DNA from: Parcubacteria group bacterium Gr01-1014_8
Lineage (GTDB): Bacteria > Patescibacteriota > Minisyncoccia > Phycocordibacterales > UBA2100
Assembly: GCA_007376385.1 (NCBI GenBank)
Contig: VMGC01000001.1
Location: 343,898-407,897 of the forward strand
DNA length: 64,000 nucleotides
Direction of reading: 5' to 3'
Shown: positions 1 to 64,000 of the stretch, in pieces
How the letters are laid out: each line of letters begins with the position of its first letter
How positions within the stretch are numbered: position 1 is the stretch's first letter
Position numbers and translations under genes: made by a program
Notes under the pieces: generated by a model
What the model was told of the DNA's origin: nothing
Databases searched by the model: none
What the model saw: the letters and a program-made list of their open reading frames with translations, nothing else

Positions 1-3000
1 TCGGGAGGTGTCCCGACGTGGGGAACTGATTTGACTTCCGGAGGTGGCGCGGATGGCACATGGTCGACGACTACCTCACAAGTCTCTGGCACGTTGATCA
101 ATTACCCTAACAATGCATCCGACATCGTTGCCATCGGCTCCACGGCGACGACATCTGCGGAGTACTGGTTTGACCCGAATACGACGATTGCCTATCTTTC
201 AGGAAAAGTTGGCATCAGCACCACCTCCCCCTACTCAAAGTTAACGTTGTGGGGGAGCGCCTCACTATTTGAGGCAGTGAACACATCTTCGACAACGATC
301 TTTTCAATAGGCCAATCAGGCGCGACAACAACGAATCTCGGAATTTCGGGAATAGCAAGTTCCCTGCTCAAAACAACATCTACCGGAGGAGTGGTTGCTG
401 CGATACCCGACACCGATTACCTCAATACCGCAAGTTCGATCGAATTACTTGGCGACGTCGCCGCGATGACGGAGAATTACGGCGATCTCTTGTATTGGAA
501 TGGCTCCGCGTGGGCTGATCTTGCGACGTCATCGCTTGGGATTGCGATCAGTGACACCACGGGAACACTTGCAGTTGCACGAGGCGGCACTGGTCAAACC
601 ACATTCTCCTCCTCGCAACTTCTCTACGGAAACGGAACCAACGCGCTTTCGTCTGTCGCAACCTCCTCACTCTCCGCAGGAACCGGTGTCACGTTCTCTG
701 GAACTGCCGGCTCTCTCGTTGGAGGCACTGCACTCACCATCAATACACCGTGGACCATCTCCGGAAACAACATCTACAACAACAACATTGCAAATGCCGC
801 CATCGGCACATCAACTCCCTACGCCACCACCACGATCTGGGGTAACACTGCTTCAAAGATATTTGAAGTCGTTGCAAACGCTTCATCCACCGTATTCTCT
901 GTTGCACAAAGTGGAGCTACTACAACCAACCTCGGCATTACTGGCGTCACCAATTCGCTCTTGAAGACCACATCAACCGGTGGAGTCGTTGCAGCGGTCG
1001 CAGGCACGGATTACGCGACACTGTCACAAACATTTGGAAAAGCGTGGGAGATCGACGGTAACGGCTTTACCGGATTCCTTGCACCGACAACAACGCAGAA
1101 AGTGTGGATCGGGCAGGCGTCGTCGACGCTTCTATCGGTGAATGGCCCTGCATACTTTGGCTCAACCGCAACCTCCTCATTCTCAACCGCCGGCGTCCTC
1201 ACGCTTGCCACCGATCTCGCAGTCACCGAAGGAGGCACCGGAGCTTCCACGCTCACCGGCCTTCTCCAAGGAAACGGCACGTCGGCGTTCACCGCCATCA
1301 CTGATTCATCCACGGTGGGACAGATACTCCGTGTGACTGGTGCATCAACATACGCCTGGGGAGCACTGAACCTTGCAGACACTGACGCCATCACCGGAAC
1401 GCTTCCCATCTCCAACGGAGGCACCAACAACACCACCTACTCCACCAACGCGCTCCTCTACTTTGACGGAACATCCATCACTGCTACTTCCACCAGACCC
1501 CTCTACGTCGGCGCTATCAATGCCACCACAACAGCCACCTCCACTTTTGCAGGAGGCATCTCTGTTCTCAACTTCGCACAGACAGGAACAGCAACAAGCA
1601 CGCTCGCAAACGGGCTCACCTTAACCGGTGGCTGTGTCATGGTGAACGGAAACTGCATCTCACCCGTTGGGAACTCCTCCATCGAAGATTTGAACGACGT
1701 TGCTGCGATGACGGAGAACTATGGAGACCTTCTTGGATGGAACGGCAGCACGTGGACTGACTTTGCCACCACCTCACTCTTCACCGGTTCCAACGGGCAG
1801 ATGCTTGCATACGCGAATGGCGGGTGGACGGGAGTTGCAACAACAACAGCCGGCACTGGTCTCACATACACCGGCTCTGCGTTCAATGTTGACCTTGGTA
1901 CCTCTATTAGCGCAGCTGAGATCGCAGACGGCGATCACGGCGACTTCACATACACCAGCGGTGTTGCAGCCATCGATGCAAACGCCGTCACCCTCGGCAC
2001 CGACACAACAGGGAACTACGTTGCAACACTCGCAGATTCAGGCGGAGGAACACTCACCATCTCCAACTCAGGCAGCGAGACAGCGGCAGTGACAGCCTCC
2101 CTCAACCTTGGCAACGCCAACATCTGGACTGGCAAGCAGAACTTCTTTGGTTCTGCATCGTCGACGCTGTTCTCAGCGAACTGGCTCAAAGTCGGTCAAA
2201 CAGCATCAACCACATTCGATTCCGCTGGCAACGCAACCATCGGCGGCACCTTGAACGTCACCGGTCAAACTACACTTGCCACTTCACTCACTGGATTACT
2301 CAAAGCAACCGCAGGAGTTGTCTCCTCTGCAACAGAAGGCACTGACTACCTCTCCAATGCACTCCGCGATTGGTCAGTACAAGGCAACGGATACCTTGCA
2401 CCAACGACAACGAGAGGAATCATCGTTGTTGCATCATCCACCATCGGCGCGGGAGGACAAGCGACGGGGCTCACCATTTCAGGAGGCGCGACGACGACGG
2501 GGAATGCGTATTTTGCAGGGAATGTGGGTGTTGGGACAGCTGCACCAAGTCAAAAATTGCAAGTTGTTAACGGCGCTATTGATATCAACACCGACGACCA
2601 GTTCTTGTACTTCGGTAGCGGGGACGCCGGCATCAGGGAAAGCGGTGCCAATTTGAAATTTGAGACGTATACGGGCGCTGCACTCACCGAAAAAATGAGA
2701 ATTACTGGCGCAGGCAACGTCGGCATCGGGACCACCACTCCCGCAACCCTCCTCTCCATCGCCGGCACGAGCGGCCTCTTTGCCTCCACGACCGCCACCT
2801 CCACCTTCCAAGGCGGCGGGATTAACTTGCTCACGGCGGCGGGGAATACGGGATGCTTTGCGGTGAATGGGACGTGTCTTTCCAATACCGCTTCCGGCAT
2901 CGTCGGAAGCGGCACCACCGGACAATTTCCGTACTATGCCGCCAACGGCACGACTTTGACGGCGACCTCGACACTTTTCGTCTCGACCGCGAGCAATGTT

Positions 3001-6000
3001 GGGATCGGTGCCACCTCTCCCGCAGCAAAGTTAGACGTCGAAGGTTCCGGTGCGGTCTTGACCGACATCATGGTAGGCAACTCACAGGCCAATGCAAACT
3101 TCGGTATTTCCGCGGCAGGAGTTCCCCACCTTTGGACGAACAATGCCTCGTGGCCGCTTGTGCTCGGTGTCGGTGGCGCAGAGAAAATGAGAGTGCACAC
3201 GGATGGAAACGTAGGGATCGGAGCAGGTGCAACGGGTCCCGGGGCACTCCTCACGGTTGACTCTGGTGCAGCGTCTCTCACGGACATCTTGGTCGGCAAC
3301 TCGCAAGCGAACGCGAATTTCGGAATCTCCGCAGCGGGCGTAGCCCATCTGTGGTCAAATAATTCAAGTTGGCCTCTTGCGTTCGGCATTGGAGCCGCGG
3401 AAAATATGCGAATCCACACGAACGGCAACGTGGGGCTCGGGAACACCTCCCCCTCCTACAAACTCGACGTCGCAGGGTTCATCAACACCGACCAATTCTC
3501 CGGCTACAAGCAGAACGGCACGACCATTCTCTATTCATCTTCGACGCTTGCCACGATGTTCGGCGGCTACCAGGCCGGCAATGGTCAAGTGCAATCAGGA
3601 ACCGGACTCTACAATACCGCGTTTGGCTATCAGGCGCTCTTGAGCGCCACGTCGTCTAGCAGAAGCACAGCGGTCGGCTTTTCAGCGCTCGCAAGTCAGG
3701 CGAATGCCAATGGCAACGATGCGCGTAATACCGCAGTTGGTTCCCAAGCGCTCGGCGGCACAACGTACGGTTACTACAACACAGCTGTCGGCTCTGATGC
3801 TCTCGCTGCCAACACGACCGGATACTTCAACAGCGCATTTGGCCAGGGCGCGCTCACTGGCAATACGACCGGCCGCGATAACATTGCAATTGGCTACAAT
3901 TCCGTGAGTCAAAGTACAGCCGCCCTCGAAAATATAGGTATCGGCAACTCCTCGCTTTCAGGAGCGTCGCTCACGGGGGCAGACAACATCGCTATCGGTC
4001 GGCAGGCTGGGAGCGCCATGTCGAGCGGGAGTTACAACATACTGATTGGCCAATATCTCTACAACAGCGGCACCGTCTTTACTGGCTCAAACAACATCAT
4101 CATCGGGCGCGACATCGGCTCGACCGCATCTCCCTTGGTTTCGACGACAACAAGCAACGCGCTCAACATCGGCAACTTGATTTTCGCGACCAGTCTCGGC
4201 ACGGCGGACACTCTTTCGACGGGTAATGTGGGTATTGGAACAGCGGCACCGAATTATCAACTTTCAAACAACTCCGCGAGTAATAACCTGGATTCGGGTT
4301 CCACGGGGCTCTCGACCGCAAGTAGTTTCAACTGGGCGAACAACGGCTCCGGCTACGGTGCAGGATTGTATAACGCAAGCGCCAATTCGGATGCAAACGG
4401 GCTGTTGGTAAAAATTCGCGGTACGGCCTCTACCAACAAAATTCTCTCGCTCGACACGGGCACGACGCAAGCCGGCGCGGGAACAAATGTGCTGACGGTA
4501 TTAGGAAGCGGCAACGTCGGCATTGGGACGACGAGTCCGCGCAGCGCCCTCTATTTCCAGGCGAACAGTAGCGATCCATCGTTAACATCATGGACAGGCA
4601 TAGGGACGATGCGCGCTAGTACTGGTGTAGAACTTGCGATGGGTGCAGACGATACGACACCTTTCGGCGCGTGGCTGCAAACGAAAGACAGCACAAATGG
4701 CGGTACATCCTATCCACTGCTCCTCAATCCTCTCGGCGGCAACGTTGGCATCGGGACGACTACGCCTCAAACGGCGTTGCATGTAAACGGTATTCTCGCG
4801 GCAACGCCAAGCTACGGCTTTTACTGGTACAACGGGGCAACATTCAAAGGCGCACTCAAGCATAACTCATCCAACGATAACCTTGAGATATACACCGCCT
4901 CTGATGGCAGCACGCCGCGGCTCACAGTCCAAAGTTCTTCCGGCAACGTCGGTATCGGGACGACCAGTCCCGTGTCGATACTTGCTGTTGCTGGTGCCAA
5001 TCCTGTACTTACCCTCAATCAAACGAGTAGCGGTAATGTTTCTGGCTTAAAGATAACGAATGGAGTAAATACGCTAGGCACATTTACAGTAGCAATAGAT
5101 ACAGGCGAGGTCAGGATAGGTGGTACGTCTAGCGGCGGTTATTATGATACTTTCTACGCCGATGGTTCGGAAAGGATGAGGATTACAGCAGCAGGCAACG
5201 TCGGCATCGGGACGACGACGCCGCAGTGGCTTTTGAATCCGACTTCGGCAAGCGCATCACAACTTGCCCTTTCGGCGGGGGCGGGCATCGCGCAATGGAC
5301 GTTTAGGAATGCAGGCGGGAATTTGTATCTCTCAACAACTACCGTTGCAGGAACCGCAACGACATCGATAAGCGCGCTTGAGATTGCGGGCGGAGGATTA
5401 GGAACGACAACCGTGAGAGGGCTAAACATCAGCGCTGGCGCAACATCAACGTCTAATGTGGGCTTCTCACTCACGAGCGGATGCTTTGCAACGCCCGCGG
5501 GCTGTATCTCGGGCGTTGGCGATTCTTCCATCGAAGCATTGAACGACGTTGCTGCGATGACGAAAAACTTCGGTGACTTACTGTATTGGAATGGCACAAC
5601 ATGGACTGATCTAGCAACGTCGTCGCTTGCGGTAAATTTCTCCGACCTCATTGGTTCAGCGACAGATGCACAGGTTACGAATGCGCTCACAATTTCCGGC
5701 GGCGTGATTTCGGGGACGAACACGGTGTCGGGTACGTGGAATACGACAAACACGCTTACCATCGGGAACGGCGGCGACCGCATCGACGTCAATTCGAGCG
5801 GATGGGATGTGACGGACAGCGTGATTTCAGGCGCAACCTATCAAGGCAACACGATTGGCACCACCTACGGAGGCACAAATGCGACAGGTTTCAGCAGCCA
5901 TGCGCTTCTTGCATTTAACGGTACGAGCATCGTCGCAACGTCTACTATCGGCTTTCAGTCATTTAATGCGACATCAACCACTGCGACGTCGACCATTGCT

Positions 6001-8856
6001 GGCGGCCTTGCAGTCGAGACCTCCGGCCTCGTGTACGACTACTCGACCAACCGCGTCGGCATTGGGACGGCGAGCCCTTCCAACAAATTACATATTGCAT
6101 CATCCGCGAATGACTCAACGCTTTTCATACAGCAAACGTCTGGCACACAGCGAGCTGATATCCGGATCGACAACGACGGCGGCTATATGCTTATCGGCCG
6201 CGAAAACAGTGCTGGCGGATCACTTGCGGTCGGTTCGACCGGCTATTTTGGCGTCATGAATGTCAACAATGCCTACGGTCTGCAATTTGGTACCAACAAC
6301 ACCGTCCGAGCGACGATCGACTCCTCCGGCAACGTCGGCATCGGGACGACGAGTCCAGCGACTTCGCTTTCAGTATCGGGAAGCGGGTACCTCACTGGCG
6401 CGCTTGGCGTAGGCGCGGTCGCGACGGGCTTCACCAACCTTCTCGTCAATGACAACTCAAACACTGCGCACAATAACGATGAGGGTATTGTTGTGAAAAA
6501 TACAAACACTGGCAGTTCTGCCGGCGCTAGCATCAATCTTCGAAACGACGGCACATATCATGGATTCATGCAGATGAATTCTGGGGCAAACACATCATTG
6601 GCGGGAGCAAATAGTTTCAACATCGGTGCTGAGCACAACATTAATTTCGGATTCATCACCAATGATGCGCTTCAGATGACATTGAATACCACCGGTCTCG
6701 GCATCGGGAACACCTCCCCCTCCTACAAACTCGATGTCGCGGGGTTCATCAACACCGACCAATTCTCCGGCTACAAGCAGGCGGGGAATACTATACTGTA
6801 TGCGTCGAGCACGAATGCCACGGTATTTGGTGGACAAGGCGCAGGAAGCGCGATGCAAACGTCTGGAACCGGTGCGTACAACACCGCGTTTGGGTACGGT
6901 GCCCTTACTACAGCGACATCGTCTAGTAGAAGCACTGCAATTGGATTTAATGCACTCGCCAACCAAGCGAACAGTAACGGCAACGACGCACGCAACACGG
7001 CCGTCGGTTCCGACTCTTTGGCGGCAACTACGTACGGCTACTACAACGTCGGCGTCGGCGCCTCGGCGCTCACCGCCAACACGACAGGCGCTTTCAACGT
7101 GGCACTTGGTGTCGGGGCTTTGCAGACGGCAACATCCACGAACAACGTGACTGCCATCGGCTACAACGCGCTCGGCGCTATGATTTGTTGCGGCCCGGCA
7201 GGGACGACGCCGGCAAATGTCGTGGTAGGCCACCAAGTCGCTCGTCAAGCGACGACTGCCTACGGTATTACAGGAATCGGGTATGGCGCCTTGGATTCGC
7301 TCACGACCGGACACGACATCGTGGCACTTGGATCGCAGGCAGGGCATATGGTCACGACTGGCACTAACAGTATATTCCTTGGCGATCTCTCCGGCTTCAA
7401 AGACAGTGCCGGTGCGAACACCGCCATCACGGGCGACAACAATATCATCATCGGCAATAACCAGCTCATGATCCCGAACGCCGCCGGCTCCAATCAACTC
7501 AACATCGGCAACCTCATCTTCGGCACCAGCCTCTCAACCGGCGCGACAGTTTCGACCGGCAACGTCGGCATTGGGACGACGAGCCCACGTTCGATTCTCC
7601 ACGCTGTGGCCGGTGCTTCGGGAGTTTTGCCCAACGCAGGCACGACCTTCACTATGGAGAGCAACACGGCCAACTACTTGAGCATGCTCACAGCGAGCAA
7701 CGCCGCAAACGGAATTCTCTTTGGTACGCCGACGAGCGCAATCGATGCCGGCATTCTCTACAACAGCAACGGTTCGGCACGAGATTTGCAGTTCCGCACC
7801 GGCGTCAACAACACGCGGATGACGATTGATTCTACCGGCAACGTCGGCATCGGGACGACGACGCCGTTTCGCAAACTTTCTATCACGGATGCAGTATCGA
7901 CCGCACAGCAAGCGATCGCGTACGACTCGACGCGCTGGACTGACCTCCTTACAGACTCTGTTGGGGATCTCACCATCAATCCGCAAGGCGACGATGTGTT
8001 CTTGAATGCGGACAATCTTTGGGTGTGTACCGGCGGCTCGTGTCCGAGCGGGACGCCAGCAGGGACGGGTAATTTGATCGTTGAAACGAAATTGGGCGTG
8101 GCCAGTTCGACACCGTTCGCGACGCTCGGTGTGAAGGGTTCTGCTGCATCGACGGCATATACGTTCATGACAACCAACAGTTCCGATTCTCCGACGTTCA
8201 ACATCCAAGATAACGGCAATGTGGGTATTGGTACCACGACGCCCACGAAACAATTTTCCATCTCGAGTCTCCTCTATGTCGGTGCAGGCGGTGCAACAGG
8301 AATGGGAACAGCGACATCGACTTTCCAAGGTGACATCAAGATAATTGGTAAACTTGATGTCGGTACGATTGACCCGGTCTATACAATAGACGGCACGAAG
8401 TATGCGACGTATGGTCATTCAACCGTTGGTATCAAAGAAGAGGTAACGGCAAAACTGGCAGTCAACGAGTATGACGAAGCTCGAGATTTGTATCGAACAA
8501 CAATTCGTTTCGATGAGTTGGAAAAGGGAAGCGACCTTTGGCTTTTCTATGAGATCACTCGATTCGGACTTGAATGGGAGCATCTCGTCGTGAACTTGAC
8601 GCCGGCATTCGACGGCCGCGTGTTCTACGAAGAAGATATCGTCGAGAACTCTCTGACAATATACGCCGACAAGTCCGGCTTTGTTTCTGCGCGGCTCATC
8701 GCGGACAGATTCGACGCAGAAACGTGGCCGAACATTCGTCCTGACCAGGACGGAAATACCGAAGGCACGCACAATATAACTTCGAAATTGCCGGGAGGGG
8801 TGCTCCGAGCGGCAGCTACAGCAACCGAAGCCGTCTCATCGTGGTTCAATGAATAA
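1..8856 (+). CDS. Giant repetitive surface protein (more than 2941 aa; 5' end lies outside the window). It has about 30 'GNVGIGTTSP...KL.V'-type repeats, resembling phage-tail-fibre or adhesin-like repeats.
   Basis: The ORF is open from nt 1 (no in-frame stop upstream of the annotated TTG at 31) to the TAA at 8854-8856. The NVGIGT motif recurs throughout. A 'SIEDLNDVAAMTENYGDLLGWNGSTWTD' module occurs three times (nt ~420, ~1680, ~5520). There are internal tandem and segmental duplications. Composition is Thr/Ser/Gly/Asn-rich. Confidence 0.8.
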   Translation, partial: SGGVPTWGTDLTSGGGADGTWSTTTSQVSGTLINYPNNASDIVAIGSTATTSAEYWFDPNTTIAYLSGKVGISTTSPYSKLTLWGSASLFEAVNTSSTTIFSIGQSGATTTNLGISGIASSLLKTTSTGGVVAAIPDTDYLNTASSIELLGDVAAMTENYGDLLYWNGSAWADLATSSLGIAISDTTGTLAVARGGTGQTTFSSSQLLYGNGTNALSSVATSSLSAGTGVTFSGTAGSLVGGTALTINTPWTISGNNIYNNNIANAAIGTSTPYATTTIWGNTASKIFEVVANASSTVFSVAQSGATTTNLGITGVTNSLLKTTSTGGVVAAVAGTDYATLSQTFGKAWEIDGNGFTGFLAPTTTQKVWIGQASSTLLSVNGPAYFGSTATSSFSTAGVLTLATDLAVTEGGTGASTLTGLLQGNGTSAFTAITDSSTVGQILRVTGASTYAWGALNLADTDAITGTLPISNGGTNNTTYSTNALLYFDGTSITATSTRPLYVGAINATTTATSTFAGGISVLNFAQTGTATSTLANGLTLTGGCVMVNGNCISPVGNSSIEDLNDVAAMTENYGDLLGWNGSTWTDFATTSLFTGSNGQMLAYANGGWTGVATTTAGTGLTYTGSAFNVDLGTSISAAEIADGDHGDFTYTSGVAAIDANAVTLGTDTTGNYVATLADSGGGTLTISNSGSETAAVTASLNLGNANIWTGKQNFFGSASSTLFSANWLKVGQTASTTFDSAGNATIGGTLNVTGQTTLATSLTGLLKATAGVVSSATEGTDYLSNALRDWSVQGNGYLAPTTTRGIIVVASSTIGAGGQATGLTISGGATTTGNAYFAGNVGVGTAAPSQKLQVVNGAIDINTDDQFLYFGSGDAGIRESGANLKFETYTGAALTEKMRITGAGNVGIGTTTPATLLSIAGTSGLFASTTATSTFQGGGINLLTAAGNTGCFAVNGTCLSNTASGIVGSGTTGQFPYYAANGTTLTATSTLFVSTASNVGIGATSPAAKLDVEGSGAVLTDIMVGNSQANANFGISAAGVPHLWTNNASWPLVLGVGGAEKMRVHTDGNVGIGAGATGPGALLTVDSGAASLTDILVGNSQANANFGISAAGVAHLWSNNSSWPLAFGIGAAENMRIHTNGNVGLGNTSPSYKLDVAGFINTDQFSGYKQNGTTILYSSSTLATMFGGYQAGNGQVQSGTGLYNTAFGYQALLSATSSSRSTAVGFSALASQANANGNDARNTAVGSQALGGTTYGYYNTAVGSDALAANTTGYFNSAFGQGALTGNTTGRDNIAIGYNSVSQSTAALENIGIGNSSLSGASLTGADNIAIGRQAGSAMSSGSYNILIGQYLYNSGTVFTGSNNIIIGRDIGSTASPLVSTTTSNALNIGNLIFATSLGTADTLSTGNVGIGTAAPNYQLSNNSASNNLDSGSTGLSTASSFNWANNGSGYGAGLYNASANSDANGLLVKIRGTASTNKILSLDTGTTQAGAGTNVLTVLGSGNVGIGTTSPRSALYFQANSSDPSLTSWTGIGTMRASTGVELAMGADDTTPFGAWLQTKDSTNGGTSYPLLLNPLGGNVGIGTTTPQTALHVNGILAATPSYGFYWYNGATFKGALKHNSSNDNLEIYTASDGSTPRLTVQSSSGNVGIGTTSPVSILAVAGANPVLTLNQTSSGNVSGLKITNGVNTLGTFTVAIDTGEVRIGGTSSGGYYDTFYADGSERMRITAAGNVGIGTTTPQWLLNPTSASASQLALSAGAGIAQWTFRNAGGNLYLSTTTVAGTATTSISALEIAGGGLGTTTVRGLNISAGATSTSNVGFSLTSGCFATPAGCISGVGDSSIEALNDVAAMTKNFGDLLYWNGTTWTDLATSSLAVNFSDLIGSATDAQVTNALTISGGVISGTNTVSGTWNTTNTLTIGNGGDRIDVNSSGWDVTDSVISGATYQGNTIGTTYGGTNATGFSSHALLAFNGTSIVATSTIGFQSFNATSTTATSTIAGGLAVETSGLVYDYSTNRVGIGTASPSNKLHIASSANDSTLFIQQTSGTQRADIRIDNDGGYMLIGRENSAGGSLAVGSTGYFGVMNVNNAYGLQFGTNNTVRATIDSSGNVGIGTTSPATSLSVSGSGYLTGALGVGAVATGFTNLLVNDNSNTAHNNDEGIVVKNTNTGSSAGASINLRNDGTYHGFMQMNSGANTSLAGANSFNIGAEHNINFGFITNDALQMTLNTTGLGIGNTSPSYKLDVAGFINTDQFSGYKQAGNTILYASSTNATVFGGQGAGSAMQTSGTGAYNTAFGYGALTTATSSSRSTAIGFNALANQANSNGNDARNTAVGSDSLAATTYGYYNVGVGASALTANTTGAFNVALGVGALQTATSTNNVTAIGYNALGAMICCGPAGTTPANVVVGHQVARQATTAYGITGIGYGALDSLTTGHDIVALGSQAGHMVTTGTNSIFLGDLSGFKDSAGANTAITGDNNIIIGNNQLMIPNAAGSNQLNIGNLIFGTSLSTGATVSTGNVGIGTTSPRSILHAVAGASGVLPNAGTTFTMESNTANYLSMLTASNAANGILFGTPTSAIDAGILYNSNGSARDLQFRTGVNNTRMTIDSTGNVGIGTTTPFRKLSITDAVSTAQQAIAYDSTRWTDLLTDSVGDLTINPQGDDVFLNADNLWVCTGGSCPSGTPAGTGNLIVETKLGVASSTPFATLGVKGSAASTAYTFMTTNSSDSPTFNIQDNGNVGIGTTTPTKQFSISSLLYVGAGGATGMGTATSTFQGDIKIIGKLDVGTIDPVYTIDGTKYATYGHSTVGIKEEVTAKLAVNEYDEARDLYRTTIRFDELEKGSDLWLFYEITRFGLEWEHLVVNLTPAFDGRVFYEEDIVENSLTIYADKSGFVSARLIADRFDAETWPNIRPDQDGNTEGTHNITSKLPGGVLRAAATATEAVSSWFNE

Positions 8857-8927
8857 TTATGGTGAAAAATATGTTGTTTGGGATACTCGGAAATCGTGCG
8901 CTGACTCCGGCCGAGGTGAAGCATCTC

Positions 8928-8968
8928 AAGGTCATATCGAGGTCGATATCAAGGTCGGACCTCGATAC
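8928..8968. repeat. REP-like repeat copy 1 (atatcgaggtcgatatcaaggtcggacctcga), 3' of the transposase gene
   Basis: Hairpin tcgaggtc...gacctcga. It shares the core 'atatcaagg(t/c)c(g/c)gacctcg' with copies at 9677 and 9766. Confidence 0.6.
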
Positions 8969-8977
8969 GCTTGTGTG

Positions 8978-9664
8978 TCACGGTGCCGCCGATTCCACGC
9001 GGAAGTCGAGCCATTCCGAGACCTGCGATTTAAAGTCGAGAGGCGAATCAAAGTACTCCGACAGCGCTGCGGCGTTCACGATGCGGCTCTCCAGACGTTT
9101 CTCACGAGTGTAATCGTGAAAGCTCGACCAACGGTATCCGTCGAGGAATTTTTCCGCCGCGCGCCGGTTTGCGATGCCGGTTTCTTTCCAAGTCGGCTCG
9201 ATGAGCTTGACGGGGTTCAGATGGATATACGAAACGAGGTATTTGAAGTATCGGTCGTCTGCCACGTGCGTCGCCTTATATTTCCCCTGAAAAAGGACGC
9301 CGCTTCGTTTTTGGCGGGTGTTAAAATACATCGTATACCCGGTTTGGAGCTTCTGCATGAATCGGGAAATACCGCCGTTCCTAATCTCACGAAGCATGAG
9401 GTGGAAGTGATTCGGCATGAGGCAGTGCGCGCATATGTCCACGAGCGGTTTTCCCCGATCAAGCGAGAGAAGATGGGGAAGAGAGGTCTGGATTTCGTTG
9501 CTGATGTGCACGGTGTTCTCGCCGTTTGCAAGAAACAAAAGCGCGAGAAAGCGCTTATGGTCGGGTACAGAGGTAAAGATTTTCCGTTTTTCAGTGCCGC
9601 GGTTGTAGACATGATACGTCTCATCGACAGTAAACGGTATGCGTCTCATCTTCTGTATTTTCAC
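8978..9664 (-). CDS. IS200/IS605-family Y1 (HUH) transposase, REP-associated tyrosine transposase (RAYT)-like
   Basis: HUH motif 'HCLMPNHFHLML' and catalytic Tyr motif 'YIHLNPVK'. The gene is flanked by REP-like repeats. Length is 228 aa. Confidence 0.75.
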   Translation of the reverse strand: MKIQKMRRIPFTVDETYHVYNRGTEKRKIFTSVPDHKRFLALLFLANGENTVHISNEIQTSLPHLLSLDRGKPLVDICAHCLMPNHFHLMLREIRNGGISRFMQKLQTGYTMYFNTRQKRSGVLFQGKYKATHVADDRYFKYLVSYIHLNPVKLIEPTWKETGIANRRAAEKFLDGYRWSSFHDYTREKRLESRIVNAAALSEYFDSPLDFKSQVSEWLDFRVESAAP

Positions 9665-9676
9665 TCGCGGTGCCTA

Positions 9677-9712
9677 AATATCAAGGCCCATATCAAGGCC
9701 CGACCTCGATGG
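9677..9712. repeat. REP-like repeat copy 2
   Basis: aaatatcaaggcccatatcaaggcccgacctcgatgg. Same orientation as copy 1. Confidence 0.55.
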
Positions 9713-9765
9713 CGACGATGGCGATGGGAATGGAGATACTGTTGCCGACCGGCAGCAATATCTCA

Positions 9766-9800
9766 AATATCAAGGTCATATCAAGGTCGGACCTCGGGGG
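9766..9800. repeat. REP-like repeat copy 3
   Basis: aaatatcaaggtcatatcaaggtcggacctcggggg. Confidence 0.55.
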
Positions 9801-9806
9801 TGGTGG

Positions 9807-10064
9807 TTGCGCCTCGCCGCGAGGCGCTACGACACAGAAAAGTGGCCAAATCTACGGCCGGATCAAGACGGCTATACAACGGGCACGCATGTAATTAGTT
9901 CGAAGCCAAAGGCAGGCGAGCAGGCGAGGGATGAGAGCAAAGTGTCGCATGTATCGGCTGTAGTAACTGCGACCAGCGCTATCGCGCAGATCTCGTCATT
10001 CGCGACAAGTACCATTGAATTTGCGACCAGCACATTCTTCAAACTGCTAGCATGGTTTCAGTAA
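9807..10064 (+). pseudogene. Fragment encoding a diverged copy of the giant protein's C-terminal motif (…EKWPNLRPDQDGYTTGTHVISSKPK… vs …ETWPNIRPDQDGNTEGTHNITSKLP…). Likely a remnant or alternative 3' cassette.
   Basis: Protein-level similarity of ~25 residues to aa ~2890-2915 of ORF 31..8856. The nucleotide sequence is diverged. No upstream N-terminal domain. Confidence 0.35.
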
Positions 10065-10149
10065 ACGATATTTAAAGTTCAAGATGATTTAAAAAATGAA
10101 AAGTCCAAAACAGAGACAGAGATGCAATTCATGAGTATACTTATTGACA

Positions 10150-10707
10150 ATGCGTAAGCGAGATTTCTTCTACATCGCACTTCTCTGCTTTCTGCCTGCA
10201 GCTGCCTTCGCGGTGACCATGACCGTAAACACTGTCGTGACGGGCAATGTAAGTGTAGTCGGAGCGCTCTCGAAGGGTTCCGGTACGTTCATGATTGATC
10301 ACCCGCTTGACCCGAAAAATTCGCTCCTGTACCATTCGTTCCTCGAATCTCCTGACGTCAAGAACATCTACGACGGTGTCGCGAATCTCGACAAGAACGG
10401 AGAGGCCACGATCGCGTTACCAGGTTATTTTCTTGCACTCAACAAGGATTTCAGGTATCTCGCGACATCAATGAGCGGGCCTATGCCGAATCTGCATCTC
10501 ATGCGCGGAGTTCGGAGAGAGTGGTTTGTAGGCGACCCTACATTCAGGATAGCTGGGGGCGTACCGGGCGGCACTATCTCCTGGCAGGTAACGGGTATAC
10601 GCAAGGATCCTCTCATTGTCGCGAATCCTATTATAGTCGAAGTTGAAAAGGGTGCTGAAGCACTGATATTAAAGGGGGAGTGTCTCTTTGAACTCCTTTG
10701 CAGATGA
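10150..10707 (+). CDS. Secreted protein, paralog A of a three-gene family sharing a conserved ~120 aa C-terminal domain (FxIDHPLDP…LYHSF(V/L)ESP(D/E)VKN(I/L/F)YDG…SWQVTGIR(H/K)D)
   Basis: Signal peptide 'MRKRDFFYIALLCFLPAAAFA'. The ATG is the 3rd codon of the listed ORF. The C-terminal domain is alignable with ORFs 10688..12028 and 12019..12750. Confidence 0.7.
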   Translation: MRKRDFFYIALLCFLPAAAFAVTMTVNTVVTGNVSVVGALSKGSGTFMIDHPLDPKNSLLYHSFLESPDVKNIYDGVANLDKNGEATIALPGYFLALNKDFRYLATSMSGPMPNLHLMRGVRREWFVGDPTFRIAGGVPGGTISWQVTGIRKDPLIVANPIIVEVEKGAEALILKGECLFELLCR

Positions 10708-12028
10708 ACATATAATTATCATGCACACAAAACTTTCGACATATTCGTTGTTTTGGTGGGCTCTTGCACTCATCGTCGGCATTTCTTTTTTGCTTGCGCT
10801 TCTCTTTCCTGTAGAGAGATTGTCAGCCGCGCCCACGGTAAAAATCTATCTTGATTCAGGAACATCATTCGTCATCCCCGGAGATTGGAACTCTTCAAAC
10901 AATTCTATCGAAGTTATCGGCGGCGGCGGCGGCGGCGGTACTCCAAGCGCTCTTTGTAGCGCCGGAGGAGGAGGCGGCGCATATTCAAAAGCCGCGAACG
11001 TCTCGCTTACGGCCGGTGCGTCGGTTACCTACGCTATTGGTGATCGCGGTATCGAACAGACGGCAGGGGGTGATACGTATTTTTGTAATTCGACGTTGAA
11101 CTGCGCTTCCATTTCTGGTACTGCCGTGCAGGCAGGTGCGAAGGGCGGAAATGGCGCCAGCGGTGGCACTGGAGGATCTGGCGGTGCATCCGCAAGCGGC
11201 GTTGGAAGCACCAAATTTAGTGGGGGAAATGGCGCCGGAACTGGAAGCAGCACTGGCGGCGGCGGCGGAGGTGCTGCTGGACTAAATGGTGCAGGTAATA
11301 ACGGCTCGGGAACAACTGGCGGTAGTGGCGATGCTGGAAACGGCGGTGCAGGTGGGACCGCAAATAATCCCGGTGGTGCGGGTACCGAATACGATTCTGT
11401 ACACGGTTCCGGCGGAGGCGGTGGCGGAGCAACGGGCGCGGGCGGTGGCGCAGCGGGAGGGAATTTTGGGGGCGCCGGCGGCGGCGGATGCGCATCTGGA
11501 GGCATCGGTAAACGAGGGATGATTGTTCTTACGTACGTTTCGTCTGCGACTCTTACACTTTCCGGAAATGTTAAATTCGCCGGCAATTTAACCATCACTA
11601 GTACTTTAGCAAAAAGCTCCGGCACATTTGTGATTGACCATCCGCTCACGCCGCGCACGCATCTTTTGTACCACTCATTTGTTGAATCACCGGAAGTGAA
11701 GAATCTCTACGACGGTATTGCAAAACTTGACGCGCAGGGCGAGGTAGCAATCGAGCTTCCCGATTATTTTGAAGCACTGAACAAAGATTTCCGCTATCAA
11801 TTCTTTCCTCACTTCGAAGCGATGCCTGGTCTCTATGTGAAGCAAGAAGTGAAGGACAACTCATTCATCATAGCTGGAGGAAAGCCGGGCGGAGAAATAT
11901 CGTGGCAAGTCACGGGTATCCGCCACGATGCGTTTATTCTCGCAAATCCGATTATCGTTGAGGTCCCGAAAACAAACTCGACTGTCGTGCCGAGGGGTAT
12001 GTGTCTGTTTGAGCCGTTATGCAAATGA
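10688..12028 (+). CDS. Secreted/membrane-anchored paralog B. It has a long Gly-rich (GGN repeat) low-complexity middle region and the family C-terminal domain.
   Basis: TM/signal 'LFWWALALIVGISFLLALLF'. About 230 aa of G/A/S/N/T low complexity. C-terminal 'FVIDHPLTPRTHLLYHSFVESPEVKNLYDG…ISWQVTGIRHD'. Overlaps paralog A by 20 nt. Confidence 0.7.
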   Translation: MNSFADEHIIIMHTKLSTYSLFWWALALIVGISFLLALLFPVERLSAAPTVKIYLDSGTSFVIPGDWNSSNNSIEVIGGGGGGGTPSALCSAGGGGGAYSKAANVSLTAGASVTYAIGDRGIEQTAGGDTYFCNSTLNCASISGTAVQAGAKGGNGASGGTGGSGGASASGVGSTKFSGGNGAGTGSSTGGGGGGAAGLNGAGNNGSGTTGGSGDAGNGGAGGTANNPGGAGTEYDSVHGSGGGGGGATGAGGGAAGGNFGGAGGGGCASGGIGKRGMIVLTYVSSATLTLSGNVKFAGNLTITSTLAKSSGTFVIDHPLTPRTHLLYHSFVESPEVKNLYDGIAKLDAQGEVAIELPDYFEALNKDFRYQFFPHFEAMPGLYVKQEVKDNSFIIAGGKPGGEISWQVTGIRHDAFILANPIIVEVPKTNSTVVPRGMCLFEPLCK

Positions 12029-12750
12029 GCGCTGTTCAGAGTGCGACGGTGTGTGGCGTATTGTCACTTGTGTTGGCGATTCTTTTCCCCATGCGAACTT
12101 TCGCGGGCTACGCTGAAAGTGCGTATTACTCGCAGTCGACCTACTACTCGCAGTCGACCTACTACTCGCAGTCGACCTACTATTCACAGGGAACATATGT
12201 GACGACGTTTAGCAATAACGCGACGGCGGGAACTAATTTCACCGTCGCGGGCACGATTAATAAAGGTTCCGGTTCATTCGTCATCGACCATCCGCTCGAT
12301 CCAAAAAATAAGCTGCTCTATCACTCGTTCGTTGAATCTCCTGACGTGAAGAATTTCTACGACGGTATAGCAACGCTCGACACAAAGGGCGAAGCAGTCA
12401 TTCGGCTTCCCGCGTATTTTATGGCACTCAACAAAGAATTTCGGTACCAACTAAAACCCATTGGCGGGCCGCAGCCTGATCTGCACATTAAGGATGAAAT
12501 CTCAGGAAATCGCTTTACGATTGCGGGTGGCGGGCCACGCGGGCGCGTATCGTGGCAGGTCACGGGGATCCGTCATGATCCGTACATCGAAGCGAATCCT
12601 ATCGAGGTCGAGGTAAAAAAAGGTACAGATCCCGAGAAAAGCGTCTTCGTGCTCTATGGAGGGTTTTTGCACGAGGACATTTATCCGCAGACGATCCAAC
12701 CCGCGATATCTACATATATGAGAAAGATACTTAGTTTGTTCGGCAATTGA
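12019..12750 (+). CDS. Secreted paralog C with a (YYSQST)n repeat and the family C-terminal domain
   Basis: Signal peptide. A perfect 18-nt tandem repeat encodes YYSQST x3-4. C-terminal 'FVIDHPLDPKNKLLYHSFVESPDVKNFYDG…VSWQVTGIRHD'. Confidence 0.7.
   Translation: MQMSAVQSATVCGVLSLVLAILFPMRTFAGYAESAYYSQSTYYSQSTYYSQSTYYSQGTYVTTFSNNATAGTNFTVAGTINKGSGSFVIDHPLDPKNKLLYHSFVESPDVKNFYDGIATLDTKGEAVIRLPAYFMALNKEFRYQLKPIGGPQPDLHIKDEISGNRFTIAGGGPRGRVSWQVTGIRHDPYIEANPIEVEVKKGTDPEKSVFVLYGGFLHEDIYPQTIQPAISTYMRKILSLFGN
12124..12195 (+). repeat. 18-nt tandem repeat (tactactcgcagtcgacc) x3 plus degenerate flanking copies, coding YYSQST
   Basis: Direct reading of sequence 12121-12195. Confidence 0.8.
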
Positions 12751-12800
12751 CAGACGACTTATGTAGACATAGAGGAGATGTTATTGCATAGTAGCGCGAT

Positions 12801-13991
12801 ATGAAAAGGTCCACAGTGCTTTACGCCGTGTCCGCTCTTGTTATTGGAGGTTTTCTTGCGTACTGGTTTGTTCCTCTCGGGCCTGCATATTCTGAAGCAA
12901 ATACCATCGCGGATGGAGCATCAAATTTTAAAGAGCTCGCGGCGCGCTTCGGCGATCTCGCTCGCGAAAAGGGAGGAGCATATGCATTCGAGGTGTTGAA
13001 ACGCGCTGAATTGCCGCCGAATACTGACCTGCATTTGTTGGGACATGAGGTCGGAAACATTCTATACGAACAGAAAGGTGTCGATGGTATTGCGGATTGC
13101 ACGCAGGATTTTAGAAACGCCTGCTCGCATGCAATTGTTATCGGCGCTTTGAATGAGTTCGGCGGTGAGGCTGCATTACCTCTCATAAGCGATGCGTGCA
13201 AAAAGGCTCCAGGCGGAAGCGGAGCGTACACGATGTGTTATCACGGACTTGGCCATGGCGTGTTCGCGTTCTACAGCTATGACCTTTCAAAAACCGCTGA
13301 ATTTTGCAGAAAGACCGGGACTCCCGAATACCACGAACGAGAATATGTTGAATGCGTCGGAGGTTCGGTGATGGAATTGATGGGAGGAGGCGGGCATGAT
13401 AGGGAGGCGTGGCTTGCGGCGAGGGAGAAATATCTCGACCCGCATTCACCGCTCTCGCCGTGTATGGACAGCGCTGTGCCGGAAAGAGCGAAAATAATGT
13501 GCCTTACATATCTGACACCTCGTCTGTGGGAATTAGCAGGTATTGATATGGGAAACCCCTCACCTCATATGTTTGCAACTGCGTTCTCGTATTGCGATGC
13601 GATCCCTCGCTCTCGCCCAGAACTTCGCGGTGCCTGCTACGGAGGGTTTGGCAAAGAATTCTTTCCGCTCGTAGCCTCGCGCGATATTCGCGATGATGTA
13701 TCGTATTCAGACAGGCAACTCTCTACCGTCATCGATTGGTGCAGTTTTGCAGGGGATGTCGAAGGAACGTATGCGTGTGTGGGGGATGCGGTTGCGTCCG
13801 CATTCTGGGGTGGGGAGAAAGATCCGAAAACAGCGTTTAGGCTCTGCGGCGCAGCAGATGGAACGTTGCAAGATGCATGTTTCGAACGACTCGCCGATGA
13901 AGTGACGATGTATATGCGAGGAGCAGAGAAAGATGAGCTATGCGCGCAGATCCCCGCACGTCTCGAGACCAAATGTTCAAAAAGTAGTTAG
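12801..13991 (+). CDS. Membrane-anchored Cys/His-rich repeat protein, family member 1 (motifs CSHAIVIG, CYHGLGHGV, CYGGFGKEF)
   Basis: N-terminal TM 'LYAVSALVIGGFLAYWFVPL'. Periodic Cys-x2-(H/G)-G-x-G-(H) repeats. Paralogous to 8 other ORFs in 13-31 kb. Confidence 0.65.
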   Translation: MKRSTVLYAVSALVIGGFLAYWFVPLGPAYSEANTIADGASNFKELAARFGDLAREKGGAYAFEVLKRAELPPNTDLHLLGHEVGNILYEQKGVDGIADCTQDFRNACSHAIVIGALNEFGGEAALPLISDACKKAPGGSGAYTMCYHGLGHGVFAFYSYDLSKTAEFCRKTGTPEYHEREYVECVGGSVMELMGGGGHDREAWLAAREKYLDPHSPLSPCMDSAVPERAKIMCLTYLTPRLWELAGIDMGNPSPHMFATAFSYCDAIPRSRPELRGACYGGFGKEFFPLVASRDIRDDVSYSDRQLSTVIDWCSFAGDVEGTYACVGDAVASAFWGGEKDPKTAFRLCGAADGTLQDACFERLADEVTMYMRGAEKDELCAQIPARLETKCSKSS

Positions 13992-13992
13992 T

Positions 13993-15036
13993 ATGCGGTT
14001 TCTGATGTGGATGGGCGGAGGAGTGCTTGCCGCTCTTTTTTCGTTTTTCCTGTTCCATTCATTGTATGCTGGGGGCGATCTATTCGTGCCGCATGAGTAC
14101 GCACCATTCGAAGAACAACGTGCGTATTGGCAACATCTCATCGAAAAAGAAGGTGCCGAAAACGCTCTCACTGCATTTTCTGTCCGAGTCGGATCATTAT
14201 CTCTGAATACGCAGCATCAATTGGCTCACTCGTTCGGCGCTGCGCTTTTCCAGGCGGAAGGTATTGGTGGCATTTTCATATGCGATGCGCGATATTCGTT
14301 TGGTTGTTTCCATCAGTTCTTAGGAGATGCGATACAGGCGCTTGGTATCGAGCGTGTTCCGGATCTGAACACACGTTGCTTTGATGCGTCATCCGTAAGT
14401 CCCATTTCTTGTACGCACGGCATTGGTCACGGGGTCCTCGCCTCGCTTGGGTATGATGATATAGCTCTCCAAAAAGGGCTCGAGATATGCAAAGGTCTGC
14501 CGGGAACGGAGCCCATTGGAGGATGTTATGGAGGCATTTTTATGGAATACAACGTACGCACAATGCTCGCAGAGCAGGCGACGGTACGAGAGTACGAAGG
14601 AAATGTGTATGCGCCATGCGATTCGCTTGCGGCTGAATTTGTTCAAGGTTGCATATATTGGCAGCCACAATGGTGGCTTGTGACAGTGCTTGATGGGGTC
14701 TCTTCGGAAAAAGCGTATGCGAAAATGGGTTCATATTGCCGAGAATTCGCAAAAACACCGGAGTTATTGCGTGCATGTTTTGAAGGCTTGGGAAATATTG
14801 TCGAAGATGAGGCGGAGTATGAGCCATTGCAGGCGCGGAGGCTTTGTGACGCCGCAGGCGCGGGTACTCTGAGCAGCGTATATTGTCGCTCCGTCGGCGC
14901 GAATCATTTTGGCATTGATGGCGGGGAAGATCAGGCTGTGTTGGTGTGCGAAGATCTTCAAGGAGACAAGAGAGCATATTGTATGGCGTATGCAAAAAAT
15001 GAGATAGGCCTCGCGCCGGAATTACGTGAATTATGA
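13993..15036 (+). CDS. Membrane-anchored Cys/His-rich repeat protein, family member 2 (CFHQFLGD, CTHGIGHGV, CYGGIFME)
   Basis: Start taken at the internal Met 'MRFLMWMGGGVLAALFSFFLF' right after the upstream stop. The listed ORF begins at 13933 overlapping the previous gene. Confidence 0.6.
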   Translation: MRFLMWMGGGVLAALFSFFLFHSLYAGGDLFVPHEYAPFEEQRAYWQHLIEKEGAENALTAFSVRVGSLSLNTQHQLAHSFGAALFQAEGIGGIFICDARYSFGCFHQFLGDAIQALGIERVPDLNTRCFDASSVSPISCTHGIGHGVLASLGYDDIALQKGLEICKGLPGTEPIGGCYGGIFMEYNVRTMLAEQATVREYEGNVYAPCDSLAAEFVQGCIYWQPQWWLVTVLDGVSSEKAYAKMGSYCREFAKTPELLRACFEGLGNIVEDEAEYEPLQARRLCDAAGAGTLSSVYCRSVGANHFGIDGGEDQAVLVCEDLQGDKRAYCMAYAKNEIGLAPELREL

Positions 15037-16166
15037 ACCGTTTATTTCTCGTAGTAATTGTGTTTATAGCGTTCGCTTTTATGGGATGGCAGGTGTGGGG
15101 CGATGTGGACCCATTTGCTGAGTGTACCGGAGTCCATCGCAACGAATGTCTGGGCGCTGTCCTCAAAGAGATGGCAGATGTGCAGGGGATCGCGGCTGCG
15201 TTCGAGTCATTTACAGAACTTTACGACGAGCCGGATTTCACGAAAGATTGCCATCCAATAGTGCACGAAATGGGAAAAGGCGCATATGAGCGGTACAAAC
15301 GAGGAAAACCACTCGAGGCGGTTCATGAACTTTCCTATTGCAGCTACGGTTTTTATCACGGATTTTTGGAAGCCATGGTACCGGATACTGGAGACCCCAA
15401 AAAGGCTCGTGAGTTGTGCGATAAGTTACAAGATGGCGTGACGGACGGCAGATCAGTTATCGGTCCTTGTCTTCATGGTTTTGGTCATGGGGTGACAGAC
15501 GGCACGAGGCCAGAGCGTTGGGGGAGTTTTGAGACCATGTCTGAGCCTTCGCTCGAGATATGTTCGTCTATCGCGCGACGTGATGATGAAAAAATGCTCT
15601 GTGCAGGCGGAGTTTTCAACGCGATCTCTATCATGTCGCTTTACAAGAAAAATGGGCTTGTCATTGATAAGGTGCATCCATACGCTCCGTGCGAGAAGCA
15701 AACAGATGTGCGTGTCCGTGAGGCTTGCTTTCGGAATTTTCACCCGACAGTTTCTCATATAAATCATGAGCATTTTTTGCTTGCAGCGCACCAGGTTGAG
15801 GCATTAGAGAAGGATGCGGATGCAATTCCCGCGATGGAGAACCTTGCGATCTATCAGTCAAGGAGGATGACCGAAGAATACACGGACCCATATATCGCTG
15901 CCTTTTGTCATCGAGTCCAGCCGCGGTTGCAGAACATGTGCGTAGAAGGTTTCGCGGTAGGTTTTCTTATCTTTGGCACACCAGGCGAAGAATATGAACG
16001 CGCTCTCACGTTCTGTCAGAATACCGAACTTCGCGGTGAACACGAGGAGCATTGCCTCAGACGAGTCATACAGTCTTCGAAGCAGCAATATTCAAGGGAC
16101 GTGTATAAAAAAGTATGCATGAAAGTTCCGAGAGCGTTTCAGTACCTTTGCGAAGAACCCGCGTAA
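15033..16166 (+). CDS. Membrane-anchored Cys/His-rich repeat protein, family member 3 (CSYGFYHGF, CLHGFGHGV)
   Basis: N-terminal TM 'LFLVVIVFIAFAFMGWQVW'. Family motifs. 4-nt overlap with the upstream gene. Confidence 0.65.
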   Translation: MNRLFLVVIVFIAFAFMGWQVWGDVDPFAECTGVHRNECLGAVLKEMADVQGIAAAFESFTELYDEPDFTKDCHPIVHEMGKGAYERYKRGKPLEAVHELSYCSYGFYHGFLEAMVPDTGDPKKARELCDKLQDGVTDGRSVIGPCLHGFGHGVTDGTRPERWGSFETMSEPSLEICSSIARRDDEKMLCAGGVFNAISIMSLYKKNGLVIDKVHPYAPCEKQTDVRVREACFRNFHPTVSHINHEHFLLAAHQVEALEKDADAIPAMENLAIYQSRRMTEEYTDPYIAAFCHRVQPRLQNMCVEGFAVGFLIFGTPGEEYERALTFCQNTELRGEHEEHCLRRVIQSSKQQYSRDVYKKVCMKVPRAFQYLCEEPA

Positions 16167-16230
16167 AGAACCCTGCGACAGAAAGCGTGGGGCGTTCTCG
16201 GCGAGTCCGGTAAAGTACGTTCATTCATTT

Positions 16231-17739
16231 TCATCGGACTTCCAACAACCATGACAGTGCGTTATTCGCGTACGCGTCGCATGCGTCTAGCTCTTCGAAT
16301 CCAAGAGCCTTGCAAATGACGTCGTTCTTGAAGCCCGCAAATTCACGCCAGTGTGTCGCACGCATAAAAAGAGCTCCTAGAAGGCAATTTTGTTGGTCGT
16401 TCGATCCTGGGCCCATCTGACATTTTTCTACTACTTCTGAGTCAGTGAGATTCAGCCATGGGAGAGCGGTGTTGAATCCGATGCCAGTGAAGCACTTATC
16501 CCTGAATCGTGATGGGGCGCGGAGGCATCCCTTGATCGACTCTTCGCTGAAATAACCAGGGCTCCAAACGGTGGATTGATTCAAGTAACAGATCTCAAGC
16601 ATTGGATCGTCTCCAGCAAGTTCGAGGGCATCGCACGGAAAATCAGGCCGTGTTTTATCGAGCCATGTTGTCGTATGTCCGCGTACGCCGAATCCAAGGG
16701 TGACGAATACATTTTCCATGAATGCGCCGTGATAGCACATCTTTTTCCCACGTTCGTACGTGACAAGATCGCGGCACTTTTGCAGCGACAAGGGAAGGTC
16801 ATAATTGTGATACACCATGAGCCCATGGCCGATGACGTGCTCGCAGAAGATGCCTCGCAGCGAGTCAGCATTCTCTTTTAAACACCCCGCCGCATACTTT
16901 TTTACGGTCTCATCGTCTCCGACATTTCCAAGTGATGATTCGATGACACCGTGGTAAAAACCGAATTGGCATCTTGTGTCTATCATCTGTTCATCGAGTA
17001 TTGAGAGGCCGTTCAGCGCGTATGCGATACGGCCTAAAAAGTGTGCCTCCGAATGACACTCTCCCACCGCTACCTGCGAACCTGGATTATCCGGACGCTG
17101 TGAAGGATCCATCGAATCCTTGACCAGTTCATCGAGCATTTTTTCGTATCCGAACACGCGCATCCAATATTCGAGTTCAGCGTCAGTCCTGCTCACCTCT
17201 ATCATATTCAATTTTTCCAACACCGATACTCCAGATCTCGGAAAAAATCTGAAATAGAAATGCATCAGCGACGCATGAAATTTTCGAGCAGGAGATAGCG
17301 CCCCATAACGAGGCAGCTCGGATGGATCTCCGCTCCCCGAATCCTTGACTAGTACCGTACCTGAACGTTCCGGGTCCATGTGGTCATGAAAATTCCACGT
17401 TCCTGCTTGTTTGAATTTAAAGCGGAATGATGCGTCTTGCAGCAGTTCGTGGCAAGAATCGAATCCTTTATACGCGTCAGTGCCGCACTCACGGATATCC
17501 GACCCGGGATATTGTGTATGCGTGGGATGTACGTCAGATGCAATCCAATGAGGTTCGGTGTCTTCATTCACGAAAAGGACGCTTTCTCCTTGGACTATCT
17601 CAACCTGCGACGGTTCAAAACCGCTCGCCGTCATGCGAATCGTAGTGTATGTAGTTTCTGCCGAGAGTGTCTGCGGCAGTGCGCAAAGAATTGATAGCAG
17701 GACGAGAGATGCGTTGGAAGCTGCTGTTTTTTTTGTCAT
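16231..17739 (-). CDS. Secreted protein with an N-terminal cupredoxin-like His-cluster domain followed by the Cys/His-rich repeat domain, family member 4 (CQFGFYHGV, CEHVIGHGL, CYHGAFMEN)
   Basis: Signal peptide 'LVLLSILCALPQTLSA'. N-terminal domain '…VHPTHTQYPG…WNFHDHMDPERSGTVLV' is alignable to ORF 26769..27161 and the N-terminus of 28447..29997. Confidence 0.65.
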   Translation of the reverse strand: MTKKTAASNASLVLLSILCALPQTLSAETTYTTIRMTASGFEPSQVEIVQGESVLFVNEDTEPHWIASDVHPTHTQYPGSDIRECGTDAYKGFDSCHELLQDASFRFKFKQAGTWNFHDHMDPERSGTVLVKDSGSGDPSELPRYGALSPARKFHASLMHFYFRFFPRSGVSVLEKLNMIEVSRTDAELEYWMRVFGYEKMLDELVKDSMDPSQRPDNPGSQVAVGECHSEAHFLGRIAYALNGLSILDEQMIDTRCQFGFYHGVIESSLGNVGDDETVKKYAAGCLKENADSLRGIFCEHVIGHGLMVYHNYDLPLSLQKCRDLVTYERGKKMCYHGAFMENVFVTLGFGVRGHTTTWLDKTRPDFPCDALELAGDDPMLEICYLNQSTVWSPGYFSEESIKGCLRAPSRFRDKCFTGIGFNTALPWLNLTDSEVVEKCQMGPGSNDQQNCLLGALFMRATHWREFAGFKNDVICKALGFEELDACDAYANNALSWLLEVR

Positions 17740-17767
17740 CGAACCCTAGTATAGCGGAAGAAGTTTT

Positions 17768-19348
17768 TCAGGCTACTTCGCGTTTTCTGATGATGAGGAA
17801 CACGATCGAGAGGATGGGAAGTATGAGCACATATTCTCCTAGAAGTGAGTACAGGGTTTTCGTGTCTTTGAGCGGCACTGATGCTGCGAGTATAGAAGGA
17901 GCTGAGTCAGAGCGCATCTCCACTTTTCCGCGGTTTGTGACGATGGAAGATGCCAGCCCGTTTCCTGCGATAGCTATGTAGCGATCATTTTCGACCGCAC
18001 GTACCTTTCCTAGGGAAAGTACGAGGTTGTCTACCAGATGCGATCCATGGAACCACGCCTGTCCGGCTGGATTTACGAATACCCGTGCTCCGCCCTGGGC
18101 AAGTTTCTGGTACAGATTTGGCGAGAGAATATCCGAACAGAAAAGCGCTCCGACTTCTGTTCCGTTGATATGTGCAGGGAACAGTTTTGTTCCTGAAGCA
18201 ACGGAACGTTCCCTCATTGTGCTCTGCTCTGCATCAGACACACCAATAAGGCGGAGCAGCATGGCAAAGAGCCAGGGCGTATATTCTCCCTGTGGCACCA
18301 AGAATATCTTCCGGTATGTTTCAGGCATCAAGGTGCCGTTTTCGTACATACGCATCTGGACGTATCTTTCAGAACCCGTTCTCACCGGACCTGAGTCAAT
18401 GAATGTAACGGCGTGATCGGGAAAAACTAACTTCGCGAATTCAGTCGGGTCTTCGTTACTATGAACGAAAAAATCTGTCGCTTCCGGAAAGACAATGATA
18501 TCCGGCGGCTCATTTTCTTTTGCCCATATTCGTATGTATTCTGCGACTTCGCGTGCATGTTTTCGCTTGACCTCTAACGAATACAGCGAGGTGACAGGCA
18601 TGCTTGTTGAAACGAGTGCGACACGCACCGATCCAGATTCATTTTGAAAAGTCCAACTCGGAAGAGAATAGGCTCTATCAAGAGCCGCAAGAGTCAACGC
18701 TCCGGAGAGGATAAGTGCGAACACGAGCCCTCGTTTTCTCGCGTTTTCATACTGAAAAATTACGTGATACAGAGAAAAGCCGAGAAAGACCGCAAGAAAG
18801 GTCAGTATGTATATGCCGCCAATGGAAGCGGATCGAAGAAAAGGAGAAAAATTAGTAAGAGAATATCCGAGCATCGTAGGTGAGAAGTGCGGGCCGGAAA
18901 ATGAAAGGTCGCGTGCTGTGAGTATGGCAAATCCCCACATTTGCGCGTATTGCAATACTGTCCAAAGAGAAGCGGCAAGCAGTGCGGCATAGAAACCTGA
19001 GCGCTTGGATCGGACAAAGCCAGCCGCAAAGAGTGAGAAAAAGACGGCGAGGACGAGAGTGACCATGAGCCATGAGAACCCTACGAATATGATCCCTTTC
19101 CACGGAGGAGAACCAGTCCAGTCGAGTGGCAACACGTCCCAGAACCATGCTATGGCAGTACCGCTGTAGGCAAAGCCAAAGAGAAGTCCAAGTATTGACG
19201 CATCTCGGTATTGTTTCTCTTGCAGGCGGTGCAATACGTGAGCGAAGGGAATGAGTCCGAATACGGATACCAGCCATATGGACGGGAACAGTATTCCCGA
19301 TGCAGCGATAACGCCTGAGAATATTGCAAGCAAACCAAAGACTACCAT
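17768..19348 (-). CDS. lnt: Apolipoprotein N-acyltransferase-like protein (N-terminal polytopic membrane domain plus C-terminal CN-hydrolase/nitrilase domain)
   Basis: Multiple N-terminal TM helices. CN-hydrolase signature with Glu in 'IIVFPEATDF' and Cys in 'GALFCSDILSP'. About 526 aa, typical of Lnt. Confidence 0.6.
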   Translation of the reverse strand: MVVFGLLAIFSGVIAASGILFPSIWLVSVFGLIPFAHVLHRLQEKQYRDASILGLLFGFAYSGTAIAWFWDVLPLDWTGSPPWKGIIFVGFSWLMVTLVLAVFFSLFAAGFVRSKRSGFYAALLAASLWTVLQYAQMWGFAILTARDLSFSGPHFSPTMLGYSLTNFSPFLRSASIGGIYILTFLAVFLGFSLYHVIFQYENARKRGLVFALILSGALTLAALDRAYSLPSWTFQNESGSVRVALVSTSMPVTSLYSLEVKRKHAREVAEYIRIWAKENEPPDIIVFPEATDFFVHSNEDPTEFAKLVFPDHAVTFIDSGPVRTGSERYVQMRMYENGTLMPETYRKIFLVPQGEYTPWLFAMLLRLIGVSDAEQSTMRERSVASGTKLFPAHINGTEVGALFCSDILSPNLYQKLAQGGARVFVNPAGQAWFHGSHLVDNLVLSLGKVRAVENDRYIAIAGNGLASSIVTNRGKVEMRSDSAPSILAASVPLKDTKTLYSLLGEYVLILPILSIVFLIIRKREVA

Positions 19349-20217
19349 CGTAAAGATCCGCGATAATCAGCGAGTCGGATGGAAAAGACGATATGCAGGA
19401 TCGCCCAGATATAAAAGAAGAGCGGAGGGAATACATACGCGAGTACGATAGAACCCCACGCGGTATATGCAAATAGCGCATACAGAGCAAAAACAATGGC
19501 ATGGATCGCAAGCATATCCTTCACATATGCACTTTGACGGTCAGGCTTGCTTCCGAATCGAAAATAAAAGTGCACGTACCAGCATACGTAATGCAGCAGA
19601 ATGACCGAGCCGGTGAGTTTTGTCGATGAAACTTGAATGTCAAAAAACCACAACGCAAATAGTCCTGCGGTGATAAGCAAAAGATACGCACTCAGTGCAT
19701 CAGGACGGTATGTTCCGATCGCAATGCTCGCGACATAGGGAACTAGCAACACGATCGCGAGCATGACAAGAGACGAAGAGAATGTGGCTCCCAACATATA
19801 TCTTGAGATAAGAGCTGTGAAAAGAAGCACTGGCGGCAACTGTTCAAGAGCGCGAGAGAGAGAACGTTCCTTCCCGAAGAGCGTCACTTCATCCTGAAAA
19901 TGATGTATGAAAAACACTACAGAAGCGACGAGAGCAAACCATGCTACTTGATCCGTTAGAATGGCAAGTGTGAACAGTGCAGTTGTAAGAGTAACGAATG
20001 CAGCGACCCACGTCATCGTCATCTTACCGGCTTTCCATTGGTAGTAGTATGCCCCGAGAAAATGACCTTGGCCGAAGATACTGAATGCGAGTCCGACCTG
20101 CAGGGGAGAAAGGTAGTAAACCGCAAGCGCGACAATGGCGAGGCCAAGCGATTTTTGTATGACCAATTCACGTGTCATAGTAGAAGTATGGTAGCACATA
20201 CTGGCATATGAAATCAC
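19342..20217 (-). CDS. Polytopic integral membrane protein (8-9 predicted TM helices), function unknown
   Basis: Highly hydrophobic helices throughout. Overlaps lnt-like by 7 nt. The true start may be an internal Met (e.g. at 20178). Confidence 0.45.
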   Translation of the reverse strand: MISYASMCYHTSTMTRELVIQKSLGLAIVALAVYYLSPLQVGLAFSIFGQGHFLGAYYYQWKAGKMTMTWVAAFVTLTTALFTLAILTDQVAWFALVASVVFFIHHFQDEVTLFGKERSLSRALEQLPPVLLFTALISRYMLGATFSSSLVMLAIVLLVPYVASIAIGTYRPDALSAYLLLITAGLFALWFFDIQVSSTKLTGSVILLHYVCWYVHFYFRFGSKPDRQSAYVKDMLAIHAIVFALYALFAYTAWGSIVLAYVFPPLFFYIWAILHIVFSIRLADYRGSLRW

Positions 20218-21407
20218 ATCTTATTTTGATCGTGGGAGGCATAGGGCTATTTTTGCTTGGTATTTTTTTCATAGTCTCTATGCCAGTAGGTGCAATCGTC
20301 GTCGAAGACGTCGTTGAAGATCTAGGGGAATGTCTCCACGAGAATCAGGCAGAATTAGAGAGTTTTCCATGCGTGAGGGAGAAAATACAGTCGCTTCTTC
20401 TCGAATTGCCTGCGCATGAGATCATGCGTGCGGTTGAAGCGTCGTTTCCATATCAGTGTCATGCTGTTGGTCATATTCTCGGGCAAGAAACGTACAAGAT
20501 GCTCGGCTCAGTGGAAAGCGCCTTCGGAGCATGCTCTCCTGCCTCGTGCGTTCACGCGTGCACACACGGAGTTGTCGGGGAAGTCTTTCTCTCTACACCC
20601 GGGATAGGAGGATTGCCAGAAGAATGGAGGCATCCGAACATCGACTTGATACGCTCGGAAGGCTCTTTGCTTTGCAGGGATAGAACGACATGTCATGCGG
20701 TCGGTCATGTACTTTTTTTACTTTTTTTTGAGGACCTCTCAGGTGCGCTTTCTATGTGTGATGAAATCGCAGGAGATGAGGCATTTACATGTCACAGCGG
20801 CATATTTATGGAGAATGGTGGCGGGACATTTGCGCGCACGATCCCTGGCTTAGATGTTGAGCGGGAAGAGTATCGTGACCCCACTGATCTTCTTTCTCCC
20901 TGCAATACGGTCGCTGACCGCTACAAAAAGGCATGCTTTAGATTCTTGTATATAAATCAATATGACTATTTTAAGGATCACGGCATTACTGATCCGCATA
21001 CGATCTTCAACACGCAGACGGATGCCTGCGGTATTGTCACGGATCGTTTGCAGCGCAGAGCATGTTTCAGAAGCGTGGGCTGGTCTCTCCAGGGGATGCG
21101 CCGACCGCTTCTTTCCGCGCACGTGCTCTGCAACTCGCTGACTGTCATAGAGGATCGCAGTGCATGTCTTTTTGGCGTGAGCGATTCATTCACGGATCAG
21201 GGTATGAGCATCTCGGAAACCGGAGGGGCGTGCAGAGCAGTAAACAATGAGCAAGGCAAACGCGCATGTTATGGAGGAATTTTCATGGCACTTTCAGACA
21301 GAGAACCTGGTCTTCTCCCAAGCGTGTGCGATGGCGCTTCTGACAGCGCATGTCAAATGTCGTTGCAGGAATTTTTAGCGAATCCAGACAGTCGTGATTC
21401 TATTTAG
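20208..21407 (+). CDS. Membrane-anchored Cys/His-rich repeat protein, family member 5 (CHAVGHILG, CTHGVVGEV, CHAVGHVLF, CHSGIFMEN)
   Basis: N-terminal TM 'LILIVGGIGLFLLGIFFIVSMPV'. Family motifs. Confidence 0.65.
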   Translation: MKSHLILIVGGIGLFLLGIFFIVSMPVGAIVVEDVVEDLGECLHENQAELESFPCVREKIQSLLLELPAHEIMRAVEASFPYQCHAVGHILGQETYKMLGSVESAFGACSPASCVHACTHGVVGEVFLSTPGIGGLPEEWRHPNIDLIRSEGSLLCRDRTTCHAVGHVLFLLFFEDLSGALSMCDEIAGDEAFTCHSGIFMENGGGTFARTIPGLDVEREEYRDPTDLLSPCNTVADRYKKACFRFLYINQYDYFKDHGITDPHTIFNTQTDACGIVTDRLQRRACFRSVGWSLQGMRRPLLSAHVLCNSLTVIEDRSACLFGVSDSFTDQGMSISETGGACRAVNNEQGKRACYGGIFMALSDREPGLLPSVCDGASDSACQMSLQEFLANPDSRDSI

Positions 21408-21433
21408 ACACTATTTACTCAATTGTTGGCACA

Positions 21434-22549
21434 ATGAGTCACATGATACAGCGTCTCACAGTGGGTGTGCTCGTGGCTGTTCTATCAGCGTTAGGAAGTG
21501 TCTTCTGGTTTCTGTACAACGAACCCCCTCATCATTGTCTGAAAGAAGAAAACGTACGGTGGTGCTTCATACACGAGGCGCAAGCTATTGCCGCAATAGA
21601 GGGAGCACAGAAGGCATATTCATATGTGCACGATGTCATTAAAAAATATAGCGATTATAAGACCGAACACCTGGCACTTCATTATGTTGGTATGAAGGCA
21701 TATGACGAAGCGGGATCAGTAGACAAGGCTTTTACGCTCATCTATGGGGAAGATCAGATGGCTGATGATTCGATATATTACAGCGGTTTTCAACACGGGC
21801 TCTTCGAGCGATATTTTGAGGTGAATGGAGCACAGACACCGACTGTGCTCGGGAATGAGACGTGTCACACATATGCTTCATCGGAGTCCCTCGATGAGTT
21901 CACCAGTACCCGCACGCGAGTGCTCGCAGCGGAATGCTATCACGCGATCGGTCACGCGATAATGTTCATATCTGACAATAATGTTGAGGCATCACTTTCG
22001 GCATGTGACGCGTTCCCTCATCAATGGGAGCAACGGTGGTGTTACCATGGAGTGTTCATGGAGAATTATTATCTACACATTCCCGAATATCATCTCGGCG
22101 TCGCACGGCCGGATGCCGAAGGGCTTTCTGTAGTCGAGCTTTGCATGCGCGTTGGGGAAAAATATCGGGGAGAGTGCAGTTATTTCGTGGGCTGGGTGTA
22201 TATGCAAATGCATCCAAACGACTTTGCCGGAGCATTTTCCGAATGCGCGATGTTTCCGCAGAGTGATGCAAGGATATGTATCGCACGCGTGGGACGTTTT
22301 TTTGTAGCCGCATCGTCCGCAGGCGATCTCTCGGGCATGATCGCAACGTGTGAGAAGGCGCACCCATTCCTGCGTGAATGTTTGTACGGAACAGCCATCG
22401 GATTGAACCAGGGAGTGGGTTTGTTTGAATATGTCAATAAAGGCAAAGGGCTATGTGATGTTCTTGAGGACGATATGCACGCGGATTGTGAAAACGCCCT
22501 GACACGGTCTCATGAAAGTCTTGCGCGGAAAGTAATAACCGAACTCTGA
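21434..22549 (+). CDS. Membrane-anchored Cys/His-rich repeat protein, family member 6 (CYHAIGHAIMF, CYHGVFMENY)
   Basis: N-terminal TM 'LTVGVLVAVLSALGSVFWFLY'. Family motifs. Confidence 0.65.
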   Translation: MSHMIQRLTVGVLVAVLSALGSVFWFLYNEPPHHCLKEENVRWCFIHEAQAIAAIEGAQKAYSYVHDVIKKYSDYKTEHLALHYVGMKAYDEAGSVDKAFTLIYGEDQMADDSIYYSGFQHGLFERYFEVNGAQTPTVLGNETCHTYASSESLDEFTSTRTRVLAAECYHAIGHAIMFISDNNVEASLSACDAFPHQWEQRWCYHGVFMENYYLHIPEYHLGVARPDAEGLSVVELCMRVGEKYRGECSYFVGWVYMQMHPNDFAGAFSECAMFPQSDARICIARVGRFFVAASSAGDLSGMIATCEKAHPFLRECLYGTAIGLNQGVGLFEYVNKGKGLCDVLEDDMHADCENALTRSHESLARKVITEL

Positions 22550-22563
22550 CTGGAGGGTCCCTT

Positions 22564-23004
22564 TTAGGGTCGTGGGAACGGCTCACCGATAAGGAGGTAG
22601 GAGAGCACCAATTGTCCTTGTGGGTTGATATATACAGAACCGTATCCATGTGTACCCGGGACGACGTCGTCAATCGTAGCCGGGGTTGTCGAACTAGTGC
22701 CAACGACCGCGCCGTTCTCGATTATCACATCCCTGCGTTCTACGAAGAAGTCAGGGGCGAGGGAATACAAAGTCGGGACATCCAGGTTAACGCTGGGTAT
22801 CCGCGTAATCCCTACCAATTTCCGATGCTCGAGGTCTATAGAGTACACGGTGAGAAATTCCGAGAATGCTAAAAAGCCGAAGATCTTCTCTGGCGCTGTC
22901 ATGGCGCTAAGACGTTCGCGATAAACATAGAGTTCTTCGCCGGCGATGATGGTCGCGGATAGGACAAGGGATAGACAGCCGAGAATGATTGGAAGTCTGT
23001 TCAT
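22564..23004 (-). CDS. Small secreted protein, unknown function
   Basis: Signal peptide 'MNRLPIILGCLSLVLSATIIAG'. 146 aa. Confidence 0.45.
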   Translation of the reverse strand: MNRLPIILGCLSLVLSATIIAGEELYVYRERLSAMTAPEKIFGFLAFSEFLTVYSIDLEHRKLVGITRIPSVNLDVPTLYSLAPDFFVERRDVIIENGAVVGTSSTTPATIDDVVPGTHGYGSVYINPQGQLVLSYLLIGEPFPRP

Positions 23005-23420
23005 GATCCTATACGTTTGGTGATGGTTATGTCCGTAGCGCGGAGCGTCCCCATTGTCTGCAGGTCTCTATTCACGCGTACGGTTGCTCCGGGCGGTAAG
23101 GGGATCATTTTTCCTATTATGAATCTCTTCTCTTCCATGATACCCGCTCTGAACACATATTCTACAGATGACCACCTCGTGGCGTCATCGTATACGAATT
23201 CTACTGTAACTCGCGGTTCTGCAATCGAGTAGCTACTCAGAGTTGAAACACGAAGCACGTGATCGGCGAGACGGTGATCAGTTACGATCCCATAATATGT
23301 ACGCTCAGCATGCATTCCGTCTCGTGGTAGTGTAGGCATGAAAACATTAACGCCGAAAGACAATACGTATCCGCAGGCTCCCCCAAGAATTATCGGCAGC
23401 GCGTATCTTAGGGCGATATG
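23001..23420 (-). CDS. Small secreted protein, unknown function (start trimmed to internal Met 'MHIALRYALPIILGGACGYVLSF')
   Basis: The listed ORF 23001..23618 extends 5' through a repeat element. The signal-peptide-like Met at 23420 is a more plausible start. Confidence 0.35.
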   Translation of the reverse strand, partial: HIALRYALPIILGGACGYVLSFGVNVFMPTLPRDGMHAERTYYGIVTDHRLADHVLRVSTLSSYSIAEPRVTVEFVYDDATRWSSVEYVFRAGIMEEKRFIIGKMIPLPPGATVRVNRDLQTMGTLRATDITITKRIGS

Positions 23421-23446
23421 CATCGAGTAATTATAGCTCGTAGTAA

Positions 23447-23600
23447 AGGTTCCTCGGAGCAAGCTCCGAGGTATTATGGAGCTCGCTTCGCTCGCGCAGT
23501 CTCGCAGCAGAGCTGCGAGATATTGAACCTGTGTTTGCTCCTCGGCTCGGAAATGCAAAAGTGCTCTTTTGCGTTTCTCTCGCAACGCTCGCAAATAAAG
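23447..23600. repeat. MITE-like intergenic hairpin repeat, copy A (reverse orientation relative to copy B at 28385). Contains palindromes cctcggagc…gctccgagg and gaaatgc(a)aaag…cttttgcgtttc, plus a ~50-nt palindromic insertion.
   Basis: The reverse complements of 23447-23475 and 23525-23569 match 28420-28448 and 28389-28418 near-exactly. Confidence 0.6.
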
Positions 23601-23674
23601 CGCATGAGGGCGACCCATTTATGCGTATCGTTCTTCGCATCGTATTTGCTTGACATAGGCGTGCAGAATATGAT

Positions 23675-25285
23675 GTGCACAACATGCAACGCATCAGTGC
23701 TTTATTGCTGGTACTTGTACTCGGCTCTTATGCAATGTATTACGCCATTCCGGAGGACGTATCCAACGTATCATGTGATAACTGCAATCTTGTGATCATC
23801 ACGTTGGATAGCGTGAGGTTGGATCACATGGCTTTGTATGGTTATGAACGCTCGACAACCCCGAACATCGACAACTTCGGACAGGGCGCGTTGGTATTCA
23901 CTAATTATTTTTCGACGAGTTATTTGACGCCTGTTAGTGCATTTTCAATGCTCACTGGCAGATATCCTTTCAGCAATGGCGTCGTCAGTTTTTATTCATA
24001 TTTGCGCGACGATGTTACTTCACTTGCGGAGACCCTACAGGCGGAGGGGTATCGTGCTGCGGCGTTCGGTTCTTCTCCAGAGTACGAACTCTTTCCTTCA
24101 CTCAAAGAAAGCGGGATGCGAGGTTTCGATGTGTATAAAACTTTTACGTCTGATGATCCAGATATATTGCCCAGTCGTTCGCAGGTTCCAGTAGAGGAAG
24201 CAATTGCCTGGGCCGAAGATTCTTCGCAGCCGTTTTTTTTATGGATGCCGATCGGCGCTGCGCACTGGCCATATGATCCATTTGAAGAACGAACTTTTAC
24301 CGATGCAGGTTACGACGGGTTTCTGCGGAATTTACCTTCCGGTTTTAAGACCTATAGTCAGATATATAAGGGGACATATTATCCGATACGTGAGGGGACA
24401 ATGCCGAATGTCCGCCAGTCTCTGCATCTGCCGGAATATTCTTCCCGACATACCGAAGAGGTCGATCTGCTCCTTGAGTGGGGACCATCTGCAACTACCT
24501 CATTGAATGCGGAGGACCTTGAATACGTTCGAGGTCGCTACGACGACGGACTGCTATTCATGGATCGCATCGTCGGCGACATAATTGCAACTCTCGAAGA
24601 AAAACATTTGGATCGGGATACCATCATAATTATTGAATCGGTGCATGGTGAAGAATTGGGCGAGCGCGGTGTCATTGGGCACTATGATATTGATGAAGCA
24701 ACGATACGAAGTCCGTTGATGATCAAGGTGCCTGGAGCGCGTTCGCGCCGCATCGACGCTCTTATCTCTGGAGTCGACATCTATCCGACCGCGCTAAGTA
24801 TGTTGGGAATCGATATGGCTATGCGCGATGGGATAGACTTTGTACCATTTCTTTCCGGAGTGACCTCAACAGAACCTCGGCAAGAAGTATTCCTTACGCG
24901 CACGCCACTTTTCGAGACGCTCTATACGGTCGAAGGGGATAGCATGACATCTGCTCGTTACGAGCGATTGCGCTCTGAGGATGCGCGCATGCATTATCAC
25001 GATAGCGCGATCCGTACGAACGAATGGAAGCTCATTCATCGCACTAGCAGAGTGGCGTTGTCACGTTATTCATGGTGGCAGTATCTCACTGGGAATATTG
25101 AAAATATCCCAGAATACGAGCTGTATTTTCTTCTTGACGATCCTCTTGAGACAACGAATCTGTATAACGAGCGTCCTGACATTGCGACGCCATTGCAGGA
25201 GCGCTTGAGCGCGTGGGAGAATACGCAGGCGAGTGATCGCAATCTATTAAAAATGCAAGATACGATACGGCAGGAATACTTTTAA
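23675..25285 (+). CDS. Sulfatase-fold (alkaline phosphatase superfamily, PF00884-like) membrane-anchored enzyme with Thr at the nucleophile position
   Basis: N-terminal TM. 'CNLVIITLDSVRLDH' metal-binding N-terminal motif. 'LTPVSAFSMLTGRYP' aligns to the sulfatase C(T/S)PSRAALLTGRYP signature with Thr replacing Cys/Ser. 'ESVHGEELGERGVIGHYD' C-terminal motif. Confidence 0.65.
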   Translation: MHNMQRISALLLVLVLGSYAMYYAIPEDVSNVSCDNCNLVIITLDSVRLDHMALYGYERSTTPNIDNFGQGALVFTNYFSTSYLTPVSAFSMLTGRYPFSNGVVSFYSYLRDDVTSLAETLQAEGYRAAAFGSSPEYELFPSLKESGMRGFDVYKTFTSDDPDILPSRSQVPVEEAIAWAEDSSQPFFLWMPIGAAHWPYDPFEERTFTDAGYDGFLRNLPSGFKTYSQIYKGTYYPIREGTMPNVRQSLHLPEYSSRHTEEVDLLLEWGPSATTSLNAEDLEYVRGRYDDGLLFMDRIVGDIIATLEEKHLDRDTIIIIESVHGEELGERGVIGHYDIDEATIRSPLMIKVPGARSRRIDALISGVDIYPTALSMLGIDMAMRDGIDFVPFLSGVTSTEPRQEVFLTRTPLFETLYTVEGDSMTSARYERLRSEDARMHYHDSAIRTNEWKLIHRTSRVALSRYSWWQYLTGNIENIPEYELYFLLDDPLETTNLYNERPDIATPLQERLSAWENTQASDRNLLKMQDTIRQEYF

Positions 25286-25293
25286 ATGATCTT

Positions 25294-26715
25294 ATGATGT
25301 TGCTCTTTCCATCTAAAAAACATGCATTTGTTGTGGTGGGGTGTATCGTGATGCTCGCGGTCGCGACATTTTTCATACTTCGAGGAGGAGACGATCTCTC
25401 GTGCAGAGAGTGTAATGTAATTATCATTGGCGTCGACACACTCCGGGCGGACGCGTTGCATAGTCTTGGATATGAGCGTGAGACCACTCCGACCCTTGAT
25501 GCGCTCGCCAATAAAGGTGTCATTTTCTCACAGGCAATCTCTGCATCGAGCTGGACGGTGCCATCATTCATGTCGATCTTTACGGGTATGTATCCCTCGG
25601 CGCACAAGGTGACAAATAAATTCGTAAAATTTTCAAAAGACGCGAAGATACTCACAAATCTTAAAGATATTGATCCTGAGATCGAAACGTTCGCGATGAT
25701 CATGAAGAACGCAGGCTACGCAACCGGAGGCTTTACGGGGGATGCAGGAGTCTCAGCACAGTTCGGATACGGACAGGGGTATGATATATATACCGACGAA
25801 AAAACCTTCGGCGGATTTGAGAATAGCGAGCAACATGCCTTGAAATGGCTGGATACTCTGGACTCCAAACAAAAGTTCTTTATGTTCTTCCATGGTTATG
25901 ATCTGCATGGGCAACATGATCTAGATGACGATTCGTCCAGGGAATTTGTTCCTGAATATTCAGGGACGTACAAAGGCACGAAAGAAGAAGAGGCAATTAT
26001 CCGTGAACAGCAACTGGAATGGGGAGGATTGTCACTCACGCCGGGGGACGTAGCATTCTGGCGGGGCATATATGACAGCAAGATCAAAGACGCAGATACG
26101 CGGCTTGCCAGTTTTATCGCGGAACTCGAAAAGAGGGGTCTTCTCAAAAATACGGTCATAGTTTTAGTGTCTGACCACGGAGAAGAGTTTTATGAACATA
26201 AAGGCATTGATCACGGACACTCTTTATATGATGAACAGGTTCATGTGCCTTTGATACTCATCGTTCCGGGTATGACCGGCGGAAGAAGGGTCGATGCGCA
26301 AGTAAGTACAATGGATATCGCTCCTTCAATTCTCGATATCCTCAACATCGCACCGAGCGCAGCTTTCGAAGAACAAACCGCTTTGAGACGCAGTCTTGTG
26401 CCGTATATTCTTGGATTGGAATTTCGCGGGTACGATATTTTTACCGAGACGGATTATCGCAACTCACGGCATCTTCGTTCAGTGCGTACCGCAGACGGGT
26501 GGAAGTACATACTCGATCTCGAAAGTAAACACGAAGAGCTTTATGACCTTCGCAATGATCCAGGTGAGTTAAAGGATTTAGCATCGAGCGAGGTAAAAAA
26601 GCGTGACGAGACTAGAAGAAGACTTCTCACTCACATGCGGGATGAACTTCATCAGACTTTGGATCAAGAAATACGCACTGATTGTCTCCCGGTATATGTT
26701 GGAGAGTGCGAGTAG
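25294..26715 (+). CDS. Sulfatase-fold (alkaline phosphatase superfamily) membrane-anchored enzyme, paralog with Thr at the nucleophile position
   Basis: N-terminal TM. 'CNVIIIGVDTLRAD'. 'SSWTVPSFMSIFTGMYP'. 'SDHGEEFYEHKGIDHGHSLYDEQVHVPLILIVPG'. Confidence 0.65.
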   Translation: MMLLFPSKKHAFVVVGCIVMLAVATFFILRGGDDLSCRECNVIIIGVDTLRADALHSLGYERETTPTLDALANKGVIFSQAISASSWTVPSFMSIFTGMYPSAHKVTNKFVKFSKDAKILTNLKDIDPEIETFAMIMKNAGYATGGFTGDAGVSAQFGYGQGYDIYTDEKTFGGFENSEQHALKWLDTLDSKQKFFMFFHGYDLHGQHDLDDDSSREFVPEYSGTYKGTKEEEAIIREQQLEWGGLSLTPGDVAFWRGIYDSKIKDADTRLASFIAELEKRGLLKNTVIVLVSDHGEEFYEHKGIDHGHSLYDEQVHVPLILIVPGMTGGRRVDAQVSTMDIAPSILDILNIAPSAAFEEQTALRRSLVPYILGLEFRGYDIFTETDYRNSRHLRSVRTADGWKYILDLESKHEELYDLRNDPGELKDLASSEVKKRDETRRRLLTHMRDELHQTLDQEIRTDCLPVYVGECE

Positions 26716-26768
26716 TACTATCGATAGGGAAAATATATCTATTATCTGACAGATGATACTATGCGTTC

Positions 26769-27161
26769 ATGCGAGGGACGCAGGTTTTCGATAATATGTC
26801 GCTGACATATATTCTTGTTTCCGTACTCCTCTTTGTATTGGTAGTAACTTCTGTTCTGTATCTAAAGAAAGGGGATGTCCAGGATGTAAGGAAGCAAATT
26901 ATTCTTGAGCAACAAGGATTTCAGCCGAGTGAGCTCACTGTCAAAAAAGGAAGCACGGTAACATTCACTACGACCGCCGCGCGACAGTTCTGGCCGGCTT
27001 CAAATTTGCATCCAAGTCATGACATCTATCCTGATTTTGACGCGAAGCGGCCTCTTGAGAGCGATGAAGTATGGAGCTTCACTTTCAATACAGCAGGCGA
27101 TTGGCCATTTCATGATCACATCCGATCATACTATGTTGGTGTCGTACACGTAATCGAGTAA
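26769..27161 (+). CDS. Small membrane-anchored cupredoxin-like domain protein with a conserved His cluster (HPSH…FHDH)
   Basis: N-terminal TM. 'GFQPSELTVKKGSTVTFTTT…WPASNLHPSHDIYP…WPFHDHIRSYYVGVVHV'. Homologous to the N-terminal domains of ORFs 16231..17739 and 28447..29997. Confidence 0.55.
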   Translation: MRGTQVFDNMSLTYILVSVLLFVLVVTSVLYLKKGDVQDVRKQIILEQQGFQPSELTVKKGSTVTFTTTAARQFWPASNLHPSHDIYPDFDAKRPLESDEVWSFTFNTAGDWPFHDHIRSYYVGVVHVIE

Positions 27162-27175
27162 AGTGGAAGCTGTAT

Positions 27176-28375
27176 ATGCGTTTGTATATGAAGATAAGTG
27201 TCCTCTCAGCATTCTTGTTTGTGGGGCTCGCAGTGTTTTTCTTTATGCCGGGTACTCGGATGGCGCGCGCGGCAGAGGCCTGTTCCACCGGGCACGAAAA
27301 ACAAGATGAGCAGATACAATGCTGGCTCGATATCATGCGTGCGGAAATGAGAGATGATGGAATAGGAGCCGCAATGAAGGTCTTTTCGTACGTATACAAC
27401 ACGTACCCCACATTCTCAGCTACAGGCTGTCATGTGCACGCGCATCGCGTGGGCGATATGGCGTATTATGAATTTTATCTTGCGAATCCTGATCTTGATG
27501 CTCTGGAATTTCCGCAAGAGACGGCAAGTTGCGGGTATGGCTTCTATCACGGCTTTTTCGAGCATCTTATTCAGGATAATCCCGATCCGTCATACATAAC
27601 GTCCACATGCACATATTTTCATGAGCGGCTCGGGCACATGCTCGGCGACATGAGACAGATCTGCTATCACGGGAGCGGGCATGGACTTATGCTTGCGAGA
27701 ACAGAAGAAGTAACGAACGATGATTGGGGGAATGCACAGGCGTTCGCAACAAAGCCGCTCGAACAGTGCGAGAAACTTTCTGAGGCGACAGTGCGTGAAA
27801 AAGAAGAATGTCGTGAGGGGATCTATAATGTGCTTGTTGATTGGATGGAGGGGAAAGAGTATGGATTTGTCTACAACGACATCCACCCGTTCGCAGTTTG
27901 CGATGAGCTTCAAAATTACGATTGGAAAAAGGCATGTTACTACGAAATGTCCCAGAAATTGGACCGAGTATCGGCACGTGACCCTGTGCAGCTTGTCAAA
28001 ATTATTGCTCCGATACAGGACCCGAAATTACAACGCACCGCATTGTTGGTAGGTATCGCGGGAATGATGCAGTCAGTTGCAAACACCAATGCGTACGAAT
28101 CCTTCATGCGTACGTGTGCGCAATTGGGCGAGAAGTCCAGGAACGACTGTGCCATCGGCGTCATTTCCGGGCTCTTCGAGCACGGGCTTCCTCAGGAAGA
28201 GTATGTGAATGCCATACGCGCATGTCGTCTCGAGGAAATTGGATCATCCGGGATGGCTGCTTCGTGCTGGAAAGAGGTTTCGAATAAATTAATACGTTTT
28301 TATACCCCCCAGCGTGTGCAAGAGATCTGTCCAGAATTTCCAGAGGAATACCGATCTCTGTGCAGCAAGAAATGA
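27176..28375 (+). CDS. Membrane-anchored Cys/His-rich repeat protein, family member 7 (CHVHAHRVG, CGYGFYHGF, CYHGSGHGL)
   Basis: Signal/TM 'ISVLSAFLFVGLAVFFFMPG'. Family motifs. Confidence 0.65.
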   Translation: MRLYMKISVLSAFLFVGLAVFFFMPGTRMARAAEACSTGHEKQDEQIQCWLDIMRAEMRDDGIGAAMKVFSYVYNTYPTFSATGCHVHAHRVGDMAYYEFYLANPDLDALEFPQETASCGYGFYHGFFEHLIQDNPDPSYITSTCTYFHERLGHMLGDMRQICYHGSGHGLMLARTEEVTNDDWGNAQAFATKPLEQCEKLSEATVREKEECREGIYNVLVDWMEGKEYGFVYNDIHPFAVCDELQNYDWKKACYYEMSQKLDRVSARDPVQLVKIIAPIQDPKLQRTALLVGIAGMMQSVANTNAYESFMRTCAQLGEKSRNDCAIGVISGLFEHGLPQEEYVNAIRACRLEEIGSSGMAASCWKEVSNKLIRFYTPQRVQEICPEFPEEYRSLCSKK

Positions 28376-28384
28376 AGAGCCTCT

Positions 28385-28590
28385 TTTATTTCCGAGCCGA
28401 GGAGCAAACACAGGTTCAATACCTCGGAGCTTGCTCCGAGGAACCTTTATCTGTCGAGGATAGCAAGCGAAATGCGAAAGTGCAGGTTTCGCATTTCCGA
28501 GCGACACAGACAGCAAAGGTTCAAAGCCCCGCGGCTTGCCTGCCTGTGCGATGCACGCAGACAGGCCGCGGAATTTGGGACGCATAACCC
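28385..28590. repeat. MITE-like intergenic hairpin repeat, copy B (ttccgagccgaggagcaaacacaggttc + tacctcggagcttgctccgaggaacc + gaaatgcgaaagtgcaggtttcgcatttc hairpin)
   Basis: Matches the reverse complement of copy A at 23447-23600. Lies between convergent genes 27176..28375 and 28447..29997 and overlaps the 3' end of the latter ORF. Confidence 0.6.
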
Positions 28591-29997
28591 TTCAACAAGC
28601 TGCGGGTCGGATGCCTTTGCAAATACGAGCACGATCTTTTGGCACTGCAGAAGCTCTTGCTCTAACGTAAATTGGCCGCAAAATGCAATGGAGTGCCGTG
28701 CGCCCTTTTCAGGTGTCTCACGATGGAAGAAACCCGACACAACGCCGAGAATGCATGCTGCCCATTCTTCTTGATCCATGAGTTGACTGCACTCTTTTGC
28801 CAGATGCGTGAATTCTGGCTCACCGACGCGGCGCCGTACCTCGTCATTTATAAGCGCTTGCATTGATTCGAGCCGTGCTGCCTTTACGGGTATCTGTCTT
28901 AGTAACGAGAAACCGTCTTCAAGTGAGTATTTGTTGTGGCGGATGTATCCGACACCGATCTCTATGGCGCATCCCGTCCAATATTCTGGCACTGCCCTGC
29001 AAACACCGAGGGGATCGTCATGCCTGAACGAGATCCCGTATTCACCGGAACCAAGAGCTATTGAGAGCGAATTGAATACGCCGGAAGCACACCGTGTTCT
29101 TTCCCACTCTGGTTGAATTGCGCTCTCGCATGAGAGGAGTGCGCTTTTCGCCATTTTGTATTCGTCACCCCACTTGGTTGAATCAATAGAGTCGAACAGT
29201 GCATGTCCGATGCCGTGATAACACGCGCCGACAGCATTGTGCCGTGATGTTGGCGTTCCTAGATGTGTGCTATCTCGCATCTTTTCGCAGTAGGCAACGG
29301 TTTGAGCGACTCCCTCATCTCCTGTGTCGCGAAGGGCTTGTTCCATGAATCCATGATAGAAACCGAAATTGCAATACGTGGTTTCTATCCTGTCAGCGAC
29401 AGCGCCTCCGGCTTTGTATAGTTGATATGTCTGTATGCCGATATAGTGCGAAACGTCGTGACAATTTCTCTGAAATAACGGATCCTCAGCATTCCACTTT
29501 TCGAAAGCGTCGAACACTGCGTCGAGTCCTCCTTTCTTAAGAATACGGTCTATTTCACCGTCCCAGCAGTAGGCTTTTATTGTGTCGGTCGAGGAGTCGA
29601 GACATGCTTCGACACTTTCTCCTTCATATCCTAGGACGATAATTCTTCCCTGCACCATTGGGTGCATATGATCGTGGAATGGCCAGACCCCTGCACGCGA
29701 AAAAGTAAATTCCCATGGATCACCGGGCTGAATCGCGTGTGTTGGGTCGAAATCCGAATAGCGTCCATGGGACGGATGAGAATCCGACGCAGGCCACGAA
29801 TCTGATATCGATGAATTAACGAAGATGACCGTGTCACCTTTGTTGATAGTAAGCCTCTCAGGCGAGAATCCGGTATTGGTTCTTGTGATGGTGTATGTCT
29901 GCGGAGAAAGATATGCGTATGCCATTCCTGCAAGAACCGCGACAGCAAGAAAAATAACTGCCAAAAGCTTAACAGAAAGAGAAAAATGCGCGCGCAT
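28447..29997 (-). CDS. Secreted protein with an N-terminal cupredoxin-like His-cluster domain plus the Cys/His-rich repeat domain, family member 8 (CNFGFYHGF, CYHGIGHAL)
   Basis: Signal peptide 'LLAVIFLAVAVLAGMAYA'. '…WPASDSHPSHGRYSDFDP…WPFHDHMHPMVQGRIIVLG'. The C-terminal ~45 codons read through the repeat element, so the true stop may be earlier. Confidence 0.6.
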   Translation of the reverse strand: MRAHFSLSVKLLAVIFLAVAVLAGMAYAYLSPQTYTITRTNTGFSPERLTINKGDTVIFVNSSISDSWPASDSHPSHGRYSDFDPTHAIQPGDPWEFTFSRAGVWPFHDHMHPMVQGRIIVLGYEGESVEACLDSSTDTIKAYCWDGEIDRILKKGGLDAVFDAFEKWNAEDPLFQRNCHDVSHYIGIQTYQLYKAGGAVADRIETTYCNFGFYHGFMEQALRDTGDEGVAQTVAYCEKMRDSTHLGTPTSRHNAVGACYHGIGHALFDSIDSTKWGDEYKMAKSALLSCESAIQPEWERTRCASGVFNSLSIALGSGEYGISFRHDDPLGVCRAVPEYWTGCAIEIGVGYIRHNKYSLEDGFSLLRQIPVKAARLESMQALINDEVRRRVGEPEFTHLAKECSQLMDQEEWAACILGVVSGFFHRETPEKGARHSIAFCGQFTLEQELLQCQKIVLVFAKASDPQLVEGLCVPNSAACLRASHRQASRGALNLCCLCRSEMRNLHFRISLAILDR

Positions 29998-30085
29998 ATG
30001 CCCCTAGTATACGATGCCCGTTCAGGTTGTTTTTTAACGACTCTTGGGGCAGAATGGCATCCTCGTGGGGTAGCGCCCTTGCTTT

Positions 30086-31261
30086 ATGAAGTTCAGACTG
30101 AGTGTCTATATATGGCCTATTATCGCTGCGGCAGCGTTGCTCGGGGGCGCCTTTTTCTACGTTAATTTTTCCTCGCGTGCTGAAGCTGCAGCCATAGTCG
30201 AAACATGTAAAAAGGAGCCAGACAACATGTTCTGTTACGAACGCGAAGTGCCGAAGCTGTATTCTTCTTACTCGATCCCGGAACTATTTGAATTCATCCG
30301 CGAGATCCGTCGTCTCGATCCGTCGTATCAGTTTTGCCATGTACTTGCGCATAAGCTCGGCGAAGAGGCCGTTGCAGAAGACCCGTCGCGCTGGCTGGAT
30401 ATGATCCCTCTGAACCCGCGTGATGGAATGTGCAGCAACGGATTCATTCATGGCGTCATCGTAGGCAGGTTTCGCAATGACACGCTCGACAAGGAAACGC
30501 TCGAGAAAACGATACCTGATCTTGCGAGGGCGTGCGAACCGCGGGCGAACTGGTCTCCCAGTTCGTTGGACCAAGCGATTTGCTATCACGGCATGGGCCA
30601 CCTTTTTATGTTCATAACGAACGCTGACATGCGGCTCTCGCTGGATACGTGCGCACGCATATCGCGAAGTGCAACTGGGGATTTTATGCGCGTCTGCCGA
30701 GAAGGCGTATTCATGCAAACATATCAGCCGCTTGAGCCGGACGATTTTGCTCTGCTAGAATTACTTCCTGAAAAACCGACGAAAGAAAATTACCGGCGCT
30801 TATGCGCAGCGTACGCGAACGATCCAGAAGAAGGAGCGTGTCTTCGGGAAGCGTGGCCGTTCTTCCGCACCGACATTCTTAAAGGAACTGGTGCCATCAG
30901 TTTTTGCTCAGGACAACCAACCAAGGAGGAGGAAGAGATGTGCTACGAATCGGCTTCAACTATCATAGGAAGACAGCTTCTCGGGAACGATGAAAAAGCA
31001 AGTGCGGCGTGTGATGCTCTTCCTCAGAAATGGCAGAGCATATGCTACATTGCGGCTGCTCAAGCACTGCTGGAAGAAGATAGGGCGACGGGGAAGGCTG
31101 CAATTTCTCTCTGCGAGAGAGGAAAGAATGGTGTTGCTGATACCTGCTTAAAGACACTTGCGATGCGAGCAAACTGGATATTTTCAAGCGGTGCAGCGGA
31201 AAAGGACGCATTTTGCGAGGCATTGCCGCGATTCAAGGAGGAGTGCGATCGGCGGCGCTAA
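30086..31261 (+). CDS. Membrane-anchored Cys/His-rich repeat protein, family member 9 (CHVLAHKLG, CSNGFIHGV, CYHGMGHLF)
   Basis: TM 'VYIWPIIAAAALLGGAFFYV'. Family motifs. Confidence 0.65.
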   Translation: MKFRLSVYIWPIIAAAALLGGAFFYVNFSSRAEAAAIVETCKKEPDNMFCYEREVPKLYSSYSIPELFEFIREIRRLDPSYQFCHVLAHKLGEEAVAEDPSRWLDMIPLNPRDGMCSNGFIHGVIVGRFRNDTLDKETLEKTIPDLARACEPRANWSPSSLDQAICYHGMGHLFMFITNADMRLSLDTCARISRSATGDFMRVCREGVFMQTYQPLEPDDFALLELLPEKPTKENYRRLCAAYANDPEEGACLREAWPFFRTDILKGTGAISFCSGQPTKEEEEMCYESASTIIGRQLLGNDEKASAACDALPQKWQSICYIAAAQALLEEDRATGKAAISLCERGKNGVADTCLKTLAMRANWIFSSGAAEKDAFCEALPRFKEECDRRR

Positions 31262-31286
31262 ATTCCGCGTATAGTATAATCTACCC

Positions 31287-32336
31287 ATGCAGCGTCTGTT
31301 GCATTTTCTTTCCTACAACAACGCGGTCCCGATAGCTGTCTCCATAGTCTTCTTAGGAGGCACCGCGACGTTTGCCGCAACTAATCCGGAAGCCATCTTT
31401 GATTCGGAGCAGTCTGTTCTCTCGATTGACAATACGTACATCGCAAATAAGGATCTTTCGGGTTATACGCCCACGATAGAGATACTTGGTGTCACCGAAG
31501 ACTCGGAGAAATACTATGTCTCATACCGTTTGACGACCATTGATGTCGTAGACGCAATGTGGCGCGATGTTACAGAAAATGGGGTTCTCGAAGTCGCAAA
31601 GCCTGTTCTCGGACAATATGGCGATTTGGGTTTATATGCCACCGAACAATTCAAGCAATTAGTTGACCATGAGATAGCATACCTAAAAGAGGTCCAAGAA
31701 ATAGAAAGAAAACAAGTTACTCCGAAAATTGTTGCAACAAGTTATAGCGGGTTGGTAGGGAAGTTGCTCGATGATAAAACTGAAACTCTGCCGGGATACA
31801 CTCCGGTAGTGACGCCGCCTCCTATTGTTGTCGAGAACGTCTCTGCACCGGATACGAGCGGTCAAGTTGCAGGCGCATCAACGTCAGCAGTACCAACTTT
31901 AAGCATGCCGGTTATACAGATACTTGGGCCCAATCCGCATGAAATACCTGTCGGAGCAAATTTTGCCGATCTTGGCGTTGTTGTGAGCGATGACTCCGGA
32001 TATATTCCCACCGTAAAGACGTTTGTGGATGGAACATTGTACGAGAGATCTCCTGTCACGGTTGATACGTCAAAGCCGCGCGAGTGGCACATACGGTACG
32101 AAGCGACTGACACAGATGGCAATATCGCGACTGCCGAGCGTCTCGTCATCGTTAAAGATCCCTTTGTTTCTCAGTCTGCACCGGAGTCTTCTGTCGCTTC
32201 GAGTACCTCGACGACGACTGAACCAACCGCCGCGAGCGAACCTCCTCCAGGATCTATTCCGATCTCTCCACCCGAATCGGCTCCAGATGCAGGGCAGACT
32301 TCTGCGACGACAACAACCGCGACCACAACGCCATGA
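31287..32336 (+). CDS. Secreted surface protein with an Ig-like (DUF5011-like) domain and a C-terminal Ser/Thr/Pro-rich tail
   Basis: Signal peptide. 'PVIQILGPNPHEIPVGANFADLGVVVSDDSG…TDGNIATAERLVIVKD' resembles the DUF5011 Ig-like consensus. C-terminal low complexity 'ASSTSTTTEPTAASEPPPGS…TTTTATTTP'. Confidence 0.4.
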   Translation: MQRLLHFLSYNNAVPIAVSIVFLGGTATFAATNPEAIFDSEQSVLSIDNTYIANKDLSGYTPTIEILGVTEDSEKYYVSYRLTTIDVVDAMWRDVTENGVLEVAKPVLGQYGDLGLYATEQFKQLVDHEIAYLKEVQEIERKQVTPKIVATSYSGLVGKLLDDKTETLPGYTPVVTPPPIVVENVSAPDTSGQVAGASTSAVPTLSMPVIQILGPNPHEIPVGANFADLGVVVSDDSGYIPTVKTFVDGTLYERSPVTVDTSKPREWHIRYEATDTDGNIATAERLVIVKDPFVSQSAPESSVASSTSTTTEPTAASEPPPGSIPISPPESAPDAGQTSATTTTATTTP

Positions 32337-32386
32337 CCGATACTTATCCCCTGTAATAATATTTCTTCCGTGGTATTCTCATCGCC

Positions 32387-32473
32387 ATGTCAGTAAAAAT
32401 TGCCATTAATGGATTTAGAAGGACCCCAAAGGAAAGCGTAGCTTCCTACGGGGCGGGACTCATTTCAAATTAA
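32387..32473 (+). pseudogene. Short ORF encoding a GAPDH-like N-terminus (MSVKIAINGFRRT…) just upstream of gap. Likely a remnant 5' fragment of a second gap allele, or a leader ORF.
   Basis: atgtcagtaaaaattgccattaatggatttagaagg versus the real gap start atggcagccaaaatagcgattaatggttttggaagg (~75% identical over 39 nt). It diverges thereafter and stops after 28 codons. Confidence 0.35.
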
Positions 32474-32493
32474 CGAATTACAAATTTTAAAAT

Positions 32494-33501
32494 ATGGCAG
32501 CCAAAATAGCGATTAATGGTTTTGGAAGGATAGGAAGAGGTTTTTTAAGAGCGGTGCACGGTCGTCCTGAAATGGAAGTAATTGCCATTAATGACCTGGG
32601 GACGCCGGAAAATCTGGCATATCTTTTGAAATATGACAGTGTCTACGGTCGCGCCAAATTTGAAGTGAAAGCGGGGGAAAAGGCGATCATCGTAGATGGT
32701 AAATCGATTCCGGTGATCGGAGAAAGGGAGGTAGCGAATTTACCCTGGAAAAGCATGGGTATTGATATTGTCGTTGAATCAACGGGTCTTTTTACTGAAG
32801 CAGAAAAAGCAAAAATGCATCTCTCTGCCGGTGCGAAGCGCGTAGTCATCAGCGCTCCAGGCAAAGGAGAGGGTATTGATACGATACTCATCGGCGCGAA
32901 TGAGGAGAAGTTTGGCAAGTCCGAAATCACATCCAACGCCTCATGTACGACGAACGCTGCGTCGCCTCTCATAGGAGTTCTTCTCGAATCTATCGGCATT
33001 GAACGCGCGGTTTTGAATACGACGCATGCATACACGGCAAGTCAAAGTCTCGTCGATGGCGGCAAAGCCAAGGATATGCGCGAGCAGCGTGCTGCGGCGC
33101 AGAACATGGTACCGACATCGACCGGTGCCGCAAAAGCAACGGCGCTCGCATATCCCTCTCTCAAAAATAAATTTGACGGTATTTCGGTGCGCGTTCCAGT
33201 GCCTGCTGGTTCAATAGTCGACGTGACGTTCGTACCGACGCGTCCTACAACGACCGACGAGGTGAATGATATTCTTAAAAAGGCTGCTGCGAGCGATCGC
33301 TGGAAGCGCGTCTTTGCTGTAAGCGAGGAGCCACTTGTCTCATCTGACATTCTCGGACTCCCGTACGGTGCTATAGCAGATCTAAGTATGACGCGTGTTG
33401 TTGACGGGACGCTCGTAAAAGTAATGGCTTGGTACGACAACGAAATGGGATATTGCTACACGCTTGTGGAGCATGTCGCCGAAGTCGCGAAGCACTTGTA
33501 G
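32494..33501 (+). CDS. gap: Glyceraldehyde-3-phosphate dehydrogenase, type I
   Basis: 'MAAKIAINGFGRIGR' NAD-binding N-terminus. Active-site 'SNASCTTNAASPL'. 335 aa. Confidence 0.95.
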   Translation: MAAKIAINGFGRIGRGFLRAVHGRPEMEVIAINDLGTPENLAYLLKYDSVYGRAKFEVKAGEKAIIVDGKSIPVIGEREVANLPWKSMGIDIVVESTGLFTEAEKAKMHLSAGAKRVVISAPGKGEGIDTILIGANEEKFGKSEITSNASCTTNAASPLIGVLLESIGIERAVLNTTHAYTASQSLVDGGKAKDMREQRAAAQNMVPTSTGAAKATALAYPSLKNKFDGISVRVPVPAGSIVDVTFVPTRPTTTDEVNDILKKAAASDRWKRVFAVSEEPLVSSDILGLPYGAIADLSMTRVVDGTLVKVMAWYDNEMGYCYTLVEHVAEVAKHL

Positions 33502-33502
33502 C

Positions 33503-33994
33503 ATGCGTGTTTATCTCGCCACAGATCACGGCGGATTTGAACTCAAAAATAAACTTGTAGAGTTTATTACAACCCTCGGTCATGAGGCGGAGGATTGCGG
33601 CGCGTTTGTGAACGATCCGCATGACGACTATCCGGCGCTTATCGCCGCGGCTGCAAAAAAACTCAGAGACGACGTCGCAAAAAACATTGATAGCCGTGCA
33701 ATCGTGATCGGGGGCTCGGGACAGGGGGAGGCGATCGTCGCCAATCGGTTCAAGGGAGTTCGTTGCGCACTCTACTATGGACCTGCGCAACGCGCGCAAA
33801 CAGATATGAGCGGGAAAGAGTTGGATATGCTCACATCAACTCGGGAGCACAACAACGCGAACGCTCTCTCTATTGGGGCGCGATTTCTTTCCGAACAGGA
33901 AGTAAAGGCCGCTGTTCTGAAATGGCTCTCGACGCCGTTTCCGGGAGAAGAACGTCATGTGCGCCGCGTAAAGCAAATTGATGAACAAAATTGA
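33503..33994 (+). CDS. rpiB: Ribose-5-phosphate isomerase B (RpiB/LacAB family)
   Basis: 'MRVYLATDHGGFELKNKL…' and 'VIGGSGQGEAIVANRFKGVRCAL'. Start taken at the ATG 2 nt after the gap stop; the listed ORF starts further upstream in the same frame. Confidence 0.85.
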   Translation: MRVYLATDHGGFELKNKLVEFITTLGHEAEDCGAFVNDPHDDYPALIAAAAKKLRDDVAKNIDSRAIVIGGSGQGEAIVANRFKGVRCALYYGPAQRAQTDMSGKELDMLTSTREHNNANALSIGARFLSEQEVKAAVLKWLSTPFPGEERHVRRVKQIDEQN

Positions 33995-34030
33995 CCTCGT
34001 GAGAAAAACACATGAACGTCGGCGCAACAT

Positions 34031-34741
34031 ATGAATAAGCCGAAAAAACAAAGCTCGCAAGAAAAATCGGGGCTATTTTCTCATGGGGTTGAGATCATCC
34101 CAACCGTTGTTCCTGCGTCACTCGATGATGTTGTGAACGCTCGCGCAAAAAATCACTTTGCGTCCGGTCTTCATATCGATGCGGCTGACGGCTCGTTTGC
34201 GCCGAACACGACCTGGGTACCGAATCCAGAAGAAAAGATCCCCGACGCTGGTACTTCCGTGTATGAAGCGCACCTTATGGTTGATAACCCGTTGTCCACC
34301 GGTCTCGCCTTTGTTCGCGCTGGTGTAAAGCGCATCATCGGGCACGTCGAGGCGTTTTCAAACGCCGAATCGGCGCGCGAGGCTCTCCACATGTGGAAAA
34401 AAGCAGGGGCGAGTGAAGCGGGACTCGGTGTCTTATTGGATACGCCGCTCGATTCCCTTGAACCGTATCTCGAGTTTTGCGACGTGGTTCTTTTTATGTC
34501 TATCGCAACAATAGGCGTACAGGGCATTCCATTTGACGAGAGAGGAATAGGGCGGGTCAAAGAATTCCACAAAAAGAATCCGCGCATCACTATTGCGGTA
34601 GACGGAGGCGTCTCCGAAAAGAATATAAAAAAGTTCGCTCGCGCGGGCGCTACACGTTTTTCTGTCGGCTCTGCCCTCGTAAAGAGCGAAGATCCTGTTG
34701 GGATGTATAACAAGCTGCACCATCTCGTCGGTACACAGTAA
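34031..34741 (+). CDS. rpe: Ribulose-phosphate 3-epimerase
   Basis: 'HIDAADGSFAPNTTW', 'EAHLMV', 'IAVDGGVSEKNIKKFARAGA' (TIM-barrel Rpe motifs). Confidence 0.8.
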   Translation: MNKPKKQSSQEKSGLFSHGVEIIPTVVPASLDDVVNARAKNHFASGLHIDAADGSFAPNTTWVPNPEEKIPDAGTSVYEAHLMVDNPLSTGLAFVRAGVKRIIGHVEAFSNAESAREALHMWKKAGASEAGLGVLLDTPLDSLEPYLEFCDVVLFMSIATIGVQGIPFDERGIGRVKEFHKKNPRITIAVDGGVSEKNIKKFARAGATRFSVGSALVKSEDPVGMYNKLHHLVGTQ

Positions 34742-34878
34742 CCCGTTGACAATTCATACATGGCGCAGTAGCCTTGCACTATCATGGTTCGAGGCGCACT
34801 AAATTTCTTTGGTTTTTGGTTTTATGAGCTCTCACTCGAGAGTTCGTTTGCGCGATCGTAAAAAAGATACGATACCGA

Positions 34879-34906
34879 AAACGAGCCCTCGAGAGAGGGC
34901 TCGTTT
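34879..34906. other. Perfect 12-bp stem-loop (aaacgagccctc-gaga-gagggctcgttt) in the rpe-aroQ intergenic region
   Basis: Direct reading. No clear downstream U-tract on the + strand. Confidence 0.4.
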
Positions 34907-34928
34907 AGCAAGAGCATAACCATAACCC

Positions 34929-35369
34929 ATGAACTTACTTCTTATCCATGGACCTAATCTGAATCGTTTTGGAGAGCGTGATGCGGCGCAATACGGTTCT
35001 GTTACATTCGCACAAATCGAATCTCTTGTCGTTGATGAGACGAAGAAGCTGGGACACGGCGTAAAGAAATTTCAGTCAAATCACGAAGGTGCTCTCATTG
35101 ATTTTCTGCAAGCAGAAAGCAAGAATGCGCACGGAATCATCATTAATCCGGGCGCTCTCTCCCACTACAGTTACGCTCTGTACGATGCGCTTGTCGATAC
35201 GAAATTGCCGGTCGTTGAGGTACACCTCTCAGACATCAAATCCCGGGAAGCGTGGAGACGAATCTCCGTAACTGCTCCTGCCTGCATCGCTCAAATTTCG
35301 GGAAAAAAGGAAGCGGGGTACAGCGAAGCTGTAGCGGTCTTGCATCAGCACCTTTCAAAACAAGTATGA
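34929..35369 (+). CDS. aroQ: 3-dehydroquinate dehydratase, type II
   Basis: 'LLLIHGPNLNRFGERDAAQYG', 'SNHEGALIDFL', 'IIINPGALSHYS'. Confidence 0.9.
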   Translation: MNLLLIHGPNLNRFGERDAAQYGSVTFAQIESLVVDETKKLGHGVKKFQSNHEGALIDFLQAESKNAHGIIINPGALSHYSYALYDALVDTKLPVVEVHLSDIKSREAWRRISVTAPACIAQISGKKEAGYSEAVAVLHQHLSKQV

Positions 35370-36181
35370 CGGAAACAAAGAAACGAACCGCTGTTGTAGG
35401 GCATCCAATTGCCCATAGTCTCAGTCCGCTCCTGCATAATGCAATTTATGAACGAGAACGAATTGATGCGGAAATGTTTCGCTACGACGAGACCGATATT
35501 GTTTCCTTTGTTTCTACGGTACGCGAAGAGCCGCTTCATTTGGTCGCAGTAACTCTTCCTCATAAACAAAGTGTCATTCCGCTTCTTGACGAGGTAGACC
35601 ATGTTGCCTCGGAAATTGGTTCTGTAAATACCATCATAAATCGAGAGGGTATGTTGAAAGGGTCAAATACTGACTTCCTCGGAATTGCAACGTCGCTGGA
35701 AGATCTCCCGCTCGAACACAAGAATGTACTTGTTCTCGGTGCAGGAGGCGCGGCACAACCAGTCGCGTATTATCTGCGTCAACAAAAAGCAGATCTGTAT
35801 TGTTTCAACAGGGATGTTGAAAAGGCGCGAGAACTTTGCGAACGATTTGGCGGTACGCCAGTTGTGAATATAGATGATGTGAAAAATGTGGAATTTCGGC
35901 TCATCATCAACGCGACGCCGCTTGGACTCAATAGCAGCGATACTTTGCCGATCCCTGAAGAGTTTTTGCACCCAGGCATGACTGTGTTTGATCTCATCTA
36001 CACACCCACGAAATTGCAGGATATCGCAAAACGAAAAGGAGCGAATGTCATTTCAGGGTTAGGGATGTTTGTTGCGCAAGGCTTAGAGCAAGAGAAGCGC
36101 TGGCTCGGTAGAGAAATTGTCGATCCTGGGTATACTGCGCTACTTCGGGCGGAACTTGAGAAAAATAATGCACTAAATTAA
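35366..36181 (+). CDS. aroE: Shikimate dehydrogenase
   Basis: 'AVVGHPIAHSLSPLLHN', 'VLGAGGAAQPVAYYL'. ATGA overlap with the aroQ stop. The listed ORF begins upstream at 35252 in the same frame. Confidence 0.85.
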   Translation: MTETKKRTAVVGHPIAHSLSPLLHNAIYERERIDAEMFRYDETDIVSFVSTVREEPLHLVAVTLPHKQSVIPLLDEVDHVASEIGSVNTIINREGMLKGSNTDFLGIATSLEDLPLEHKNVLVLGAGGAAQPVAYYLRQQKADLYCFNRDVEKARELCERFGGTPVVNIDDVKNVEFRLIINATPLGLNSSDTLPIPEEFLHPGMTVFDLIYTPTKLQDIAKRKGANVISGLGMFVAQGLEQEKRWLGREIVDPGYTALLRAELEKNNALN

Positions 36182-36185
36182 TAAT

Positions 36186-37244
36186 ATGACAACGGAAGAA
36201 ACAATGAACGTACGCGTCATCAAAAAGATGCCCTCGGCAGATGAGATGATCGCAGCGCATCCCATTTCAGATAAGGGGTTAGCTCGCGTTGAACAAGACC
36301 GAAAAGAAATAGCAGATATTCTTTCTGGGCGCGACAGCAGACTTCTTTTTATTGTCGGTCCATGTTCTGCCTGGCCGGAGGGGGCAGTCATCGAATATGC
36401 AAAGAGGCTCAAGAAACTTTCCGACAAAGTTAGAGATAAACTTAAACTCGTGATGCGTGTGTACATTCAAAAGCCTCGCACTATTCGTGGTTGGCTGGGG
36501 CCGGTAAATCAAGTTGATCCATACACGGAACCGGACATCGCGCTTGGCGCCGCGTATTGCAGAGATATGATGGTACAGATAGTAGAGATGGGGCTTCCCG
36601 TAGCGGATGAAGCGCTGTTTACTCACAACGCGAGGGGATTTGCAGAACTATTGTCGTGGATGGCTATCGGGGCTCGTAGCGTCGAGGATCAAGAACACCG
36701 CATCTTTGCCTCCGGCGCACGTTGTCCTGTCGGCATGAAAAACAACACATCCGGCTCCATAGAGGTAGCAGTGAACGGTATCGTCGCCGCGCAACACCCG
36801 CATCACGCTGTCGTTGATGGATATCAGGTAGAGACGAAGGGAAATGCCCTTGCGCATCTCGTATTGCGAGGAGGAGAAAAGGGTTCAAATTACGGCCCGG
36901 AGCATATTCAAGAGGCAAACGCGCTCCTAAAGAAGCACAAAGTGAAGAATCCCTCCATCATCATTGATGTAAGCCATGAGAACTGCCGCGTGAACGGCGT
37001 AAAGGAGCCTACAAGACAGGGACAGGTCGTAAAAGAAGTTCTCTCCATCATGCGCGTCAATCCAGAATATAAGGCTTTGGTGAAGGGGTTCATGATGGAG
37101 AGTTTTATCAAAGAGGGATGTCAAAAGATCGAAAGTAAAACTGCCGAAACGATCGATAAAAGCGGACTTTCAATAACCGACCCTTGCGTCGGATGGGACG
37201 CAACAGAAAAACTACTGTGCGAGGTGGCAAAAGAATATGTCTAA
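36186..37244 (+). CDS. aroG: 3-deoxy-7-phosphoheptulonate (DAHP) synthase, class I
   Basis: 'DSRLLFIVGPCSAWPEGAVIEYAKRLKKL…VMRVYIQKPRTIRGWLGPVNQVDP' matches the AroG/F/H-type signature. Confidence 0.85.
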   Translation: MTTEETMNVRVIKKMPSADEMIAAHPISDKGLARVEQDRKEIADILSGRDSRLLFIVGPCSAWPEGAVIEYAKRLKKLSDKVRDKLKLVMRVYIQKPRTIRGWLGPVNQVDPYTEPDIALGAAYCRDMMVQIVEMGLPVADEALFTHNARGFAELLSWMAIGARSVEDQEHRIFASGARCPVGMKNNTSGSIEVAVNGIVAAQHPHHAVVDGYQVETKGNALAHLVLRGGEKGSNYGPEHIQEANALLKKHKVKNPSIIIDVSHENCRVNGVKEPTRQGQVVKEVLSIMRVNPEYKALVKGFMMESFIKEGCQKIESKTAETIDKSGLSITDPCVGWDATEKLLCEVAKEYV

Positions 37245-38343
37245 ACGCATACAGCGAATTCAGGTGAAAACCGCTTACGCTTCGTATCCAATAGTAATTG
37301 GAATGAATATCGAGCGGGAATTGGTGAATGTAGTAAAAAAAGAGGGAGCAAATCGCCGTGTAGCAGTCATTTCGGATGGTACGGTTGCGCGGCTCATCGC
37401 TACGCGGATTGTTTCAGTTCTGAAAAAGAATGGTCTTAAAACAGAGCTCTTTACGTTTCCTGCGGGTGAAAAAAACAAAAACCAGCAGATTGTTACAAAG
37501 CTTCAGCACGCAATGCTGAAAAGAAAATATGGTCGAGACTCTCTTATTGTTGCGCTTGGCGGAGGAGTTACGGGTGACATGGCAGGATTCGTCGCTGCCA
37601 CATACATGCGCGGTATTCCGTACATTCAAGTACCGACGACACTGCTTGCGATGGTAGATAGTTCCGTCGGAGGAAAGGTAGGCATTGATACGCCATTTGG
37701 GAAAAACACGGTGGGAGCTTTTTGGCAGCCGAAGGCAGTCATTGCGGACGCTGCGCACTTACGGCATCTGTCTCGAAAAGAATTAATAAGCGGATTGATA
37801 GAGGCAGTCAAGACGTTCTTTACTTCGGACAGACACATGCTTGCTGTCGCACAAAGGTTGGATCTGGATGATCCGTTCAGAACAGCAAACGAGCTTCAAG
37901 CGATCATTTATCGGTCGATTTCAATCAAAGCTGCCATTATAGGTCGTGATGAACGCGAGTCAGCGGAGCGTCTTGTTGTTAATTTCGGGCACACGATCGG
38001 ACATGCGATTGAACTTCTGTCTGAATTCCGTATGCCGCATGGATATGCTGTCGGGTACGGCATTCTTGTAGAGAGCAAAATTGCAGAACTTCTCGGAACG
38101 ATCTCATCCGATGAATATGTAAGTATCCGTGATCATTTAAAGCGTTTCGGTATCACGAAAGCGCCTCTTTCAAAATTTTCCATCGCGCGCGTATTGCATG
38201 TTGCTAAGACAGATAAGAAGAGTAAAAGCGGCGTTCCACACTATGTTCTTCTCTCGTCCATTGGCTCGGTGTATACAAAAGGAGGAGTGTACGCGTACCC
38301 CGTGAAGGAATCTATCGTTAGGAAGGCATATAGAACTGTATGA
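37237..38343 (+). CDS. aroB: 3-dehydroquinate synthase
   Basis: 'LGGGVTGDMAGFVAATYMRGIPYIQVPTTLLAMVDSSVGGKVGID', 'FGHTIGHAIE'. Confidence 0.9.
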   Translation: MSKRIQRIQVKTAYASYPIVIGMNIERELVNVVKKEGANRRVAVISDGTVARLIATRIVSVLKKNGLKTELFTFPAGEKNKNQQIVTKLQHAMLKRKYGRDSLIVALGGGVTGDMAGFVAATYMRGIPYIQVPTTLLAMVDSSVGGKVGIDTPFGKNTVGAFWQPKAVIADAAHLRHLSRKELISGLIEAVKTFFTSDRHMLAVAQRLDLDDPFRTANELQAIIYRSISIKAAIIGRDERESAERLVVNFGHTIGHAIELLSEFRMPHGYAVGYGILVESKIAELLGTISSDEYVSIRDHLKRFGITKAPLSKFSIARVLHVAKTDKKSKSGVPHYVLLSSIGSVYTKGGVYAYPVKESIVRKAYRTV

Positions 38344-38777
38344 AAGAGCGCGAGGTAACAGAGCGAGGCCAATATGTATTGCGTCTCATCAAGGATGAGG
38401 ACGTTTTGCTGACGCTCGAGGATTTCTGCGCGCGAAAAGGGATTTTGTCTGGTTCTTTTAGGGCGATAGGTGCTGTGAAAGAGGCGAAGATAGGATACTA
38501 CGACCTGGCGTCAAAAAAGTACGGCTCAAAAGTGTATCTAGACGAAATGGAAGTTGCTTCAATGACGGGTAACGTCGCACAGGTCGACGGTAAACCATTC
38601 ATACATGTTCACGCGGTACTCTCCGGCATGAAGCCAGGCTCGGAGAATCAGCCGGTCGCCGGGCATGTTTTCGAAGCGATTGTAGCTGTAACGCTTGAAG
38701 TGCAGCTAACCGCGTTCAATGAGAATATCTCACGCGAATTTGACGATGATATAGGTCTCAAGTTGCTTAATATATAA
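38340..38777 (+). CDS. PPC/DUF296-like small protein, possible DNA-binding (tentative)
   Basis: About 145 aa. 'GNVAQVDGKPFIHVHAVLS…AGHVFEAIVAVTLEV' pattern resembles the PPC domain. ATGA overlap with aroB. Confidence 0.3.
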   Translation: MKEREVTERGQYVLRLIKDEDVLLTLEDFCARKGILSGSFRAIGAVKEAKIGYYDLASKKYGSKVYLDEMEVASMTGNVAQVDGKPFIHVHAVLSGMKPGSENQPVAGHVFEAIVAVTLEVQLTAFNENISREFDDDIGLKLLNI

Positions 38778-38828
38778 CGTCAGTCTTTTTCCATCGGGGG
38801 CATTGGGAATATACTATATACTGCTTCA

Positions 38829-39080
38829 ATGTATCCTGATCCAAGTCCTGTATCTTTACAGTCCGTGCTTGCGATGCCAGCGCGTAGTCTCGTTAAATTG
38901 GGAATTGCGGGGAGTGAGAAAACGGCGTATATACTTATCGTTTTTGTTGTCAGTGCGGCGCTTTTTTTGTTCATTTTTGTCCATAAGAAACCCGATGTAC
39001 CTTCAGTCCCGAACCTTGTAAGCGAGCGAGCGCCGCAGCTTCCCGCGCCCATAAAAAAAGCAGGCACGCAAGCCAATTAA
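38829..39080 (+). CDS. Small membrane protein (single TM), unknown
   Basis: 'TAYILIVFVVSAALFLFIFV' TM helix. 83 aa. Immediately upstream of the pilin gene. Confidence 0.3.
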   Translation: MYPDPSPVSLQSVLAMPARSLVKLGIAGSEKTAYILIVFVVSAALFLFIFVHKKPDVPSVPNLVSERAPQLPAPIKKAGTQAN

Positions 39081-39087
39081 CCATGCG

Positions 39088-39630
39088 ATGAAAACTTCAC
39101 GAGGGTTCACTCTTATCGAATTGCTAGTGGTCATTGCAATTATCGGGATCCTTTCTTCTGTCGTACTCGCGGCTCTGAACCAGGCACGTATTAAGGCTCG
39201 GAATGCCCGTCGTGCTTCTGATCTCAAGCAATTACAGACAGCTCTTGAGTTGTATAATTCAGACAATAGCCACTACCCGTTCACTTCGGCGTCCGCGTAT
39301 GAATATCGAAGCACATGCTCAGGTCAAAGCTGGTGGGGAGGCTCATATGCACCGCAAGATGTCATTCCAGGCCTTGTCCCTGTCTACATCCCGGCAATGC
39401 CGCTTGAGCCTTCTGGCGGTATCGGTTCAAGCTGTTGTTATATCTACGGTGTTGCACCTGGCGGTACTGATTATAAACTGCTCGATTTCAATTGCGCCGA
39501 GATCGATTACATGGGCTACCCAGGTCTTGTCGACGTGAATAGAGACGGAGGACCAAATACCTGTATCCTTGACGGGTCCGCACCGTGGGCGTGGGCTGTT
39601 TATTCGGGGGAGGGATCGAAATGCATGTGA
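39088..39630 (+). CDS. Type IV pilin-like protein (prepilin-type N-terminal cleavage/methylation domain)
   Basis: 'MKTSRGFTLIELLVVIAIIGILSSVVLAALN' class III signal peptide. Confidence 0.9.
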   Translation: MKTSRGFTLIELLVVIAIIGILSSVVLAALNQARIKARNARRASDLKQLQTALELYNSDNSHYPFTSASAYEYRSTCSGQSWWGGSYAPQDVIPGLVPVYIPAMPLEPSGGIGSSCCYIYGVAPGGTDYKLLDFNCAEIDYMGYPGLVDVNRDGGPNTCILDGSAPWAWAVYSGEGSKCM

Positions 39631-39710
39631 ATCACCGTTGACTCGAAGTTTCGATGACATCGGTATGAGCTTTTCTCCATGCCCATAAAGCGTTAGAATG
39701 GCGCATTGCT

Positions 39711-40574
39711 ATGGTGATAACAGACGCTGAAGTAAAAAACATCGAAGAGAAGGCGCTGGCAATTCGCAAGACCATCGTCGAAATGTTGGAGGCTGCTAAA
39801 TCGGGACACTTGGCTGGACCGCTTGGCATGACTGATATTTTTGCCGCGCTGTATTTTCACGTACTCAAACACAACCCAAAAGATCCTGCGTGGGCGGAGC
39901 GGGATAGATTATTCCTCTCGAACGGACATATTTGTCCAGTGCGATATTCCGCGATGGCTCATGCGGGATATTTTCCCGTAGAAGAATGTATGACGCTTCG
40001 CAAATTCGGCTCTCGCCTGCAAGGGCATCCGGAGCGTGACATGCTTCCGGGTGTTGAGACCACATCAGGCCCGCTTGGCTCGGGTCTTTCGCAAGCATCA
40101 GGGTATGCGTATGCGGCTCGCATGGATGGGAAGACCTTCAGAGTGTTTTGCGCGATGTCTGATGGAGAACAAGAGGAAGGCAACACATGGGAAGGTGCAA
40201 TGTTTGCTGGAAAGTATCGTCTCACAAATCTCACCGCAATTATGGATCGCAACAACATTCAGATTGATGGCAATACGGAAGATGTGATGCCTCTCGAGCC
40301 GCTCGCGGACAAATACAAAGCATTCAACTGGCACGTTATTCCGATTGACGGACACAACATCCAGCAGTTCATCGAAGCGTGTGATGAGGCAAAATCAATA
40401 AAAGAAAAACCAACTCTGATTCTCGCGCACACGACTCCTGGCAAGGGAGTCCCGTCTATCGAAAACGACTACCGCTGGCATGGCGCGCCTCCTGGTAAGG
40501 GCCCGACGGACAAAGTCCCGGCGGATAAACAAAAGGATGCGTTCCTCGAAGAGCTTCAGGCAAGTGCAAGATAA
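39711..40574 (+). CDS. tkt: Transketolase, N-terminal (TPP-binding) subunit of a split transketolase
   Basis: 'SGHLAGPLGMTDIFAALYFHV…LFLSNGHICPVRYSAMA', 'GPLGSGLSQASGYAYAARMDGK'. Confidence 0.85.
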   Translation: MVITDAEVKNIEEKALAIRKTIVEMLEAAKSGHLAGPLGMTDIFAALYFHVLKHNPKDPAWAERDRLFLSNGHICPVRYSAMAHAGYFPVEECMTLRKFGSRLQGHPERDMLPGVETTSGPLGSGLSQASGYAYAARMDGKTFRVFCAMSDGEQEEGNTWEGAMFAGKYRLTNLTAIMDRNNIQIDGNTEDVMPLEPLADKYKAFNWHVIPIDGHNIQQFIEACDEAKSIKEKPTLILAHTTPGKGVPSIENDYRWHGAPPGKGPTDKVPADKQKDAFLEELQASAR

Positions 40575-40601
40575 TGTTACAAGGTAGAATTACAGACGAA
40601 T

Positions 40602-40907
40602 ATGAATAAAACCCAACTCATCTTCGGAATAATCTTTGCGGTAATTAATACCGCGATTGTCGGGATTTACGGTTTCTTTCTTAACCCTTTTGCGATTCGT
40701 TTTTCTGCTGAGGCGGGCTGGGGAGAGCCTCATGTCGCATACGTACCTATCATCATGATAGTGTCGCTTCTTAGCATTTCAGCAGGATGGATATTACTAA
40801 TGCATGTCCGAAGAAGTATTAAGATATTTCTCTGGGTACTTCTTCTTGCTCCGTACGTCCAATTCACTGTCGCTGGTGTTTTGAACACCGGAATGCTTCA
40901 ACCATGA
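40602..40907 (+). CDS. Small polytopic membrane protein (3 TM), unknown, between the transketolase subunits
   Basis: Hydrophobic helices 'LIFGIIFAVINTAIVGIYGFFL', 'IIMIVSLLSISAGWILLM', 'IFLWVLLLAPYVQFTVAGVL'. Confidence 0.4.
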   Translation: MNKTQLIFGIIFAVINTAIVGIYGFFLNPFAIRFSAEAGWGEPHVAYVPIIMIVSLLSISAGWILLMHVRRSIKIFLWVLLLAPYVQFTVAGVLNTGMLQP

Positions 40908-41893
40908 TCAACCCTACCGCAAAACTTGCCGCAAATATATTCGAAAAACCCGACATGGCTTCGACGCGCGAGGGGTTTGGAAAAGGCGTTGTCGAAGCGG
41001 GAAAGGCAGACGAGCGCGTTGTCGTTCTCACTGCTGACCTCGCAGAGTCCACGCAAGCACATCATTTTCAGAAGGCGTTTCCGGAGCGATTCATTCAGGT
41101 CGGAGTTGCGGAGCAGAACATGGCGACGGTCGCCGCGGGCATGGCCAACTACGGAAAAATACCTTTCTTTACGTCATACGCGGCATTTTCACCAGGCAGG
41201 AATTGGGAACAAATCCGCACCACGATCGCGCTTAACGACCTGCCAGCTATAGCGTGCGGTATGCATGCCGGGGTATCAGTCGGACCCGATGGAGCGACGC
41301 ATCAAGCTCTCGAAGATATGGCAATGATGCGTGCGCTTCCCAAATTTACCGTTATATCTGCGTGCGATGCCGAAGAGGGAAGAAAAGCGACTTTAGCTGC
41401 TGCGAAACTCGGCAAACCGGTCTACATGCGATTCGGCCGCGAGAAAACGCCGATGATGACGACGGCTGAAACGCCGTTCGAGATAGGGAAGTTGAATGTT
41501 TTTTGGCGCGGAGAGAAACCGCAGGTCGCTATCTTTGGCACGGGACCTCTTGTTCATAATGCCCTGCTTGCTGCGCGTGAACTTGAGAAGGACGGGATAT
41601 CATCGGTCGTAGCGAATGTACACACGTTGAAGCCGCCCGATCCGGCAATCGTCTCGCTCGCACAGGAAACCGGAGCCGTTGTAACTGTCGAAGAGCATCA
41701 AGTACACGGAGGCTTGGGCGGCGCTATCGCGGAACTTCTCGCAAAAGAAGCGCCTACTCCTATTGAATTCATCGGCATGCAAGATAAGTTCGGTCAATCC
41801 GGGACAGCGGCTGAATTGATCGAGCACTATGAGATGGGCGTCTTGCACATTGTCGCGGCGGCAAAAGAGGCGATAGGACGAAAGAAAATCTAG
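40904..41893 (+). CDS. tkt: Transketolase, C-terminal (pyrimidine-binding plus C-terminal domain) subunit
   Basis: 'REGFGKGVVEAGKADERVVVLTADL', 'GVAEQNMATVAAGMA', 'RFGREKTP'. Confidence 0.85.
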   Translation: MINPTAKLAANIFEKPDMASTREGFGKGVVEAGKADERVVVLTADLAESTQAHHFQKAFPERFIQVGVAEQNMATVAAGMANYGKIPFFTSYAAFSPGRNWEQIRTTIALNDLPAIACGMHAGVSVGPDGATHQALEDMAMMRALPKFTVISACDAEEGRKATLAAAKLGKPVYMRFGREKTPMMTTAETPFEIGKLNVFWRGEKPQVAIFGTGPLVHNALLAARELEKDGISSVVANVHTLKPPDPAIVSLAQETGAVVTVEEHQVHGGLGGAIAELLAKEAPTPIEFIGMQDKFGQSGTAAELIEHYEMGVLHIVAAAKEAIGRKKI

Positions 41894-42885
41894 AGTGGGA
41901 CAGCGGCAAAATCAGCTGGGCGCTTTGCATACCAGTCTTCGATCTTCTCGCGCGGCATGAGGCCGCGCTGCGCGCCGATCTCTTGCACAACATTTGCTGA
42001 ATTGATGAGGCCTCGAAGCATCGCTTCCTGCGGTGGAAGGCCAAGAATGATGTATGCGACTGTCGTTGATGCGGCGGCGTCCCCCGCTCCGGTTCGTTGG
42101 AGTGGGGGTTTCGGATCGGGATACATTGGCGAATGCCATGCGCCGTCATCAGTCATGATAGATGAGCCCTTGCGGCCATCCGTCACGACGGCGATTTTCG
42201 GTCCGAGCGCGCGGATGCCTTGCATCAGCTCGTTTGCATCGGTGCTTTTTGACCCCAAGATGCGCTGGGCTTCTTCCTTATTGCAGAAAAATATTTCAGT
42301 CCGCGCATAAATATCTTTTAAGGCTTCTTTTCCCATCCTCATCTGAAACGTGCCCGGCTGGAACGCGAGTTTGACGCTCGGGTGCTCGATCAAATATTTG
42401 GAGATTTCCGCGTGGTAAGTTACTGCTGCGTCACCTTCGCTCATTGAAGAGAGATATAGCCACTTCGGTTCCTCAGCAAGTGCGGGGAATGAGTAGGCGT
42501 AGTGTTCGTGCTTAATGAGGATCGTTCTATCAACCTCGTACCATAAGACGTAATGATAGTTCGTTTTGTTTTTGGGGTCTTTTACCATGAGAGATGTGTC
42601 GACCTTGTCTTTTTCGAGCGCGGCGTAACAGGCAGCGCCGTCGGCATCGTCGCCGACGTATGCGCGAAGGGCTGAATTCAGACCAAGACGAGCCGCAGAA
42701 ACGGCAGCATTTGCAGCGTTCCCGACCGCGGGAATAACCTCGACGAATTCGTAGGGGATCTTGTCTCCATAACGCATGCATATCTCGCAATCTTCGTCAT
42801 TCAGATCACAGTGAACGCGCGCATCTTTGAGGCGGATAAAGGCATCAATCGTTGTATCTCCTATCGCTAAAAAGTCATGTTGCAT
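41890..42885 (-). CDS. PfkB-family carbohydrate/nucleoside kinase (ribokinase-like)
   Basis: N-terminal 'FLAIGDTTIDAFIRL'. C-terminal 'GAGDAAASTTVAYIILG' anion-hole motif. Confidence 0.75.
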   Translation of the reverse strand: MQHDFLAIGDTTIDAFIRLKDARVHCDLNDEDCEICMRYGDKIPYEFVEVIPAVGNAANAAVSAARLGLNSALRAYVGDDADGAACYAALEKDKVDTSLMVKDPKNKTNYHYVLWYEVDRTILIKHEHYAYSFPALAEEPKWLYLSSMSEGDAAVTYHAEISKYLIEHPSVKLAFQPGTFQMRMGKEALKDIYARTEIFFCNKEEAQRILGSKSTDANELMQGIRALGPKIAVVTDGRKGSSIMTDDGAWHSPMYPDPKPPLQRTGAGDAAASTTVAYIILGLPPQEAMLRGLINSANVVQEIGAQRGLMPREKIEDWYAKRPADFAAVPL

Positions 42886-42936
42886 ATGGGAGAAATTGTA
42901 GCACAGCAGGCTTGGTATACTTGTGGACGAGTTAGT

Positions 42937-43512
42937 ATGAATAATCCCGCGCTTTTTTTAAAAAAGTTCCTACGCTATGGGACAACCATCGCGAGCGTTG
43001 CACCCAGCAGTGTCTGGCTTTCACGAGCGACGATCTCTACGATTGATTGGTCATGTCCGCGGATAATTCTTGAACTTGGCGCTGGCACCGGTCCAATTAC
43101 GGCTGAAATACTTAAAAAAGCGACGCCAGAGTCGAGAGTGATAGCGGTAGAACAGGACGCGGATTTTGCGGCGCATTTAAGAGTCCGGTTCTCACGATAC
43201 AAAAATCTTGAGATAATTCATGGCGACGTATCAGAGCTCGCTCGCTACCTAAAAGGGAGGGGCATTGATAAGGTGGACTACATCATCTCCGGTCTCCCCG
43301 TGCCTTCATTTACAGGGGAGGCGCAACAGGCCCTTTTTAGATCCGTTAGAGCAGTCTTAAAGCAGGATGGCAGCTTCAATCAAATAACTGAATTTCCCCT
43401 CCTCTATAAGCGCATATACAAAAAATGGTTCAAAGATGTGCGATTTATTTTTGAGCCTCGTAACATACCGCCGGCAGGGGTCTACATATGCAGGAATATG
43501 CAAGAGCCGTAA
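42937..43512 (+). CDS. Class I SAM-dependent methyltransferase
   Basis: 'ILELGAGTGPITAEILKK' motif I and 'VIAVEQD' motif II. Start taken at the internal Met 'MNNPALF'; the listed ORF begins at 42877 overlapping the opposite-strand gene. Confidence 0.65.
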   Translation: MNNPALFLKKFLRYGTTIASVAPSSVWLSRATISTIDWSCPRIILELGAGTGPITAEILKKATPESRVIAVEQDADFAAHLRVRFSRYKNLEIIHGDVSELARYLKGRGIDKVDYIISGLPVPSFTGEAQQALFRSVRAVLKQDGSFNQITEFPLLYKRIYKKWFKDVRFIFEPRNIPPAGVYICRNMQEP

Positions 43513-43552
43513 TTCGTTGCAAAACGGCGCTGAATCAGTATAATCCAAGCCC

Positions 43553-44221
43553 ATGTTATCGCTTGCAGTAAAACCTAGAGATGAGAAAGAAACACCCGAC
43601 GTACTGCGCAAGCGGGGCGCTATTCCTGCTATTTATTACGGGCCTAAGGAATCGGCGACATCGGTTGTTATAGATTCTCTCGCGTTCGACAAAATATGGC
43701 GCGAGGCGGGCGAGACCACTATCGTGAATTTGATCGGTATCGGCGAAGAGAAACAGACACTTATTCACGACGTGCAATTTCATCCAGTGACTGACAGGCC
43801 GCTGCACGCAGACTTCTACGTTATTGAAAAGGGTAAGAAAGTAACTATTAAGGTCCCGCTTGAATTTACAGGGCAAGCTCCTGCGGAGAAGGCTGGGCAT
43901 ATCGTCGTGAAAGCGCTGCACGAGGTTGAGATAGAAGTTGCACCAGCGGAATTGCCGCACCACCTGTCTGTTGACCTATCCAGCCTTGAAAACGTCGGCG
44001 ATCACATCACCGCCTCGCAGATAAAGCTTCCATCATCCGCGAAACTTCTCACCGGTTCCGACGAGATAATCATTTCTATAACTGAATTCAGAGAAGAGAA
44101 AGTTGAAGTGCCCGCTGCGGCTCCAGTAGAGGGCATTGCACCTGTGGAAGGCGCTGCACCAGCAGAAGGTGCCTCTGCCGCACCCGCGTCACCGGAGGGC
44201 AAAGAAAGCAAATCGTCCTAG
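43553..44221 (+). CDS. rplY: 50S ribosomal protein bL25 (Ctc/general stress protein form with C-terminal extension)
   Basis: 'LAVKPRDEKETPDVLRKRGAIPAIYYG…TIVNL' L25 N-domain. Ala/Pro/Glu-rich C-terminal tail. Confidence 0.8.
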   Translation: MLSLAVKPRDEKETPDVLRKRGAIPAIYYGPKESATSVVIDSLAFDKIWREAGETTIVNLIGIGEEKQTLIHDVQFHPVTDRPLHADFYVIEKGKKVTIKVPLEFTGQAPAEKAGHIVVKALHEVEIEVAPAELPHHLSVDLSSLENVGDHITASQIKLPSSAKLLTGSDEIIISITEFREEKVEVPAAAPVEGIAPVEGAAPAEGASAAPASPEGKESKSS

Positions 44222-44237
44222 CGTCGTCTCTGGTAGA

Positions 44238-45599
44238 ATGCAGGAACGTATGCTGCGACCGAGCGTCGAGCGAGGAAATACTGAGTGTAGCAGCGCGAAC
44301 GTACGCATCAGCGTTCGCTTTTTCTTTGTGTTCGCGGGTGTGGCGGCGCTGCTTATTGCATATGCGGCTCCTTTTTGGGCGTTTGCTGAGACATCTGAAG
44401 AGCGCCGAGCGAGACTTGAGCAGGAGTTGATGGAGATAGAAAAAGATATTGCGGCAAAGAAAGGGAATCTGACTGAACTCCAGAGGCAGCGCACATCGCT
44501 AGAGCGCGATGTTGCCATTCTCGACTCAAAAATTGAAACAGCACGTCTTTCTATCAAACAGAGAGATATCTCGATCACGAAGTTGCGGGATGGGATTGCC
44601 GACAAACACAGAGCGATAGCGGGCGTTGACCAAAGAGTGCTCAAAAGCGAGGAATCTTTGGCACAGCTTATAAGGCGCACGCGCGAAATAGACGACGTGT
44701 CGCTTGCCGAACTAGCGCTTGGCGAGGGCACCGTCTCGCGTTTTTTTGAAGAGATAGACAACTTCGAGCAGATACAAAGTGCGCTCGATGTTTCTTTTAA
44801 AGAAATGGCTGTGCTTCGCGCGGATCTTGCGGCACGTAAGGAAGCGCTGGAGGGACAGCAGGTCGAAGAACAGGACCTGCGTCAGATACAGGTGCTGCAA
44901 AAACAAGCCATAGAGAAAGACGAGAAAGAAAAGAAAACAATTTTGACTGTCACAAAAGGCCAGGAAAAAGCGTATCAGCAGCTCATAGCTGAACGTGAGC
45001 GCCAGGCTGCGACTATCCGTTCGGCGCTCTTCGGCCTTCGCGACTCAAGCGCAATTCCATTCGGTAAAGCGTACGAATATGCAAAAGAAGCGTCAGCAAA
45101 AACGGGAGTGAGGCCAGCTGTCATACTTGCGATATTGAGGGAGGAGACGAATTTAGGTGAGAACGTCGGAACGGGAAACTGGAAAACCGACATGCATCCG
45201 ACACGCGACCAGCCCGTTTTTGCGCAGATAACAGCTGAACTCGGGCTGAATCCGGACAGCATGCCAGTTTCGAGAAAGCCGGGATACGGGTGGGGAGGTG
45301 CGATGGGACCGGCCCAATTTATTCCTTCGACGTGGATTCTCTACAAGGACCGTATTGGTAAGGCCACGGGAGAAAATCCGCCAAACCCCTGGACGGCGAG
45401 GACAGCCATCTTTGCAACATCGCTTCTCATGATGGACAACGGAGCAGATGGCGGCACCTACGCAACGGAGCGAAAAGCGGCACTCAAATACTTTGCGGGA
45501 GGAAATTGGAGCAAACCTGCTTATGCGTTCTATGGCGACGACGTGATGGAATTCGCAGAAAGCTACCAGAGAGACATCAACATCCTCGAAGGCAAGTAG
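44238..45599 (+). CDS. Membrane-anchored coiled-coil protein with a C-terminal lysozyme-like/lytic-transglycosylase-like domain (putative peptidoglycan hydrolase)
   Basis: TM 'FFFVFAGVAALLIAYAAPFWAFA'. Long heptad-like coiled-coil region. C-terminal 'PAVILAILREETNLGE…GYGWGGAMGPAQFIPSTW' resembles the SLT/lysozyme-like fold. Start chosen at the Met following the rplY stop. Confidence 0.5.
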   Translation: MQERMLRPSVERGNTECSSANVRISVRFFFVFAGVAALLIAYAAPFWAFAETSEERRARLEQELMEIEKDIAAKKGNLTELQRQRTSLERDVAILDSKIETARLSIKQRDISITKLRDGIADKHRAIAGVDQRVLKSEESLAQLIRRTREIDDVSLAELALGEGTVSRFFEEIDNFEQIQSALDVSFKEMAVLRADLAARKEALEGQQVEEQDLRQIQVLQKQAIEKDEKEKKTILTVTKGQEKAYQQLIAERERQAATIRSALFGLRDSSAIPFGKAYEYAKEASAKTGVRPAVILAILREETNLGENVGTGNWKTDMHPTRDQPVFAQITAELGLNPDSMPVSRKPGYGWGGAMGPAQFIPSTWILYKDRIGKATGENPPNPWTARTAIFATSLLMMDNGADGGTYATERKAALKYFAGGNWSKPAYAFYGDDVMEFAESYQRDINILEGK

Positions 45600-45608
45600 G
45601 GTGCTCGC

Positions 45609-45772
45609 AAGATGTGGGAATGCAGTTTTCCGAGTACGGATCTTTCTACCACAAGAGTACTTCGATTTTCTAAGACGGAATACCGTCAAGAAAATCAGGT
45701 CGTTGCTAGAAAAATCCTCGGATCCTCGACCGACGTCTGCGGAGCCCCTCTAAACCGCATTCCCACATCTTG
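45609..45772. repeat. Pair of perfect 16-nt inverted repeats (caagatgtgggaatgc / gcattcccacatcttg) enclosing ~130 nt. Candidate structured RNA or MITE.
   Basis: Direct reading. Intergenic, between 44238..45599 and 45849..46454. Confidence 0.45.
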
Positions 45773-45848
45773 GCTCGCTGGGGGTGGAAAGATGGTAACT
45801 TTTCCCCATATTGAGAACATTTGCGTTTTTGTGCGCTAATATTGAGTT

Positions 45849-46454
45849 ATGACAAGAGCTCAAATGGATCATTCGGGATTGTTTCTTATTATTCTTATGC
45901 TTTGCGTTTCTGCTGTCGCCTTACCGCTTCGCGCGCACGCACAGGAGAATACAGTAACCTCCATTCTCCAAAGCGTTTTGAATCTACAACAACAGATCAT
46001 GCAGCTTCTTACGTCGCCGACATTTTTCATTAGTCCGACTCTCAAGCGAGTCGGCATTGGCACGAAAACTCCGGTATCAACGCTGGACGTGAATGCCGCG
46101 GATGACGCCGACACAACGCTACTCGTGCGATACGCAGGGAACCTCGGTCATCGCGCTTCTCTCATACTCTCGAACAAAGCGATAGGGCAGTCGGAGGGAA
46201 GCGCGGGTATTTGGACCATAGTTGCGGGGAATAAACAGACAGGAACTCTTGGTCAGCGTCTCGGTATTTCTGGGCATAACGGTACGCCTGATCCGAACTA
46301 CAAATTTATGCTTGATTTCAATGGCAATGTGGAATTAGGAAACGATATGAATCCTGCCGGTATCACGCTCTACGATACAGTAACGAAACAACCGTACTGC
46401 ATTCGCATAACAAATGGCATGCTGACTCCTTCAGTCGGCAATTGTTCGCAGTAA
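45849..46454 (+). CDS. Secreted protein carrying a repeat unit related to the giant surface protein (…RVGIGTKTPVSTLDVNA…)
   Basis: Signal peptide 'LFLIILMLCVSAVALPLRAHA'. 'VGIGTKTPVSTLDV' matches the NVGIGTTSP…KLDV repeat logic of ORF 1..8856. Confidence 0.5.
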   Translation: MTRAQMDHSGLFLIILMLCVSAVALPLRAHAQENTVTSILQSVLNLQQQIMQLLTSPTFFISPTLKRVGIGTKTPVSTLDVNAADDADTTLLVRYAGNLGHRASLILSNKAIGQSEGSAGIWTIVAGNKQTGTLGQRLGISGHNGTPDPNYKFMLDFNGNVELGNDMNPAGITLYDTVTKQPYCIRITNGMLTPSVGNCSQ

Positions 46455-46671
46455 CTCCCAAATGGATGAGCTCGACCAACAACCTCTTCTCGGGACTACC
46501 GCTCAAGAGAAGTTGAAAGATCTAGCGGCGATATTGGGAAAGCGCATAACAAAAGATCCGCCTCTTGATGTGGGATGTATAGAAAAACTAGCGCACTCGT
46601 GATTTGCAGAAATGTTGAATTAGAGCGGAGTTCTCGATGAAATTAGATGCTTAGGCGAGAGAAACGTTGAC

Positions 46672-46700
46672 TTGCTTCAAGCGTTATTTTTCAGTATAGT
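46672..46700 (+). promoter_or_regulatory. Candidate sigma70-type promoter for rpmE (-35 ttgctt, 17-nt spacer, -10 tatagt)
   Basis: Sequence ttgcttcaagcgttatttttcagtatagt ends 8 nt upstream of the rpmE ATG. No obvious SD. Confidence 0.3.
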
Positions 46701-46708
46701 GCTCGCTC

Positions 46709-46978
46709 ATGAAGAAGGATATCCATCCGGCAGACTATAGGCAGGTTATCTTCGAGGACGTGACTTCGGGCGCACGTTTTTTGATCGCTTCGACGATGAA
46801 AACCTCTAAGACATCAAAATGGGAGGACGGAAAGGAATATCCGACCCACGAAGTTGAAATCTCAAGCGCATCACATCCGTTCTACACTGGCACCGCAAAG
46901 GTCTTGGACACAGGCGGACGCGTGGAGCGATTCAAGGCTCGCCAGGCTAAGCAGAAGCCAGCTAAGAAGGCAAAGTAA
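46709..46978 (+). CDS. rpmE: 50S ribosomal protein bL31 (type B, non-zinc form)
   Basis: '[13 protein letters not shown]…[23 protein letters not shown]'. No CxxC pairs. Confidence 0.85.
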
Positions 46979-46994
46979 CCACCCTATACGATTG

Positions 46995-47020
46995 CAGCCC
47001 GCGAGTGCGGGCTGTTGCTT
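46995..47020 (+). terminator. Candidate intrinsic terminator after rpmE (cagcccgc-gagt-gcgggctg followed by ttgcttgt)
   Basis: 8-bp perfect GC-rich stem with a weakly T-rich tail. Confidence 0.4.
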
Positions 47021-47040
47021 GTATACTGAACAAAAAACCT

Positions 47041-48021
47041 ATGGCTTCAATAAATCCAGACGACTACGCGGACGACCACCGAGTGTCGTATTTGGTGTCG
47101 GAATGGAAAAAACTTACGCAAGCGGAAAAGGACGCAACAGAACTCATTGAAGTGGACCCGTCGATGAAAGATTTGGCGGAGAAAGAACTCTCGGAAATTG
47201 GGACAGCAAAAGAAGCGCTGATGAAAGATCTTGAGAAGATAGTCGGGGCAGATAACGAACGTGAGTGGCCCAATGAGGTAGTTCTCGAAGTTCGTGCGGG
47301 GGTCGGAGGCGAAGAGGCGTCGCTTTTTGCCGAGGAATTGGCCCTCATGTATCTTCGCTTCGCTGAAACACGTGGGTGGTCAGCAAAGAAGGTAGAAGAA
47401 TCGAGGGCTGCACTCGGGGGCATAAAAGAAGGGCAGTTCCAGATAAAGGGAGAGAATTGCTATCGTGAATTGCAGTTCGAGACCGGCGTGCACCGCGTAC
47501 AGCGCGTGCCGGCGACTGAAAAAGCTGGCCGTATACATACATCAACCGCCTCCGTTGCGATCCTTCCCATATATAAGCGCACCAAGATAGACATCAATCC
47601 GGCGGATCTTGAGATAGAATTTTCTCGCTCCGGCGGTGCAGGAGGCCAAAATGTTAACAAGGTTGAGACGGCCGTGCGCATTATTCATAAGCCGACGGGT
47701 ATTGATGTGCGTTGCACGTCCGAGCGCAGTCAATTGCAGAACCGCGAGAAAGCAATGAAGCTCCTCACCAGCCGCCTGCAACAAAAGAAGGATGAAGAGG
47801 AGGCGAGATTGCGTTCAGCAGACCGTAAAGAGCAGGTCGGGACCGCAGATAGGTCCGAAAAGATACGTACCTACAATTTTCCCCAGGACAGGGTCACCGA
47901 CCACCGGATAAAGGAATCGTGGTCGAATATTCCAAAGATAATGGCAGGAAATTTAGGTCCCATTATCGAGGCGCTGCACATACTAGACCCAGAATATAAG
48001 CCTGTTGCGACCCTCCAGTAA
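47041..48021 (+). CDS. prfA: Peptide chain release factor 1
   Basis: '[23 protein letters not shown]' GGQ motif. '[17 protein letters not shown]' PxT-type codon-recognition motif (RF1). Start at 'MASINPDD'. Confidence 0.85.
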
Positions 48022-48067
48022 TCCTGCTACAATCGCGCCTGCCCTGGATAGGGCTCTATTTTTAGAT

Positions 48068-48763
48068 ATGGTTACAGCTCAAGCAGAAATGAAAAGGCTC
48101 TATGACGCCGGGGCGCACTTTGCGCTTCCGCGTGCCAGGCGCCACCCTTCAGCTGTTCCCTTTATTTTCAACACAAAAGACCGCACCGATATTTTTGACC
48201 TGGAAGAAACGTCCAAGAGACTCCATGGTGCGCACGAATTCGTACGCGACCTCGCAAAGAAAGGAAAGACGCTCGTGTTTGTTGGTGGCAAGAATGAGGT
48301 CATCGCGGCTGTAAAAGAAGCGGCTGAACGAGTGGGCGCTCCATATGTTGCTGGGAGGTGGATCGGGGGAACACTTACGAACTTCAAGAATATTAGAAAG
48401 CGCATAGACCGGCTAGAGAAATTGATGGAAGAGCGTGGGGCAGGGCAGCTCGAGAAGTACACGAAGCGCGAGCGTCTCATGATAGACCGCGAGATCGATG
48501 AACTTCTAGGGCGGTTCGGAGGCATTGTATCGCTGCGCGACCTACCGGGCGCACTCTTTGTGGTAGATACGCGTCACGAGAATACAGCAGTGCGCGAGGC
48601 AAATCAGCTCGGCATTCCAGTTCTCGGGCTCTCAAGTTCCGATTGCGATTTCGCACTTATCCAGTATCCGATACCTGCAAACGATACATCGGTAAAAAGC
48701 GTCCGCTTCGTAACAGAGAGTATCGCTGACGCGTATCAAGAAGGGAAGGTTCCCGCGAAGTAA
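48068..48763 (+). CDS. rpsB: 30S ribosomal protein uS2
   Basis: 'LYDAGAHFALPRARRHPSAVPFIF…DIFDLEET', 'VAGRWIGGTLTNF', 'VVDTRHENTAVREANQLGIPV'. Start at 'MVTAQAEMK'. Confidence 0.85.
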   Translation: MVTAQAEMKRLYDAGAHFALPRARRHPSAVPFIFNTKDRTDIFDLEETSKRLHGAHEFVRDLAKKGKTLVFVGGKNEVIAAVKEAAERVGAPYVAGRWIGGTLTNFKNIRKRIDRLEKLMEERGAGQLEKYTKRERLMIDREIDELLGRFGGIVSLRDLPGALFVVDTRHENTAVREANQLGIPVLGLSSSDCDFALIQYPIPANDTSVKSVRFVTESIADAYQEGKVPAK

Positions 48764-48816
48764 TGCGGGAAAGACAGGCTGGACGCCGTTGATTAAAAGC
48801 TTTACGCTAGTTCGAT

Positions 48817-49401
48817 ATGGCTATCACTACGGATGTAATAAAAACCCTAAGGGATAAAACCGGTGTTTCCATCATGCAGTGCAAGAAAGCGCTTGAGGAG
48901 GCTGGAGGGGATATAGAAAAGGCAAAGGTTATCCTTCGGAAGATAAGCGCAACTATCGCGAGCAAAAAAGCAGATCGCACTCTTGGCGCGGGAACTGTCG
49001 CTGCGTATACGCATGCGGGGGGCGCTGTAGCTGGCGTTGTAGTGTTAGCATGCGAAACAGACTTCGTTTCGAAGAATGAGGGATTCATAAAGCTGGCCTA
49101 CGATATTGCGATGCATGTGGCCGCGATGGCGCCGCAATTCAGGACAAAAGAAGATGTGAGGGACGCGGATGTCAAAGCGGCTCGGGAGGTTTTCGAGAAG
49201 GAAGCAGCAAACGTGCCTGATGGCATGCGCCAAAAGGTCATAGACGGTAAGCTGGACAGCTATTTGAAGGACAAAGTGCTCCTGGAACAGCCATTTGTGA
49301 AAGACCAGGCTCAAACAGTGAGACAGCTCATCGAGTCGGCTGTTCAGAAGTTCGGCGAAAAGATAGAAGTAGTGCGATTTGAACGCCTCTCGGTAAAATA
49401 G
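48817..49401 (+). CDS. tsf: Elongation factor Ts (short form)
   Basis: 'MAITTDVIKTLRDKTGVSIMQCKKALEEAGGDIEKAKVILRK' UBA-like N-terminus. Confidence 0.9.
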   Translation: MAITTDVIKTLRDKTGVSIMQCKKALEEAGGDIEKAKVILRKISATIASKKADRTLGAGTVAAYTHAGGAVAGVVVLACETDFVSKNEGFIKLAYDIAMHVAAMAPQFRTKEDVRDADVKAAREVFEKEAANVPDGMRQKVIDGKLDSYLKDKVLLEQPFVKDQAQTVRQLIESAVQKFGEKIEVVRFERLSVK

Positions 49402-49413
49402 AGGTATACTCGT

Positions 49414-49854
49414 ATGGTGGTCAGTGCAATAACAGTCTTCTTTGTGTCTCTTGCCGGCATTGTCGGCCTTTTCTCCCTCAAGGTGCTTGAGGAGAAGCGA
49501 GAGCGAGCATTCGTGTCTTCTATGCGCGATTCCATCGATTCCGTGGCACTGAAATTTAAGTCTTTGCTCCTTCGAGGGGAGATCTTTCTCTCGAAACTTC
49601 CATCGCTCTCGGCGTACCTCGCTCTTAAGGCTCTTGCCGCGAGTGCTGTAGGATTTGCGCGTCTCGCGCGAATGGCGGCAGAATCTGCGCACAGGCTTGC
49701 AGACTTTGTCTCGCACAAACACAATTTTGAACGGCGCGAGACGCGCTCGGATTTTTTAAAACAAGTGAGTGAGTTTTCCATAAAGCAGAATATCGTTTCT
49801 CCGGGGAATGTCCCCGTGGGGAAGGTGATGCACGATATTGATGTTCGAGAATAA
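49414..49854 (+). CDS. Small membrane protein, unknown
   Basis: N-terminal TM 'VVSAITVFFVSLAGIVGLFSL'. 146 aa. Confidence 0.4.
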   Translation: MVVSAITVFFVSLAGIVGLFSLKVLEEKRERAFVSSMRDSIDSVALKFKSLLLRGEIFLSKLPSLSAYLALKALAASAVGFARLARMAAESAHRLADFVSHKHNFERRETRSDFLKQVSEFSIKQNIVSPGNVPVGKVMHDIDVRE

Positions 49855-49874
49855 ACAGGGCAGAATAGCGCCAC

Positions 49875-49947
49875 GCCGCCTTAGCTCAGTCGGTAGAGCA
49901 ACTCTTTTGTAAAGAGAAGGTCCCCAGTTCGAGTCTGGGAGGCGGCT
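49875..49947 (+). tRNA. tRNA-Thr (anticodon UGU)
   Basis: Acceptor stem gccgcct/aggcggc. D-arm gctc-agtcggta-gagc. Anticodon stem actct/agaga (one A:A mismatch) with loop tttgtaa. T-arm cccag-ttcgagt-ctggg. Discriminator T. 73 nt. CCA not encoded. Confidence 0.8.
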
Positions 49948-49952
49948 CCGGT

Positions 49953-51527
49953 ATGAACATTCCTGAAGTTACAGATTTAGCGCAAAAAGGTGGGAAGTAT
50001 TGGTACCTTCATGTTGCAAGGGCAACCGAATTAACGGGACGTGACCGAGTTCTGTATCGCGCATTCGAGATGCTGCCGGGAATTCTGTCGATAGCGACGC
50101 TGGCCGCCTTTGTGGGGCTTGCATTCCTAAAGCCAGTGTGGGCCGCATACCTCACTATTGTTTTTTCCATCTACTGGCTGTTCAAGACATTCTATATGTC
50201 GATGCACTTGCGGCATAATTTTCGCCGCATGAAACACAATCTTGCGCTCGATTGGAACGAGCGGCTTAACGTGCTTGGCAAGAGGCACTCAGATATCGTA
50301 CATATGGTCATATTTCCTTTTTATATGGAAGGATATGAAGTCGTAGAAGAAAGTATGCAAGGGCTTTTTCGCGCAGCATGGGACCCAAAGCATATTGCGG
50401 TAGTCCTCGCAGTTGAGTCTCGTGCCGGCAAAGAACAGCTTGAAACTGCAGAGCGGATACGGACAGAATTCGAACATACGTTTCTCTCACTCATCATCAC
50501 CGTTCACCCTGCGGGTGTTGCCGGAGAAATTCCCGGCAAAGGCTCCAATATTTCATTTGCCGCAGAAGAGGCAAGGAAGCTTATTCTTGATGCAAAGAAT
50601 ATTCCGTATGAACATGTGTTGGTTTCGGCGTTTGACATTGATACCGTCGTCTATGAGCAGTATTTTGCATGTCTGACGTGGAATTTTCTTACTGCCGAGG
50701 ATCCGCAGCGCTCATCGTTCCAGCCAGTTCCGCTCTACAACAACAACATATGGGAGGCCCCGATGTTGTCTAGGGTCATAGGCTATTCAAGTTCATTTTG
50801 GCAAATGATCCAGCAAGAGCGACCAGAAAAATTAGCAACTTTCTCGTCGCATGCTGTCCCATTCCCTGCGCTCTATGAGGCCGGGTACTGGCAGCGCAAT
50901 GTCGTTTCAGAAGATTCCCGTATCTTTTGGAATTTATTCGTGCGATATGACGGAGATTATCGGGTGATACCGCTTGCCTATCCCGTCTCAATGGATGCCA
51001 ACGTTGCGCCGACTTTTTGGGGTACCGTAAAAAACATTTACAGACAACATCGCCGATGGACATACGGCGCCGAGAATATCGCATACATCCTTTTTGCGTT
51101 CACTAAAAATCCTCGCATCCCCCTTTGGAGAAAGATAAAGGCAGCCGCTGTCCAGTTAGAAGGTTTTTGGTCTCTCGCTACGCACCCGCTTATCTTGTTC
51201 GCCATCGGGTGGCTTCCTATCGTCGTCGGCGGCAGGGGATTCAACGCGACTGTACTCTCCTACAATTTACCCTTGATCGCAAAGGGATTTCTTACGGCCG
51301 CGATGTTCGGTCTCATCGTTTCCGCCATCATCTCTAGTTCACTTGTTCCCAGACGTCCATCTGAATACACTCGTCTACGCTCTGTTGCGCTCTTTCTCCA
51401 ATGGATACTAGTTCCCTTTACGATGGTCATGTTTAGCTCTATTCCAGGACTCGATGCGCAGATGCGCCTTCTCACGGGCCGATACCTCGGTTTTTGGGTG
51501 ACACCAAAGATGAGGGCGCCAAAGTGA
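49953..51527 (+). CDS. Membrane-bound family 2 glycosyltransferase (processive beta-glycosyltransferase/cellulose-synthase-like)
   Basis: N- and C-terminal TM helices. 'VSAFDIDTV' DxD-like. 'QHRRWTYG' Q(Q/R)xRW motif. Confidence 0.65.
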   Translation: MNIPEVTDLAQKGGKYWYLHVARATELTGRDRVLYRAFEMLPGILSIATLAAFVGLAFLKPVWAAYLTIVFSIYWLFKTFYMSMHLRHNFRRMKHNLALDWNERLNVLGKRHSDIVHMVIFPFYMEGYEVVEESMQGLFRAAWDPKHIAVVLAVESRAGKEQLETAERIRTEFEHTFLSLIITVHPAGVAGEIPGKGSNISFAAEEARKLILDAKNIPYEHVLVSAFDIDTVVYEQYFACLTWNFLTAEDPQRSSFQPVPLYNNNIWEAPMLSRVIGYSSSFWQMIQQERPEKLATFSSHAVPFPALYEAGYWQRNVVSEDSRIFWNLFVRYDGDYRVIPLAYPVSMDANVAPTFWGTVKNIYRQHRRWTYGAENIAYILFAFTKNPRIPLWRKIKAAAVQLEGFWSLATHPLILFAIGWLPIVVGGRGFNATVLSYNLPLIAKGFLTAAMFGLIVSAIISSSLVPRRPSEYTRLRSVALFLQWILVPFTMVMFSSIPGLDAQMRLLTGRYLGFWVTPKMRAPK

Positions 51528-51580
51528 TGTCTCCACTTCAAGACCTGGCTACCGTGGATAACTGGCGGTAACCTGTCCCT

Positions 51581-52408
51581 ATGCAGCCTCTCTCAAATAT
51601 GAAAAGGCGTTTCTATCTCGTAGGACTTATCCTCCTTTTTGTCATTCTTTTGCCCATTGTTATTTTTTTTGCCGACGGCTATCGATATCGTTCTGGGTCG
51701 GGCTTTGTTCAAACAGGCGGAATTTATATTTCCGTACCGTATTCGAATGCCAATGTTTACTTTGATAGAACTCTGTATGGCAGGAGTTCTTTTTTGCGGC
51801 GCAGTTTCTACATTGATAACCTCACCCCCGGGCAGTACGTTATCCGCGTCGAGCAGCCAGGCGCAAATACATGGGAGCGTACTCTGTACGTAGAGCCTCA
51901 GCTCGTTACAGACACGAGCGCGCTTCTCGTTCCCCTCGAATTCGAAATGCTAAAAATAATCACAGCGACAAGCACCGCGACAACGACACGAACGCTTACG
52001 CGCACGGCATTTCAGGACATGCAAACTGTCTTTTCTAAGCCGCTTGCAACAACAACGGCGTCGAGCGTTGCGGGTCTCTCCGTCGTTCTCGAGAAAGGCA
52101 ACGTGTATGAAAGGAGAAATCAAGTGAACAACATACTCCCCCCGAGCAATTTCTGCATACGCCCTTCCCAATGTGTCTCAGAGATCGCCATCGAGAACGG
52201 CCCTGATACCGCAATTTCGGCAGCATATTTTGGCGGCGGCATCATATATGCGATAAAAGAGAGGGGCGTCTTCTTTTCAGAATCAGATATACGGTTCGCA
52301 CCGGTAGTTGTCTCTCTGTACCCCAAAAAAGGAGCGGATTTTCGCATCATTGACGATGCGCTTATCGTGAAAGATGAGGCCGCGTACTACGAGATTCTGG
52401 GGCTCTGA
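51581..52408 (+). CDS. Membrane-anchored protein with a possible PEGA-like beta-sandwich domain, unknown function
   Basis: TM 'FYLVGLILLFVILLPIVIFF'. 'LTPGQYVIRVEQPGANTWERTLYVEPQ'. Confidence 0.35.
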   Translation: MQPLSNMKRRFYLVGLILLFVILLPIVIFFADGYRYRSGSGFVQTGGIYISVPYSNANVYFDRTLYGRSSFLRRSFYIDNLTPGQYVIRVEQPGANTWERTLYVEPQLVTDTSALLVPLEFEMLKIITATSTATTTRTLTRTAFQDMQTVFSKPLATTTASSVAGLSVVLEKGNVYERRNQVNNILPPSNFCIRPSQCVSEIAIENGPDTAISAAYFGGGIIYAIKERGVFFSESDIRFAPVVVSLYPKKGADFRIIDDALIVKDEAAYYEILGL

Positions 52409-52529
52409 TACGTTATACCCCGTGAGATAAATAACATAGAGTCGGTATTCAAAATCCGATTTTCGTCGCAGACTTTATAATAATATTACAATTTCGGATG
52501 TTGTTATCTCATGGGGTATACTGCGCGAC

Positions 52530-53258
52530 ATGAAGGGTCACATTCATCCCGTTTCTTCTCTCATTCGTGAGGCGAATAAGATATTCAACGGGATGGGCTT
52601 TACGTTTGCAGAAGGCCCGCTCCTCGAGGATGAAAAGCACAATTTTGATGATTTGAATGTACCCAAAGAGCATCCTGCAAGGGATATGCAAGATACGTTC
52701 TTCGTAAAGGACGAGCCTGGATTTGTTCTGCGCACGCATACTTCTCCTGTGCAGGTTCGCTACATGGAATCGCAGATCAAGAAGAAGATCCAACCGCCAT
52801 ATCGAGTCATTGTTCCGGGCAAAGTATTTCGAAATGAAGCAACAGACATAACGCACGAGGCGGAGTTTTTTCAACTCGAAGGCCTCGCCGTCGGAGAGGA
52901 TATAACGCTGGCGAATCTTAAGGGCACGCTCGCGCGTTTTTTCAAAGAGTTATTTAAAGGGGCAAACGTCGAGATTCGTTTTCGTCCCAGCTTTTTCCCG
53001 TTTGTTGAACCGGGCGTAGAAGTAGACATGCGCGTCGTTGGCGAGAGCGCGCCGGAAAAATTGCGTGACAGATGGATAGAGATGATGGGTGCGGGCATGG
53101 TGCATCCAAATGTATTGAAGAATGCAGGCGTTGACCCGACAAAATATCAAGGCTTCGCATTTGGCATGGGACTCGATAGGCTGGCGATGCTTCGGTGGGG
53201 CATTGACGACATACGCTTGATGCATTCAGCAGATCTGCGGTTCATTAACCAATTTTGA
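52530..53258 (+). CDS. pheS: Phenylalanine--tRNA ligase alpha subunit (short form, catalytic core only)
   Basis: 'EHPARDMQDTFF', 'LRTHTSPVQVRYM', 'FRPSFFPFVEPGVEVD', 'GAGMVHPNVL' class II motifs. Confidence 0.9.
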   Translation: MKGHIHPVSSLIREANKIFNGMGFTFAEGPLLEDEKHNFDDLNVPKEHPARDMQDTFFVKDEPGFVLRTHTSPVQVRYMESQIKKKIQPPYRVIVPGKVFRNEATDITHEAEFFQLEGLAVGEDITLANLKGTLARFFKELFKGANVEIRFRPSFFPFVEPGVEVDMRVVGESAPEKLRDRWIEMMGAGMVHPNVLKNAGVDPTKYQGFAFGMGLDRLAMLRWGIDDIRLMHSADLRFINQF

Positions 53259-53259
53259 T

Positions 53260-53841
53260 ATGGTTGAGCAGAAACAGCGAATTCAGTTCCAGAAGGATGG
53301 ACCACGGACATTTGAATCGGCAGCGTCCCATGACGTAAAGCATCTTAAGGATAATCTCGAATTGTTTCTTTTCCACTTTCCACCCGAGAGTCGCAAGGGA
53401 GACGTAGTGCCGAATATGACGCTTCGTATCGAGAACGCAGTCAATATACTGGAGCGTTCGCCCAACGTCATGAAATTACAGAGCAAGAATGACCAAACAG
53501 TTTGCACAACGTATGCGATACCAAACCATAGTGCAGGCATGTTTTTTTTCGATGATGTGAACGGAGTGCTTGCAGGTATGGCATTTGTTGTGTTCTCGAG
53601 GAATGGAGCCATTGTAGCGCCGACTGTCGAATGGGTCGGGACTCTGCCGGATTTTTCAAATATGGGGCTGAATACCGAACGAATTAAACGTGTTGCTGCA
53701 TATTGCCGGACTCAAGGATGGCCGCCGCTTGAAGCCACTAACGGGTTCGTGGACGATTTTGCACGCAAAACTTGGCAGAGCCTCGTGCAAGAAGGAGTTG
53801 TCGTCGAATATGAAAAAGATAAATTTCGCTTCATAAAGTGA
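53260..53841 (+). CDS. Hypothetical protein encoded between pheS and pheT
   Basis: 193 aa ORF tightly packed (2-nt gaps) between pheS and pheT. No confident motif; a GNAT-like fold cannot be excluded. Confidence 0.4.
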   Translation: MVEQKQRIQFQKDGPRTFESAASHDVKHLKDNLELFLFHFPPESRKGDVVPNMTLRIENAVNILERSPNVMKLQSKNDQTVCTTYAIPNHSAGMFFFDDVNGVLAGMAFVVFSRNGAIVAPTVEWVGTLPDFSNMGLNTERIKRVAAYCRTQGWPPLEATNGFVDDFARKTWQSLVQEGVVVEYEKDKFRFIK

Positions 53842-53842
53842 T

Positions 53843-55663
53843 ATGAAGATCTCTCGCGAATGGCTGCAGACTTTCTTTGATGCTCCGCTGCCGGATGTGC
53901 ATGAACTTTCTCGCGCGCTCACATTCCACGCTTTCGAGATTGAAAGCGTGGAAGCCCATGGCGGCGACTCTGTGCTTGATGTGAAGGTGACGCCGAATCG
54001 GGGACACGATTGTCTTTCGCATCGCGGGATTGCGAAGGAAATTTCGGCGATCTTGAATATCCCTCTAAAAAATGACCGACATACGATGTCGAACATTTTA
54101 GAGCGGAAAACGGACGCGGTGAAGGTTTCCATCGAAGAGCCAGGGCTGTGTGCGAGGTACGTTGCAGGATATATTAAGGGTGTGAAGGTAGGATTTTCTC
54201 CCGATTGGCTTAAAAAGCGGCTTCATGCGATGGGGCAGCAAAGCATTAATAATGTCGTGGATGCAACGAACTTTGTCATGTTCAACATTGGTCAGCCACT
54301 CCATGCATTCGATGCAGGAAAACTCCGAGGTTTAACCTCGGATCCCGAGGTTAAACCTCGGTATGCAATAGAAGTACGGAAGGCGAGGAAAGGAGAGAAG
54401 ATGATCGCTCTCGATGAGAATGAGTACATTCTCAATGAATCGATGTTAGTGATCGGAGACAAATATGCCGATATATCGGTAGGTATTGCCGGAGTTAAGG
54501 GTGGGATGGCAAGCGGAATTGATGACACAACGGCCGACATTATCATCGAGTCAGCGAATTTTAATGGTGTTTCTGTACGTCGTACTGCACAGGCACTAAA
54601 GCTTCGAACCGATGCGTCGAGCCGGTTCGAGCAAGTGATATCACCGGAATTAGCAGCCTATGGCATGCGCGCAGCAATCGAACTCATCCTCAAGCTATCT
54701 GGAGGGGAACTGGTTGGATTTGCTGACGAATACCCCCGACCTCAAGAAAAAAAGAATGTTTCGGTCACATTGTCGCATATAAATCGTTTGCTTGGCACAG
54801 CGCGGAAGGCGAGCGAAGTTGAAGATGCACTGACGCGGTTGATGCTCCCCTTTGAAAAAAGTGGAGAAACTTATTCTGTTGCAGTTCCGTTTGAGCGGCT
54901 TGACATCACAATACCAGAGGATCTCATAGAGGAAGTTGGGCGTATTGTCGGATACGATAAAGTTGCAGCCGCAGAGCTGCCGGTATTCCCGAAGCCGGTG
55001 GAAGTCAATCAAGATTTTGCGGCGAGCGAACAGGTACGCGAAGATCTCATCGCGAAAGGATATTCAGAAGTGTACACGTCTGTTTTTGCGGGAGGTGGGG
55101 CACGACAGGTTTTAAATAAGGTTGGAGGTGGGAAATCTTATTTGCGCACGAATCTTAAGGACGGCCTGACCGACGTACTGGAGAGAAATATTCACAACAA
55201 AGACCTGTTGGGATTAAAAGAAGTGAAGCTTTTTGAGATAGGTACCGTGTGGCCTTCCGGTGGAGAGGAAGAAATTCTGGTCGGCACGATAAGTGAAAAA
55301 GAACAAGCGCAAGAGAAATCTCTTTCTCATTACGGAGCGAACGTGATGCCGGAAAATTTGCCTGTCTCGCAAACAGAACGTTACCAACCTTTCTCGCGGT
55401 TTCCTTCGATCACACGGGATATTGCGCTTTGGGTACCGAGCGGAGTGAAGCCCGAAGGTATCGAGTCCATGATCCGCAGCCATGCGGGGGAACTGTTGAT
55501 CCGTATTGATCTTTTCGATCAATTTGAAAAAGGCGGAAAAACATCATTTGCTTTCCGTCTCGTGTTCCAATCGTTCGACAAAACTCTGACCGACGACGAC
55601 GCAAATCACCGCATGGAAAGCATCTATAAAGCGCTCAGGACACAAGGGTACGAAATACGCTGA
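53843..55663 (+). CDS. pheT: Phenylalanine--tRNA ligase beta subunit (reduced form)
   Basis: 'MKISREWLQTFFDAPLPDVHELSRALTFHAFEIESVE' B3/4-like start. B5 and C-terminal anticodon-binding-like regions. 606 aa. Confidence 0.85.
   Translation: MKISREWLQTFFDAPLPDVHELSRALTFHAFEIESVEAHGGDSVLDVKVTPNRGHDCLSHRGIAKEISAILNIPLKNDRHTMSNILERKTDAVKVSIEEPGLCARYVAGYIKGVKVGFSPDWLKKRLHAMGQQSINNVVDATNFVMFNIGQPLHAFDAGKLRGLTSDPEVKPRYAIEVRKARKGEKMIALDENEYILNESMLVIGDKYADISVGIAGVKGGMASGIDDTTADIIIESANFNGVSVRRTAQALKLRTDASSRFEQVISPELAAYGMRAAIELILKLSGGELVGFADEYPRPQEKKNVSVTLSHINRLLGTARKASEVEDALTRLMLPFEKSGETYSVAVPFERLDITIPEDLIEEVGRIVGYDKVAAAELPVFPKPVEVNQDFAASEQVREDLIAKGYSEVYTSVFAGGGARQVLNKVGGGKSYLRTNLKDGLTDVLERNIHNKDLLGLKEVKLFEIGTVWPSGGEEEILVGTISEKEQAQEKSLSHYGANVMPENLPVSQTERYQPFSRFPSITRDIALWVPSGVKPEGIESMIRSHAGELLIRIDLFDQFEKGGKTSFAFRLVFQSFDKTLTDDDANHRMESIYKALRTQGYEIR
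54325..54361. repeat. Two adjacent near-identical perfect palindromes (ccgaggtttaacctcgg gatc ccgaggttaaacctcgg) embedded in-frame in pheT (encoding LRGLTSDPEVKPR)
   Basis: Direct reading of 54321-54362. Confidence 0.7.
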
Positions 55664-55770
55664 AAAATGGCTCAAATAAGCCAACTTTTCCACTGTTTAC
55701 TGCTTACGGAATAAGCATTTTTCTGCTATACTCTCGGGGAGCGCGATGGAGCGTTTTTTCATTGAATATC

Positions 55771-57840
55771 ATGGCAGAAACTAAGGAAAAAAAGGGTGCG
55801 TATGGGGCAGCACAAATAACCGTTCTTGAAGGACTGGAGGCAGTTCGCCGCCGTCCTGGAATGTACATAGGGACGACAAGTTCGACCGGCCTGCATCATC
55901 TGATATGGGAAGTCTTTGATAACTCGCGTGACGAAGCAATGGGCGGCTTCGCGAATGATATTGAAGTAGCGCTCTTGCCCGATGGTTCGGTCCGGGTTGC
56001 CGACAACGGCCGAGGAATACCAGTTGATATTCATCCGAAGACGAAAGTCTCGGCACTTGAGACGGTGATGACTGTTCTTCATGCGGGGGGTAAGTTCGGC
56101 GGAGAGGGCTACAAAGTTTCCGGCGGGCTCCATGGCGTCGGCGTGTCCGTCGTGAACGCGCTTTCGGTGAGCGTGCGTGCTGAAGTGCATCGGGAAGGAG
56201 GCAAATTCGAGCAAATGTACAAAAACGGAGGCAAGCCGGTTGGGAAAACAAAGAAGATCGCATCCTCAAAATTGCACGGCACCATCATTTCATTCATTCC
56301 GGACCCGACGATCTTTCCGGACCGTACGTTTAATTGGGATACGATAGTTTCGCACCTGCGTCAGCAGGCCTATCTCGTACGGGGACTTCGAATTTCGATA
56401 CTCGATTTTCGCGGCATGAAGGATGTCGACCTGCCCGCGCGTAGCGCGCAGGCGGGCGACGTGGGAGTGTTTTATATGCGGGAACTAGGGATAGATGCTC
56501 CTTCAACGTCATTTTATTTCGAAGGGGGCCTTCGTTCGCTCGTTGAGTTTCAAAACAGACACCTCGAATCCGTACACAAAACGACATTTTATGTTGAGAA
56601 AGAGCAAGACGGCGTACAGGTAGAAGTTGCTCTGCAATATGTGGACGATATTACGTCCCGTATCTCCGCGTTTGCGAACAATATTTATAACAGCGAGGGA
56701 GGCATGCACATCACTGGTTTCAAGACCGCGCTTACGCGTACGCTTAATGCCGCGAGCAAGGGAAATGGGAATGGAAAAGAGGGCGAATCATTTACCGGTG
56801 AGGATGTCCTTGAAGGCCTGACGGCGGTTGTCTCTGTGAAGATGAGAGAAGTCCAATTCGAAGGTCAGACGAAATCGAAGCTTGGTTCCGTCGAAGCCCG
56901 TGGAGCAGTTGAAACTGTATTCGGTGAATCGTTTGCAGCATTTCTTGAGGAGCACCCAGACGACGCTCGCAGCATCATCGGTAAGGCAGCTCTTGCAATG
57001 AAAGCGAGAAAAGCCGCCAAAGCCGCCAAAGACTCAGTCCTACGAAAGGGCGCACTGGAGGGCCTCTCTCTACCGGGGAAATTGGCGGACTGCCAAGTCC
57101 GTAATCCTGAAGAGGCAGAACTATTCATTGTAGAGGGAGATTCTGCGGGGGGTACTGCAAAGATGGGTCGCGACAGGCGTACACAGGCGATATTGCCGCT
57201 TCGCGGGAAGATACTGAATGTGGAGCGGGCGCGGTTGGATAAGATGCTATCGTCCGAACAAATAAAGAATCTTGTTATCGCGATGGGAACCGCGATAGGA
57301 GACGTATTTGATATAACGAAACTTCGCTATCACAAGATAATCATCGCAACCGATGCGGACGTCGACGGCGCACACATCCGCACGCTTCTTCTCACAGTGT
57401 TGTATCGACACTTCCGTGCCATCGTTGATGGCGGTTATTTGTACATCGCTCAACCGCCGCTCTTTAAAATAAAGAAAGGAAAGGAAATATCATACGCATA
57501 TTCGGAAGACGAGAAAATAAAGTTGGCAGGCAAGGATGTTCCACTTGAGGAAGAAGGCCAGATGGAAGAAGAAACCGCGGCAGACGAGGAAGGAGTTACT
57601 CCCGCGAAGGCTACAAGGAAACAAAAGATGTCAGTTCAACGTTACAAAGGTCTGGGTGAGATGAATGCGGAAGAGTTGTGGGAGACGACAATGGATCCAG
57701 CGAGGCGAATATTGAAGCAGGTAGCAATCGAGGATGCGCAGGAGGCTGACCGCACATTCGACATTCTCATGGGCACCGATGTTGCGTCTCGCAAGTCTTT
57801 TATTCAGTCTCATGCCAAGGAGGCGACGCTCGATATATGA
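55771..57840 (+). CDS. gyrB: DNA gyrase subunit B (type IIA topoisomerase B subunit; gyrB versus parE not distinguishable by eye)
   Basis: GHKL ATPase 'GLHHLIWEVFDNSRDEAMGG', 'GGLHGVGVSVVNALS'. Toprim 'EGDSAGGTAK', 'IIIATDADVDGAHI'. About 690 aa. Confidence 0.9.
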   Translation: MAETKEKKGAYGAAQITVLEGLEAVRRRPGMYIGTTSSTGLHHLIWEVFDNSRDEAMGGFANDIEVALLPDGSVRVADNGRGIPVDIHPKTKVSALETVMTVLHAGGKFGGEGYKVSGGLHGVGVSVVNALSVSVRAEVHREGGKFEQMYKNGGKPVGKTKKIASSKLHGTIISFIPDPTIFPDRTFNWDTIVSHLRQQAYLVRGLRISILDFRGMKDVDLPARSAQAGDVGVFYMRELGIDAPSTSFYFEGGLRSLVEFQNRHLESVHKTTFYVEKEQDGVQVEVALQYVDDITSRISAFANNIYNSEGGMHITGFKTALTRTLNAASKGNGNGKEGESFTGEDVLEGLTAVVSVKMREVQFEGQTKSKLGSVEARGAVETVFGESFAAFLEEHPDDARSIIGKAALAMKARKAAKAAKDSVLRKGALEGLSLPGKLADCQVRNPEEAELFIVEGDSAGGTAKMGRDRRTQAILPLRGKILNVERARLDKMLSSEQIKNLVIAMGTAIGDVFDITKLRYHKIIIATDADVDGAHIRTLLLTVLYRHFRAIVDGGYLYIAQPPLFKIKKGKEISYAYSEDEKIKLAGKDVPLEEEGQMEEETAADEEGVTPAKATRKQKMSVQRYKGLGEMNAEELWETTMDPARRILKQVAIEDAQEADRTFDILMGTDVASRKSFIQSHAKEATLDI

Positions 57841-57895
57841 TCGCGAGCGATACGTAAAGCCAGGAGCAAGAAATTTCTTCTGCGGAATGTTGGGA

Positions 57896-58897
57896 TCAGT
57901 ACTGGTATGGGTAGTACGAGCCTTGGTATGGCGATGGATAGTATCCGAACCCGCCGTTTATCCATTGTGATGCTCTGTTGTTACTTTCGTTTGTTTCCGC
58001 GACGGAATTGTACGGGTCAACGGATACGGAGAATGTGCCGCCGCCTGGTGTTACTCGGTTGAATCGAAGCGTATTCTCGATGTGGTCGCCCTTTCCGAGG
58101 CTTCTCTGTTGTGGCGATGTGTACGGAGTGAGTGGGGACGTTGGCAATTCAGCAGTGAAGTACCACGCGCCCGATGGACCGCCAAGGTTCGCTATGTCGA
58201 ATTTCACTGCGACCACTTCGTTGTCGGATGATGGTGCTCGATTTACGAACATTCCGCTGTATTGGTCTATCACACCTACTGCAATGATGCGGACAACGAG
58301 GTCAGGTTTTCCTTGTGATACTGCCGGCTGTGTTGGGGTTACTACGGGAGTAGAGGTTGCAGTCCCCGCAGCTGCGGGAGTGATCGTGACCGTTGCATTT
58401 CCTTGTGCTCTAACCGAAGCAGCCTGTGTCGACGTGCTGGTTGTTGTCGCCTGCTGGAAGATGACCGAAATCTGCACATCAACAGGCGAAGTGCCGGTGA
58501 GAACCGGAACAAGCTTCACGTTCTTTGCATTCGAGTCGCCGACTACCTGTGCAGAGCCGCAGGGAAGCGCACTGACGACGCCAGCGGCATTAATAGCGCG
58601 GAATTGGAAACCGTCGCGGCATTGATACAAAAGTGCAAAACTGCCGCTTCCTGTACCTGTCGGAATTGTGTATTTCCATGACAAATCGAGCGGCTGCCCT
58701 GATGCAACGCTCCGCTGGGAGAGTGTTATTTGGATGGTGCCGGTTGAGCTTCGGTTGAAGAGGGAAGAGAAACCAGATGATGCGATGTTCAAAAAGTGAA
58801 ATGCGCCCCACACCACAATGGCGATGAGGATGATGAACCCAGCGACGGCTAGGATATTCGAGATAAGACCTGCGCGCTGCGGTGAGTGTTCTGACAT
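57896..58897 (-). CDS. Membrane-anchored surface protein with a C-terminal CARDB-like domain
   Basis: N-terminal TM 'LISNILAVAGFIILIAIVVWGAF'. Thr/Ser/Ala-rich linker. C-terminal 'DLVVRIIAVGV…NLGGPSGAWYFTAEL…VDPYNSVAETNESNN' CARDB-like pattern. Confidence 0.5.
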   Translation of the reverse strand: MSEHSPQRAGLISNILAVAGFIILIAIVVWGAFHFLNIASSGFSSLFNRSSTGTIQITLSQRSVASGQPLDLSWKYTIPTGTGSGSFALLYQCRDGFQFRAINAAGVVSALPCGSAQVVGDSNAKNVKLVPVLTGTSPVDVQISVIFQQATTTSTSTQAASVRAQGNATVTITPAAAGTATSTPVVTPTQPAVSQGKPDLVVRIIAVGVIDQYSGMFVNRAPSSDNEVVAVKFDIANLGGPSGAWYFTAELPTSPLTPYTSPQQRSLGKGDHIENTLRFNRVTPGGGTFSVSVDPYNSVAETNESNNRASQWINGGFGYYPSPYQGSYYPYQY

Positions 58898-58994
58898 ATG
58901 GGAAATGAGTAATTATTATTGCAAAACTGTGGTACTAATAGCCCGTTTCCCTTGAGGCACGACATTTGTACCACATCGGAATCAGTTTGACAAG

Positions 58995-59693
58995 TTGACA
59001 AAAGTGATGTATTATAGCGACATTATGCCTCAGTACTCACACGACATAGGCACAAAAAAGGCTCCGAAATCGGTTTTTGTCGCCGCATCGGTGATGCTTT
59101 TCTTTCTGTCGCTGTCTGCTGCCGATTCTATCGGATTTGTTCCGTACTACGTCGATGGTTCAACGCCGCGTGAGAATGTTGCGCTCTCGAATCTACCGGA
59201 ACTTGGAGAGGAATTTACCGAGCCTATAGCTCAAGACGAAACGACTCCACTCCAAAAGGGAGTCGAACCTTCGCATATTTCCATTCCAAAAATAAATCTT
59301 GATCTTCCGGTCTCGAACCCCAGCACACGCGATGTCGAGGCGCTGGACGCGATATTGAAGTCCGGTCCTGCACGGCACGTTGATTCGGCTCTTCTCGGAG
59401 AGAAAGGAAATGTGCTCATTTTTGGCCACAGCTCTCACTTGCCGGTCGTTCACAACCAAATGTACAAAGCATTCAATCGCGTGCCGGAACTTACCTCTGG
59501 GGACATAGTTACCATCACTGCGGGTGGCAAGGACTATATTTACAGTGTTACATCGCTCCGCCGAGCAGATGCGAACGAAGAGTTGATAGACGTCTCACGA
59601 ACAGGTAACCGACTCACGCTTGTTACCTGCGACACGCTCACATCAAAAAGTACCCGCTGGGTATTGGAGGCGGAGTTGATAGGGACGTACTAA
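58995..59693 (+). CDS. Sortase-family transpeptidase
   Basis: N-terminal TM. 'LIFGHSSHL' His. 'RLTLVTCDT' TLxTC Cys motif. Arg 'WVLEAEL' region. Confidence 0.75.
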   Translation: MTKVMYYSDIMPQYSHDIGTKKAPKSVFVAASVMLFFLSLSAADSIGFVPYYVDGSTPRENVALSNLPELGEEFTEPIAQDETTPLQKGVEPSHISIPKINLDLPVSNPSTRDVEALDAILKSGPARHVDSALLGEKGNVLIFGHSSHLPVVHNQMYKAFNRVPELTSGDIVTITAGGKDYIYSVTSLRRADANEELIDVSRTGNRLTLVTCDTLTSKSTRWVLEAELIGTY

Positions 59694-59714
59694 GTCAGTC
59701 GGATATTTCGGCGT

Positions 59715-60359
59715 CTATGCGTCAACTTCTGGTCCGCGCCTTGGAAACTGACGAGGCGCCGCTTTTGGTGCAAATTCAGGAGGTCTGGGCGCCGCTCTTG
59801 GCGCAGATTCAGGTGCCTTCGGTTCGGCATTAGGTGTCTTAGGTGCAGGTCTAGCTGCTCCTTCGGGCAAATTAAAATTCATCCATCCGATGCATTTTCT
59901 GCCGCTATCATCAGTTGTGATGAAGGTAGCAAATGTAGTTTTTTGCGTTACTTTCGTCATCGATACATCGATCTGTTTGACCGCTTTAAGGGCTGGGAAT
60001 GCTTGCCAAATCCTTCTTTCTGTAAGTGCTGGTACAAGTTTTCTCGCGGGCGAGCCTGGAGCATCCATCTCAGCAAGCTTCAGCAAATTTCTCACCGGCG
60101 TCTTACTGGAATCAGTTTGCTTTTTTTCCCAGTCCCAAATGCATTTCACCACATCGCGCAGTTCCTTAAGGTGTTCATGACCTGGTGGCAGTGACTGAGC
60201 TTCAGCTTCGTTAACGGCATAGCCGTCGAGGGCTAATGCGCCGGCGGTCAAACCGACGCCTCCTAACACTCGGGCACCAGCTGCCACAACTCCGAGCCCT
60301 GCCAGTTTCGTAAATGCCCTTCGAGACATCTCACCGAATCCGCCTTGATTTTCAGTCAT
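59715..60359 (-). CDS. Secreted protein with a twin-arginine (Tat) signal and a Pro/Ala-rich C-terminus, unknown function
   Basis: 'SRRAFTKLAGLGVVAAGARV' matches S/T-R-R-x-F-L-K plus an h-region. C-terminal 'PKTPNAEPKAPESAPRAAPRPPEFAPKAAPRQ'. Confidence 0.5.
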   Translation of the reverse strand: MTENQGGFGEMSRRAFTKLAGLGVVAAGARVLGGVGLTAGALALDGYAVNEAEAQSLPPGHEHLKELRDVVKCIWDWEKKQTDSSKTPVRNLLKLAEMDAPGSPARKLVPALTERRIWQAFPALKAVKQIDVSMTKVTQKTTFATFITTDDSGRKCIGWMNFNLPEGAARPAPKTPNAEPKAPESAPRAAPRPPEFAPKAAPRQFPRRGPEVDA

Positions 60360-60486
60360 AAAATCAGATATATCTAATCAGTAACACGTTAAGCGTATGC
60401 GGAAGAAGGTTCAGTCGCAAGGGGTTGACAAGGATATCTTTTATGATAAAATGTCGCGGTTAATATAACACCATAGTTTCATCGTT

Positions 60487-61698
60487 ATGTACAGTCATTA
60501 TCGAGACGGTGTCGTGCGAGCGTTGACGGTTTCGTTGTTTGTAATTGCGGTTGTCCTCACTGCTACTGCAGCTTTTGCCGTTGTTGCTCCGCAAGGCATT
60601 GCGTTTGCGGAAGAGTCCGAACCCGACTGGGGTTCATGGGGCGGTGATTGTTGCACAGACGCTCCGTACTCCGAACCAGATTGGGGTTCATGGGGCGGTG
60701 ATTGTTGCACAGACGCTCCGTACTCCGAACCAGATTGGGGTTCATGGGGCGGTGAATGCTACGACTGCGGCTACGATCCGAACGGCAACCCTGATGATGG
60801 TTGTTACTACGACTGTGGTTACGATCCGAACGGAAATCCCGTAGATGATGGCTGTTACGATTACTACTGCGGTGACGATGATGGTTGTGACTACTACTGC
60901 GGTGATGATGATTACTGCTGCGATGATTACGATGATGATTTTGGAGACGATGTCTTCTGTGATGACTACTGTGATGATGAGTTCTACGACGAGTATGAAG
61001 AGGGGACTTCGTTCCGCGACTCAAGCGGCGCACGTTACTCGTTCTCTGCTCCGTCATTCCGTTCTTCTCCGACGTCCTACAGCGCACCGATCCAAGTCTC
61101 GAATAGACCGGCTCCTAGCTACCCGAGCTATCCAAGTTACCCAAGCAATCCGAGTCGCCCGAGTCAGACTGTTCACTTCCCATCTTCGACGAACATCACG
61201 AACATCGACAACTCGATAAACGATAGCTTCAATACTTACAACAGCTACAACACGGCTATCGCACAATCAACAACGGGTGGTGCTGCGGTTGCTGCGGTAA
61301 CTCCGGGACACACGGTTGCGTACGTCCTTCCGACCTACTCGTACACAGCGCCGACGTACACCTATACTGCGCCTGTGGTTCGAGCAACTCCTGCATACGT
61401 GGCACTCTCGCAGATACCGTACACAGGCTTCGACCTCGGCCCAGTTGGCAATGCTATCTACTGGATGTCGCTTCTCAGCTTTGCAGTTGCCGGAGCGTAC
61501 CTCTTGGTCTACTACAATGGAGGCGCACTCGCCCTGGCCGGGCAGGCATTCGCAGGGATGAAGAGTTCGCGAAAGGAAGGGGAGTACACACTTCCTGAAC
61601 TTCCGGTCGCTCCTGTAGTGAAAAAAGAAATTGCGTCCAACACAAAGGATACGATGAAATTCACTGAAAAGGGGATTGTTATCGACCGAAACTTCTAA
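60487..61698 (+). CDS. Membrane-anchored, extremely acidic Cys/Asp/Tyr-rich repeat protein, (EPDWGSWGGDCCTDAPYS)x3 followed by (CYDCGYDPNGNPxDDGCY)x2 and (DYYCGDDDxC)x2, then a PS(Y/N)PS-rich region and a hydrophobic segment near the C-terminus
   Basis: N-terminal TM 'LTVSLFVIAVVLTATAAFAVVA'. Perfect 54-nt tandem repeats at 60619-60762. The segment 'CYDCGYDPNG…CDDYCDDEFYDEYEE' is ~50% Asp/Cys/Tyr. Later 'YWMSLLSFAVAGAYLLVYY' TM. Confidence 0.7.
   Translation: MYSHYRDGVVRALTVSLFVIAVVLTATAAFAVVAPQGIAFAEESEPDWGSWGGDCCTDAPYSEPDWGSWGGDCCTDAPYSEPDWGSWGGECYDCGYDPNGNPDDGCYYDCGYDPNGNPVDDGCYDYYCGDDDGCDYYCGDDDYCCDDYDDDFGDDVFCDDYCDDEFYDEYEEGTSFRDSSGARYSFSAPSFRSSPTSYSAPIQVSNRPAPSYPSYPSYPSNPSRPSQTVHFPSSTNITNIDNSINDSFNTYNSYNTAIAQSTTGGAAVAAVTPGHTVAYVLPTYSYTAPTYTYTAPVVRATPAYVALSQIPYTGFDLGPVGNAIYWMSLLSFAVAGAYLLVYYNGGALALAGQAFAGMKSSRKEGEYTLPELPVAPVVKKEIASNTKDTMKFTEKGIVIDRNF
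60619..60762 (+). repeat. 54-nt coding tandem repeat (2 perfect copies plus 1 variant) followed by degenerate 42-48-nt repeats up to about 60920
   Basis: gaacc(a/c)ga(t/c)tggggttcatggggcggtgattgttgcacagacgctccgtactcc repeated in tandem. Confidence 0.85.
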
Positions 61699-61739
61699 GT
61701 CCGTCGCTCCCCTTGAAATGGAGTTCCAAAGTGAAAGCA

Positions 61740-61772
61740 GTGCCGCGCCGCCCCGAAAGGGCGGCGCGGCAC
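61740..61772 (+). terminator. Very stable GC stem-loop (gtgccgcgccgccc-cgaaag-gggcggcgcggcac), GNRA-like loop, downstream of the acidic-protein gene. Candidate terminator or structured element.
   Basis: 14-bp perfect GC-rich stem. Followed by caagaaaaag rather than a U-tract, so intrinsic-terminator assignment is tentative. Confidence 0.35.
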
Positions 61773-61938
61773 CAAGAAAAAGATTGACTGTTGTTCTTTG
61801 AGATCGTAAAAGGTTCTATACTTTGGCAAGTATTGTTGTCTGGTATTTCCTTGCCTGGCCAATCGAACGTAACCATTTCGTTGTGTTTAGCTGGCTCCGC
61901 AAGGGGCGATTCCCTGCAACAACAGAAGGAATAGTGTC

Positions 61939-62235
61939 GTGAGAATCCAAATCCTCAAGGCGCTCGGTATGGCAGCTGCCGCACTAACGCTGTCCACTGC
62001 CCTGGGGCTGGCACAAAATGCCCCGTCAAAAGCCGCCGCTTTGGGTTGTGTTGACGGAACGGCCGTCGTAGATGTAGAGCCCAGTGGTCCGAAAGGATCC
62101 ATGGCGTGGGGGACGTGCCTTTGGGTGCGTTCTACCTGCCGTGAAGGTTACGGGCACTGCGTTTGCGCCGCGGCCAAACACAAGGGAGCACGACCCCGTT
62201 CTGGGGTTTGTGAGCCTCTTCCCGAAAGGAAGTGA
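61939..62235 (+). CDS. Small secreted Cys-rich protein (6 Cys), unknown
   Basis: Signal peptide 'ILKALGMAAAALTLSTALGLAQNA'. Mature ~70 aa with C-x…C-x…C-x5-C-x-C pattern. Confidence 0.35.
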   Translation: MRIQILKALGMAAAALTLSTALGLAQNAPSKAAALGCVDGTAVVDVEPSGPKGSMAWGTCLWVRSTCREGYGHCVCAAAKHKGARPRSGVCEPLPERK

Positions 62236-62294
62236 CGGTGACTGTCTCTGGGGGGCGCATTCCCGCTCCCCAGCGGCATTTTTTCAGATAGGGT

Positions 62295-63785
62295 ATGTTT
62301 GATCGACTTAGAGAAATATTTTCAATGGATGCACGCTCACTCGCGGCAGTGCGTATTTTTTTGGCGTGTATCGTACTTGTAGACCTCTCGACTCGTCTTG
62401 CGGACATCGCCGTCTTTTACGGCGACGCAGGTTTGTTCCCCTCTGAATTGATATATACGTTTTGGACGGGGAATCTAGTGTGGTCCTTGCATACGCTTTG
62501 GGGTGGACCACTCATTCTTCTTGTCGGACTTTTTTTCGCACATGCCCTTGCAGCAGTTGCACTTCTTGTCGGTTATAAAACAAGGCTCGCGACAATCATT
62601 ACCTGGGTTCTTTTAGTCTCGCTTCACAATGCCAATCCTCTCATATTGCAAGGAGAGGATGTTCTTTTGCGCGCCGTTCTCTTTGTGAGCATCTTTCTTC
62701 CGCTTGGTGCTGCTTTTTCGATAGACAGTTTGCAGAGGCGTGAAAAAATAACCGGCTCTATTCTATCGGGTTGGACCATTGCGTTCCTCCTTCAGGATGC
62801 GTTCCTCTATTTCTTTGCCTCTATCTATAAGCACAGCCCGGAATGGCTTTCTGGTAATGCCATCTACTATTCTCTTTCAATAGACACCTACGCCACACCA
62901 TTTGGAAGATTCTTGCTGCAATTTCCGGAGCTCCTGACGTTTTTGACCTACAGCATTCTTATATTCCAAAGCTTTGCGCTGTTTCTTCTGTTCTCGCCGT
63001 ATCGCACTCCGTATCTCCGAACATTTGCTGTAGGTTCTTTGATATTCATGCACTCATCGCTCGCGCTCTGCATGCACCTAGGAATGTTCTCGTCTGTCGC
63101 AATTGCAACACTTCTCGGCTTCATACCTCCATTGGTTTGGGATTCACTGATCATCTATTCAAAAAAATTAATCCCGCTTGAGAAATGGAGTGTTCGCGTC
63201 CACAGACTGTTCAGCTCGAAAGAGCGGCAGGCGGATGATACTCGATTCTCCAGGCGCGTTGCGATGACAGTATCCCTCCTCGGCATTTTCTATATCACAT
63301 ATATATTTGTGTGGCAGTCAATGAACGTACTTAATCCGGGACAGTATGTGCCATTCAACTATGGTTTCGAAATGCCGGCAAAAGTGTTGCGGATAGACCA
63401 ACGATGGAATCTGTTTGCTCCGAATCCGAACAGAAATGATGGTTGGTTGGTCGCTGTTGCAACATTGAACAATGGTGAACAAGTGGACCTTTTTCGTGGA
63501 GGCACACCCGTCTCATTCTCCAAGCCAGAAAAAGTCTTTTCCATCTATCCGAGTCCTCGTTGGCGTCGCTATGTCTTGCATCTCCGGAGTCAAGAAAATG
63601 CTAGGTACAGGCCGTACTATGCGCAATATCTTTGCAACTCATGGGATCAACAGCACGACATTGCAATGCGGGCAGACAACATTGAATTGATATACATGTT
63701 GGAGTGGACACCTGCTCCGGGCTCGCCGTCGCCGACACCTCGGCCCGTTTCGCTATTGAAGCAGGAATGTCTGGCAGGGGAATAA
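62295..63785 (+). CDS. HTTM-domain (vitamin K-dependent gamma-carboxylase-like) polytopic membrane protein
   Basis: N-terminal 'MDARSLAAVRIFLACIVLVDL…' matches the HTTM start consensus (D-x-RSLA-x-FRI). Multiple TM helices across the first ~290 aa. About 200 aa soluble C-terminal domain. Confidence 0.6.
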   Translation: MFDRLREIFSMDARSLAAVRIFLACIVLVDLSTRLADIAVFYGDAGLFPSELIYTFWTGNLVWSLHTLWGGPLILLVGLFFAHALAAVALLVGYKTRLATIITWVLLVSLHNANPLILQGEDVLLRAVLFVSIFLPLGAAFSIDSLQRREKITGSILSGWTIAFLLQDAFLYFFASIYKHSPEWLSGNAIYYSLSIDTYATPFGRFLLQFPELLTFLTYSILIFQSFALFLLFSPYRTPYLRTFAVGSLIFMHSSLALCMHLGMFSSVAIATLLGFIPPLVWDSLIIYSKKLIPLEKWSVRVHRLFSSKERQADDTRFSRRVAMTVSLLGIFYITYIFVWQSMNVLNPGQYVPFNYGFEMPAKVLRIDQRWNLFAPNPNRNDGWLVAVATLNNGEQVDLFRGGTPVSFSKPEKVFSIYPSPRWRRYVLHLRSQENARYRPYYAQYLCNSWDQQHDIAMRADNIELIYMLEWTPAPGSPSPTPRPVSLLKQECLAGE

Positions 63786-64000
63786 CAGGTAGATAGTAAC
63801 CTTGGGGCCTGTTCACAGTTGCTTTACTGGAATCCGCCGAAAACGCCCAACGCTCTTGGCGCAGGGATCGACGGGACGGCCTTTTTTACTGTACGTACTT
63901 GCTGAATAAGTTCAGATACATTTGGCACTCCTCTAACTAGGGGAGAATGAGGCAATTCAACATATTCAGAGGCACGAAAGGATGGTTGTGGCTGTACGAG

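Follow-up and report, generated by a model that had tools for sequence, protein, structure and literature searches.

We identified in Parcubacteria group bacterium Gr01-1014_8 a set of nine paralogous genes and consider it slightly better than an even chance that they encode an extracytoplasmic, probably copper-dependent metalloprotein system made of two modules. The first module is modelled as an alpha-solenoid with five invariant histidines, and the second is a cupredoxin-like domain with altered ligands. The window analysed here is a stretch of 64,000 nt (GCA_007376385.1 VMGC01000001.1:343898-407897) in which positions are counted from the first letter, and the gene block under study occupies 12,801-31,261 (Table 1). 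Residue numbers of the family follow the ORF at 12801 (F1).

Table 1. Features of the gene block, with positions in the window
Feature	Position	Strand	Basis and remarks
F1, family member, 396 aa	12801..13991	+	ORF, alignment; anchor, all five invariant His, 8 Cys pairs
Five-His site codons of F1	13032..13256	+	H78 (13032-13034), H82, H110, H148, H152 (13254-13256); spans C-x-H-G-x-G-H-G
F2, family member, 347 aa	13993..15036	+	ORF, 9-way alignment, topology
F3, family member, 377 aa	15033..16166	+	ORF, 9-way alignment, topology
F4, family member, 502 aa	16231..17739	-	Signal peptide, cupredoxin-like domain (~nt 17335-17658), solenoid
Lnt (apolipoprotein N-acyltransferase)	17768..19348	-	LNT_N + CN_hydrolase
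Polytopic membrane protein, 291 aa	19342..20217	-	Matches no family
F5, family member, 399 aa	20208..21407	+	ORF, alignment, HMM, topology
F6, family member, 371 aa	21434..22549	+	ORF, alignment, HMM, topology
Two membrane-anchored sulfatase-fold (alkaline-phosphatase superfamily) enzymes	23675-25285, 25294-26715 (span 23675..26715)	+	PF00884
Free-standing His-rich cupredoxin-like protein, 130 aa	26769..27161	+	N-terminal anchor, Pfam Cupredoxin_1
F7, family member, 399 aa	27176..28375	+	ORF, alignment, HMM, topology
F8, family member, 516-aa ORF	28447..29997	-	Anchor, cupredoxin-like domain (~nt 29629-29907), solenoid
F9, family member, 391 aa	30086..31261	+	ORF, alignment, HMM, topology

Nine ancient paralogs at a conserved locus

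An earlier note on this DNA had described nine paralogous ORFs, each with a single N-terminal hydrophobic segment, and ORF calls, alignment, BLASTP, HMM searches and topology all bear this description out. The nine ORFs are intact and lie where the earlier note had placed them. All-versus-all BLASTP joins them into one connected family with E-values down to 1e-30, and when all six reading frames of the 64-kb window are translated and searched with a family HMM, exactly these nine are matched. For F2, the ATG at 13993 agrees more closely with the N-terminus of the family than does the start at 13933, which gives a longer protein. The gap between the F1 stop and the F2 start is 2 nt, and the F3 start overlaps the F2 stop by 4 nt. 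A 9-way alignment gives identities of 18-24% to F1 (18-25% among the nine) and 16 invariant columns (H78, H82, G85, H110, C133, C146, H148, G151, H152, C169, C185, G188, C234, C314, C349 and C360). The shared invariants comprise H-x3-H-x2-G, a single His, C-x-H-G-x-G-H and paired Cys; the C-x-H-G-x-G-H motif thus stands as first described, whereas the first motif had been given as H-x3-G.

Each paralog carries one hydrophobic segment, at residues ~1-25 with one or two Lys/Arg before it, and no other along the protein. The N-terminal anchor and the positive-inside charge place the family domain outside the cytoplasm by predicted topology, as had been proposed. The proteins would be exported, the single N-terminal helix would serve as an anchor or be cleaved off, and the domain would fold outside the cell.

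F1 belongs to the most conserved subfamily; it is 100% identical to protein G01um10148_341 of the same bacterium, and its orthologs share 50-68% identity. Orthologs of F2 and F7 reach 50% and those of F9, present in 25 loci, 61%, while the nearest relatives of F3 and F4 outside the window are 61% and 55% identical, respectively. F1-type and F2-type domains are joined in one protein elsewhere (P0001). Since every window paralog is closer to relatives elsewhere (29-67% identity) than to its window neighbours, sequence comparison indicates that the paralogs are ancient, each with its own relatives in other genomes.

Dense local paralogy might also reflect copies of a single ancestral gene that are decaying or not expressed, or else a recently acquired mobile island. 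The last ~45 codons of F8, which are unlike those of a near-identical database copy (P0126), would fit such an origin, the altered 3' end adjoining a repeated hairpin element. We find this origin hardly credible and reject both the pseudogene and the mobile-island version of it, since the nine ORFs are intact and keep the 16 invariant residues, and each has orthologs more similar to it than its neighbours are. Base composition across the block is flat, both flanks are syntenic with relatives which bear shorter arrays at the same site, and the block contains no tRNA, integrase or transposase. What had been called an island is therefore an expanded array at a conserved locus and not an insertion.

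A large unannotated family

The family could not be assigned to any known family by the earlier note, and no sequence match to the solenoid body was found in Pfam, NCBIfam or PDB. A word-indexed search returned 970 matches, every one of them unnamed or 'hypothetical'. At E<=1e-3 the family comprises 7,227 cluster representatives (50% identity), of which 2,335 also pass E<=1e-30; a single protein can contain as many as 7 domains. All 80 of the 80 loci from species-representative genomes belong to Patescibacteria/CPR MAGs or to MAGs with automated labels. On these searches the family is very large, unannotated and found only in Patescibacteria/CPR. The host of the window is itself a tiny-genome groundwater bacterium of this group (Parcubacteria/CPR). 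Tandem arrays are the usual arrangement, with 1 to 10 copies (median ~5) per locus of <=21 kb.

Fold and cysteine pairs of the solenoid

The AlphaFold model of F1 (pLDDT 95.5, pTM 0.89) is an all-alpha solenoid of ~20 helices whose secondary structure consists of periodic helix-Cys-loop-Cys-helix hairpins. The earlier note had spoken of ~40-aa repeats; the periodic hairpin pattern is present but the units are not significant sequence repeats (best profile-profile P 5e-4). The model suggests an open alpha-solenoid instead of the alpha/alpha-toroid that had been considered. A search of the PDB with the model gave no natural structural relative, and the structural matches, none with a TM-score above 0.27, extend over ~1/3 of the domain. 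In architecture only, it resembles de novo designed and generic alpha-solenoids (ARM/HEAT-like); these matches are cytoplasmic or synthetic and lack Cys staples and a His site.

The faint resemblance to LanC raised earlier is not upheld. We rejected a LanC-like cyclase because Pfam shows no LANC_like match, the modelled solenoid is open and not an alpha/alpha-toroid of seven repeats, and LanC and other toroid enzymes are missing from the structural matches. The cytoplasmic Cys-Cys-His zinc site of LanC was likewise rejected, as the anchor puts the domain outside, the Cys are paired and the conserved set is five His.

The presence of Cys is coupled pairwise (phi 0.78-0.99), although part of this co-variation tracks two major clades and is phylogenetically confounded. 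In direct coupling analysis (DCA) 77-106 is the top coupling, and 314-326, 349-360 and 265-279 are within the top 35. Of 716 domains, 618 (86%) contain an even number of Cys. The Cys are spaced 11-16 residues apart, and each pair links the end of one helix with the start of the next in a register that stays the same over six hairpins (i+j offset +3 to +5). From coupling, parity and register we infer that the pairs are disulfide staples, so that 5-8 disulfide bonds would hold the hairpins of a solenoid.

Alternatively, the Cys could serve metal storage or sequestration, the pairs being two-coordinate Cu(I)/thiolate sites as in Cys-lined helical copper storage proteins and not disulfides. Pairwise gain and loss and an even count are equally expected for such sites, and the association with a copper-protein fold fits them. 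Many CPR inhabit anoxic groundwater, in which disulfides need not form, and this also speaks for thiolates. However, the constant helix-end register is typical of the staples of secreted repeat proteins, the 11-16-residue spacing is not that of C-x-x-C/C-x3-C arrays facing a bundle core, and conservation is highest in the His set, not in additional thiolates. We therefore regard Cys-based storage as very improbable.

A close parallel for the putative disulfide-stapled hairpins is offered by the Sel1-like-repeat Helicobacter cysteine-rich proteins HcpA/B/C. These proteins are secreted and built of helical-hairpin repeats, the two helices of each being joined by a Cys pair, and they form a multigene family in a small genome. 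Helical hairpins with paired Cys, predicted export, multigene organization and small genomes are common to both, and the Cys staples would be so too. In contrast to Hcp, the window family has its 11-16-residue Cys spacing without a repeat consensus, and its five-His site and cupredoxin partner are not known from the Hcp proteins. No Sel1 (PF08238) or TPR match was obtained at E<=1 in any of the nine paralogs (Pfam), and similarity to solved Sel1/Hcp solenoids was not found. A Sel1-repeat identity was accordingly rejected, the internal repeat profiles not being significantly similar either.

The five-histidine site

Five His (H78, H82, H110, H148 and H152) are 98.1-99.6% conserved across 716 domains, and 697 of these keep all five. 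Among the 19 domains that have lost any, 13 lost at least two and 11 at least three, while the Cys scaffold is kept. His-His pairs are among the top direct couplings; this signal rests on the 19 deviant sequences and stands for functional coupling, not necessarily contact. Because the His are conserved and lost together, and the Cys are paired with an even count, the domain is best described as a putative disulfide-stapled scaffold with one five-His site, which presumably binds metal. Over the 716 domains the Cys act in pairs, as structural residues would, and the His as a conserved site, in line with the disulfides or metal sites suspected earlier.

In the proposed arrangement, three adjacent helices near the N-terminal end of the solenoid would display the five His (H-x3-H, H, H-x3-H), small Gly around them would allow tight helix packing, and the His would form one metal centre. 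The H-x3-H...H spacing presumably recalls type-3 copper proteins. A type-3 binuclear site (six His, 2 x 3, four-helix bundle) was however rejected, as five His are invariant and there is no Pfam Tyrosinase/Hemocyanin match; neither tyrosinase nor hemocyanin is among the top structural matches. Metal handling is our best guess for the function as judged from sequence. Copper would be the most likely metal, and the role would be a surface redox or metal-binding reaction; His-only sites are equally compatible with Zn, Ni or Fe. The C-terminal half is far less conserved than the N-terminal His region (716 domains), and the variable part of the solenoid may give each paralog its own partner or substrate.

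The cupredoxin-like partner domain

Two fusions to a cupredoxin-like domain and one free-standing copy had been reported, and all three are confirmed. The N-terminal domains of F4 and F8 match Cupredoxin_1 (Pfam, cutoff 27 bits) with 27.9 and 32.1 bits. The free-standing protein scores 21.5 bits, below the cutoff (E 2.4e-4), shows similarity to amicyanin and carries the motif W-P-A-S-x2-H-P-x-H ... F-D ... W-x-F-H-D-H. Its gene lies 15 nt upstream of F7 and is effectively a split form of the fusion. The domain sits between anchor and solenoid (F4, F8) or is encoded next door (before F7).

Seven of the nine window paralogs have no cupredoxin domain of their own. Of 81 related loci, 57 have the domain fused to a family protein or encoded next to one, and ~30% have none within 10 kb. 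It is present in 9 of 10 sampled ~500-aa family members, 64 of 111 cupredoxin-like domains are fused to a family domain, and 29 of the 47 free copies in other genomes lie <=300 nt from a family gene on the same strand. The link between the family and the cupredoxin-like domain is real and general.

Profile matches of the domain include amicyanin (3.5e-7) and the C-terminal cupredoxin of NirK (1.2e-7), and the beta-sandwich fold is common to it and type-1 blue cupredoxins (plastocyanin, amicyanin). However, of the type-1 His-Cys-His-Met set, Cys is replaced by Asp, which aligns with the amicyanin Cys ligand, and the second His and Met are not conserved. Among 114 domains there is no conserved Cys or Met, no column exceeding 18% Cys or 30% Met. 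The invariant residues are instead H45, H48, H79, D80 and H81, within H-P-x-H and H-D-H. One type-1 His position is kept and the two motifs are added, so that the domain, in which the type-1 copper Cys and Met are lost, has four invariant His; it would work together with the five-His centre. Such domains are labelled 'plastocyanin' in public databases and have been proposed to donate electrons to NirK (PMC5581439, PMC12931201). Given the altered ligand set, neither the label nor the role is simply transferable to the domains described here.

The element G-x-W-x-[YF]-H-D-H aligns locally with W-Y-H-x-H / Y-H-C-H of laccases, ascorbate oxidase and NirK domain 1. In these motifs of multicopper oxidases and copper nitrite reductase, the His on either side of the central residue are ligands of copper located where domains meet. 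The F8 fusion was modelled as one rigid body (pLDDT 90.9, pTM 0.87, linker pLDDT >90, tail of low confidence), so that here too a cupredoxin is predicted to be packed on a second His-bearing domain. In contrast to those enzymes, there is one cupredoxin domain, whose partner is an alpha-solenoid and not a second cupredoxin. The type-1 Cys is missing, two of their four H-x-H motifs are present, and only multicopper oxidase motif 2 aligns, locally. No Cu-oxidase Pfam family was reported for the family proteins.

Neighbouring genes

The gene descriptions given earlier for the rest of the block are correct. Lnt scores 143.6 bits with TIGR00546 (cutoff 132.9) and contains PF20154 (LNT_N) and PF00795 (CN_hydrolase). 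Both sulfatase-fold genes match PF00884 (E 3.5e-42 and 6.2e-46) and have Thr at the formylglycine position, in motifs W-T-V-P-S-F and L-T-P-V-S-A without Arg. Alignment to sulfatase 4upi places T-V-P-S-F where C/S-x-P-x-R is expected. For the genes at 23675 and 25294 the fold fits, but with that motif missing we rejected a formylglycine-dependent sulfatase identity. The 291-aa polytopic protein has no Pfam or NCBIfam match.

Co-occurrence separates these genes from the cupredoxin-like partner with which they had been grouped: sulfatase-fold genes accompany the family in 5, Lnt in 3 and the polytopic gene in 2 of 81 loci. At the equivalent chromosomal position of a complete Kaiserbacteria genome there are two family genes, but all three kinds of neighbour are missing. 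They are therefore bystanders outside the conserved system.

This bears on a further possibility, that the family is a metal-independent lyase or hydrolase of envelope or host polymers, in which the His act as acid/base in a groove and the Lnt and phosphotransferase-like genes belong to the same envelope-remodelling pathway. Such a pathway was the second suggestion of the earlier note. The interleaving with Lnt and two Thr-nucleophile enzymes, a giant homolog with seven family domains and a GH3 glycosidase domain, and a polar residue (E/N/Q/D, 97% in total) after the conserved G-x-F-M motif are in its favour. We consider it improbable given the rare co-occurrence; moreover, apart from the five His, the Cys and the Gly, none of the columns is conserved to 80% as Asp, Glu, Tyr, Arg or Lys (716 domains), and no lyase or hydrolase is among the top structural matches.

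Arrays of the family adjoin giant surface proteins, Ig-like surface proteins and a glycine-rich trio. These neighbours, the generic alpha-solenoid fold typical of binding proteins, the varying copy number per locus, the less conserved C-terminal half and the existence of His-less copies with an intact scaffold could all be explained by a non-enzymatic surface scaffold or adhesin. Its solenoids would bind host or envelope ligands of episymbiotic bacteria, expansion would diversify specificity, and the His would hold a structural ion (e.g. Zn) or none. We judge this unlikely. Five His conserved to 98-99.6% at ~20% identity and lost together are the signature of a functional centre and not of a variable face, and a pure adhesin would not readily account for the repeated fusion to a cupredoxin fold rich in His.

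A small anchored Ig-like protein is a recurrent neighbour (34 of 81 loci), and its sole invariant residue is a His predicted as the mature N-terminus. This hints further at copper. Its gene is absent from the 64-kb window, which also contains no copper transporter, copper chaperone, NirK or multicopper oxidase.

Implications

The two-module arrangement appears, from sequence, to point to a metal-dependent extracellular activity of a kind not described before. A bolder version, which we think rather unlikely, is that the five solenoid His and the four cupredoxin His together build a new interdomain all-histidine multi-copper (or mixed-metal) centre. If true, this would be a class of surface oxidoreductase unique to CPR, and the centre might reduce O2 or reactive oxygen species or exchange electrons with a host or mineral. 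Such an activity would then exist in organisms thought to have no respiratory chains, and the nine paralogs would be substrate-specialised versions of it.

Nine divergent paralogs in one array

All nine open reading frames claimed for the array were found (F1 to F9 in order of position, starting at 12801, 13993, 15033, 16231 on the minus strand, 20208, 21434, 27176, 28447 on the minus strand and 30086), and together they take up about 11 kb of the window. By pairwise BLASTP (E values as low as 1e-30) they form a single connected set, and in a six-frame translation of the 64 kb the family HMM matched F1 to F9 and no other sequence. F1 is 100% identical to G01um10148_341 of 'Parcubacteria group bacterium Gr01-1014_8', a groundwater CPR genome. 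F2 to F9 share only 18-24% identity with F1 in the nine-way alignment, in which 16 columns are invariant, namely H78, H82, G85, H110, C133, C146, H148, G151, H152, C169, C185, G188, C234, C314, C349 and C360 (F1 numbering). The first shared motif, described in the earlier note as H-x3-G, is actually H-x3-H-x2-G.

The only hydrophobic segment of each paralog lies in the first ~25 residues, behind one or two Lys/Arg. This predicts either a signal peptide or an anchor of N-in, C-out topology, in agreement with the earlier placement of the Cys-rich domains outside the cell. The signal of F4 shows a classical L-S-A↓E cleavage context. A promoter and terminator scan returned promoter-like sites more rarely than in shuffles, and terminator-like sites that were mainly intragenic. 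Coordinates of further features are collected in the table.

Features in and around the paralog array (window positions)
Feature	Position	Strand	Remark
2,941-aa ORF	31-8856	+	no Pfam match; from window start
349-aa ORF	8849-9898	+	no Pfam match; follows 2,941-aa ORF
Glycine-rich trio, first gene	10144-10707	+	overlapping genes just upstream of array
Glycine-rich trio, middle gene	10688-12028	+	as above
Glycine-rich trio, third gene	12019-12750	+	as above
18-nt tandem repeat	12124-12189	+	3+ copies
Lnt gene	17768-19348	-	
Polytopic protein gene	19342-20217	-	
Non-coding repeat, ~70-120 nt	23444-23561	+	inverted copies, at two gene boundaries within block
Non-coding repeat, second copy	28381-28449	-	as above
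Two sulfatase-fold genes	23675-26715	+	
Free cupredoxin-like gene	26769-27161		
F8 3' end	28447-28580	-	45 codons running into hairpin element
Type IV pilin-like gene (N_methyl + T2SSG)	39088-39630	+	downstream of array
SLT_2 lytic-transglycosylase-domain gene	44136-45599	+	downstream of array

An open alpha-solenoid of a new family

The AlphaFold2 model of F1, built from a 78-sequence alignment (mean pLDDT 95.5, pTM 0.89), has some 20 helices behind an N-terminal one, and zero strands. According to this model, the Cys/His-rich body common to F1-F9 forms an open alpha-solenoid, for which solved structures offer no specific natural relative. Structural comparison gave no match to a LanC-like or glycosidase-like toroid, and the likeness to LanC suggested earlier is dropped, as fold, topology and ligand behaviour are all wrong for a LanC-like cyclase. 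Sel1/Hcp membership was also rejected, with neither a motif nor a structural match. The ~40-aa repeats of the earlier note hold as structure, with periodic helix-Cys-loop-Cys-helix hairpins, but not as sequence: profile-profile comparison of the seven hairpin units detected no significant internal repeats (best P 5e-4, probability 13%).

Pfam and NCBIfam, scanned with all nine paralogs, offered no family for the solenoid body, and a profile search of PDB sequences gave no match better than E 0.2, in line with the earlier view that the paralogs lie outside known families. Since the body fails all of the family tests run on sequence and model, we rate it, categorically, as a new protein family. 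Unannotated families are frequent in CPR genomes.

Paired cysteines

Conservation was assessed over 716 distinct domains from the window, the fetched loci and database proteins, aligned to the family HMM. It is about 100% for C133, C146, C169 and C185, and reaches 95-99.7% for the pairs C221/C234, C314/C326 and C349/C360. The variable Cys are gained and lost pairwise, with phi values of 0.99 (77-106), 0.83 (381-392), 0.79 (265-279), 0.78 (349-360) and 0.90 (an N-terminal pair), a co-variation which partly tracks two major clades. Mean-field direct-coupling analysis places 77-106 at rank 1 of all couplings and 102-108, 314-326, 349-360 and 265-279 inside the top 35. Of the 716 domains, 618 have an even number of Cys after the anchor, and six Cys pairs of the F1 model keep a common register, with one Cys close to a helix end and the other 5-7 residues inside the following helix.

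Given this pairing, parity and register, and the predicted outside location, the Cys are very probably structural disulfide staples. Storage of metal by the Cys themselves is retained as a minor rival since metal sites made of Cys pairs would predict an equal even-count parity; we regard it as very improbable.

The five-histidine site

The five His are conserved at 99.6% (H78), 98.2% (H82), 98.5% (H110), 98.1% (H148) and 98.5% (H152) over the same 716 domains, which, with the four core Cys, bears out the conserved Cys/His pattern claimed earlier. The flanking Gly are near-invariant (G151 and G188 99%, G85 89%, G149 86%). Besides the His, Cys and Gly, no column reaches 80% for Asp, Glu, Tyr, Arg or Lys; the closest polar column is position 192, occupied by E/N/Q/D in 97% of sequences.

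The set is complete in 697 of the 716 domains. Among the 19 deviant ones, two or more His are lost in 13 and three or more in 11, while the core four Cys are kept in all but one. Were the losses independent, at 0.4-1.8% per site, triple losses would be all but absent, and thus the five His behave as a single unit, separable from the scaffold. The His-His pairs 82-148, 82-152, 82-110, 110-148, 110-152, 78-110 and 78-152 are all found in the top 80 direct couplings; direct inspection revealed that this signal arises because His are lost jointly in the deviant domains.

Two i/i+4 His pairs and a single His, predicted to lie on three neighbouring Gly-packed helices, would have the appearance of a helical metal site. 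A metzincin-like H-E-x-x-H-x-x-G peptidase was rejected because the Glu after the first His is missing (the position holds L/V/D/G/S); the third His is absent as well. Of the rival readings, a non-catalytic adhesin or scaffold seems unlikely to us, and an envelope enzyme that works independently of metal distinctly improbable.

Family size, distribution and arrays

Searched exhaustively with the family profile, 1.84 billion cluster representatives yielded 7,227 proteins at E<=1e-3 (2,335 at E<=1e-30), including proteins with two to seven tandem domain copies, so that the family comprises at least 7,227 sequence clusters, a lower bound. All 80 loci from species-representative genomes belong to Patescibacteria/CPR MAGs, a few of them under automated labels such as 'Gammaproteobacteria', and cover Kaiserbacteria, Nomurabacteria, Adlerbacteria, Yanofskybacteria, Colwellbacteria, Sungbacteria, Daviesbacteria and Microgenomates. 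As far as these searches reach, the family is very large and found only in CPR/Patescibacteria. Database names, where given, are 'hypothetical protein', 'plastocyanin' or 'cupredoxin domain-containing protein'.

Some metagenomic giants (P0121, of 3580 aa, and P0122-P0125) contain 4-7 tandem family domains and are either true fusions or gene-calling read-throughs. P0121 has in addition a Glyco_hydro_3 N-terminal domain and LRV/HEAT repeats at the C-terminus, and some internal domain copies in the giants are without three of the five His (pattern HRRYH).

Counts of family domains vary between 1 and 10 (median about 5) over 81 non-redundant related loci, each <=21 kb long. In a complete Kaiserbacteria genome of 859 kb, two tandem copies are bordered on one side by a signal peptidase gene and on the other by an Ig-like/GAPDH/RpiB flank, which also follows the window array (genes at 31287, 32494 and 33464). 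This matching flank and the flat base composition across the block argue that the array expanded at a conserved place on the chromosome and was not inserted, and a mobile island was rejected on these grounds. Relatives elsewhere are 29-67% identical to each window paralog as compared to 18-25% among window neighbours. The nine paralogs are ancient subfamilies, each maintained separately, and pseudogene decay, which the earlier note had raised against its own reading, is thereby excluded: the ORFs are intact and each has its own orthologs. Adjoining subfamilies are at times fused in one protein elsewhere, as in the homolog P0001 (F1-type plus F2-type).

The non-coding repeat of the block includes the hairpin CTCG(G/C)AGC-loop-GCT(C/G)CGAG, of which the window has three copies versus zero expected, one of them with a compensatory C:G to G:C change; the repeat has no Rfam family. 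The F8 ORF is identical to the database homolog P0126 through '...PQLVEGLC', after which P0126 finishes with a family-typical C-x10-C tail, 'GKIDAQEHIPECSNQSSY', encoded in no frame of the window. The 45-codon tail of F8 is modelled by AlphaFold at pLDDT 51-72. This 3' end is either a real insertion or replacement, or an assembly difference.

The cupredoxin-like partner

The cupredoxin-like domain reported in two members and as a third, free-standing copy was recovered in all three places: the N-terminal Cupredoxin_1 domains of F4 and F8 exceed the Pfam cutoff, and the free protein gives a weaker match. The ligand set of the domain is not of type 1, with no column exceeding 18% Cys or 30% Met over 114 domains. 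Invariant motifs in these domains are W-P-A-S-x2-H-P-x-H, F-D and G-x-W-x-[YF]-H-D-H, and the position of the amicyanin Cys ligand is held by Asp in the alignments. Judged from these alignments, the type-1 site is swapped for a four-His/Asp set in this cupredoxin fold, and a type-1 electron carrier was rejected for its missing Cys and Met ligands. The W-Y-H-x-H / Y-H-C-H region of laccases, ascorbate oxidase and NirK aligns locally with the H-D-H stretch; in those enzymes the His on either side of the central residue bind copper at a domain interface.

Literature searches yielded no description of the family, and only proposals that a cupredoxin or plastocyanin donates to NirK turned up, in which Patescibacteria cupredoxins are the electron donors (PMC5581439; PMC12931201). 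With the altered ligand set, neither the 'plastocyanin' label, which is misleading on family members, nor the NirK-donor role is transferable to these domains without evidence.

The domain occurs in 9 of 10 sampled ~500-aa family representatives and in 57 of the 81 loci, which extends the co-occurrence proposed earlier to other genomes. Family domain and cupredoxin share an ORF in 64 of 111 copies, and 29 of the 47 free copies lie <=300 nt from a same-strand family gene; in the window, the free gene ends 15 nt ahead of F7. In the model of the F8 fusion the two modules form one rigid body, and the linker pLDDT is >90. On gene layout and model, the solenoid family is coupled genetically and, by prediction, physically to the cupredoxin fold.

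Neighbours of the arrays

The identities proposed for the interleaved genes stood: Lnt passes TIGR00546, both sulfatase-fold proteins have Thr at the formylglycine Cys/Ser position (the Arg is missing), and the polytopic protein has no family match in Pfam/NCBIfam. Their inclusion in one system with the paralogs did not survive, as they share just 3 (Lnt), 5 (sulfatase-fold) and 2 (polytopic) of the 81 loci with the family; such rare co-occurrence makes them bystanders in this genome.

Recurrent neighbours were obtained by unbiased clustering of every ORF in the 81 loci. A ~180-aa protein is present once per locus in 34 of them (e.g. L012:14013-14564 and L015:14801-15352) and absent from the window. 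Its signal peptide ends ...A↓H and precedes a beta-rich Ig-like body and a C-terminal TM anchor; the protein shows the motifs H-x-x-G-x-S-x-E and D-I-G-Y and matches no Pfam, NCBIfam or PDB family. The sole residue that never varies is the predicted N-terminal His of the mature protein, which we take to be reminiscent of histidine-brace copper proteins, and by this analogy the protein may be a candidate metal protein of the histidine-brace type.

Giant surface proteins are another recurrent class of neighbours, and relatives likewise have giant surface-type proteins upstream of the array (Laminin_G_3/DUF7483 in locus L001). The glycine-rich trio, mostly as three genes, is present in 24-28 of the 81 loci and is better conserved beside the family than the sulfatase and Lnt genes. 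Its members have a common ~120-aa C-terminal domain, 'GSGTFVIDHPLDPKN..LYHSFVESPDVKN.YDG...WQVTGIR'; the middle gene encodes a long Gly-rich region with a weak Gly_rich_2 match, and the trio is otherwise familyless. The tandem repeat in the third gene gives a repeated Y-Y-S-Q-S-T near the N-terminus of its protein. Also found beside arrays were a secreted protein of ~560 aa, often duplicated, in 13 loci and an anchored one of ~435 aa, whose C-terminus is Cys-rich, in 17 loci, both without a Pfam match and absent from the window; L003:12811-16200 (-) and L015:15369-17051 (-) are examples of these types. The pilin-like and SLT_2 genes sit amid housekeeping genes (transketolase, PfkB kinase, ribosomal protein L25).

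Function and implications

Sequence and model together suggest that F1-F9 are very probably exported, disulfide-stapled alpha-solenoids with one invariant five-His site. We lean, at slightly better than even confidence overall, towards a putative extracytoplasmic metal centre shared between, or relayed across, the solenoid and cupredoxin modules, to which the divergent paralogs would supply differing specificities. Copper would be the most likely metal, a point on which we are less confident than on the centre as a whole.

CPR/Patescibacteria make up a large part of bacterial diversity, with genomes of ~1 Mb or less and a surface biology that is mostly unknown. Even with a mundane function the family merits a domain model, and its members are cleanly recognised by the five-His/Cys-pair signature. 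The metal site, if real, would represent a new class of extracytoplasmic metalloprotein, and the assumption that single-domain Patescibacteria 'cupredoxins' are plastocyanin-like carriers to NirK would have to be revised. The ectodomain, predicted to be soluble and disulfide-stapled, would then be a concrete, expressible target for studying the surface redox or metal chemistry of episymbionts.

What the first reader, a model, noticed from the sequence alone, without database searches (positions are those of the whole stretch)
26769..27161. Three copies of a cupredoxin-like domain with an unusual all-His cluster (HP(S/T)H … W(P/N)FHDH(I/M))
The free-standing 130-aa ORF and the N-terminal domains of ORFs 16231..17739(-) and 28447..29997(-) align over ~90 aa. 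The shared sequence is a beta-rich core 'TV.F.N…W(P/I)AS(D/N).HP(S/T)H…(D/P).W.FTF…G.W.FHDH'. There is no conserved Cys, so this is not a type-1 copper site. Four invariant His (HPxH plus HDH) could form a mononuclear Cu, Zn or Fe site. Occurrence both fused to and adjacent to the Cys/His-rich family suggests a functional partnership.
Basis: partly seen in the sequence, partly recalled or inferred. Interest (0 to 1): 0.6.

Follow-up and report, generated by a model that had tools for sequence, protein, structure and literature searches.

The report
Cysteine-less, histidine-rich cupredoxin of Patescibacteria
A small cell-surface protein domain with the fold of blue copper proteins has lost the classical copper site and gained four invariant histidines. 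Across candidate-phyla-radiation bacteria it is almost always fused or adjacent to an uncharacterised histidine-rich helical protein family, so databases that call it 'plastocyanin' are probably wrong.

Summary
The window, from Parcubacteria group bacterium Gr01-1014_8, holds exactly three copies of a ~90-aa domain. One is the free 130-aa ORF 26769-27161; the other two are the N-termini of ORFs 16231-17739(-) and 28447-29997(-). The copies match each other at BLAST E 2e-16 to 2e-25.

The type-1 copper site is gone. Asp occupies the Cys position in 94% of 281 family domains, and the other three ligand positions are not conserved. What is conserved instead is an inserted W-P-A-S-(N/D)-x-H-P-x-H loop plus H-D-H, with each His at 99-100%.

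The family is large: 1,182 clusters at 50% identity reach E<=1e-30. At least 570 places in GTDB species-representative genomes encode it, and the best 80 are nearly all labelled as, or look like, Patescibacteria.

In 72 of 78 loci the domain is fused to, or within 400 nt of, a 'CH' gene. CH is an all-alpha, disulfide-rich family with five 98%-conserved His, and the window holds nine paralogs. A third partner with a mature N-terminal His recurs elsewhere.

Best reading: an extracytoplasmic type-2-like copper module that serves the CH proteins. Neither the metal nor the His geometry could be verified.

The parts
26769..27161 (+). Free-standing, membrane-anchored Cys-less cupredoxin (130 aa). TM helix aa 8-33 is nt 26790-26867; the beta domain aa 43-129 is nt 26895-27155.
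   Evidence: ORF; identical to P0001; AF2 model pLDDT 88.5 with helix 8-33 and a beta domain; Foldseek plastocyanin/amicyanin/5fc9, E~1e-7.
26991..27020 (+). Family-specific insertion W75-P-A-S-N-L-H81-P-S-H84. It starts just after the column of the classical N-terminal His ligand.
   Evidence: Coordinates. W75 98%, P76 95%, A77 98%, S78 99%, H81 99%, P82 98%; H84 was a selection criterion for the set (invariant). Canonical cupredoxin domains have gaps at columns 81 and 84.
27108..27119 (+). F114-H115-D116-H117. D116 occupies the type-1 Cys position, flanked by two His.
   Evidence: Coordinates; HMM alignment to amicyanin puts D116 on Cys92; Cys of canonical domains falls in column 116; D 94% / N 6%.
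17341..17652 (-). Second copy: N-terminal cupredoxin domain (aa 30-133) of the 502-aa fusion ORF 16231-17739(-). It has an extra Cys-pair loop and keeps His at the classical N-terminal ligand column (EPHW).
   Evidence: PF13473 27.9 bits.
29632..29901 (-). Third copy: N-terminal cupredoxin domain (aa 33-122) of the 516-aa fusion ORF 28447-29997(-).
27176..28375 (+). CH-family gene 15 nt downstream of the free cupredoxin gene; the presumed trans partner. All-alpha, TM-anchored, with five conserved His and conserved Cys.
   Evidence: The same Cup-then-CH order occurs in L002 and L004 and in many of the 78 loci.
28450..29631 (-). CH domain of the 516-aa fusion (aa 123-516). Its last ~35 codons differ from the copy in another assembly (P0093).
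16234..17340 (-). CH domain of the 502-aa fusion (aa 134-502).
12801..16166 (+). Three further CH paralogs, overlapping or abutting: 12801-13991 (divergent), 13933-15036 and 15033-16166.
   Evidence: hmmsearch E 1.6e-23, 3e-92, 7e-127.
20208..22549 (+). Two further CH paralogs: 20208-21407 and 21434-22549.
   Evidence: hmmsearch E 2e-107, 3e-109.
30086..31261 (+). Ninth CH paralog.
   Evidence: hmmsearch E 3.5e-122.

Best explanation
The domain is a cupredoxin-fold metal-binding module that descends from a type-1 blue copper protein and has lost the blue site. The ligand Cys is replaced by Asp, and the other ligand positions have degenerated.

In its place the family has a new ligand set. Two His flank the former Cys position (H-D-H). 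Two more sit in an inserted loop after strand 4 (W-P-A-S-x-x-H-P-x-H).

I propose that these four His, possibly with the Asp, hold one copper ion in a type-2-like, non-blue site. The site would lie at or next to the 'northern' end of the beta-sandwich, close to where multicopper oxidases and NirK use the His residues flanking their Cys.

The module sits outside the cytoplasmic membrane, held by a TM anchor or exported by a signal peptide. It works with the CH protein family either in cis (fused) or in trans (adjacent gene). CH proteins are disulfide-stabilised alpha-solenoids with five conserved His placed as i/i+4 pairs on successive helices, presumably a second metal site.

The cupredoxin module would pass electrons, or the metal itself, to the CH domain. 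In other genomes of the clade an Ig-like protein with a mature N-terminal His accompanies the pair and may act as a copper chaperone.

Shown: fold, loss of the type-1 ligands, conservation of the His/Asp set, export signals, and the obligate association with CH. Inferred: that the His form one site, that the metal is copper, and the direction and nature of the transfer.

For: Descent from type-1 proteins and loss of the site:
- The HMM aligns D116 to amicyanin Cys92 and column 74 to His53.
- Cys of canonical tandem cupredoxins falls in column 116.
- Column 74 is His in only 23% of domains, column 119 His in 4%, and column 122 is Phe/Tyr.

New conserved set: H81 99%, P82 98%, D116 94% (N 6%), W75/A77/S78 98-99%. 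H84, H115 and H117 are invariant or >=90% in the independent alignment. The set persists in genomes where no CH gene is nearby (L005, L007), so it is intrinsic to the domain.

Extracytoplasmic location: N-terminal TM helix; cleavable signal peptides in P0183 and P0184; the fused CH domain has Cys columns that co-vary in pairs (phi 0.68-0.89), as disulfides do.

Partnership: 85 of 141 domains fused to CH, 45 more within 400 nt, 72 of 78 loci. The fusion model has pTM 0.89, which indicates a confidently placed domain pair.

Redox or copper hints:
- A non-CPR protein fuses a cytochrome c domain (CGDCH) to a CH domain in place of the cupredoxin.
- The H1 partner has an invariant His right after its signal-peptide cleavage site in 29 of 29 ORFs.
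- FtrB, another Cys-less cupredoxin with a conserved Asp, needs that Asp to bind Cu2+ (PMC11966278).
Against: - No metal is shown. The model coordinates cannot be read, so I could not check that the four His converge on one point or that the site faces the CH domain.
- His-only sites also bind Zn, Ni or Fe.
- Type-2 sites are poor dedicated electron carriers compared with type-1 sites.
- No copper transporter, oxidase or reductase gene lies in the window. The neighbours are Lnt, two sulfatase-like proteins and housekeeping genes.
- The resemblance to multicopper-oxidase motifs is not statistically supported (hhalign to CueO, probability 0.4%).
- The very large number of CH paralogs, about four per 12 kb, fits a binding or surface-variation role at least as well as an enzyme role.
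Confidence: 0.5

Rival explanations
1. It is an ordinary blue copper electron carrier (plastocyanin/amicyanin-type) that shuttles electrons, for example to NirK. This is how JGI annotates homologs, and how a 2025 paper treats single-cupredoxin proteins of Patescibacteriota.
For: JGI names many homologs 'plastocyanin'. PMC12931201 interprets single-domain cupredoxins of Patescibacteriota as 'pcy' carriers to NirK. The best structural matches are plastocyanin and amicyanin.
Against: The ligand Cys is Asp or Asn in all 281 family domains, and the other type-1 positions are not conserved. NCBIfam plastocyanin and amicyanin scores are 14-21 bits against cut-offs of 88-110. No NirK or respiratory gene lies in the window.
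Confidence: 0.02
2. It is a non-redox metal-handling module: a surface chaperone, buffer or sequestration protein for Cu, Zn or Ni. It would resemble CopC, CupA or PCuAC in role, with the CH and H1 proteins as further metal-binding partners.
Against: The cytochrome c-CH fusion points to electron transfer rather than metal buffering. No metal transporter is nearby. The tight 1:1 fusion with CH and its conserved geometry (pTM 0.89) suggest a composite functional unit.
Confidence: 0.25
3. It is a ferroxidase-type Cys-less cupredoxin like FtrB or the EfeO Cup domain. It would oxidise Fe2+ for an Ftr1/EfeU-type permease.
Against: hhalign to E. coli EfeO covers only 30 N-terminal residues at probability 7.7%. 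His at +3 from the Asp, the counterpart of FtrB H121, is present in only 4% of domains. In FtrB the Glu residues E84/E86/E93 bind the Fe2+ mimic; none of the family's nearly invariant residues is a Glu. No Ftr1/EfeU permease gene is in the window or among the genes called in the contexts examined.
Confidence: 0.05
4. No metal is bound. The conserved His/Asp/Trp patch is a protein-protein interface or a catalytic acid-base site on a degenerate cupredoxin scaffold, comparable to copper-free cupredoxin folds such as CyoA or SufI.
Against: Four near-invariant His plus Asp arranged as HxxH and HxH is a typical metal-ligand pattern. The set is retained where no CH gene is nearby and in tandem Cup-Cup proteins that lack CH (P0182, P0186).
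Confidence: 0.12
5. It is a copper-only superoxide-dismutase-like enzyme that protects the cell surface, with a His4 Cu site on a Greek-key sandwich as in Cu,Zn-SOD.
For: Cu in SOD1 is held by four His, including an HxH pair on a beta-strand (established knowledge). An Arg follows the HDH motif in 43% of the free-standing proteins.
Against: No SOD appears among the listed fold matches. The Arg is not conserved in the fused copies. A SOD role does not explain the obligate link to many CH paralogs.
Confidence: 0.04

Closest known systems
Type-1 blue copper proteins (plastocyanin, amicyanin, Nmar_1307 purple cupredoxin 5fc9)
   Different: The ligand Cys is replaced by Asp (94%) or Asn. The loop His and Met positions are not conserved, and the ligand loop is reduced to a tight turn. 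A 10-residue WPASxxHPxH insertion and the His pair flanking the Asp are new.
Cupredoxin domains of multicopper oxidases and NirK (H-C-H / HxH motifs that ligate type-2/type-3 copper)
   Same: His residues immediately flank the type-1 Cys position (H-D-H versus H-C-H), in the context W-x-(F/Y)-H-x-H. This resembles the MCO motif WFHPH, to which hhalign aligns it in CueO. There are weak Cu-oxidase_3 hits in relatives (E 0.009-0.04), and HPxH resembles the start of the MCO HPxHLHGH motif (established knowledge).
   Different: Single domain with no second cupredoxin domain to complete an interfacial cluster. The extra His come from an insertion in the same domain. The similarity is not significant (hhalign probability 0.4%). 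The partner is an alpha-helical domain, not a cupredoxin.
Cys-less cupredoxins FtrB (Cup-II, PDB 8vuk) and the EfeO N-terminal Cup domain (7wgu)
   Different: No D-x-x-H pair, no Glu cluster for Fe2+ and no Ftr1/EfeU permease context. hhalign to EfeO is not significant. Four conserved His are absent from FtrB.
Pfam PF13473 Cupredoxin_1 (for example B. anthracis 4hcf, copper-bound)
   Different: PF13473 is a broad fold-level family and says nothing about this ligand set. The free-standing copy scores below the cut-off (21.5 vs 27 bits). About half of the homologs carry no precomputed Pfam hit.

Membership tests
Cupredoxin fold (superfamily level) | Greek-key beta-sandwich of 7-8 strands superimposable on plastocyanin or azurin | tested here: met
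Pfam PF13473 Cupredoxin_1 | Whole-protein score at or above the gathering threshold (27 bits) | tested here: inconclusive
   The 516-aa ORF scores 32.1 and the 502-aa ORF 27.9 (both pass). The free 130-aa ORF scores 21.5 (fails).
Type-1 blue copper proteins (plastocyanin TIGR02656, amicyanin TIGR02657, PF00127) | Ligand set His...Cys-x(n)-His-x(n)-Met (or Gln) | tested here: not met
   Cys column is D 94% / N 6%. His95-equivalent column is His in 4%. Met98-equivalent column is F/Y. N-terminal His column is His in 23%.
Type-1 blue copper proteins (plastocyanin TIGR02656, amicyanin TIGR02657, PF00127) | Score above the curated cut-offs | tested here: not met
   NCBIfam scores 14.7-20.7 bits vs cut-offs 87.85 and 110.2. 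PF00127 scores 12.8-14.3 vs 21.2.
Multicopper oxidase / NirK | Two or more cupredoxin domains whose HxH(G) and HCH motifs build an interfacial type-2/type-3 copper site | tested here: not met
   A single cupredoxin domain per unit. Only the HxH flanking the Cys position is present. hhalign to CueO: probability 0.4%, E 0.14. Cu-oxidase_3 hits in relatives are below threshold.
EfeO-Cup / FtrB (Cup-I / Cup-II) | Significant profile similarity to the EfeO N-terminal domain | tested here: not met
   hhalign aligns 30 residues only, probability 7.7%.
EfeO-Cup / FtrB (Cup-I / Cup-II) | Conserved D-x-x-H copper pair, a Glu cluster for Fe2+, and a neighbouring Ftr1/EfeU permease | tested here: not met
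   The Asp is present, but His at +3 occurs in only 4% of domains. None of the nearly invariant residues is a Glu. No permease is in the window or among the genes called in the contexts examined. FtrB features are taken from PMC11966278.
CupA-type cupredoxin copper chaperones | Cys/Met Cu(I) binding residues (feature recalled from established knowledge of CupA, not from a tool) | tested here: not met
Any copper protein | Copper actually bound at the conserved His cluster | not testable with these tools
   Needs metal analysis or spectroscopy. The model coordinates could not be read to check even the ligand geometry.

The most novel reading that the evidence does not exclude
Patescibacteria carry a lineage-wide, heme-free, extracellular copper redox system built from three parts that have not been described.

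(i) A Cys-less cupredoxin. Its His4(Asp) copper site would sit where multicopper oxidases and NirK place their catalytic copper, but is completed within one domain.

(ii) A massively expanded alpha-solenoid family with a His5 (+Cys) metal centre. This family would be the catalytic or substrate-binding part.

(iii) An Ig-like protein with an N-terminal histidine-brace-type site that loads the copper.

In this reading the cupredoxin module plays the role that a cytochrome c domain plays in the one non-CPR relative found.
Probability: 0.2. Interest if true: 0.8.

Novelty: new variant of a known kind. Interest (0 to 1): 0.6.

Why it matters
Three reasons.

1. Annotation. Homologs are labelled 'plastocyanin' or 'cupredoxin domain-containing protein'. 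Single-cupredoxin proteins of Patescibacteriota have been used in metabolic reconstructions as electron carriers to NirK (PMC12931201). Members of this family cannot hold a blue copper site, so such inferences need re-checking gene by gene.

2. Bioinorganic interest. A cupredoxin in which Cys becomes Asp and four new His are fixed across more than a thousand sequence clusters is a natural experiment. It parallels engineered 'type 2 / type zero' azurin variants (recalled from established knowledge) and the evolutionary step from electron-transfer sites to catalytic His-ligated copper sites.

3. CPR biology. The partner CH family, with nine paralogs in this 64-kb window and about four per 12 kb across 78 genomes, is one of the most expanded surface protein families in these very small genomes. 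It has no Pfam, NCBIfam or PDB relative. The cupredoxin and cytochrome c fusions are the first functional handle on it.

Tried and rejected
- **EfeO-Cup relationship:** hhalign of the family profile against E. coli EfeO aligned only 30 residues at probability 7.7%. Rejected.
- **Multicopper-oxidase relationship:** hhalign against CueO aligns WPFHDH to W-F-H141-P-H143 but at probability 0.4%. Kept only as a resemblance.
- **CH family identity:**
  - No Pfam or NCBIfam hit.
  - No PDB sequence relative.
  - The homolog search returned only 'hypothetical' names.
- **H1 family identity:** only sub-threshold Ig-like hits (filamin, PKD, Big) and no CopC, YcnI or PCuAC match. A search of the window found no H1 gene.
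- **Literature:** searches for cupredoxin with Patescibacteria or Parcubacteria, for Cys-less cupredoxins and for 4HCF found nothing on this family.
- **AlphaFold database:** the afdb50 fold library was unavailable.
- **His geometry:** model coordinates are not exposed to the scripting sandbox. The decisive check therefore could not be done.
- **Tandem arrays:** I considered that the 700-1,166-aa hits with 5-10 matched stretches were arrays of this family. They are canonical Cys-containing cupredoxin repeats.
- **Cu(I)-thiolate storage:** I considered a Csp-like storage role for the Cys-rich CH domain. Rejected because the variable Cys columns are gained and lost in pairs, as disulfides are.

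Full report
**Observation**

The window comes from Parcubacteria group bacterium Gr01-1014_8, a candidate-phyla-radiation bacterium. The free ORF is identical to its protein G01um10148_353.

ORF 26769-27161(+) encodes 130 aa. ORFs 16231-17739(-) and 28447-29997(-) encode 502 and 516 aa. Their N-terminal ~90 aa align with the small ORF at 32-41% identity. Pairwise BLAST gives E 1.7e-25 and 2e-16.

A family HMM finds exactly three copies in the window.
- W-P-A-S-N-L-H-P-S-H at 26991-27020.
- F-H-D-H at 27108-27119.
- The equivalents at 17518-17547 / 17380-17391 and 29767-29796 / 29668-29679 on the minus strand.

**Fold**

Pfam places all three copies in PF13473 Cupredoxin_1. The scores are 21.5, 27.9 and 32.1 bits against a cut-off of 27. 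A profile of the three copies finds amicyanin and plastocyanin in the PDB at E 1.5e-5 and weaker.

An AlphaFold2 model of the free protein, built on 92 homologs, has pLDDT 88.5. It shows an N-terminal helix (aa 8-33) and a beta domain (aa 43-129).
- Foldseek matches the Nitrosopumilus purple cupredoxin 5fc9, plastocyanins and amicyanins at E~1e-7.
- A model of the fusion protein has pLDDT 93.1 and pTM 0.89.

The fold condition that would have refuted the finding is not met: this is a cupredoxin.

**The classical copper site is lost**

The HMM alignment to amicyanin maps the type-1 ligands as follows:

| Amicyanin ligand | Family column |
|---|---|
| His53 | 74 |
| Cys92 | 116 (D116) |
| His95 | 119 |
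| Met98 | 122 |

The family HMM also picks up canonical Cys-containing cupredoxin repeats from long tandem-array proteins. Their Cys falls in column 116, and they have gaps at columns 81 and 84.

In 281 family domains the type-1 columns look like this:
- Column 116: Asp 94%, Asn 6%, never Cys.
- Column 74: Phe 51%, His 23%.
- Column 119: Arg, Ala, Ser or Asn; His 4%.
- Column 122: Phe or Tyr.

The family therefore looks like a descendant of type-1 proteins, with a vestigial 'PH' in a minority of members, in which the blue site has decayed.

**What is conserved instead**

| Residue | Conservation |
|---|---|
| W75 | 98% |
| P76 | 95% |
| A77 | 98% |
| S78 | 99% |
| H81 | 99% |
| P82 | 98% |
| F90 | 96% |
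| D91 | 98% |
| G110 | 98% |
| D116 | 94% |

H84, H115 and H117 were used to define the 281-domain set. In the independent 92-sequence alignment H84 is invariant and H115 and H117 are >=90%.

By secondary structure, H115 and D116 end the penultimate strand. H117 sits in a two-residue turn before the last strand, so the long type-1 ligand loop is gone.

Residues flanking the Cys position are the ones that multicopper oxidases (H-C-H) and NirK (H135-C136) use for their type-3 and type-2 copper (established knowledge). The context W-x-F-H-x-H resembles the oxidase motif WFHPH, to which hhalign aligns it in CueO, although without statistical support.

My inference is that the inserted HPxH loop folds back next to H115/H117 and completes a His4(+Asp) site within one domain.

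**Size and spread of the family**

An exhaustive profile search of 1.84 billion representatives gives 1,182 clusters at E<=1e-30 and 6,483 at E<=1e-10.

The peptide pattern WPAS[ND]xHPxH matches at least 599 places in GTDB species representatives, of which 570 were confirmed. Most of the best 80 are labelled Patescibacteria or one of its lineages. The rest carry generic or automatically assigned labels. One relative comes from an archaeal MAG.

Architectures seen:
- TM helix plus domain, ~130 aa (the majority).
- Domain plus CH, ~490 aa.
- (Domain + CH) x2.
- CH x2 followed by domain x2.
- Domain x2.
- An N-terminal 'H1' domain, two TM helices, then the domain.

**The partner (CH family)**

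The C-terminal parts of the two fusions, and seven further ORFs in the window, belong to one family. The seven are 12801-13991, 13933-15036, 15033-16166, 20208-21407, 21434-22549, 27176-28375 and 30086-31261.

Over 485 unique sequences:
- H180, H184, H215, H261 and H265 (P0093 numbering) are each 98% conserved. They lie as i/i+4 pairs or partners on three successive helices.
- C259, C290, C303, C333 and C343 are 100% conserved.
- The variable Cys columns co-vary in pairs (132-144, 179-209, 403-415, 440-452, 472-484; phi 0.68-0.89). This is the behaviour of disulfides and fits an extracytoplasmic location.

**Strength of the association**

In the window the free cupredoxin gene is followed 15 nt later by CH gene 27176-28375. 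The same order is seen in L002 (overlapping genes, with further CH paralogs and an Lnt gene, as in the window) and in L004.

Over 78 loci from different species there are 141 cupredoxin ORFs and 321 CH ORFs.
- 85 cupredoxin ORFs are fused to CH.
- 45 more have a CH ORF within 400 nt.
- Only 6 loci lack such a neighbour.

The His motif is kept where no CH gene is nearby: an archaeal contig next to an ArsR-type regulator, and a Terrybacteria contig. It is also kept in tandem domain-domain proteins. The motif is thus a property of the domain itself.

**Hints to chemistry**

(a) One non-CPR protein (P0410) has a cytochrome c domain (CGDCH) fused to a CH domain. This suggests that CH domains work with a one-electron carrier.

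(b) In 29 of the 78 loci an Ig-like protein (H1) is present, and 20 free cupredoxin ORFs lie next to or fused with one. Its His follows the signal-peptide cleavage site in 29 of 29 cases. In a 14-sequence alignment His1, D18 and W52 are invariant and E9 is >=90%. An N-terminal His is the hallmark of histidine-brace copper proteins (established knowledge), but no similarity to CopC or YcnI was found.

(c) FtrB, a Cys-less cupredoxin, needs its conserved Asp for Cu2+ binding and weakly oxidises Fe2+ (PMC11966278). However, our family lacks FtrB's His partner, its Glu cluster and its permease context.

**Conclusion**

The best-supported reading is an extracytoplasmic, non-blue (type-2-like) copper module on a cupredoxin scaffold. 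It serves the CH proteins by electron or metal transfer.

The main rival is a non-redox metal-handling role. A plain plastocyanin role is excluded by sequence.

The metal, the site geometry and the activity remain unshown. I rate this a new variant of a known kind: known fold, new ligand set and a new obligate partner.

**Side observations**

A ~50-120-nt inverted-repeat element with a GC hairpin lies at 23444-23561 and 28381-28449. It brackets the segment that holds the two sulfatase-like genes, the free cupredoxin gene and its CH neighbour.

The 3' end of ORF 28447-29997 runs into the right arm of that repeat. Its product differs in its last residues from the otherwise identical P0093, found in another assembly.

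Noticed in passing
window 12801-31261: Nine paralogs of an uncharacterised, TM-anchored, all-alpha Cys/His-rich ('CH') family lie within 18.5 kb, two of them fused to the cupredoxin domain. Five His are 98% conserved and five Cys are 100% conserved across 485 sequences. The family has no Pfam, NCBIfam or PDB relative, and 78 other Patescibacteria loci carry ~4 copies per 12 kb.
   Followed up: partly
window 23444-23561 and 28381-28449: An inverted-repeat element (arms of 51 nt at 90% and 32 nt at 100%) contains the hairpin CCTCGGAGC-AAG-CTCCGAGG. It brackets the 4.8-kb segment holding two sulfatase-like genes, the free cupredoxin gene and its CH neighbour. It could be a shared terminator or REP-like element, or a trace of mobility.
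   Followed up: partly
window 28447-28560 (-): The last ~35 codons of the 516-aa fusion ORF run into the repeat element. They differ from the otherwise 100% identical 490-aa protein P0093 from another assembly, whose tail GKIDAQEHIPECSNQSSY is not encoded anywhere in the window. This points to a strain or assembly difference at the gene's 3' end.
   Followed up: partly
L009 6387-6872; L030, L025, L087 and 25 other loci; fused in P0205, P0211 and others: A third recurrent partner ('H1') is an Ig-like ~115-aa domain. Its His immediately follows the signal-peptide cleavage site in 29 of 29 ORFs (AxA|HGxGxSxE...GYxVDIGY...FTDVWVR). It usually ends in a C-terminal TM helix, and it often lies directly after a free cupredoxin gene or is fused N-terminally to it. 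It is absent from this window.
   Followed up: partly
L011 8001-9455 (protein P0410): A high-GC, apparently non-CPR contig encodes a cytochrome c domain (CGDCH) fused to a CH domain. A heme carrier thus stands in the place the cupredoxin takes in Patescibacteria.
   Followed up: partly
window 17380-17547 (-), within ORF 16231-17739: This copy of the cupredoxin domain has a 12-residue insertion with a Cys pair (DIRECGTDAYKGFDSC). The insertion also occurs in some homologs (P0087, P0186, P0187). The copy keeps His at the classical N-terminal ligand column (EPHW).
   Followed up: no
window 17768-19348 (-), 23675-25285 (+), 25294-26715 (+): Cell-envelope genes are interleaved with the cluster: apolipoprotein N-acyltransferase Lnt (143.6 bits) and two sulfatase/LtaS-like proteins. 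An Lnt-like gene (CN_hydrolase Pfam hit) sits in the same position in the related locus L002.
   Followed up: partly
window 31-8856 (+): A very long ORF (2,941 aa, TTG start) lies upstream of the cluster. It was not analysed.
   Followed up: no
homologs P0005, P0009, P0012 and others; PMC12931201: JGI labels homologs of this Cys-less family 'plastocyanin'. A 2025 paper uses single-cupredoxin 'pcy' proteins of Patescibacteriota as electron carriers to NirK. Whether those pcy genes belong to this family was not checked.
   Followed up: no

What the first reader, a model, noticed from the sequence alone, without database searches (positions are those of the whole stretch)
60487..63785. Extremely acidic Cys/Asp/Tyr-rich repeat protein, small Cys-rich secreted peptide and an HTTM (VKGC-like) membrane protein in one block, next to a sortase and a Tat substrate
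ORF 60487..61698 has an N-terminal TM, then three (EPDWGSWGGDCCTDAPYS) repeats encoded by perfect 54-nt tandem repeats, implying a recent or unstable expansion. It then carries (CYDCGYDPNGNPxDDGCY)x2 and (DYYCGDDDxC)x2 units and a DDxD/E-rich tail, about 50% Asp/Cys/Tyr over ~120 aa, then a PSYPS-rich segment and a hydrophobic stretch. Downstream, after a strong GC hairpin, come a 98-aa secreted 6-Cys peptide and an HTTM-domain protein whose N-terminus matches the VKGC-like consensus. HTTM proteins are membrane oxidoreductase or carboxylase-like enzymes of largely unknown bacterial function. Possible relationships include an HTTM enzyme acting on Glu/Asp- or Cys-rich extracytoplasmic substrates, or a metal (Ca2+, Zn2+)-binding surface matrix protein. 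The adjacent sortase (58995..59693) and CARDB protein add to a surface-assembly theme.
Basis: partly seen in the sequence, partly recalled or inferred. Interest (0 to 1): 0.7.

Follow-up and report, generated by a model that had tools for sequence, protein, structure and literature searches.

The report
Sortase-linked acidic surface protein beside GGCX-like enzyme
In a tiny uncultured groundwater bacterium (Parcubacteria), a very acidic, disordered surface protein with a sortase-type anchor sits next to a small secreted cysteine protein and a bacterial relative of the human vitamin K carboxylase, but comparison with related genomes suggests they are neighbours by shared gene order, not a proven enzyme-substrate system.

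Summary
The ORFs exist as described, with corrections. The 54-nt repeat has 2.6 copies at 97% identity, not three perfect ones.

The window comes from Parcubacteria group bacterium Gr01-1014_8. The acidic ORF belongs to a large unannotated Paceibacteria family. Its parts are a signal peptide, hypervariable acidic/aromatic repeats, a conserved "LSQIPYTGFDxGPxGN" motif plus TM helix, and a cytoplasmic tail. Cys-richness is clade-specific.

Its orthologues occupy the same slot (gyrB…sortase…PYTG protein…aaRS-dnaE) in relatives that have no HTTM gene there. The gene also has its own promoter-like site and hairpin. It is therefore most likely a sortase-linked polyanionic surface protein that does not depend on HTTM.

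The 98-aa ORF is unannotated but has a 42%-identical homologue at the same position in a relative.

The HTTM protein models confidently as a full-length GGCX-like enzyme. It keeps the equivalents of Lys218, Trp223 and Phe299 but not the Glu-binding Asn159/His160. Its substrate is unknown.

A link to its neighbours remains possible: small secreted Cys proteins recur upstream, and in five other phyla low-complexity secreted proteins do.

Interest is moderate. These are new variants of known kinds.

The parts
57896..58897 (-). Membrane-anchored CARDB-domain surface protein, transcribed divergently from the sortase
   Evidence: Pfam CARDB E 4.8e-8. The same gene sits next to the sortase in L001, L103-L105 and L109, and next to gyrB in L088.
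58995..59693 (+). Sortase with an N-terminal TM helix. His (GHSSH), Cys (LVTCD) and Arg (STRW) are present by eye.
   Evidence: Pfam Sortase E 2.2e-19. NCBIfam generic sortase 40.8 bits against a cutoff of 39.35. All class-specific models (A-F, GN) fall far below their cutoffs.
59715..60359 (-). 214-aa protein with a twin-arginine-like motif (SRRAFTK) and a Pro/Ala/Lys-rich C-terminus
   Evidence: Sequence. A homologue with DRREFLTG lies at L001 4629-5051. No family model matched.
60425..60452 (+). Sigma-70-like promoter (TTGACA-16-TAAAAT, extended TG) upstream of the acidic gene
   Evidence: 11 of 12 matches. Equivalent sites precede the orthologues in L001 (5118-5145) and L105 (7799-7826).
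60487..61698 (+). Acidic PYTG-family surface protein (403 aa). Layout: signal peptide or anchor aa 1-43; acidic D/G/Y/C repeat region aa 44-173; S/P/Y/N/T region with NIDNSINDSFN; QIPYTG aa 309-314; TM aa 319-342; cytoplasmic tail ending in a beta-hairpin aa 388-401.
   Evidence: 80 homologues found; composition; family alignment invariants L307, T313, G314, Y338; AlphaFold secondary structure and disorder.
60616..60755 (+). 54-nt tandem repeat, 2.6 copies, encoding (S)EPDWGSWGGDCCTDAPY(S). One unit is missing in a second assembly.
   Evidence: TRF score 266 at 97% matches; 2 synonymous differences between copies 1 and 2; L109 lacks exactly 54 nt.
61411..61428 (+). QIPYTG motif, an LPXTG-like candidate sortase cleavage site
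   Evidence: Q309, I310, P311, Y312 are nearly invariant and T313, G314 invariant across 81 sequences. The 57-aa module finds 514 protein clusters at E<=1e-3.
61441..61512 (+). Transmembrane helix following the PYTG motif
   Evidence: AlphaFold helix 319-342 with block pLDDT 87-89; conserved hydrophobic segment.
61738..61774 (.). 17-bp G+C hairpin after the acidic gene (terminator-like; T tail only on the minus strand)
   Evidence: z -5.5 and -6.4. Analogous hairpins follow the orthologues in L001 (6505-6532) and L105 (9378-9401).
61939..62235 (+). Unannotated 98-aa secreted protein with 6 Cys. Four are conserved (C37, C67, C74, C91); the pair C60/C76 is extra.
   Evidence: 42% identity, E 1e-18, to the ORF at the same position in L001. 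It is absent from protein databases and from the L109 gene calls.
62248..62283 (+). Intrinsic-terminator-like hairpin plus T-tract between the small ORF and HTTM
   Evidence: 10-bp stem with 8 GC pairs, then TTTTT. The fold z-score is only -1.3. An analogous site lies at L105 9965-9991.
62295..63785 (+). GGCX-like HTTM membrane enzyme with a fused C-terminal beta-rich domain. K179 (62829-62831) corresponds to GGCX Lys218.
   Evidence: Pfam HTTM; 100% identical to a protein from Parcubacteria group bacterium Gr01-1014_8 that NCBI names 'Vitamin K-dependent gamma-carboxylase'; profile hit to GGCX at E 1e-9; AlphaFold pLDDT 90.3; Foldseek finds only GGCX.

Best explanation
The block is two separable modules that lie side by side in a conserved 'cell-surface' neighbourhood, between gyrB and an aaRS-dnaE pair, in one clade of Paceibacteria.

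Module 1 is the CARDB protein, the sortase and the acidic protein.
- The acidic protein is exported by an N-terminal signal peptide.
- It displays an intrinsically disordered polyanionic Asp/Gly/Tyr(/Cys) repeat region outside the cell.
- It is held by a conserved 'LSQIPYTGFDxGPxGN' motif plus TM helix that looks like an LPXTG-type sorting signal for the neighbouring sortase (inferred).
- Its repeats evolve fast by slippage.
- The likely role is a cation-binding or adhesive surface coat (inferred).

Module 2 is the 98-aa secreted disulfide protein plus the HTTM enzyme, which is present only in a sub-clade.
- It keeps the quinol-deprotonating Lys and the CO2-stacking Phe but not the Glu-carboxylate binders.
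- It probably carries out quinol/O2-driven chemistry on an extracytoplasmic substrate other than a GGCX-type Glu (inferred).
- Among the neighbours, the small secreted Cys protein is a more likely client than the acidic protein. No client is shown.
For: Shown for the acidic family:
- It has 80 homologues, all from Patescibacteria, Paceibacteria or Kaiserbacteria where a source names them.
- Shared architecture appears. In 48 members the N-terminal region has median D+E 18.5%, K+R 0% and aromatics 25%. Six or more Cys occur in only 7 of 48.
- AlphaFold gives residues 41-280 pLDDT <50, a TM helix at 319-342 and a C-terminal hairpin.

Shown for the PYTG module:
- It finds 514 clusters of 86-654 aa with varied passengers and either short basic tails or long tails.
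- Several PYTG proteins occur per locus.
- A sortase lies upstream in the window/L109, L001, L003, L103-L105, the P0015 locus and L108.

Separability of the modules:
- PYTG orthologues P0015, P0029 and P0055 sit in the same slot with no HTTM gene in the locus.
- L088 has gyrB-CARDB-…-HTTM without a sortase or PYTG protein.
- Promoter-like and terminator-like sites bracket the acidic gene in three lineages.

HTTM:
- Model pLDDT is 90.3 and pTM 0.91.
- The top 16 Foldseek hits are all GGCX, with TM about 0.5 over about 485 columns.
- K179 aligns to K218, W184 to W223, and G263-M-F265-S266 to G297-M-F299-S300. Residue roles are taken from PMC12647623.

Small protein:
- It has a homologue at the same position in L001.
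- A secreted Cys-rich ORF lies directly upstream of HTTM in the window, L001, L002/L005, L003, L103/L104, L105 and L106.
- HTTM-less loci L107 and L108 have none after the PYTG gene.
- The L003 and L085 Cys proteins are homologous (E 4e-8) although gene order differs.
Against: - Sortase cleavage of IPYTG is not shown. In the window protein a conserved 53-aa tail follows the TM helix, which is not typical of a sorting signal.
- PYTG proteins flank HTTM on one or both sides in 8 of 10 Parcubacteria-type HTTM lineages.
- In five other phyla the same HTTM subfamily lies directly downstream of secreted low-complexity repeat proteins. A functional HTTM to repeat-protein link therefore cannot be dismissed.
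- Secreted Cys-rich proteins are common in this genome, about 10 of 56 ORFs in the window. They also occur elsewhere in these clusters. Adjacency of one to HTTM could be chance.
- A terminator-like hairpin separates the small ORF from HTTM.
- All Parcubacteria HTTM loci share wide collinearity with housekeeping genes, so conserved adjacency carries little weight either way.
- Whether this organism has any quinone or sees O2 is unknown.
Confidence: 0.55

Rival explanations
1. The HTTM enzyme matures the small secreted Cys-rich protein encoded just upstream. This would be an SdpB/SdpC-like or RiPP-like pair: the precursor gene is followed by a leaky terminator and then the membrane enzyme, which modifies or processes the exported peptide on the outer face of the membrane.
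For: - A secreted Cys-rich ORF of 65-148 aa lies directly upstream of HTTM in 7 Parcubacteria lineages.
- It is absent after the PYTG gene in the HTTM-less loci L107 and L108.
- The Cys protein and HTTM stay clustered although gene order differs between L003 and L085.
- HTTM relatives are often fused to, or adjacent to, DCC1-like thiol-disulfide oxidoreductase domains.
- There is a weak SdpB-family hit. SdpA and SdpB are required to process secreted SdpC (PMC6818787).
- A terminator-like hairpin between precursor and enzyme appears in the window and in L105.
Against: - The small proteins fall into at least three or four groups with no detectable similarity to each other.
- L088 and L085 have a TM mini-protein, not a Cys protein, directly upstream.
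- Secreted Cys-rich proteins are frequent in this genome and elsewhere in these clusters.
- The SdpB score is 30.8 bits against a cutoff of 178.
- No SdpA-like partner gene was looked for.
Confidence: 0.22
2. One reading: the HTTM enzyme post-translationally modifies the acidic repeat (PYTG) surface proteins. For example it could carboxylate Asp or Glu to make stronger Ca2+/metal-binding sites, giving a bacterial analogue of Gla proteins.
For: - A PYTG acidic protein lies within a few kb of HTTM in 8 of 10 Parcubacteria-type HTTM lineages, on both sides in L103-L106.
- In Hymenobacteraceae (14 loci), Verrucomicrobia (L014, L030), Omnitrophota (L007), Planctomycetota (L006) and Chlamydiae (L015) the same HTTM subfamily lies directly downstream of a secreted low-complexity repeat protein. 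In the screen of +/-8 kb, nearly all such proteins were immediately adjacent to HTTM. L006 and L015 were recognised by eye, not by that screen.
- The catalytic Lys and the CO2-stacking Phe are conserved.
- The bacterial orthologue MloH carboxylates an aspartyl residue, as cited in PMC12647623 and in bioRxiv 10.64898/2026.08.19.745780.
Against: - Orthologous acidic proteins occupy the same slot without HTTM in three of three relatives checked.
- By contig-length matching, none of 17 long contigs carrying family members carries this HTTM.
- HTTM occurs without PYTG neighbours in L085-L087 and L088.
- The acidic gene is bracketed by its own promoter-like and terminator-like sites.
- GGCX Asn159/His160 align to Gly/Glu next to an invariant Asp, which is an unfavourable site for a carboxylate substrate.
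- The repeat proteins in other phyla are Thr/Gly-rich, not acidic.
Confidence: 0.12
3. The PYTG module is not a sortase signal. It is a permanent membrane anchor, and the conserved cytoplasmic tail (…TKDTM…GIVIDRNF) couples the external polyanionic domain to a cytoplasmic partner.
For: - In 47 of 48 family members at least 60 residues follow the motif, and nearly all end in a conserved PRIVIxR-type strand.
- AlphaFold predicts a confident C-terminal beta-hairpin, block pLDDT 85.
- The roughly 25-residue conservation around PYTG is wider than a minimal sorting pentapeptide.
Against: - Paralogues carry the same module followed only by a TM helix and a short basic tail. This is the classical sorting-signal layout (L003 3553-4464 and 9384-10118; P0303, P0313).
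- A sortase gene is syntenic in all loci with enough flank.
- IPxTG-type motifs are accepted by known class C sortases (own knowledge).
Confidence: 0.3

Closest known systems
[quoted passage not shown]
   Same: - HTTM domain and whole-protein fold: Foldseek E 5e-8, TM about 0.5 over about 485 columns.
- Equivalents of Lys218, Trp223 and Gly297-Met-Phe299-Ser300 are kept.
- A beta-rich domain follows the TM core.
   Different: - 496 aa against 758 aa, with 16-17% identity.
- Asn159/His160 (Glu carboxylate binding) are not conserved by alignment.
- No Gla-type substrate or propeptide is known.
- The host is a CPR bacterium in which quinone supply and O2 exposure are unknown.
MloH, the bacterial VKDC orthologue of malonomycin biosynthesis
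   Same: A bacterial GGCX-like enzyme with a fused clamp-like domain. It shows the chemistry can be redirected to Asp (as cited in PMC12647623 and bioRxiv 10.64898/2026.08.19.745780).
   Different: MloH acts on a PKS-NRPS intermediate inside a biosynthetic cluster, and no such cluster is present here. No MloH sequence was available for direct comparison.
SdpB/SdpC (and YitO/YitM) of Bacillus subtilis
   Same: An HTTM-family membrane protein encoded next to a signal-peptide-bearing secreted protein that it helps to process (PMC6818787).
   Different: - The window HTTM scores 30.8 bits against the SdpB cutoff of 178.
- The small protein lacks SdpC's C-terminal hydrophobic toxin domain.
- SdpB lacks the GGCX-like C-terminal domain (own knowledge).
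LPXTG-type sortase substrates, especially IPQTG/VPDTG pilins handled by class C sortases
   Same: N-terminal signal peptide, an [IV]PxTG pentapeptide, a TM helix about 5-10 residues later, basic residues after the helix, and a sortase encoded nearby.
   Different: - The motif is embedded in a roughly 25-residue conserved block (YVSLSQIPYTGFDxGPxGNAxYW).
- Most members have a 60-130-aa conserved cytoplasmic tail.
- No Pfam or NCBIfam model matches.
- The sortase fits no defined class.
Asp-rich, intrinsically disordered cation-binding matrix proteins (e.g. mollusc shell aspein; own knowledge)
   Same: Extreme Asp content, low complexity, predicted disorder, secreted.
   Different: There is no sequence relationship. 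No mineral or metal binding is shown here, and the protein is membrane- or wall-anchored.

Membership tests
HTTM / GGCX-like enzymes (Pfam PF05090) | HTTM domain above the Pfam gathering score | tested here: met
   49.7 bits against a cutoff of 27.7, residues 11-278.
HTTM / GGCX-like enzymes (Pfam PF05090) | Overall fold of GGCX including the extramembrane C-terminal domain | tested here: met
   AlphaFold pLDDT 90.3. The top 16 Foldseek PDB hits are all GGCX, aligned over about 485 columns with TM about 0.5. The next hits have E>1.
HTTM / GGCX-like enzymes (Pfam PF05090) | Catalytic base Lys218 with stacking Trp223, and CO2-stacking Phe299 | tested here: met
   K179 and F265 are invariant in 32 homologues, and W184 in the 25-sequence Parcubacteria subset. 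All align to K218, F299 and W223 in the profile-to-GGCX alignment. This is sequence alignment only.
Gamma-glutamyl carboxylase proper (Glu to Gla) | Glu-carboxylate binding residues Asn159, His160 and Tyr395 | tested here: not met
   Asn159/His160 align to G120/E121, next to invariant D122 (my residue count). Tyr395 lies outside the aligned region and was not tested.
Gamma-glutamyl carboxylase proper (Glu to Gla) | Vitamin K hydroquinone, O2 and CO2 dependence; a propeptide-bearing substrate | not testable with these tools
   This needs biochemistry. No quinone-pathway survey of the genome was possible.
SdpB family (NCBIfam TIGR04033) | Score above the family cutoff | tested here: not met
   30.8 bits against a cutoff of 178.4.
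Sortase (PF04203) | Sortase domain with His/Cys/Arg | tested here: met
   Pfam 69.9 bits. TIGR01076 scores 40.8 against 39.35. GHSSH, LVTCD and STRW are read from the sequence. No class-specific model reaches its cutoff.
LPXTG-type sortase substrate | N-terminal signal peptide; LPXTG-like pentapeptide; hydrophobic helix shortly after it | tested here: met
   N-terminal helix 8-32 with AFA|EE; Q309-IPYTG-314; helix 319-342.
LPXTG-type sortase substrate | Short positively charged tail ending the protein right after the helix | tested here: not met
   The window protein has a 53-aa tail after the TM segment. Paralogues in L003, and P0303 and P0313, do have short basic tails.
LPXTG-type sortase substrate | Cleavage between T and G and attachment to the cell wall | not testable with these tools
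   Needs biochemistry or proteomics.
Tat-exported protein (59715-60359) | Twin-arginine signal recognised by a model; Tat machinery present | tested here: inconclusive
   SRRAFTK plus a hydrophobic stretch is seen by eye. No NCBIfam or Pfam hit at E<=0.1. tatA/tatC were not searched for.

The most novel reading that the evidence does not exclude
A GGCX-like, quinol- and O2-driven enzyme on the outer face of the membrane of a CPR bacterium modifies disordered, low-complexity secreted proteins encoded beside it. Here that would mean carboxylating Asp/Glu of the polyanionic PYTG surface proteins to build a Gla-like, high-affinity Ca2+/metal-binding coat. The recurrent pairing of this HTTM subfamily with secreted repeat proteins in at least five other phyla would then mark a widespread, undescribed bacterial protein-modification system. 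It would also give bacterial HTTM proteins their first natural protein substrates.
Probability: 0.1. Interest if true: 0.9.

Novelty: new variant of a known kind. Interest (0 to 1): 0.5.

Why it matters
- Bacterial HTTM/GGCX homologues are widespread, but I know of no natural protein substrate for them. I did not test this against the literature. This locus and the cross-phylum neighbour pattern nominate concrete candidates that can be tested by co-expression and mass spectrometry: small secreted Cys proteins and secreted low-complexity repeat proteins.
- The 'QIPYTG + TM' module defines a large unannotated set of Paceibacteria surface proteins (514 clusters at 50% identity). It is a probable sorting signal for the CPR sortase. 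That matters for understanding how these episymbiotic, envelope-poor bacteria build and vary their surface.
- The one-unit repeat difference between near-identical populations points to rapid surface variation.

Tried and rejected
- **Spurious acidic ORF:** rejected. It has 80 homologues with shared architecture.
- **Family searches:** Pfam and NCBIfam gave nothing for the acidic protein, the small protein or the Tat-like protein. Pfam gave nothing for ten other PYTG-module proteins.
- **Small ORF homology:** the search of 5.8 billion proteins returned nothing, not even the ORF itself. Homology had to be shown pairwise against L001.
- **Eleven small secreted Cys proteins aligned together:** only the window/L001 and L003/L085 pairs are clearly related.
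- **Single-sequence phmmer of HTTM against PDB:** no hits. A profile was needed.
- **Known RNA in the 61650-62320 gap:** Rfam gathering and E-value scans gave only sub-threshold hairpin matches.
- **AlphaFold of the acidic protein:** mean pLDDT 53, mostly disordered, so no fold search was run.
- **411-439-aa membrane protein (L003, L085, L088) as an HTTM paralogue:** hhalign probability 0.6%. Only a K-x-x-E-W-like motif is shared. Inconclusive.
- **Downstream convergent gene at the window's right end:** no similarity to the ICMT-like protein that follows HTTM in L003 and L103.
- **Literature:** no paper links 'PYTG' to sortase in a meaningful way. The Leptospira VKGC search found nothing in the library.
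- **Metagenome scan for HTTM relatives:** only about 8 useful loci.
- **One-operon reading:** weakened by the promoter-like and terminator-like sites.

Full report
**1. Origin and observation**

The HTTM protein is 100% identical to a protein from Parcubacteria group bacterium Gr01-1014_8 that NCBI names "Vitamin K-dependent gamma-carboxylase". Pfam confirms HTTM (E 4.9e-13), Sortase (2.2e-19) and CARDB (4.8e-8). The acidic ORF, the 98-aa ORF and the Tat-like ORF match no Pfam or NCBIfam model.

Residues 44-173 of the acidic ORF are 27% Asp, 15% Gly, 13% Tyr and 12% Cys (16 Cys). D+C+Y is 52% and net charge about -43.

The 54-nt repeat has 2.6 copies at 97% identity, not three perfect copies. 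Copies 1 and 2 differ at two synonymous positions, and the third copy is truncated. The G+C hairpin at 61738-61774 is real: 17 bp, z -5.5.

**2. Repeat instability**

A second assembly (L109, ENA) covers the same locus. It is 99.94% identical downstream of the repeat and 98.8% upstream. It lacks exactly one 54-nt unit, giving a 385-aa protein. This fits slippage in the population. Collapse of a 140-nt repeat by a k=139 assembler cannot be excluded.

**3. What the acidic protein is**

It has 80 homologues. All that carry a source name come from Patescibacteria, Paceibacteria, Kaiserbacteria or Parcubacteria. They share this architecture:
- an N-terminal signal peptide or anchor;
- a hypervariable tandem-repeat region;
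- an S/P/Y-rich segment;
- a "N.DNSINDSFN" motif;
- in about half, an Ig-like domain;
- a strongly conserved block "YV(S/A)L(S/T)QIPYTGFDxGPxGNAxYW" followed by a TM helix;
- usually a 60-130-aa tail ending "…T.D(S/T)M…G.PRIVI.R".

In 48 members the repeat region has median D+E 18.5%, K+R 0%, aromatics 25% and Gly 15.5%. Only 7 have six or more Cys and 22 have none. Acidity and aromatic content are family traits. Cys-richness is specific to the window's clade.

AlphaFold with the 81-sequence alignment predicts disorder for residues 41-280 (pLDDT <50). It predicts a confident TM helix at 319-342 and a C-terminal beta-hairpin at 388-401.

**4. The PYTG module**

A 57-aa query spanning the module finds 514 clusters at E<=1e-3, and 173 at E<=1e-10, among 1.84 billion representatives. 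The proteins range from 86 to 654 aa.

The passengers differ: tandem Ig-like domains, or acidic/aromatic repeats. Some members end with a short basic tail right after the helix, which is the classical sorting-signal layout. Several PYTG proteins occur per locus.

A sortase gene lies within 10 kb upstream in every related locus with enough flank. The window's sortase has the His/Cys/Arg residues but fits no defined class.

I infer that IPYTG is an LPXTG-type signal for this sortase. The long conserved tail of the window protein is atypical for such a signal and keeps a "permanent anchor" reading alive. I found no literature on this motif. Sortases are known to be enriched in CPR bacteria (PMC6744442).

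**5. Is the acidic protein tied to HTTM?**

In HTTM-bearing relatives the gene order is conserved: pheT-gyrB-(x)-CARDB(-)-sortase-…-PYTG protein-small Cys protein-HTTM-…-aaRS(-)-dnaE(-)-rnhB. This collinearity includes housekeeping genes, so adjacency alone says little.

The decisive control comes from three PYTG orthologues from other Paceibacteria (P0015, P0029, P0055). They sit in the same slot between the sortase cluster and aaRS-dnaE, with no HTTM gene in the locus.

Other points against a link:
- L088 has gyrB-CARDB(-)-membrane protein-TM peptide-HTTM with no sortase or PYTG protein. L085-L087 also lack PYTG.
- HTTM-adjacent orthologues P0004 and P0058 contain no Cys.
- The acidic gene has an 11/12 sigma-70-like promoter and a terminator-like hairpin. 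Both features recur at the orthologues in L001 and L105.

The acidic protein therefore does not depend on HTTM, and nothing points to co-transcription.

**6. The small ORF**

It is absent from the protein collection and from the L109 gene calls. It is nevertheless 42% identical (E 1e-18, pairwise) to the ORF at the same position in L001. Four Cys are conserved, and the window has one extra pair. This looks like a real secreted disulfide-bonded protein.

A signal-peptide-bearing Cys-rich ORF of 65-148 aa lies directly upstream of HTTM in the window, L001, L002/L005, L003, L103/L104, L105 and L106. These ORFs fall into several groups with no detectable similarity to each other.

HTTM-less loci L107 and L108 have no such gene after the PYTG gene. 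The L003 and L085 Cys proteins are homologous and stay near HTTM although gene order differs.

There are caveats:
- About 10 of 56 ORFs in the window are secreted Cys-rich proteins.
- Similar small proteins occur elsewhere in these clusters.
- A terminator-like hairpin separates the small ORF from HTTM here and in L105.

**7. The HTTM enzyme**

AlphaFold gives pLDDT 90.3 and pTM 0.91. Foldseek against the PDB returns only GGCX structures: 15 hits with E<1e-5, about 485 aligned columns and TM about 0.5. All other hits have E>1.

A 32-sequence profile aligns to GGCX at E 1e-9. In that alignment:
- invariant K179 corresponds to the catalytic base Lys218;
- W184 corresponds to Trp223;
- G263-M-F265-S266 corresponds to Gly297-Met-Phe299-Ser300, where Phe299 stacks on CO2;
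- the Glu-carboxylate binders Asn159/His160 correspond to G120/E121, next to invariant D122.

The residue roles come from PMC12647623.

The C-terminal domain carries an invariant Cys pair, C447 and C492. By homology with GGCX it should face outward.

I infer an outward-facing enzyme that uses quinol/O2 chemistry on a substrate unlike GGCX's Glu. MloH shows that such enzymes can carboxylate Asp. SdpB-type HTTM proteins help to process a secreted protein. Many relatives are fused to, or adjacent to, DCC1-like thiol-disulfide oxidoreductase domains.

**8. Cross-phylum neighbour pattern**

I examined 80 genome loci of the same HTTM subfamily from other phyla. A secreted protein or lipoprotein with a low-complexity repeat region lies directly upstream on the same strand, 100-340 nt away where the screen measured it, in:
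- 14 Hymenobacteraceae loci, with Thr/Gly/Ser-rich repeats such as (TTGT)n;
- two Verrucomicrobia loci (L014, L030);
- one Omnitrophota locus (L007);
- one Planctomycetota locus (L006, with a PEP-CTERM end);
- one Chlamydiae locus (L015, with a GGYY/GGHQ tail).

In the screen of +/-8 kb, almost all such proteins were immediately adjacent to HTTM. L006 and L015 were recognised by eye rather than by that screen.

About 60 of the 80 loci lack such a neighbour.

**9. Verdict**

The block is best read as a sortase-linked polyanionic surface protein beside a GGCX-like enzyme module. The two share a conserved surface-gene neighbourhood in one Paceibacteria clade.

Each part is a new variant of a known kind. 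An enzyme-substrate relation between them is possible but unsupported for the acidic protein (about 0.12). It is somewhat more plausible for the small Cys protein (about 0.22).

Noticed in passing
L042, L043, L048, L050, L055, L057, L061, L062, L065, L069, L075, L077, L079, L082 (about 7300-7900 in each); L014 7406-7846; L030 5070-5693; L007 6225-7295; L006 7362-7745; L015 6045-7823: In five other phyla the same HTTM subfamily lies directly downstream of a secreted protein or lipoprotein with a low-complexity repeat region: (TTGT)n, GT-rich, or a GGYY/GGHQ tail. In four Hymenobacteraceae loci (L057, L065, L072, L082) such a protein also lies just downstream.
   Followed up: partly
L003 4545-5780; L085 2439-3698; L088 6011-7330 (plus 62-70-aa TM peptides at L085 3685-3897 and L088 7332-7520): A conserved 411-439-aa multi-TM protein (60% identity between L003 and L085) lies upstream of HTTM. 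It has an 'AKLHETW' motif that resembles the HTTM Lys…Trp catalytic motif. It has no Pfam hit, and hhalign against HTTM was inconclusive.
   Followed up: partly
L003 7941-9260 (-); L103 11474-12937 (-); also L104, L105 and L106: An ICMT/PEMT-like membrane methyltransferase (55% identity between L003 and L103) is convergent directly downstream of HTTM. The window's downstream gene fragment (63824-64000, minus strand) is not similar to it.
   Followed up: partly
L089 439-801: A stand-alone DCC1-like thiol-disulfide oxidoreductase gene (Pfam E 1.3e-14) lies directly upstream of a Parcubacteria-type HTTM. Many more distant homologues are DCC-HTTM fusions.
   Followed up: partly
window 12801-16166, 20208-22549, 27176-28375, 30086-31261; also 16231-17739 (-) and 28447-29997 (-): Seven similar-sized secreted proteins of 367-399 aa have 14-20 Cys each. 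The two that were scanned have no Pfam match. Two further 502-516-aa Cys-rich proteins have an N-terminal cupredoxin-like domain. Whether the seven are paralogues was not tested.
   Followed up: no
window 31-8856: A single ORF of 2941 aa opens the window. It was not examined.
   Followed up: no
window 61699-61938: The 240-nt gap after the acidic gene holds the 17-bp hairpin, whose T-rich tail is on the minus strand only. No minus-strand gene lies to its right and no Rfam family reaches threshold. The hairpin's role and direction are unexplained.
   Followed up: partly
window 61900-62300: G+C rises to 0.60-0.625 over the small ORF, against 0.45-0.52 in the flanking genes.
   Followed up: no
window 12019-12750: A 243-aa secreted protein has (YYSQST)n-like Tyr/Ser/Gln repeats. 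It resembles the repeat part of a PYTG protein in L003 (9384-10118) but has no PYTG motif.
   Followed up: no
P0283, P0278, P0270, P0295, P0303, P0313; L103 7946-9232: A recurrent Ig-like domain of about 90 aa (…PSC.I…L.W.S.NA.SA…G.V…GS..V.P….YTLTV.G..G…CQT…) is the commonest passenger of the PYTG module. It has no Pfam match.
   Followed up: partly
L001 3738-4598; L002 135-728: A secreted protein with (AVPYE)n and (GYPVSVGSPVSV)n repeats, with a weak left-handed beta-helix Pfam hit, lies between the sortase and the acidic gene in two relatives. It is absent from the window.
   Followed up: no
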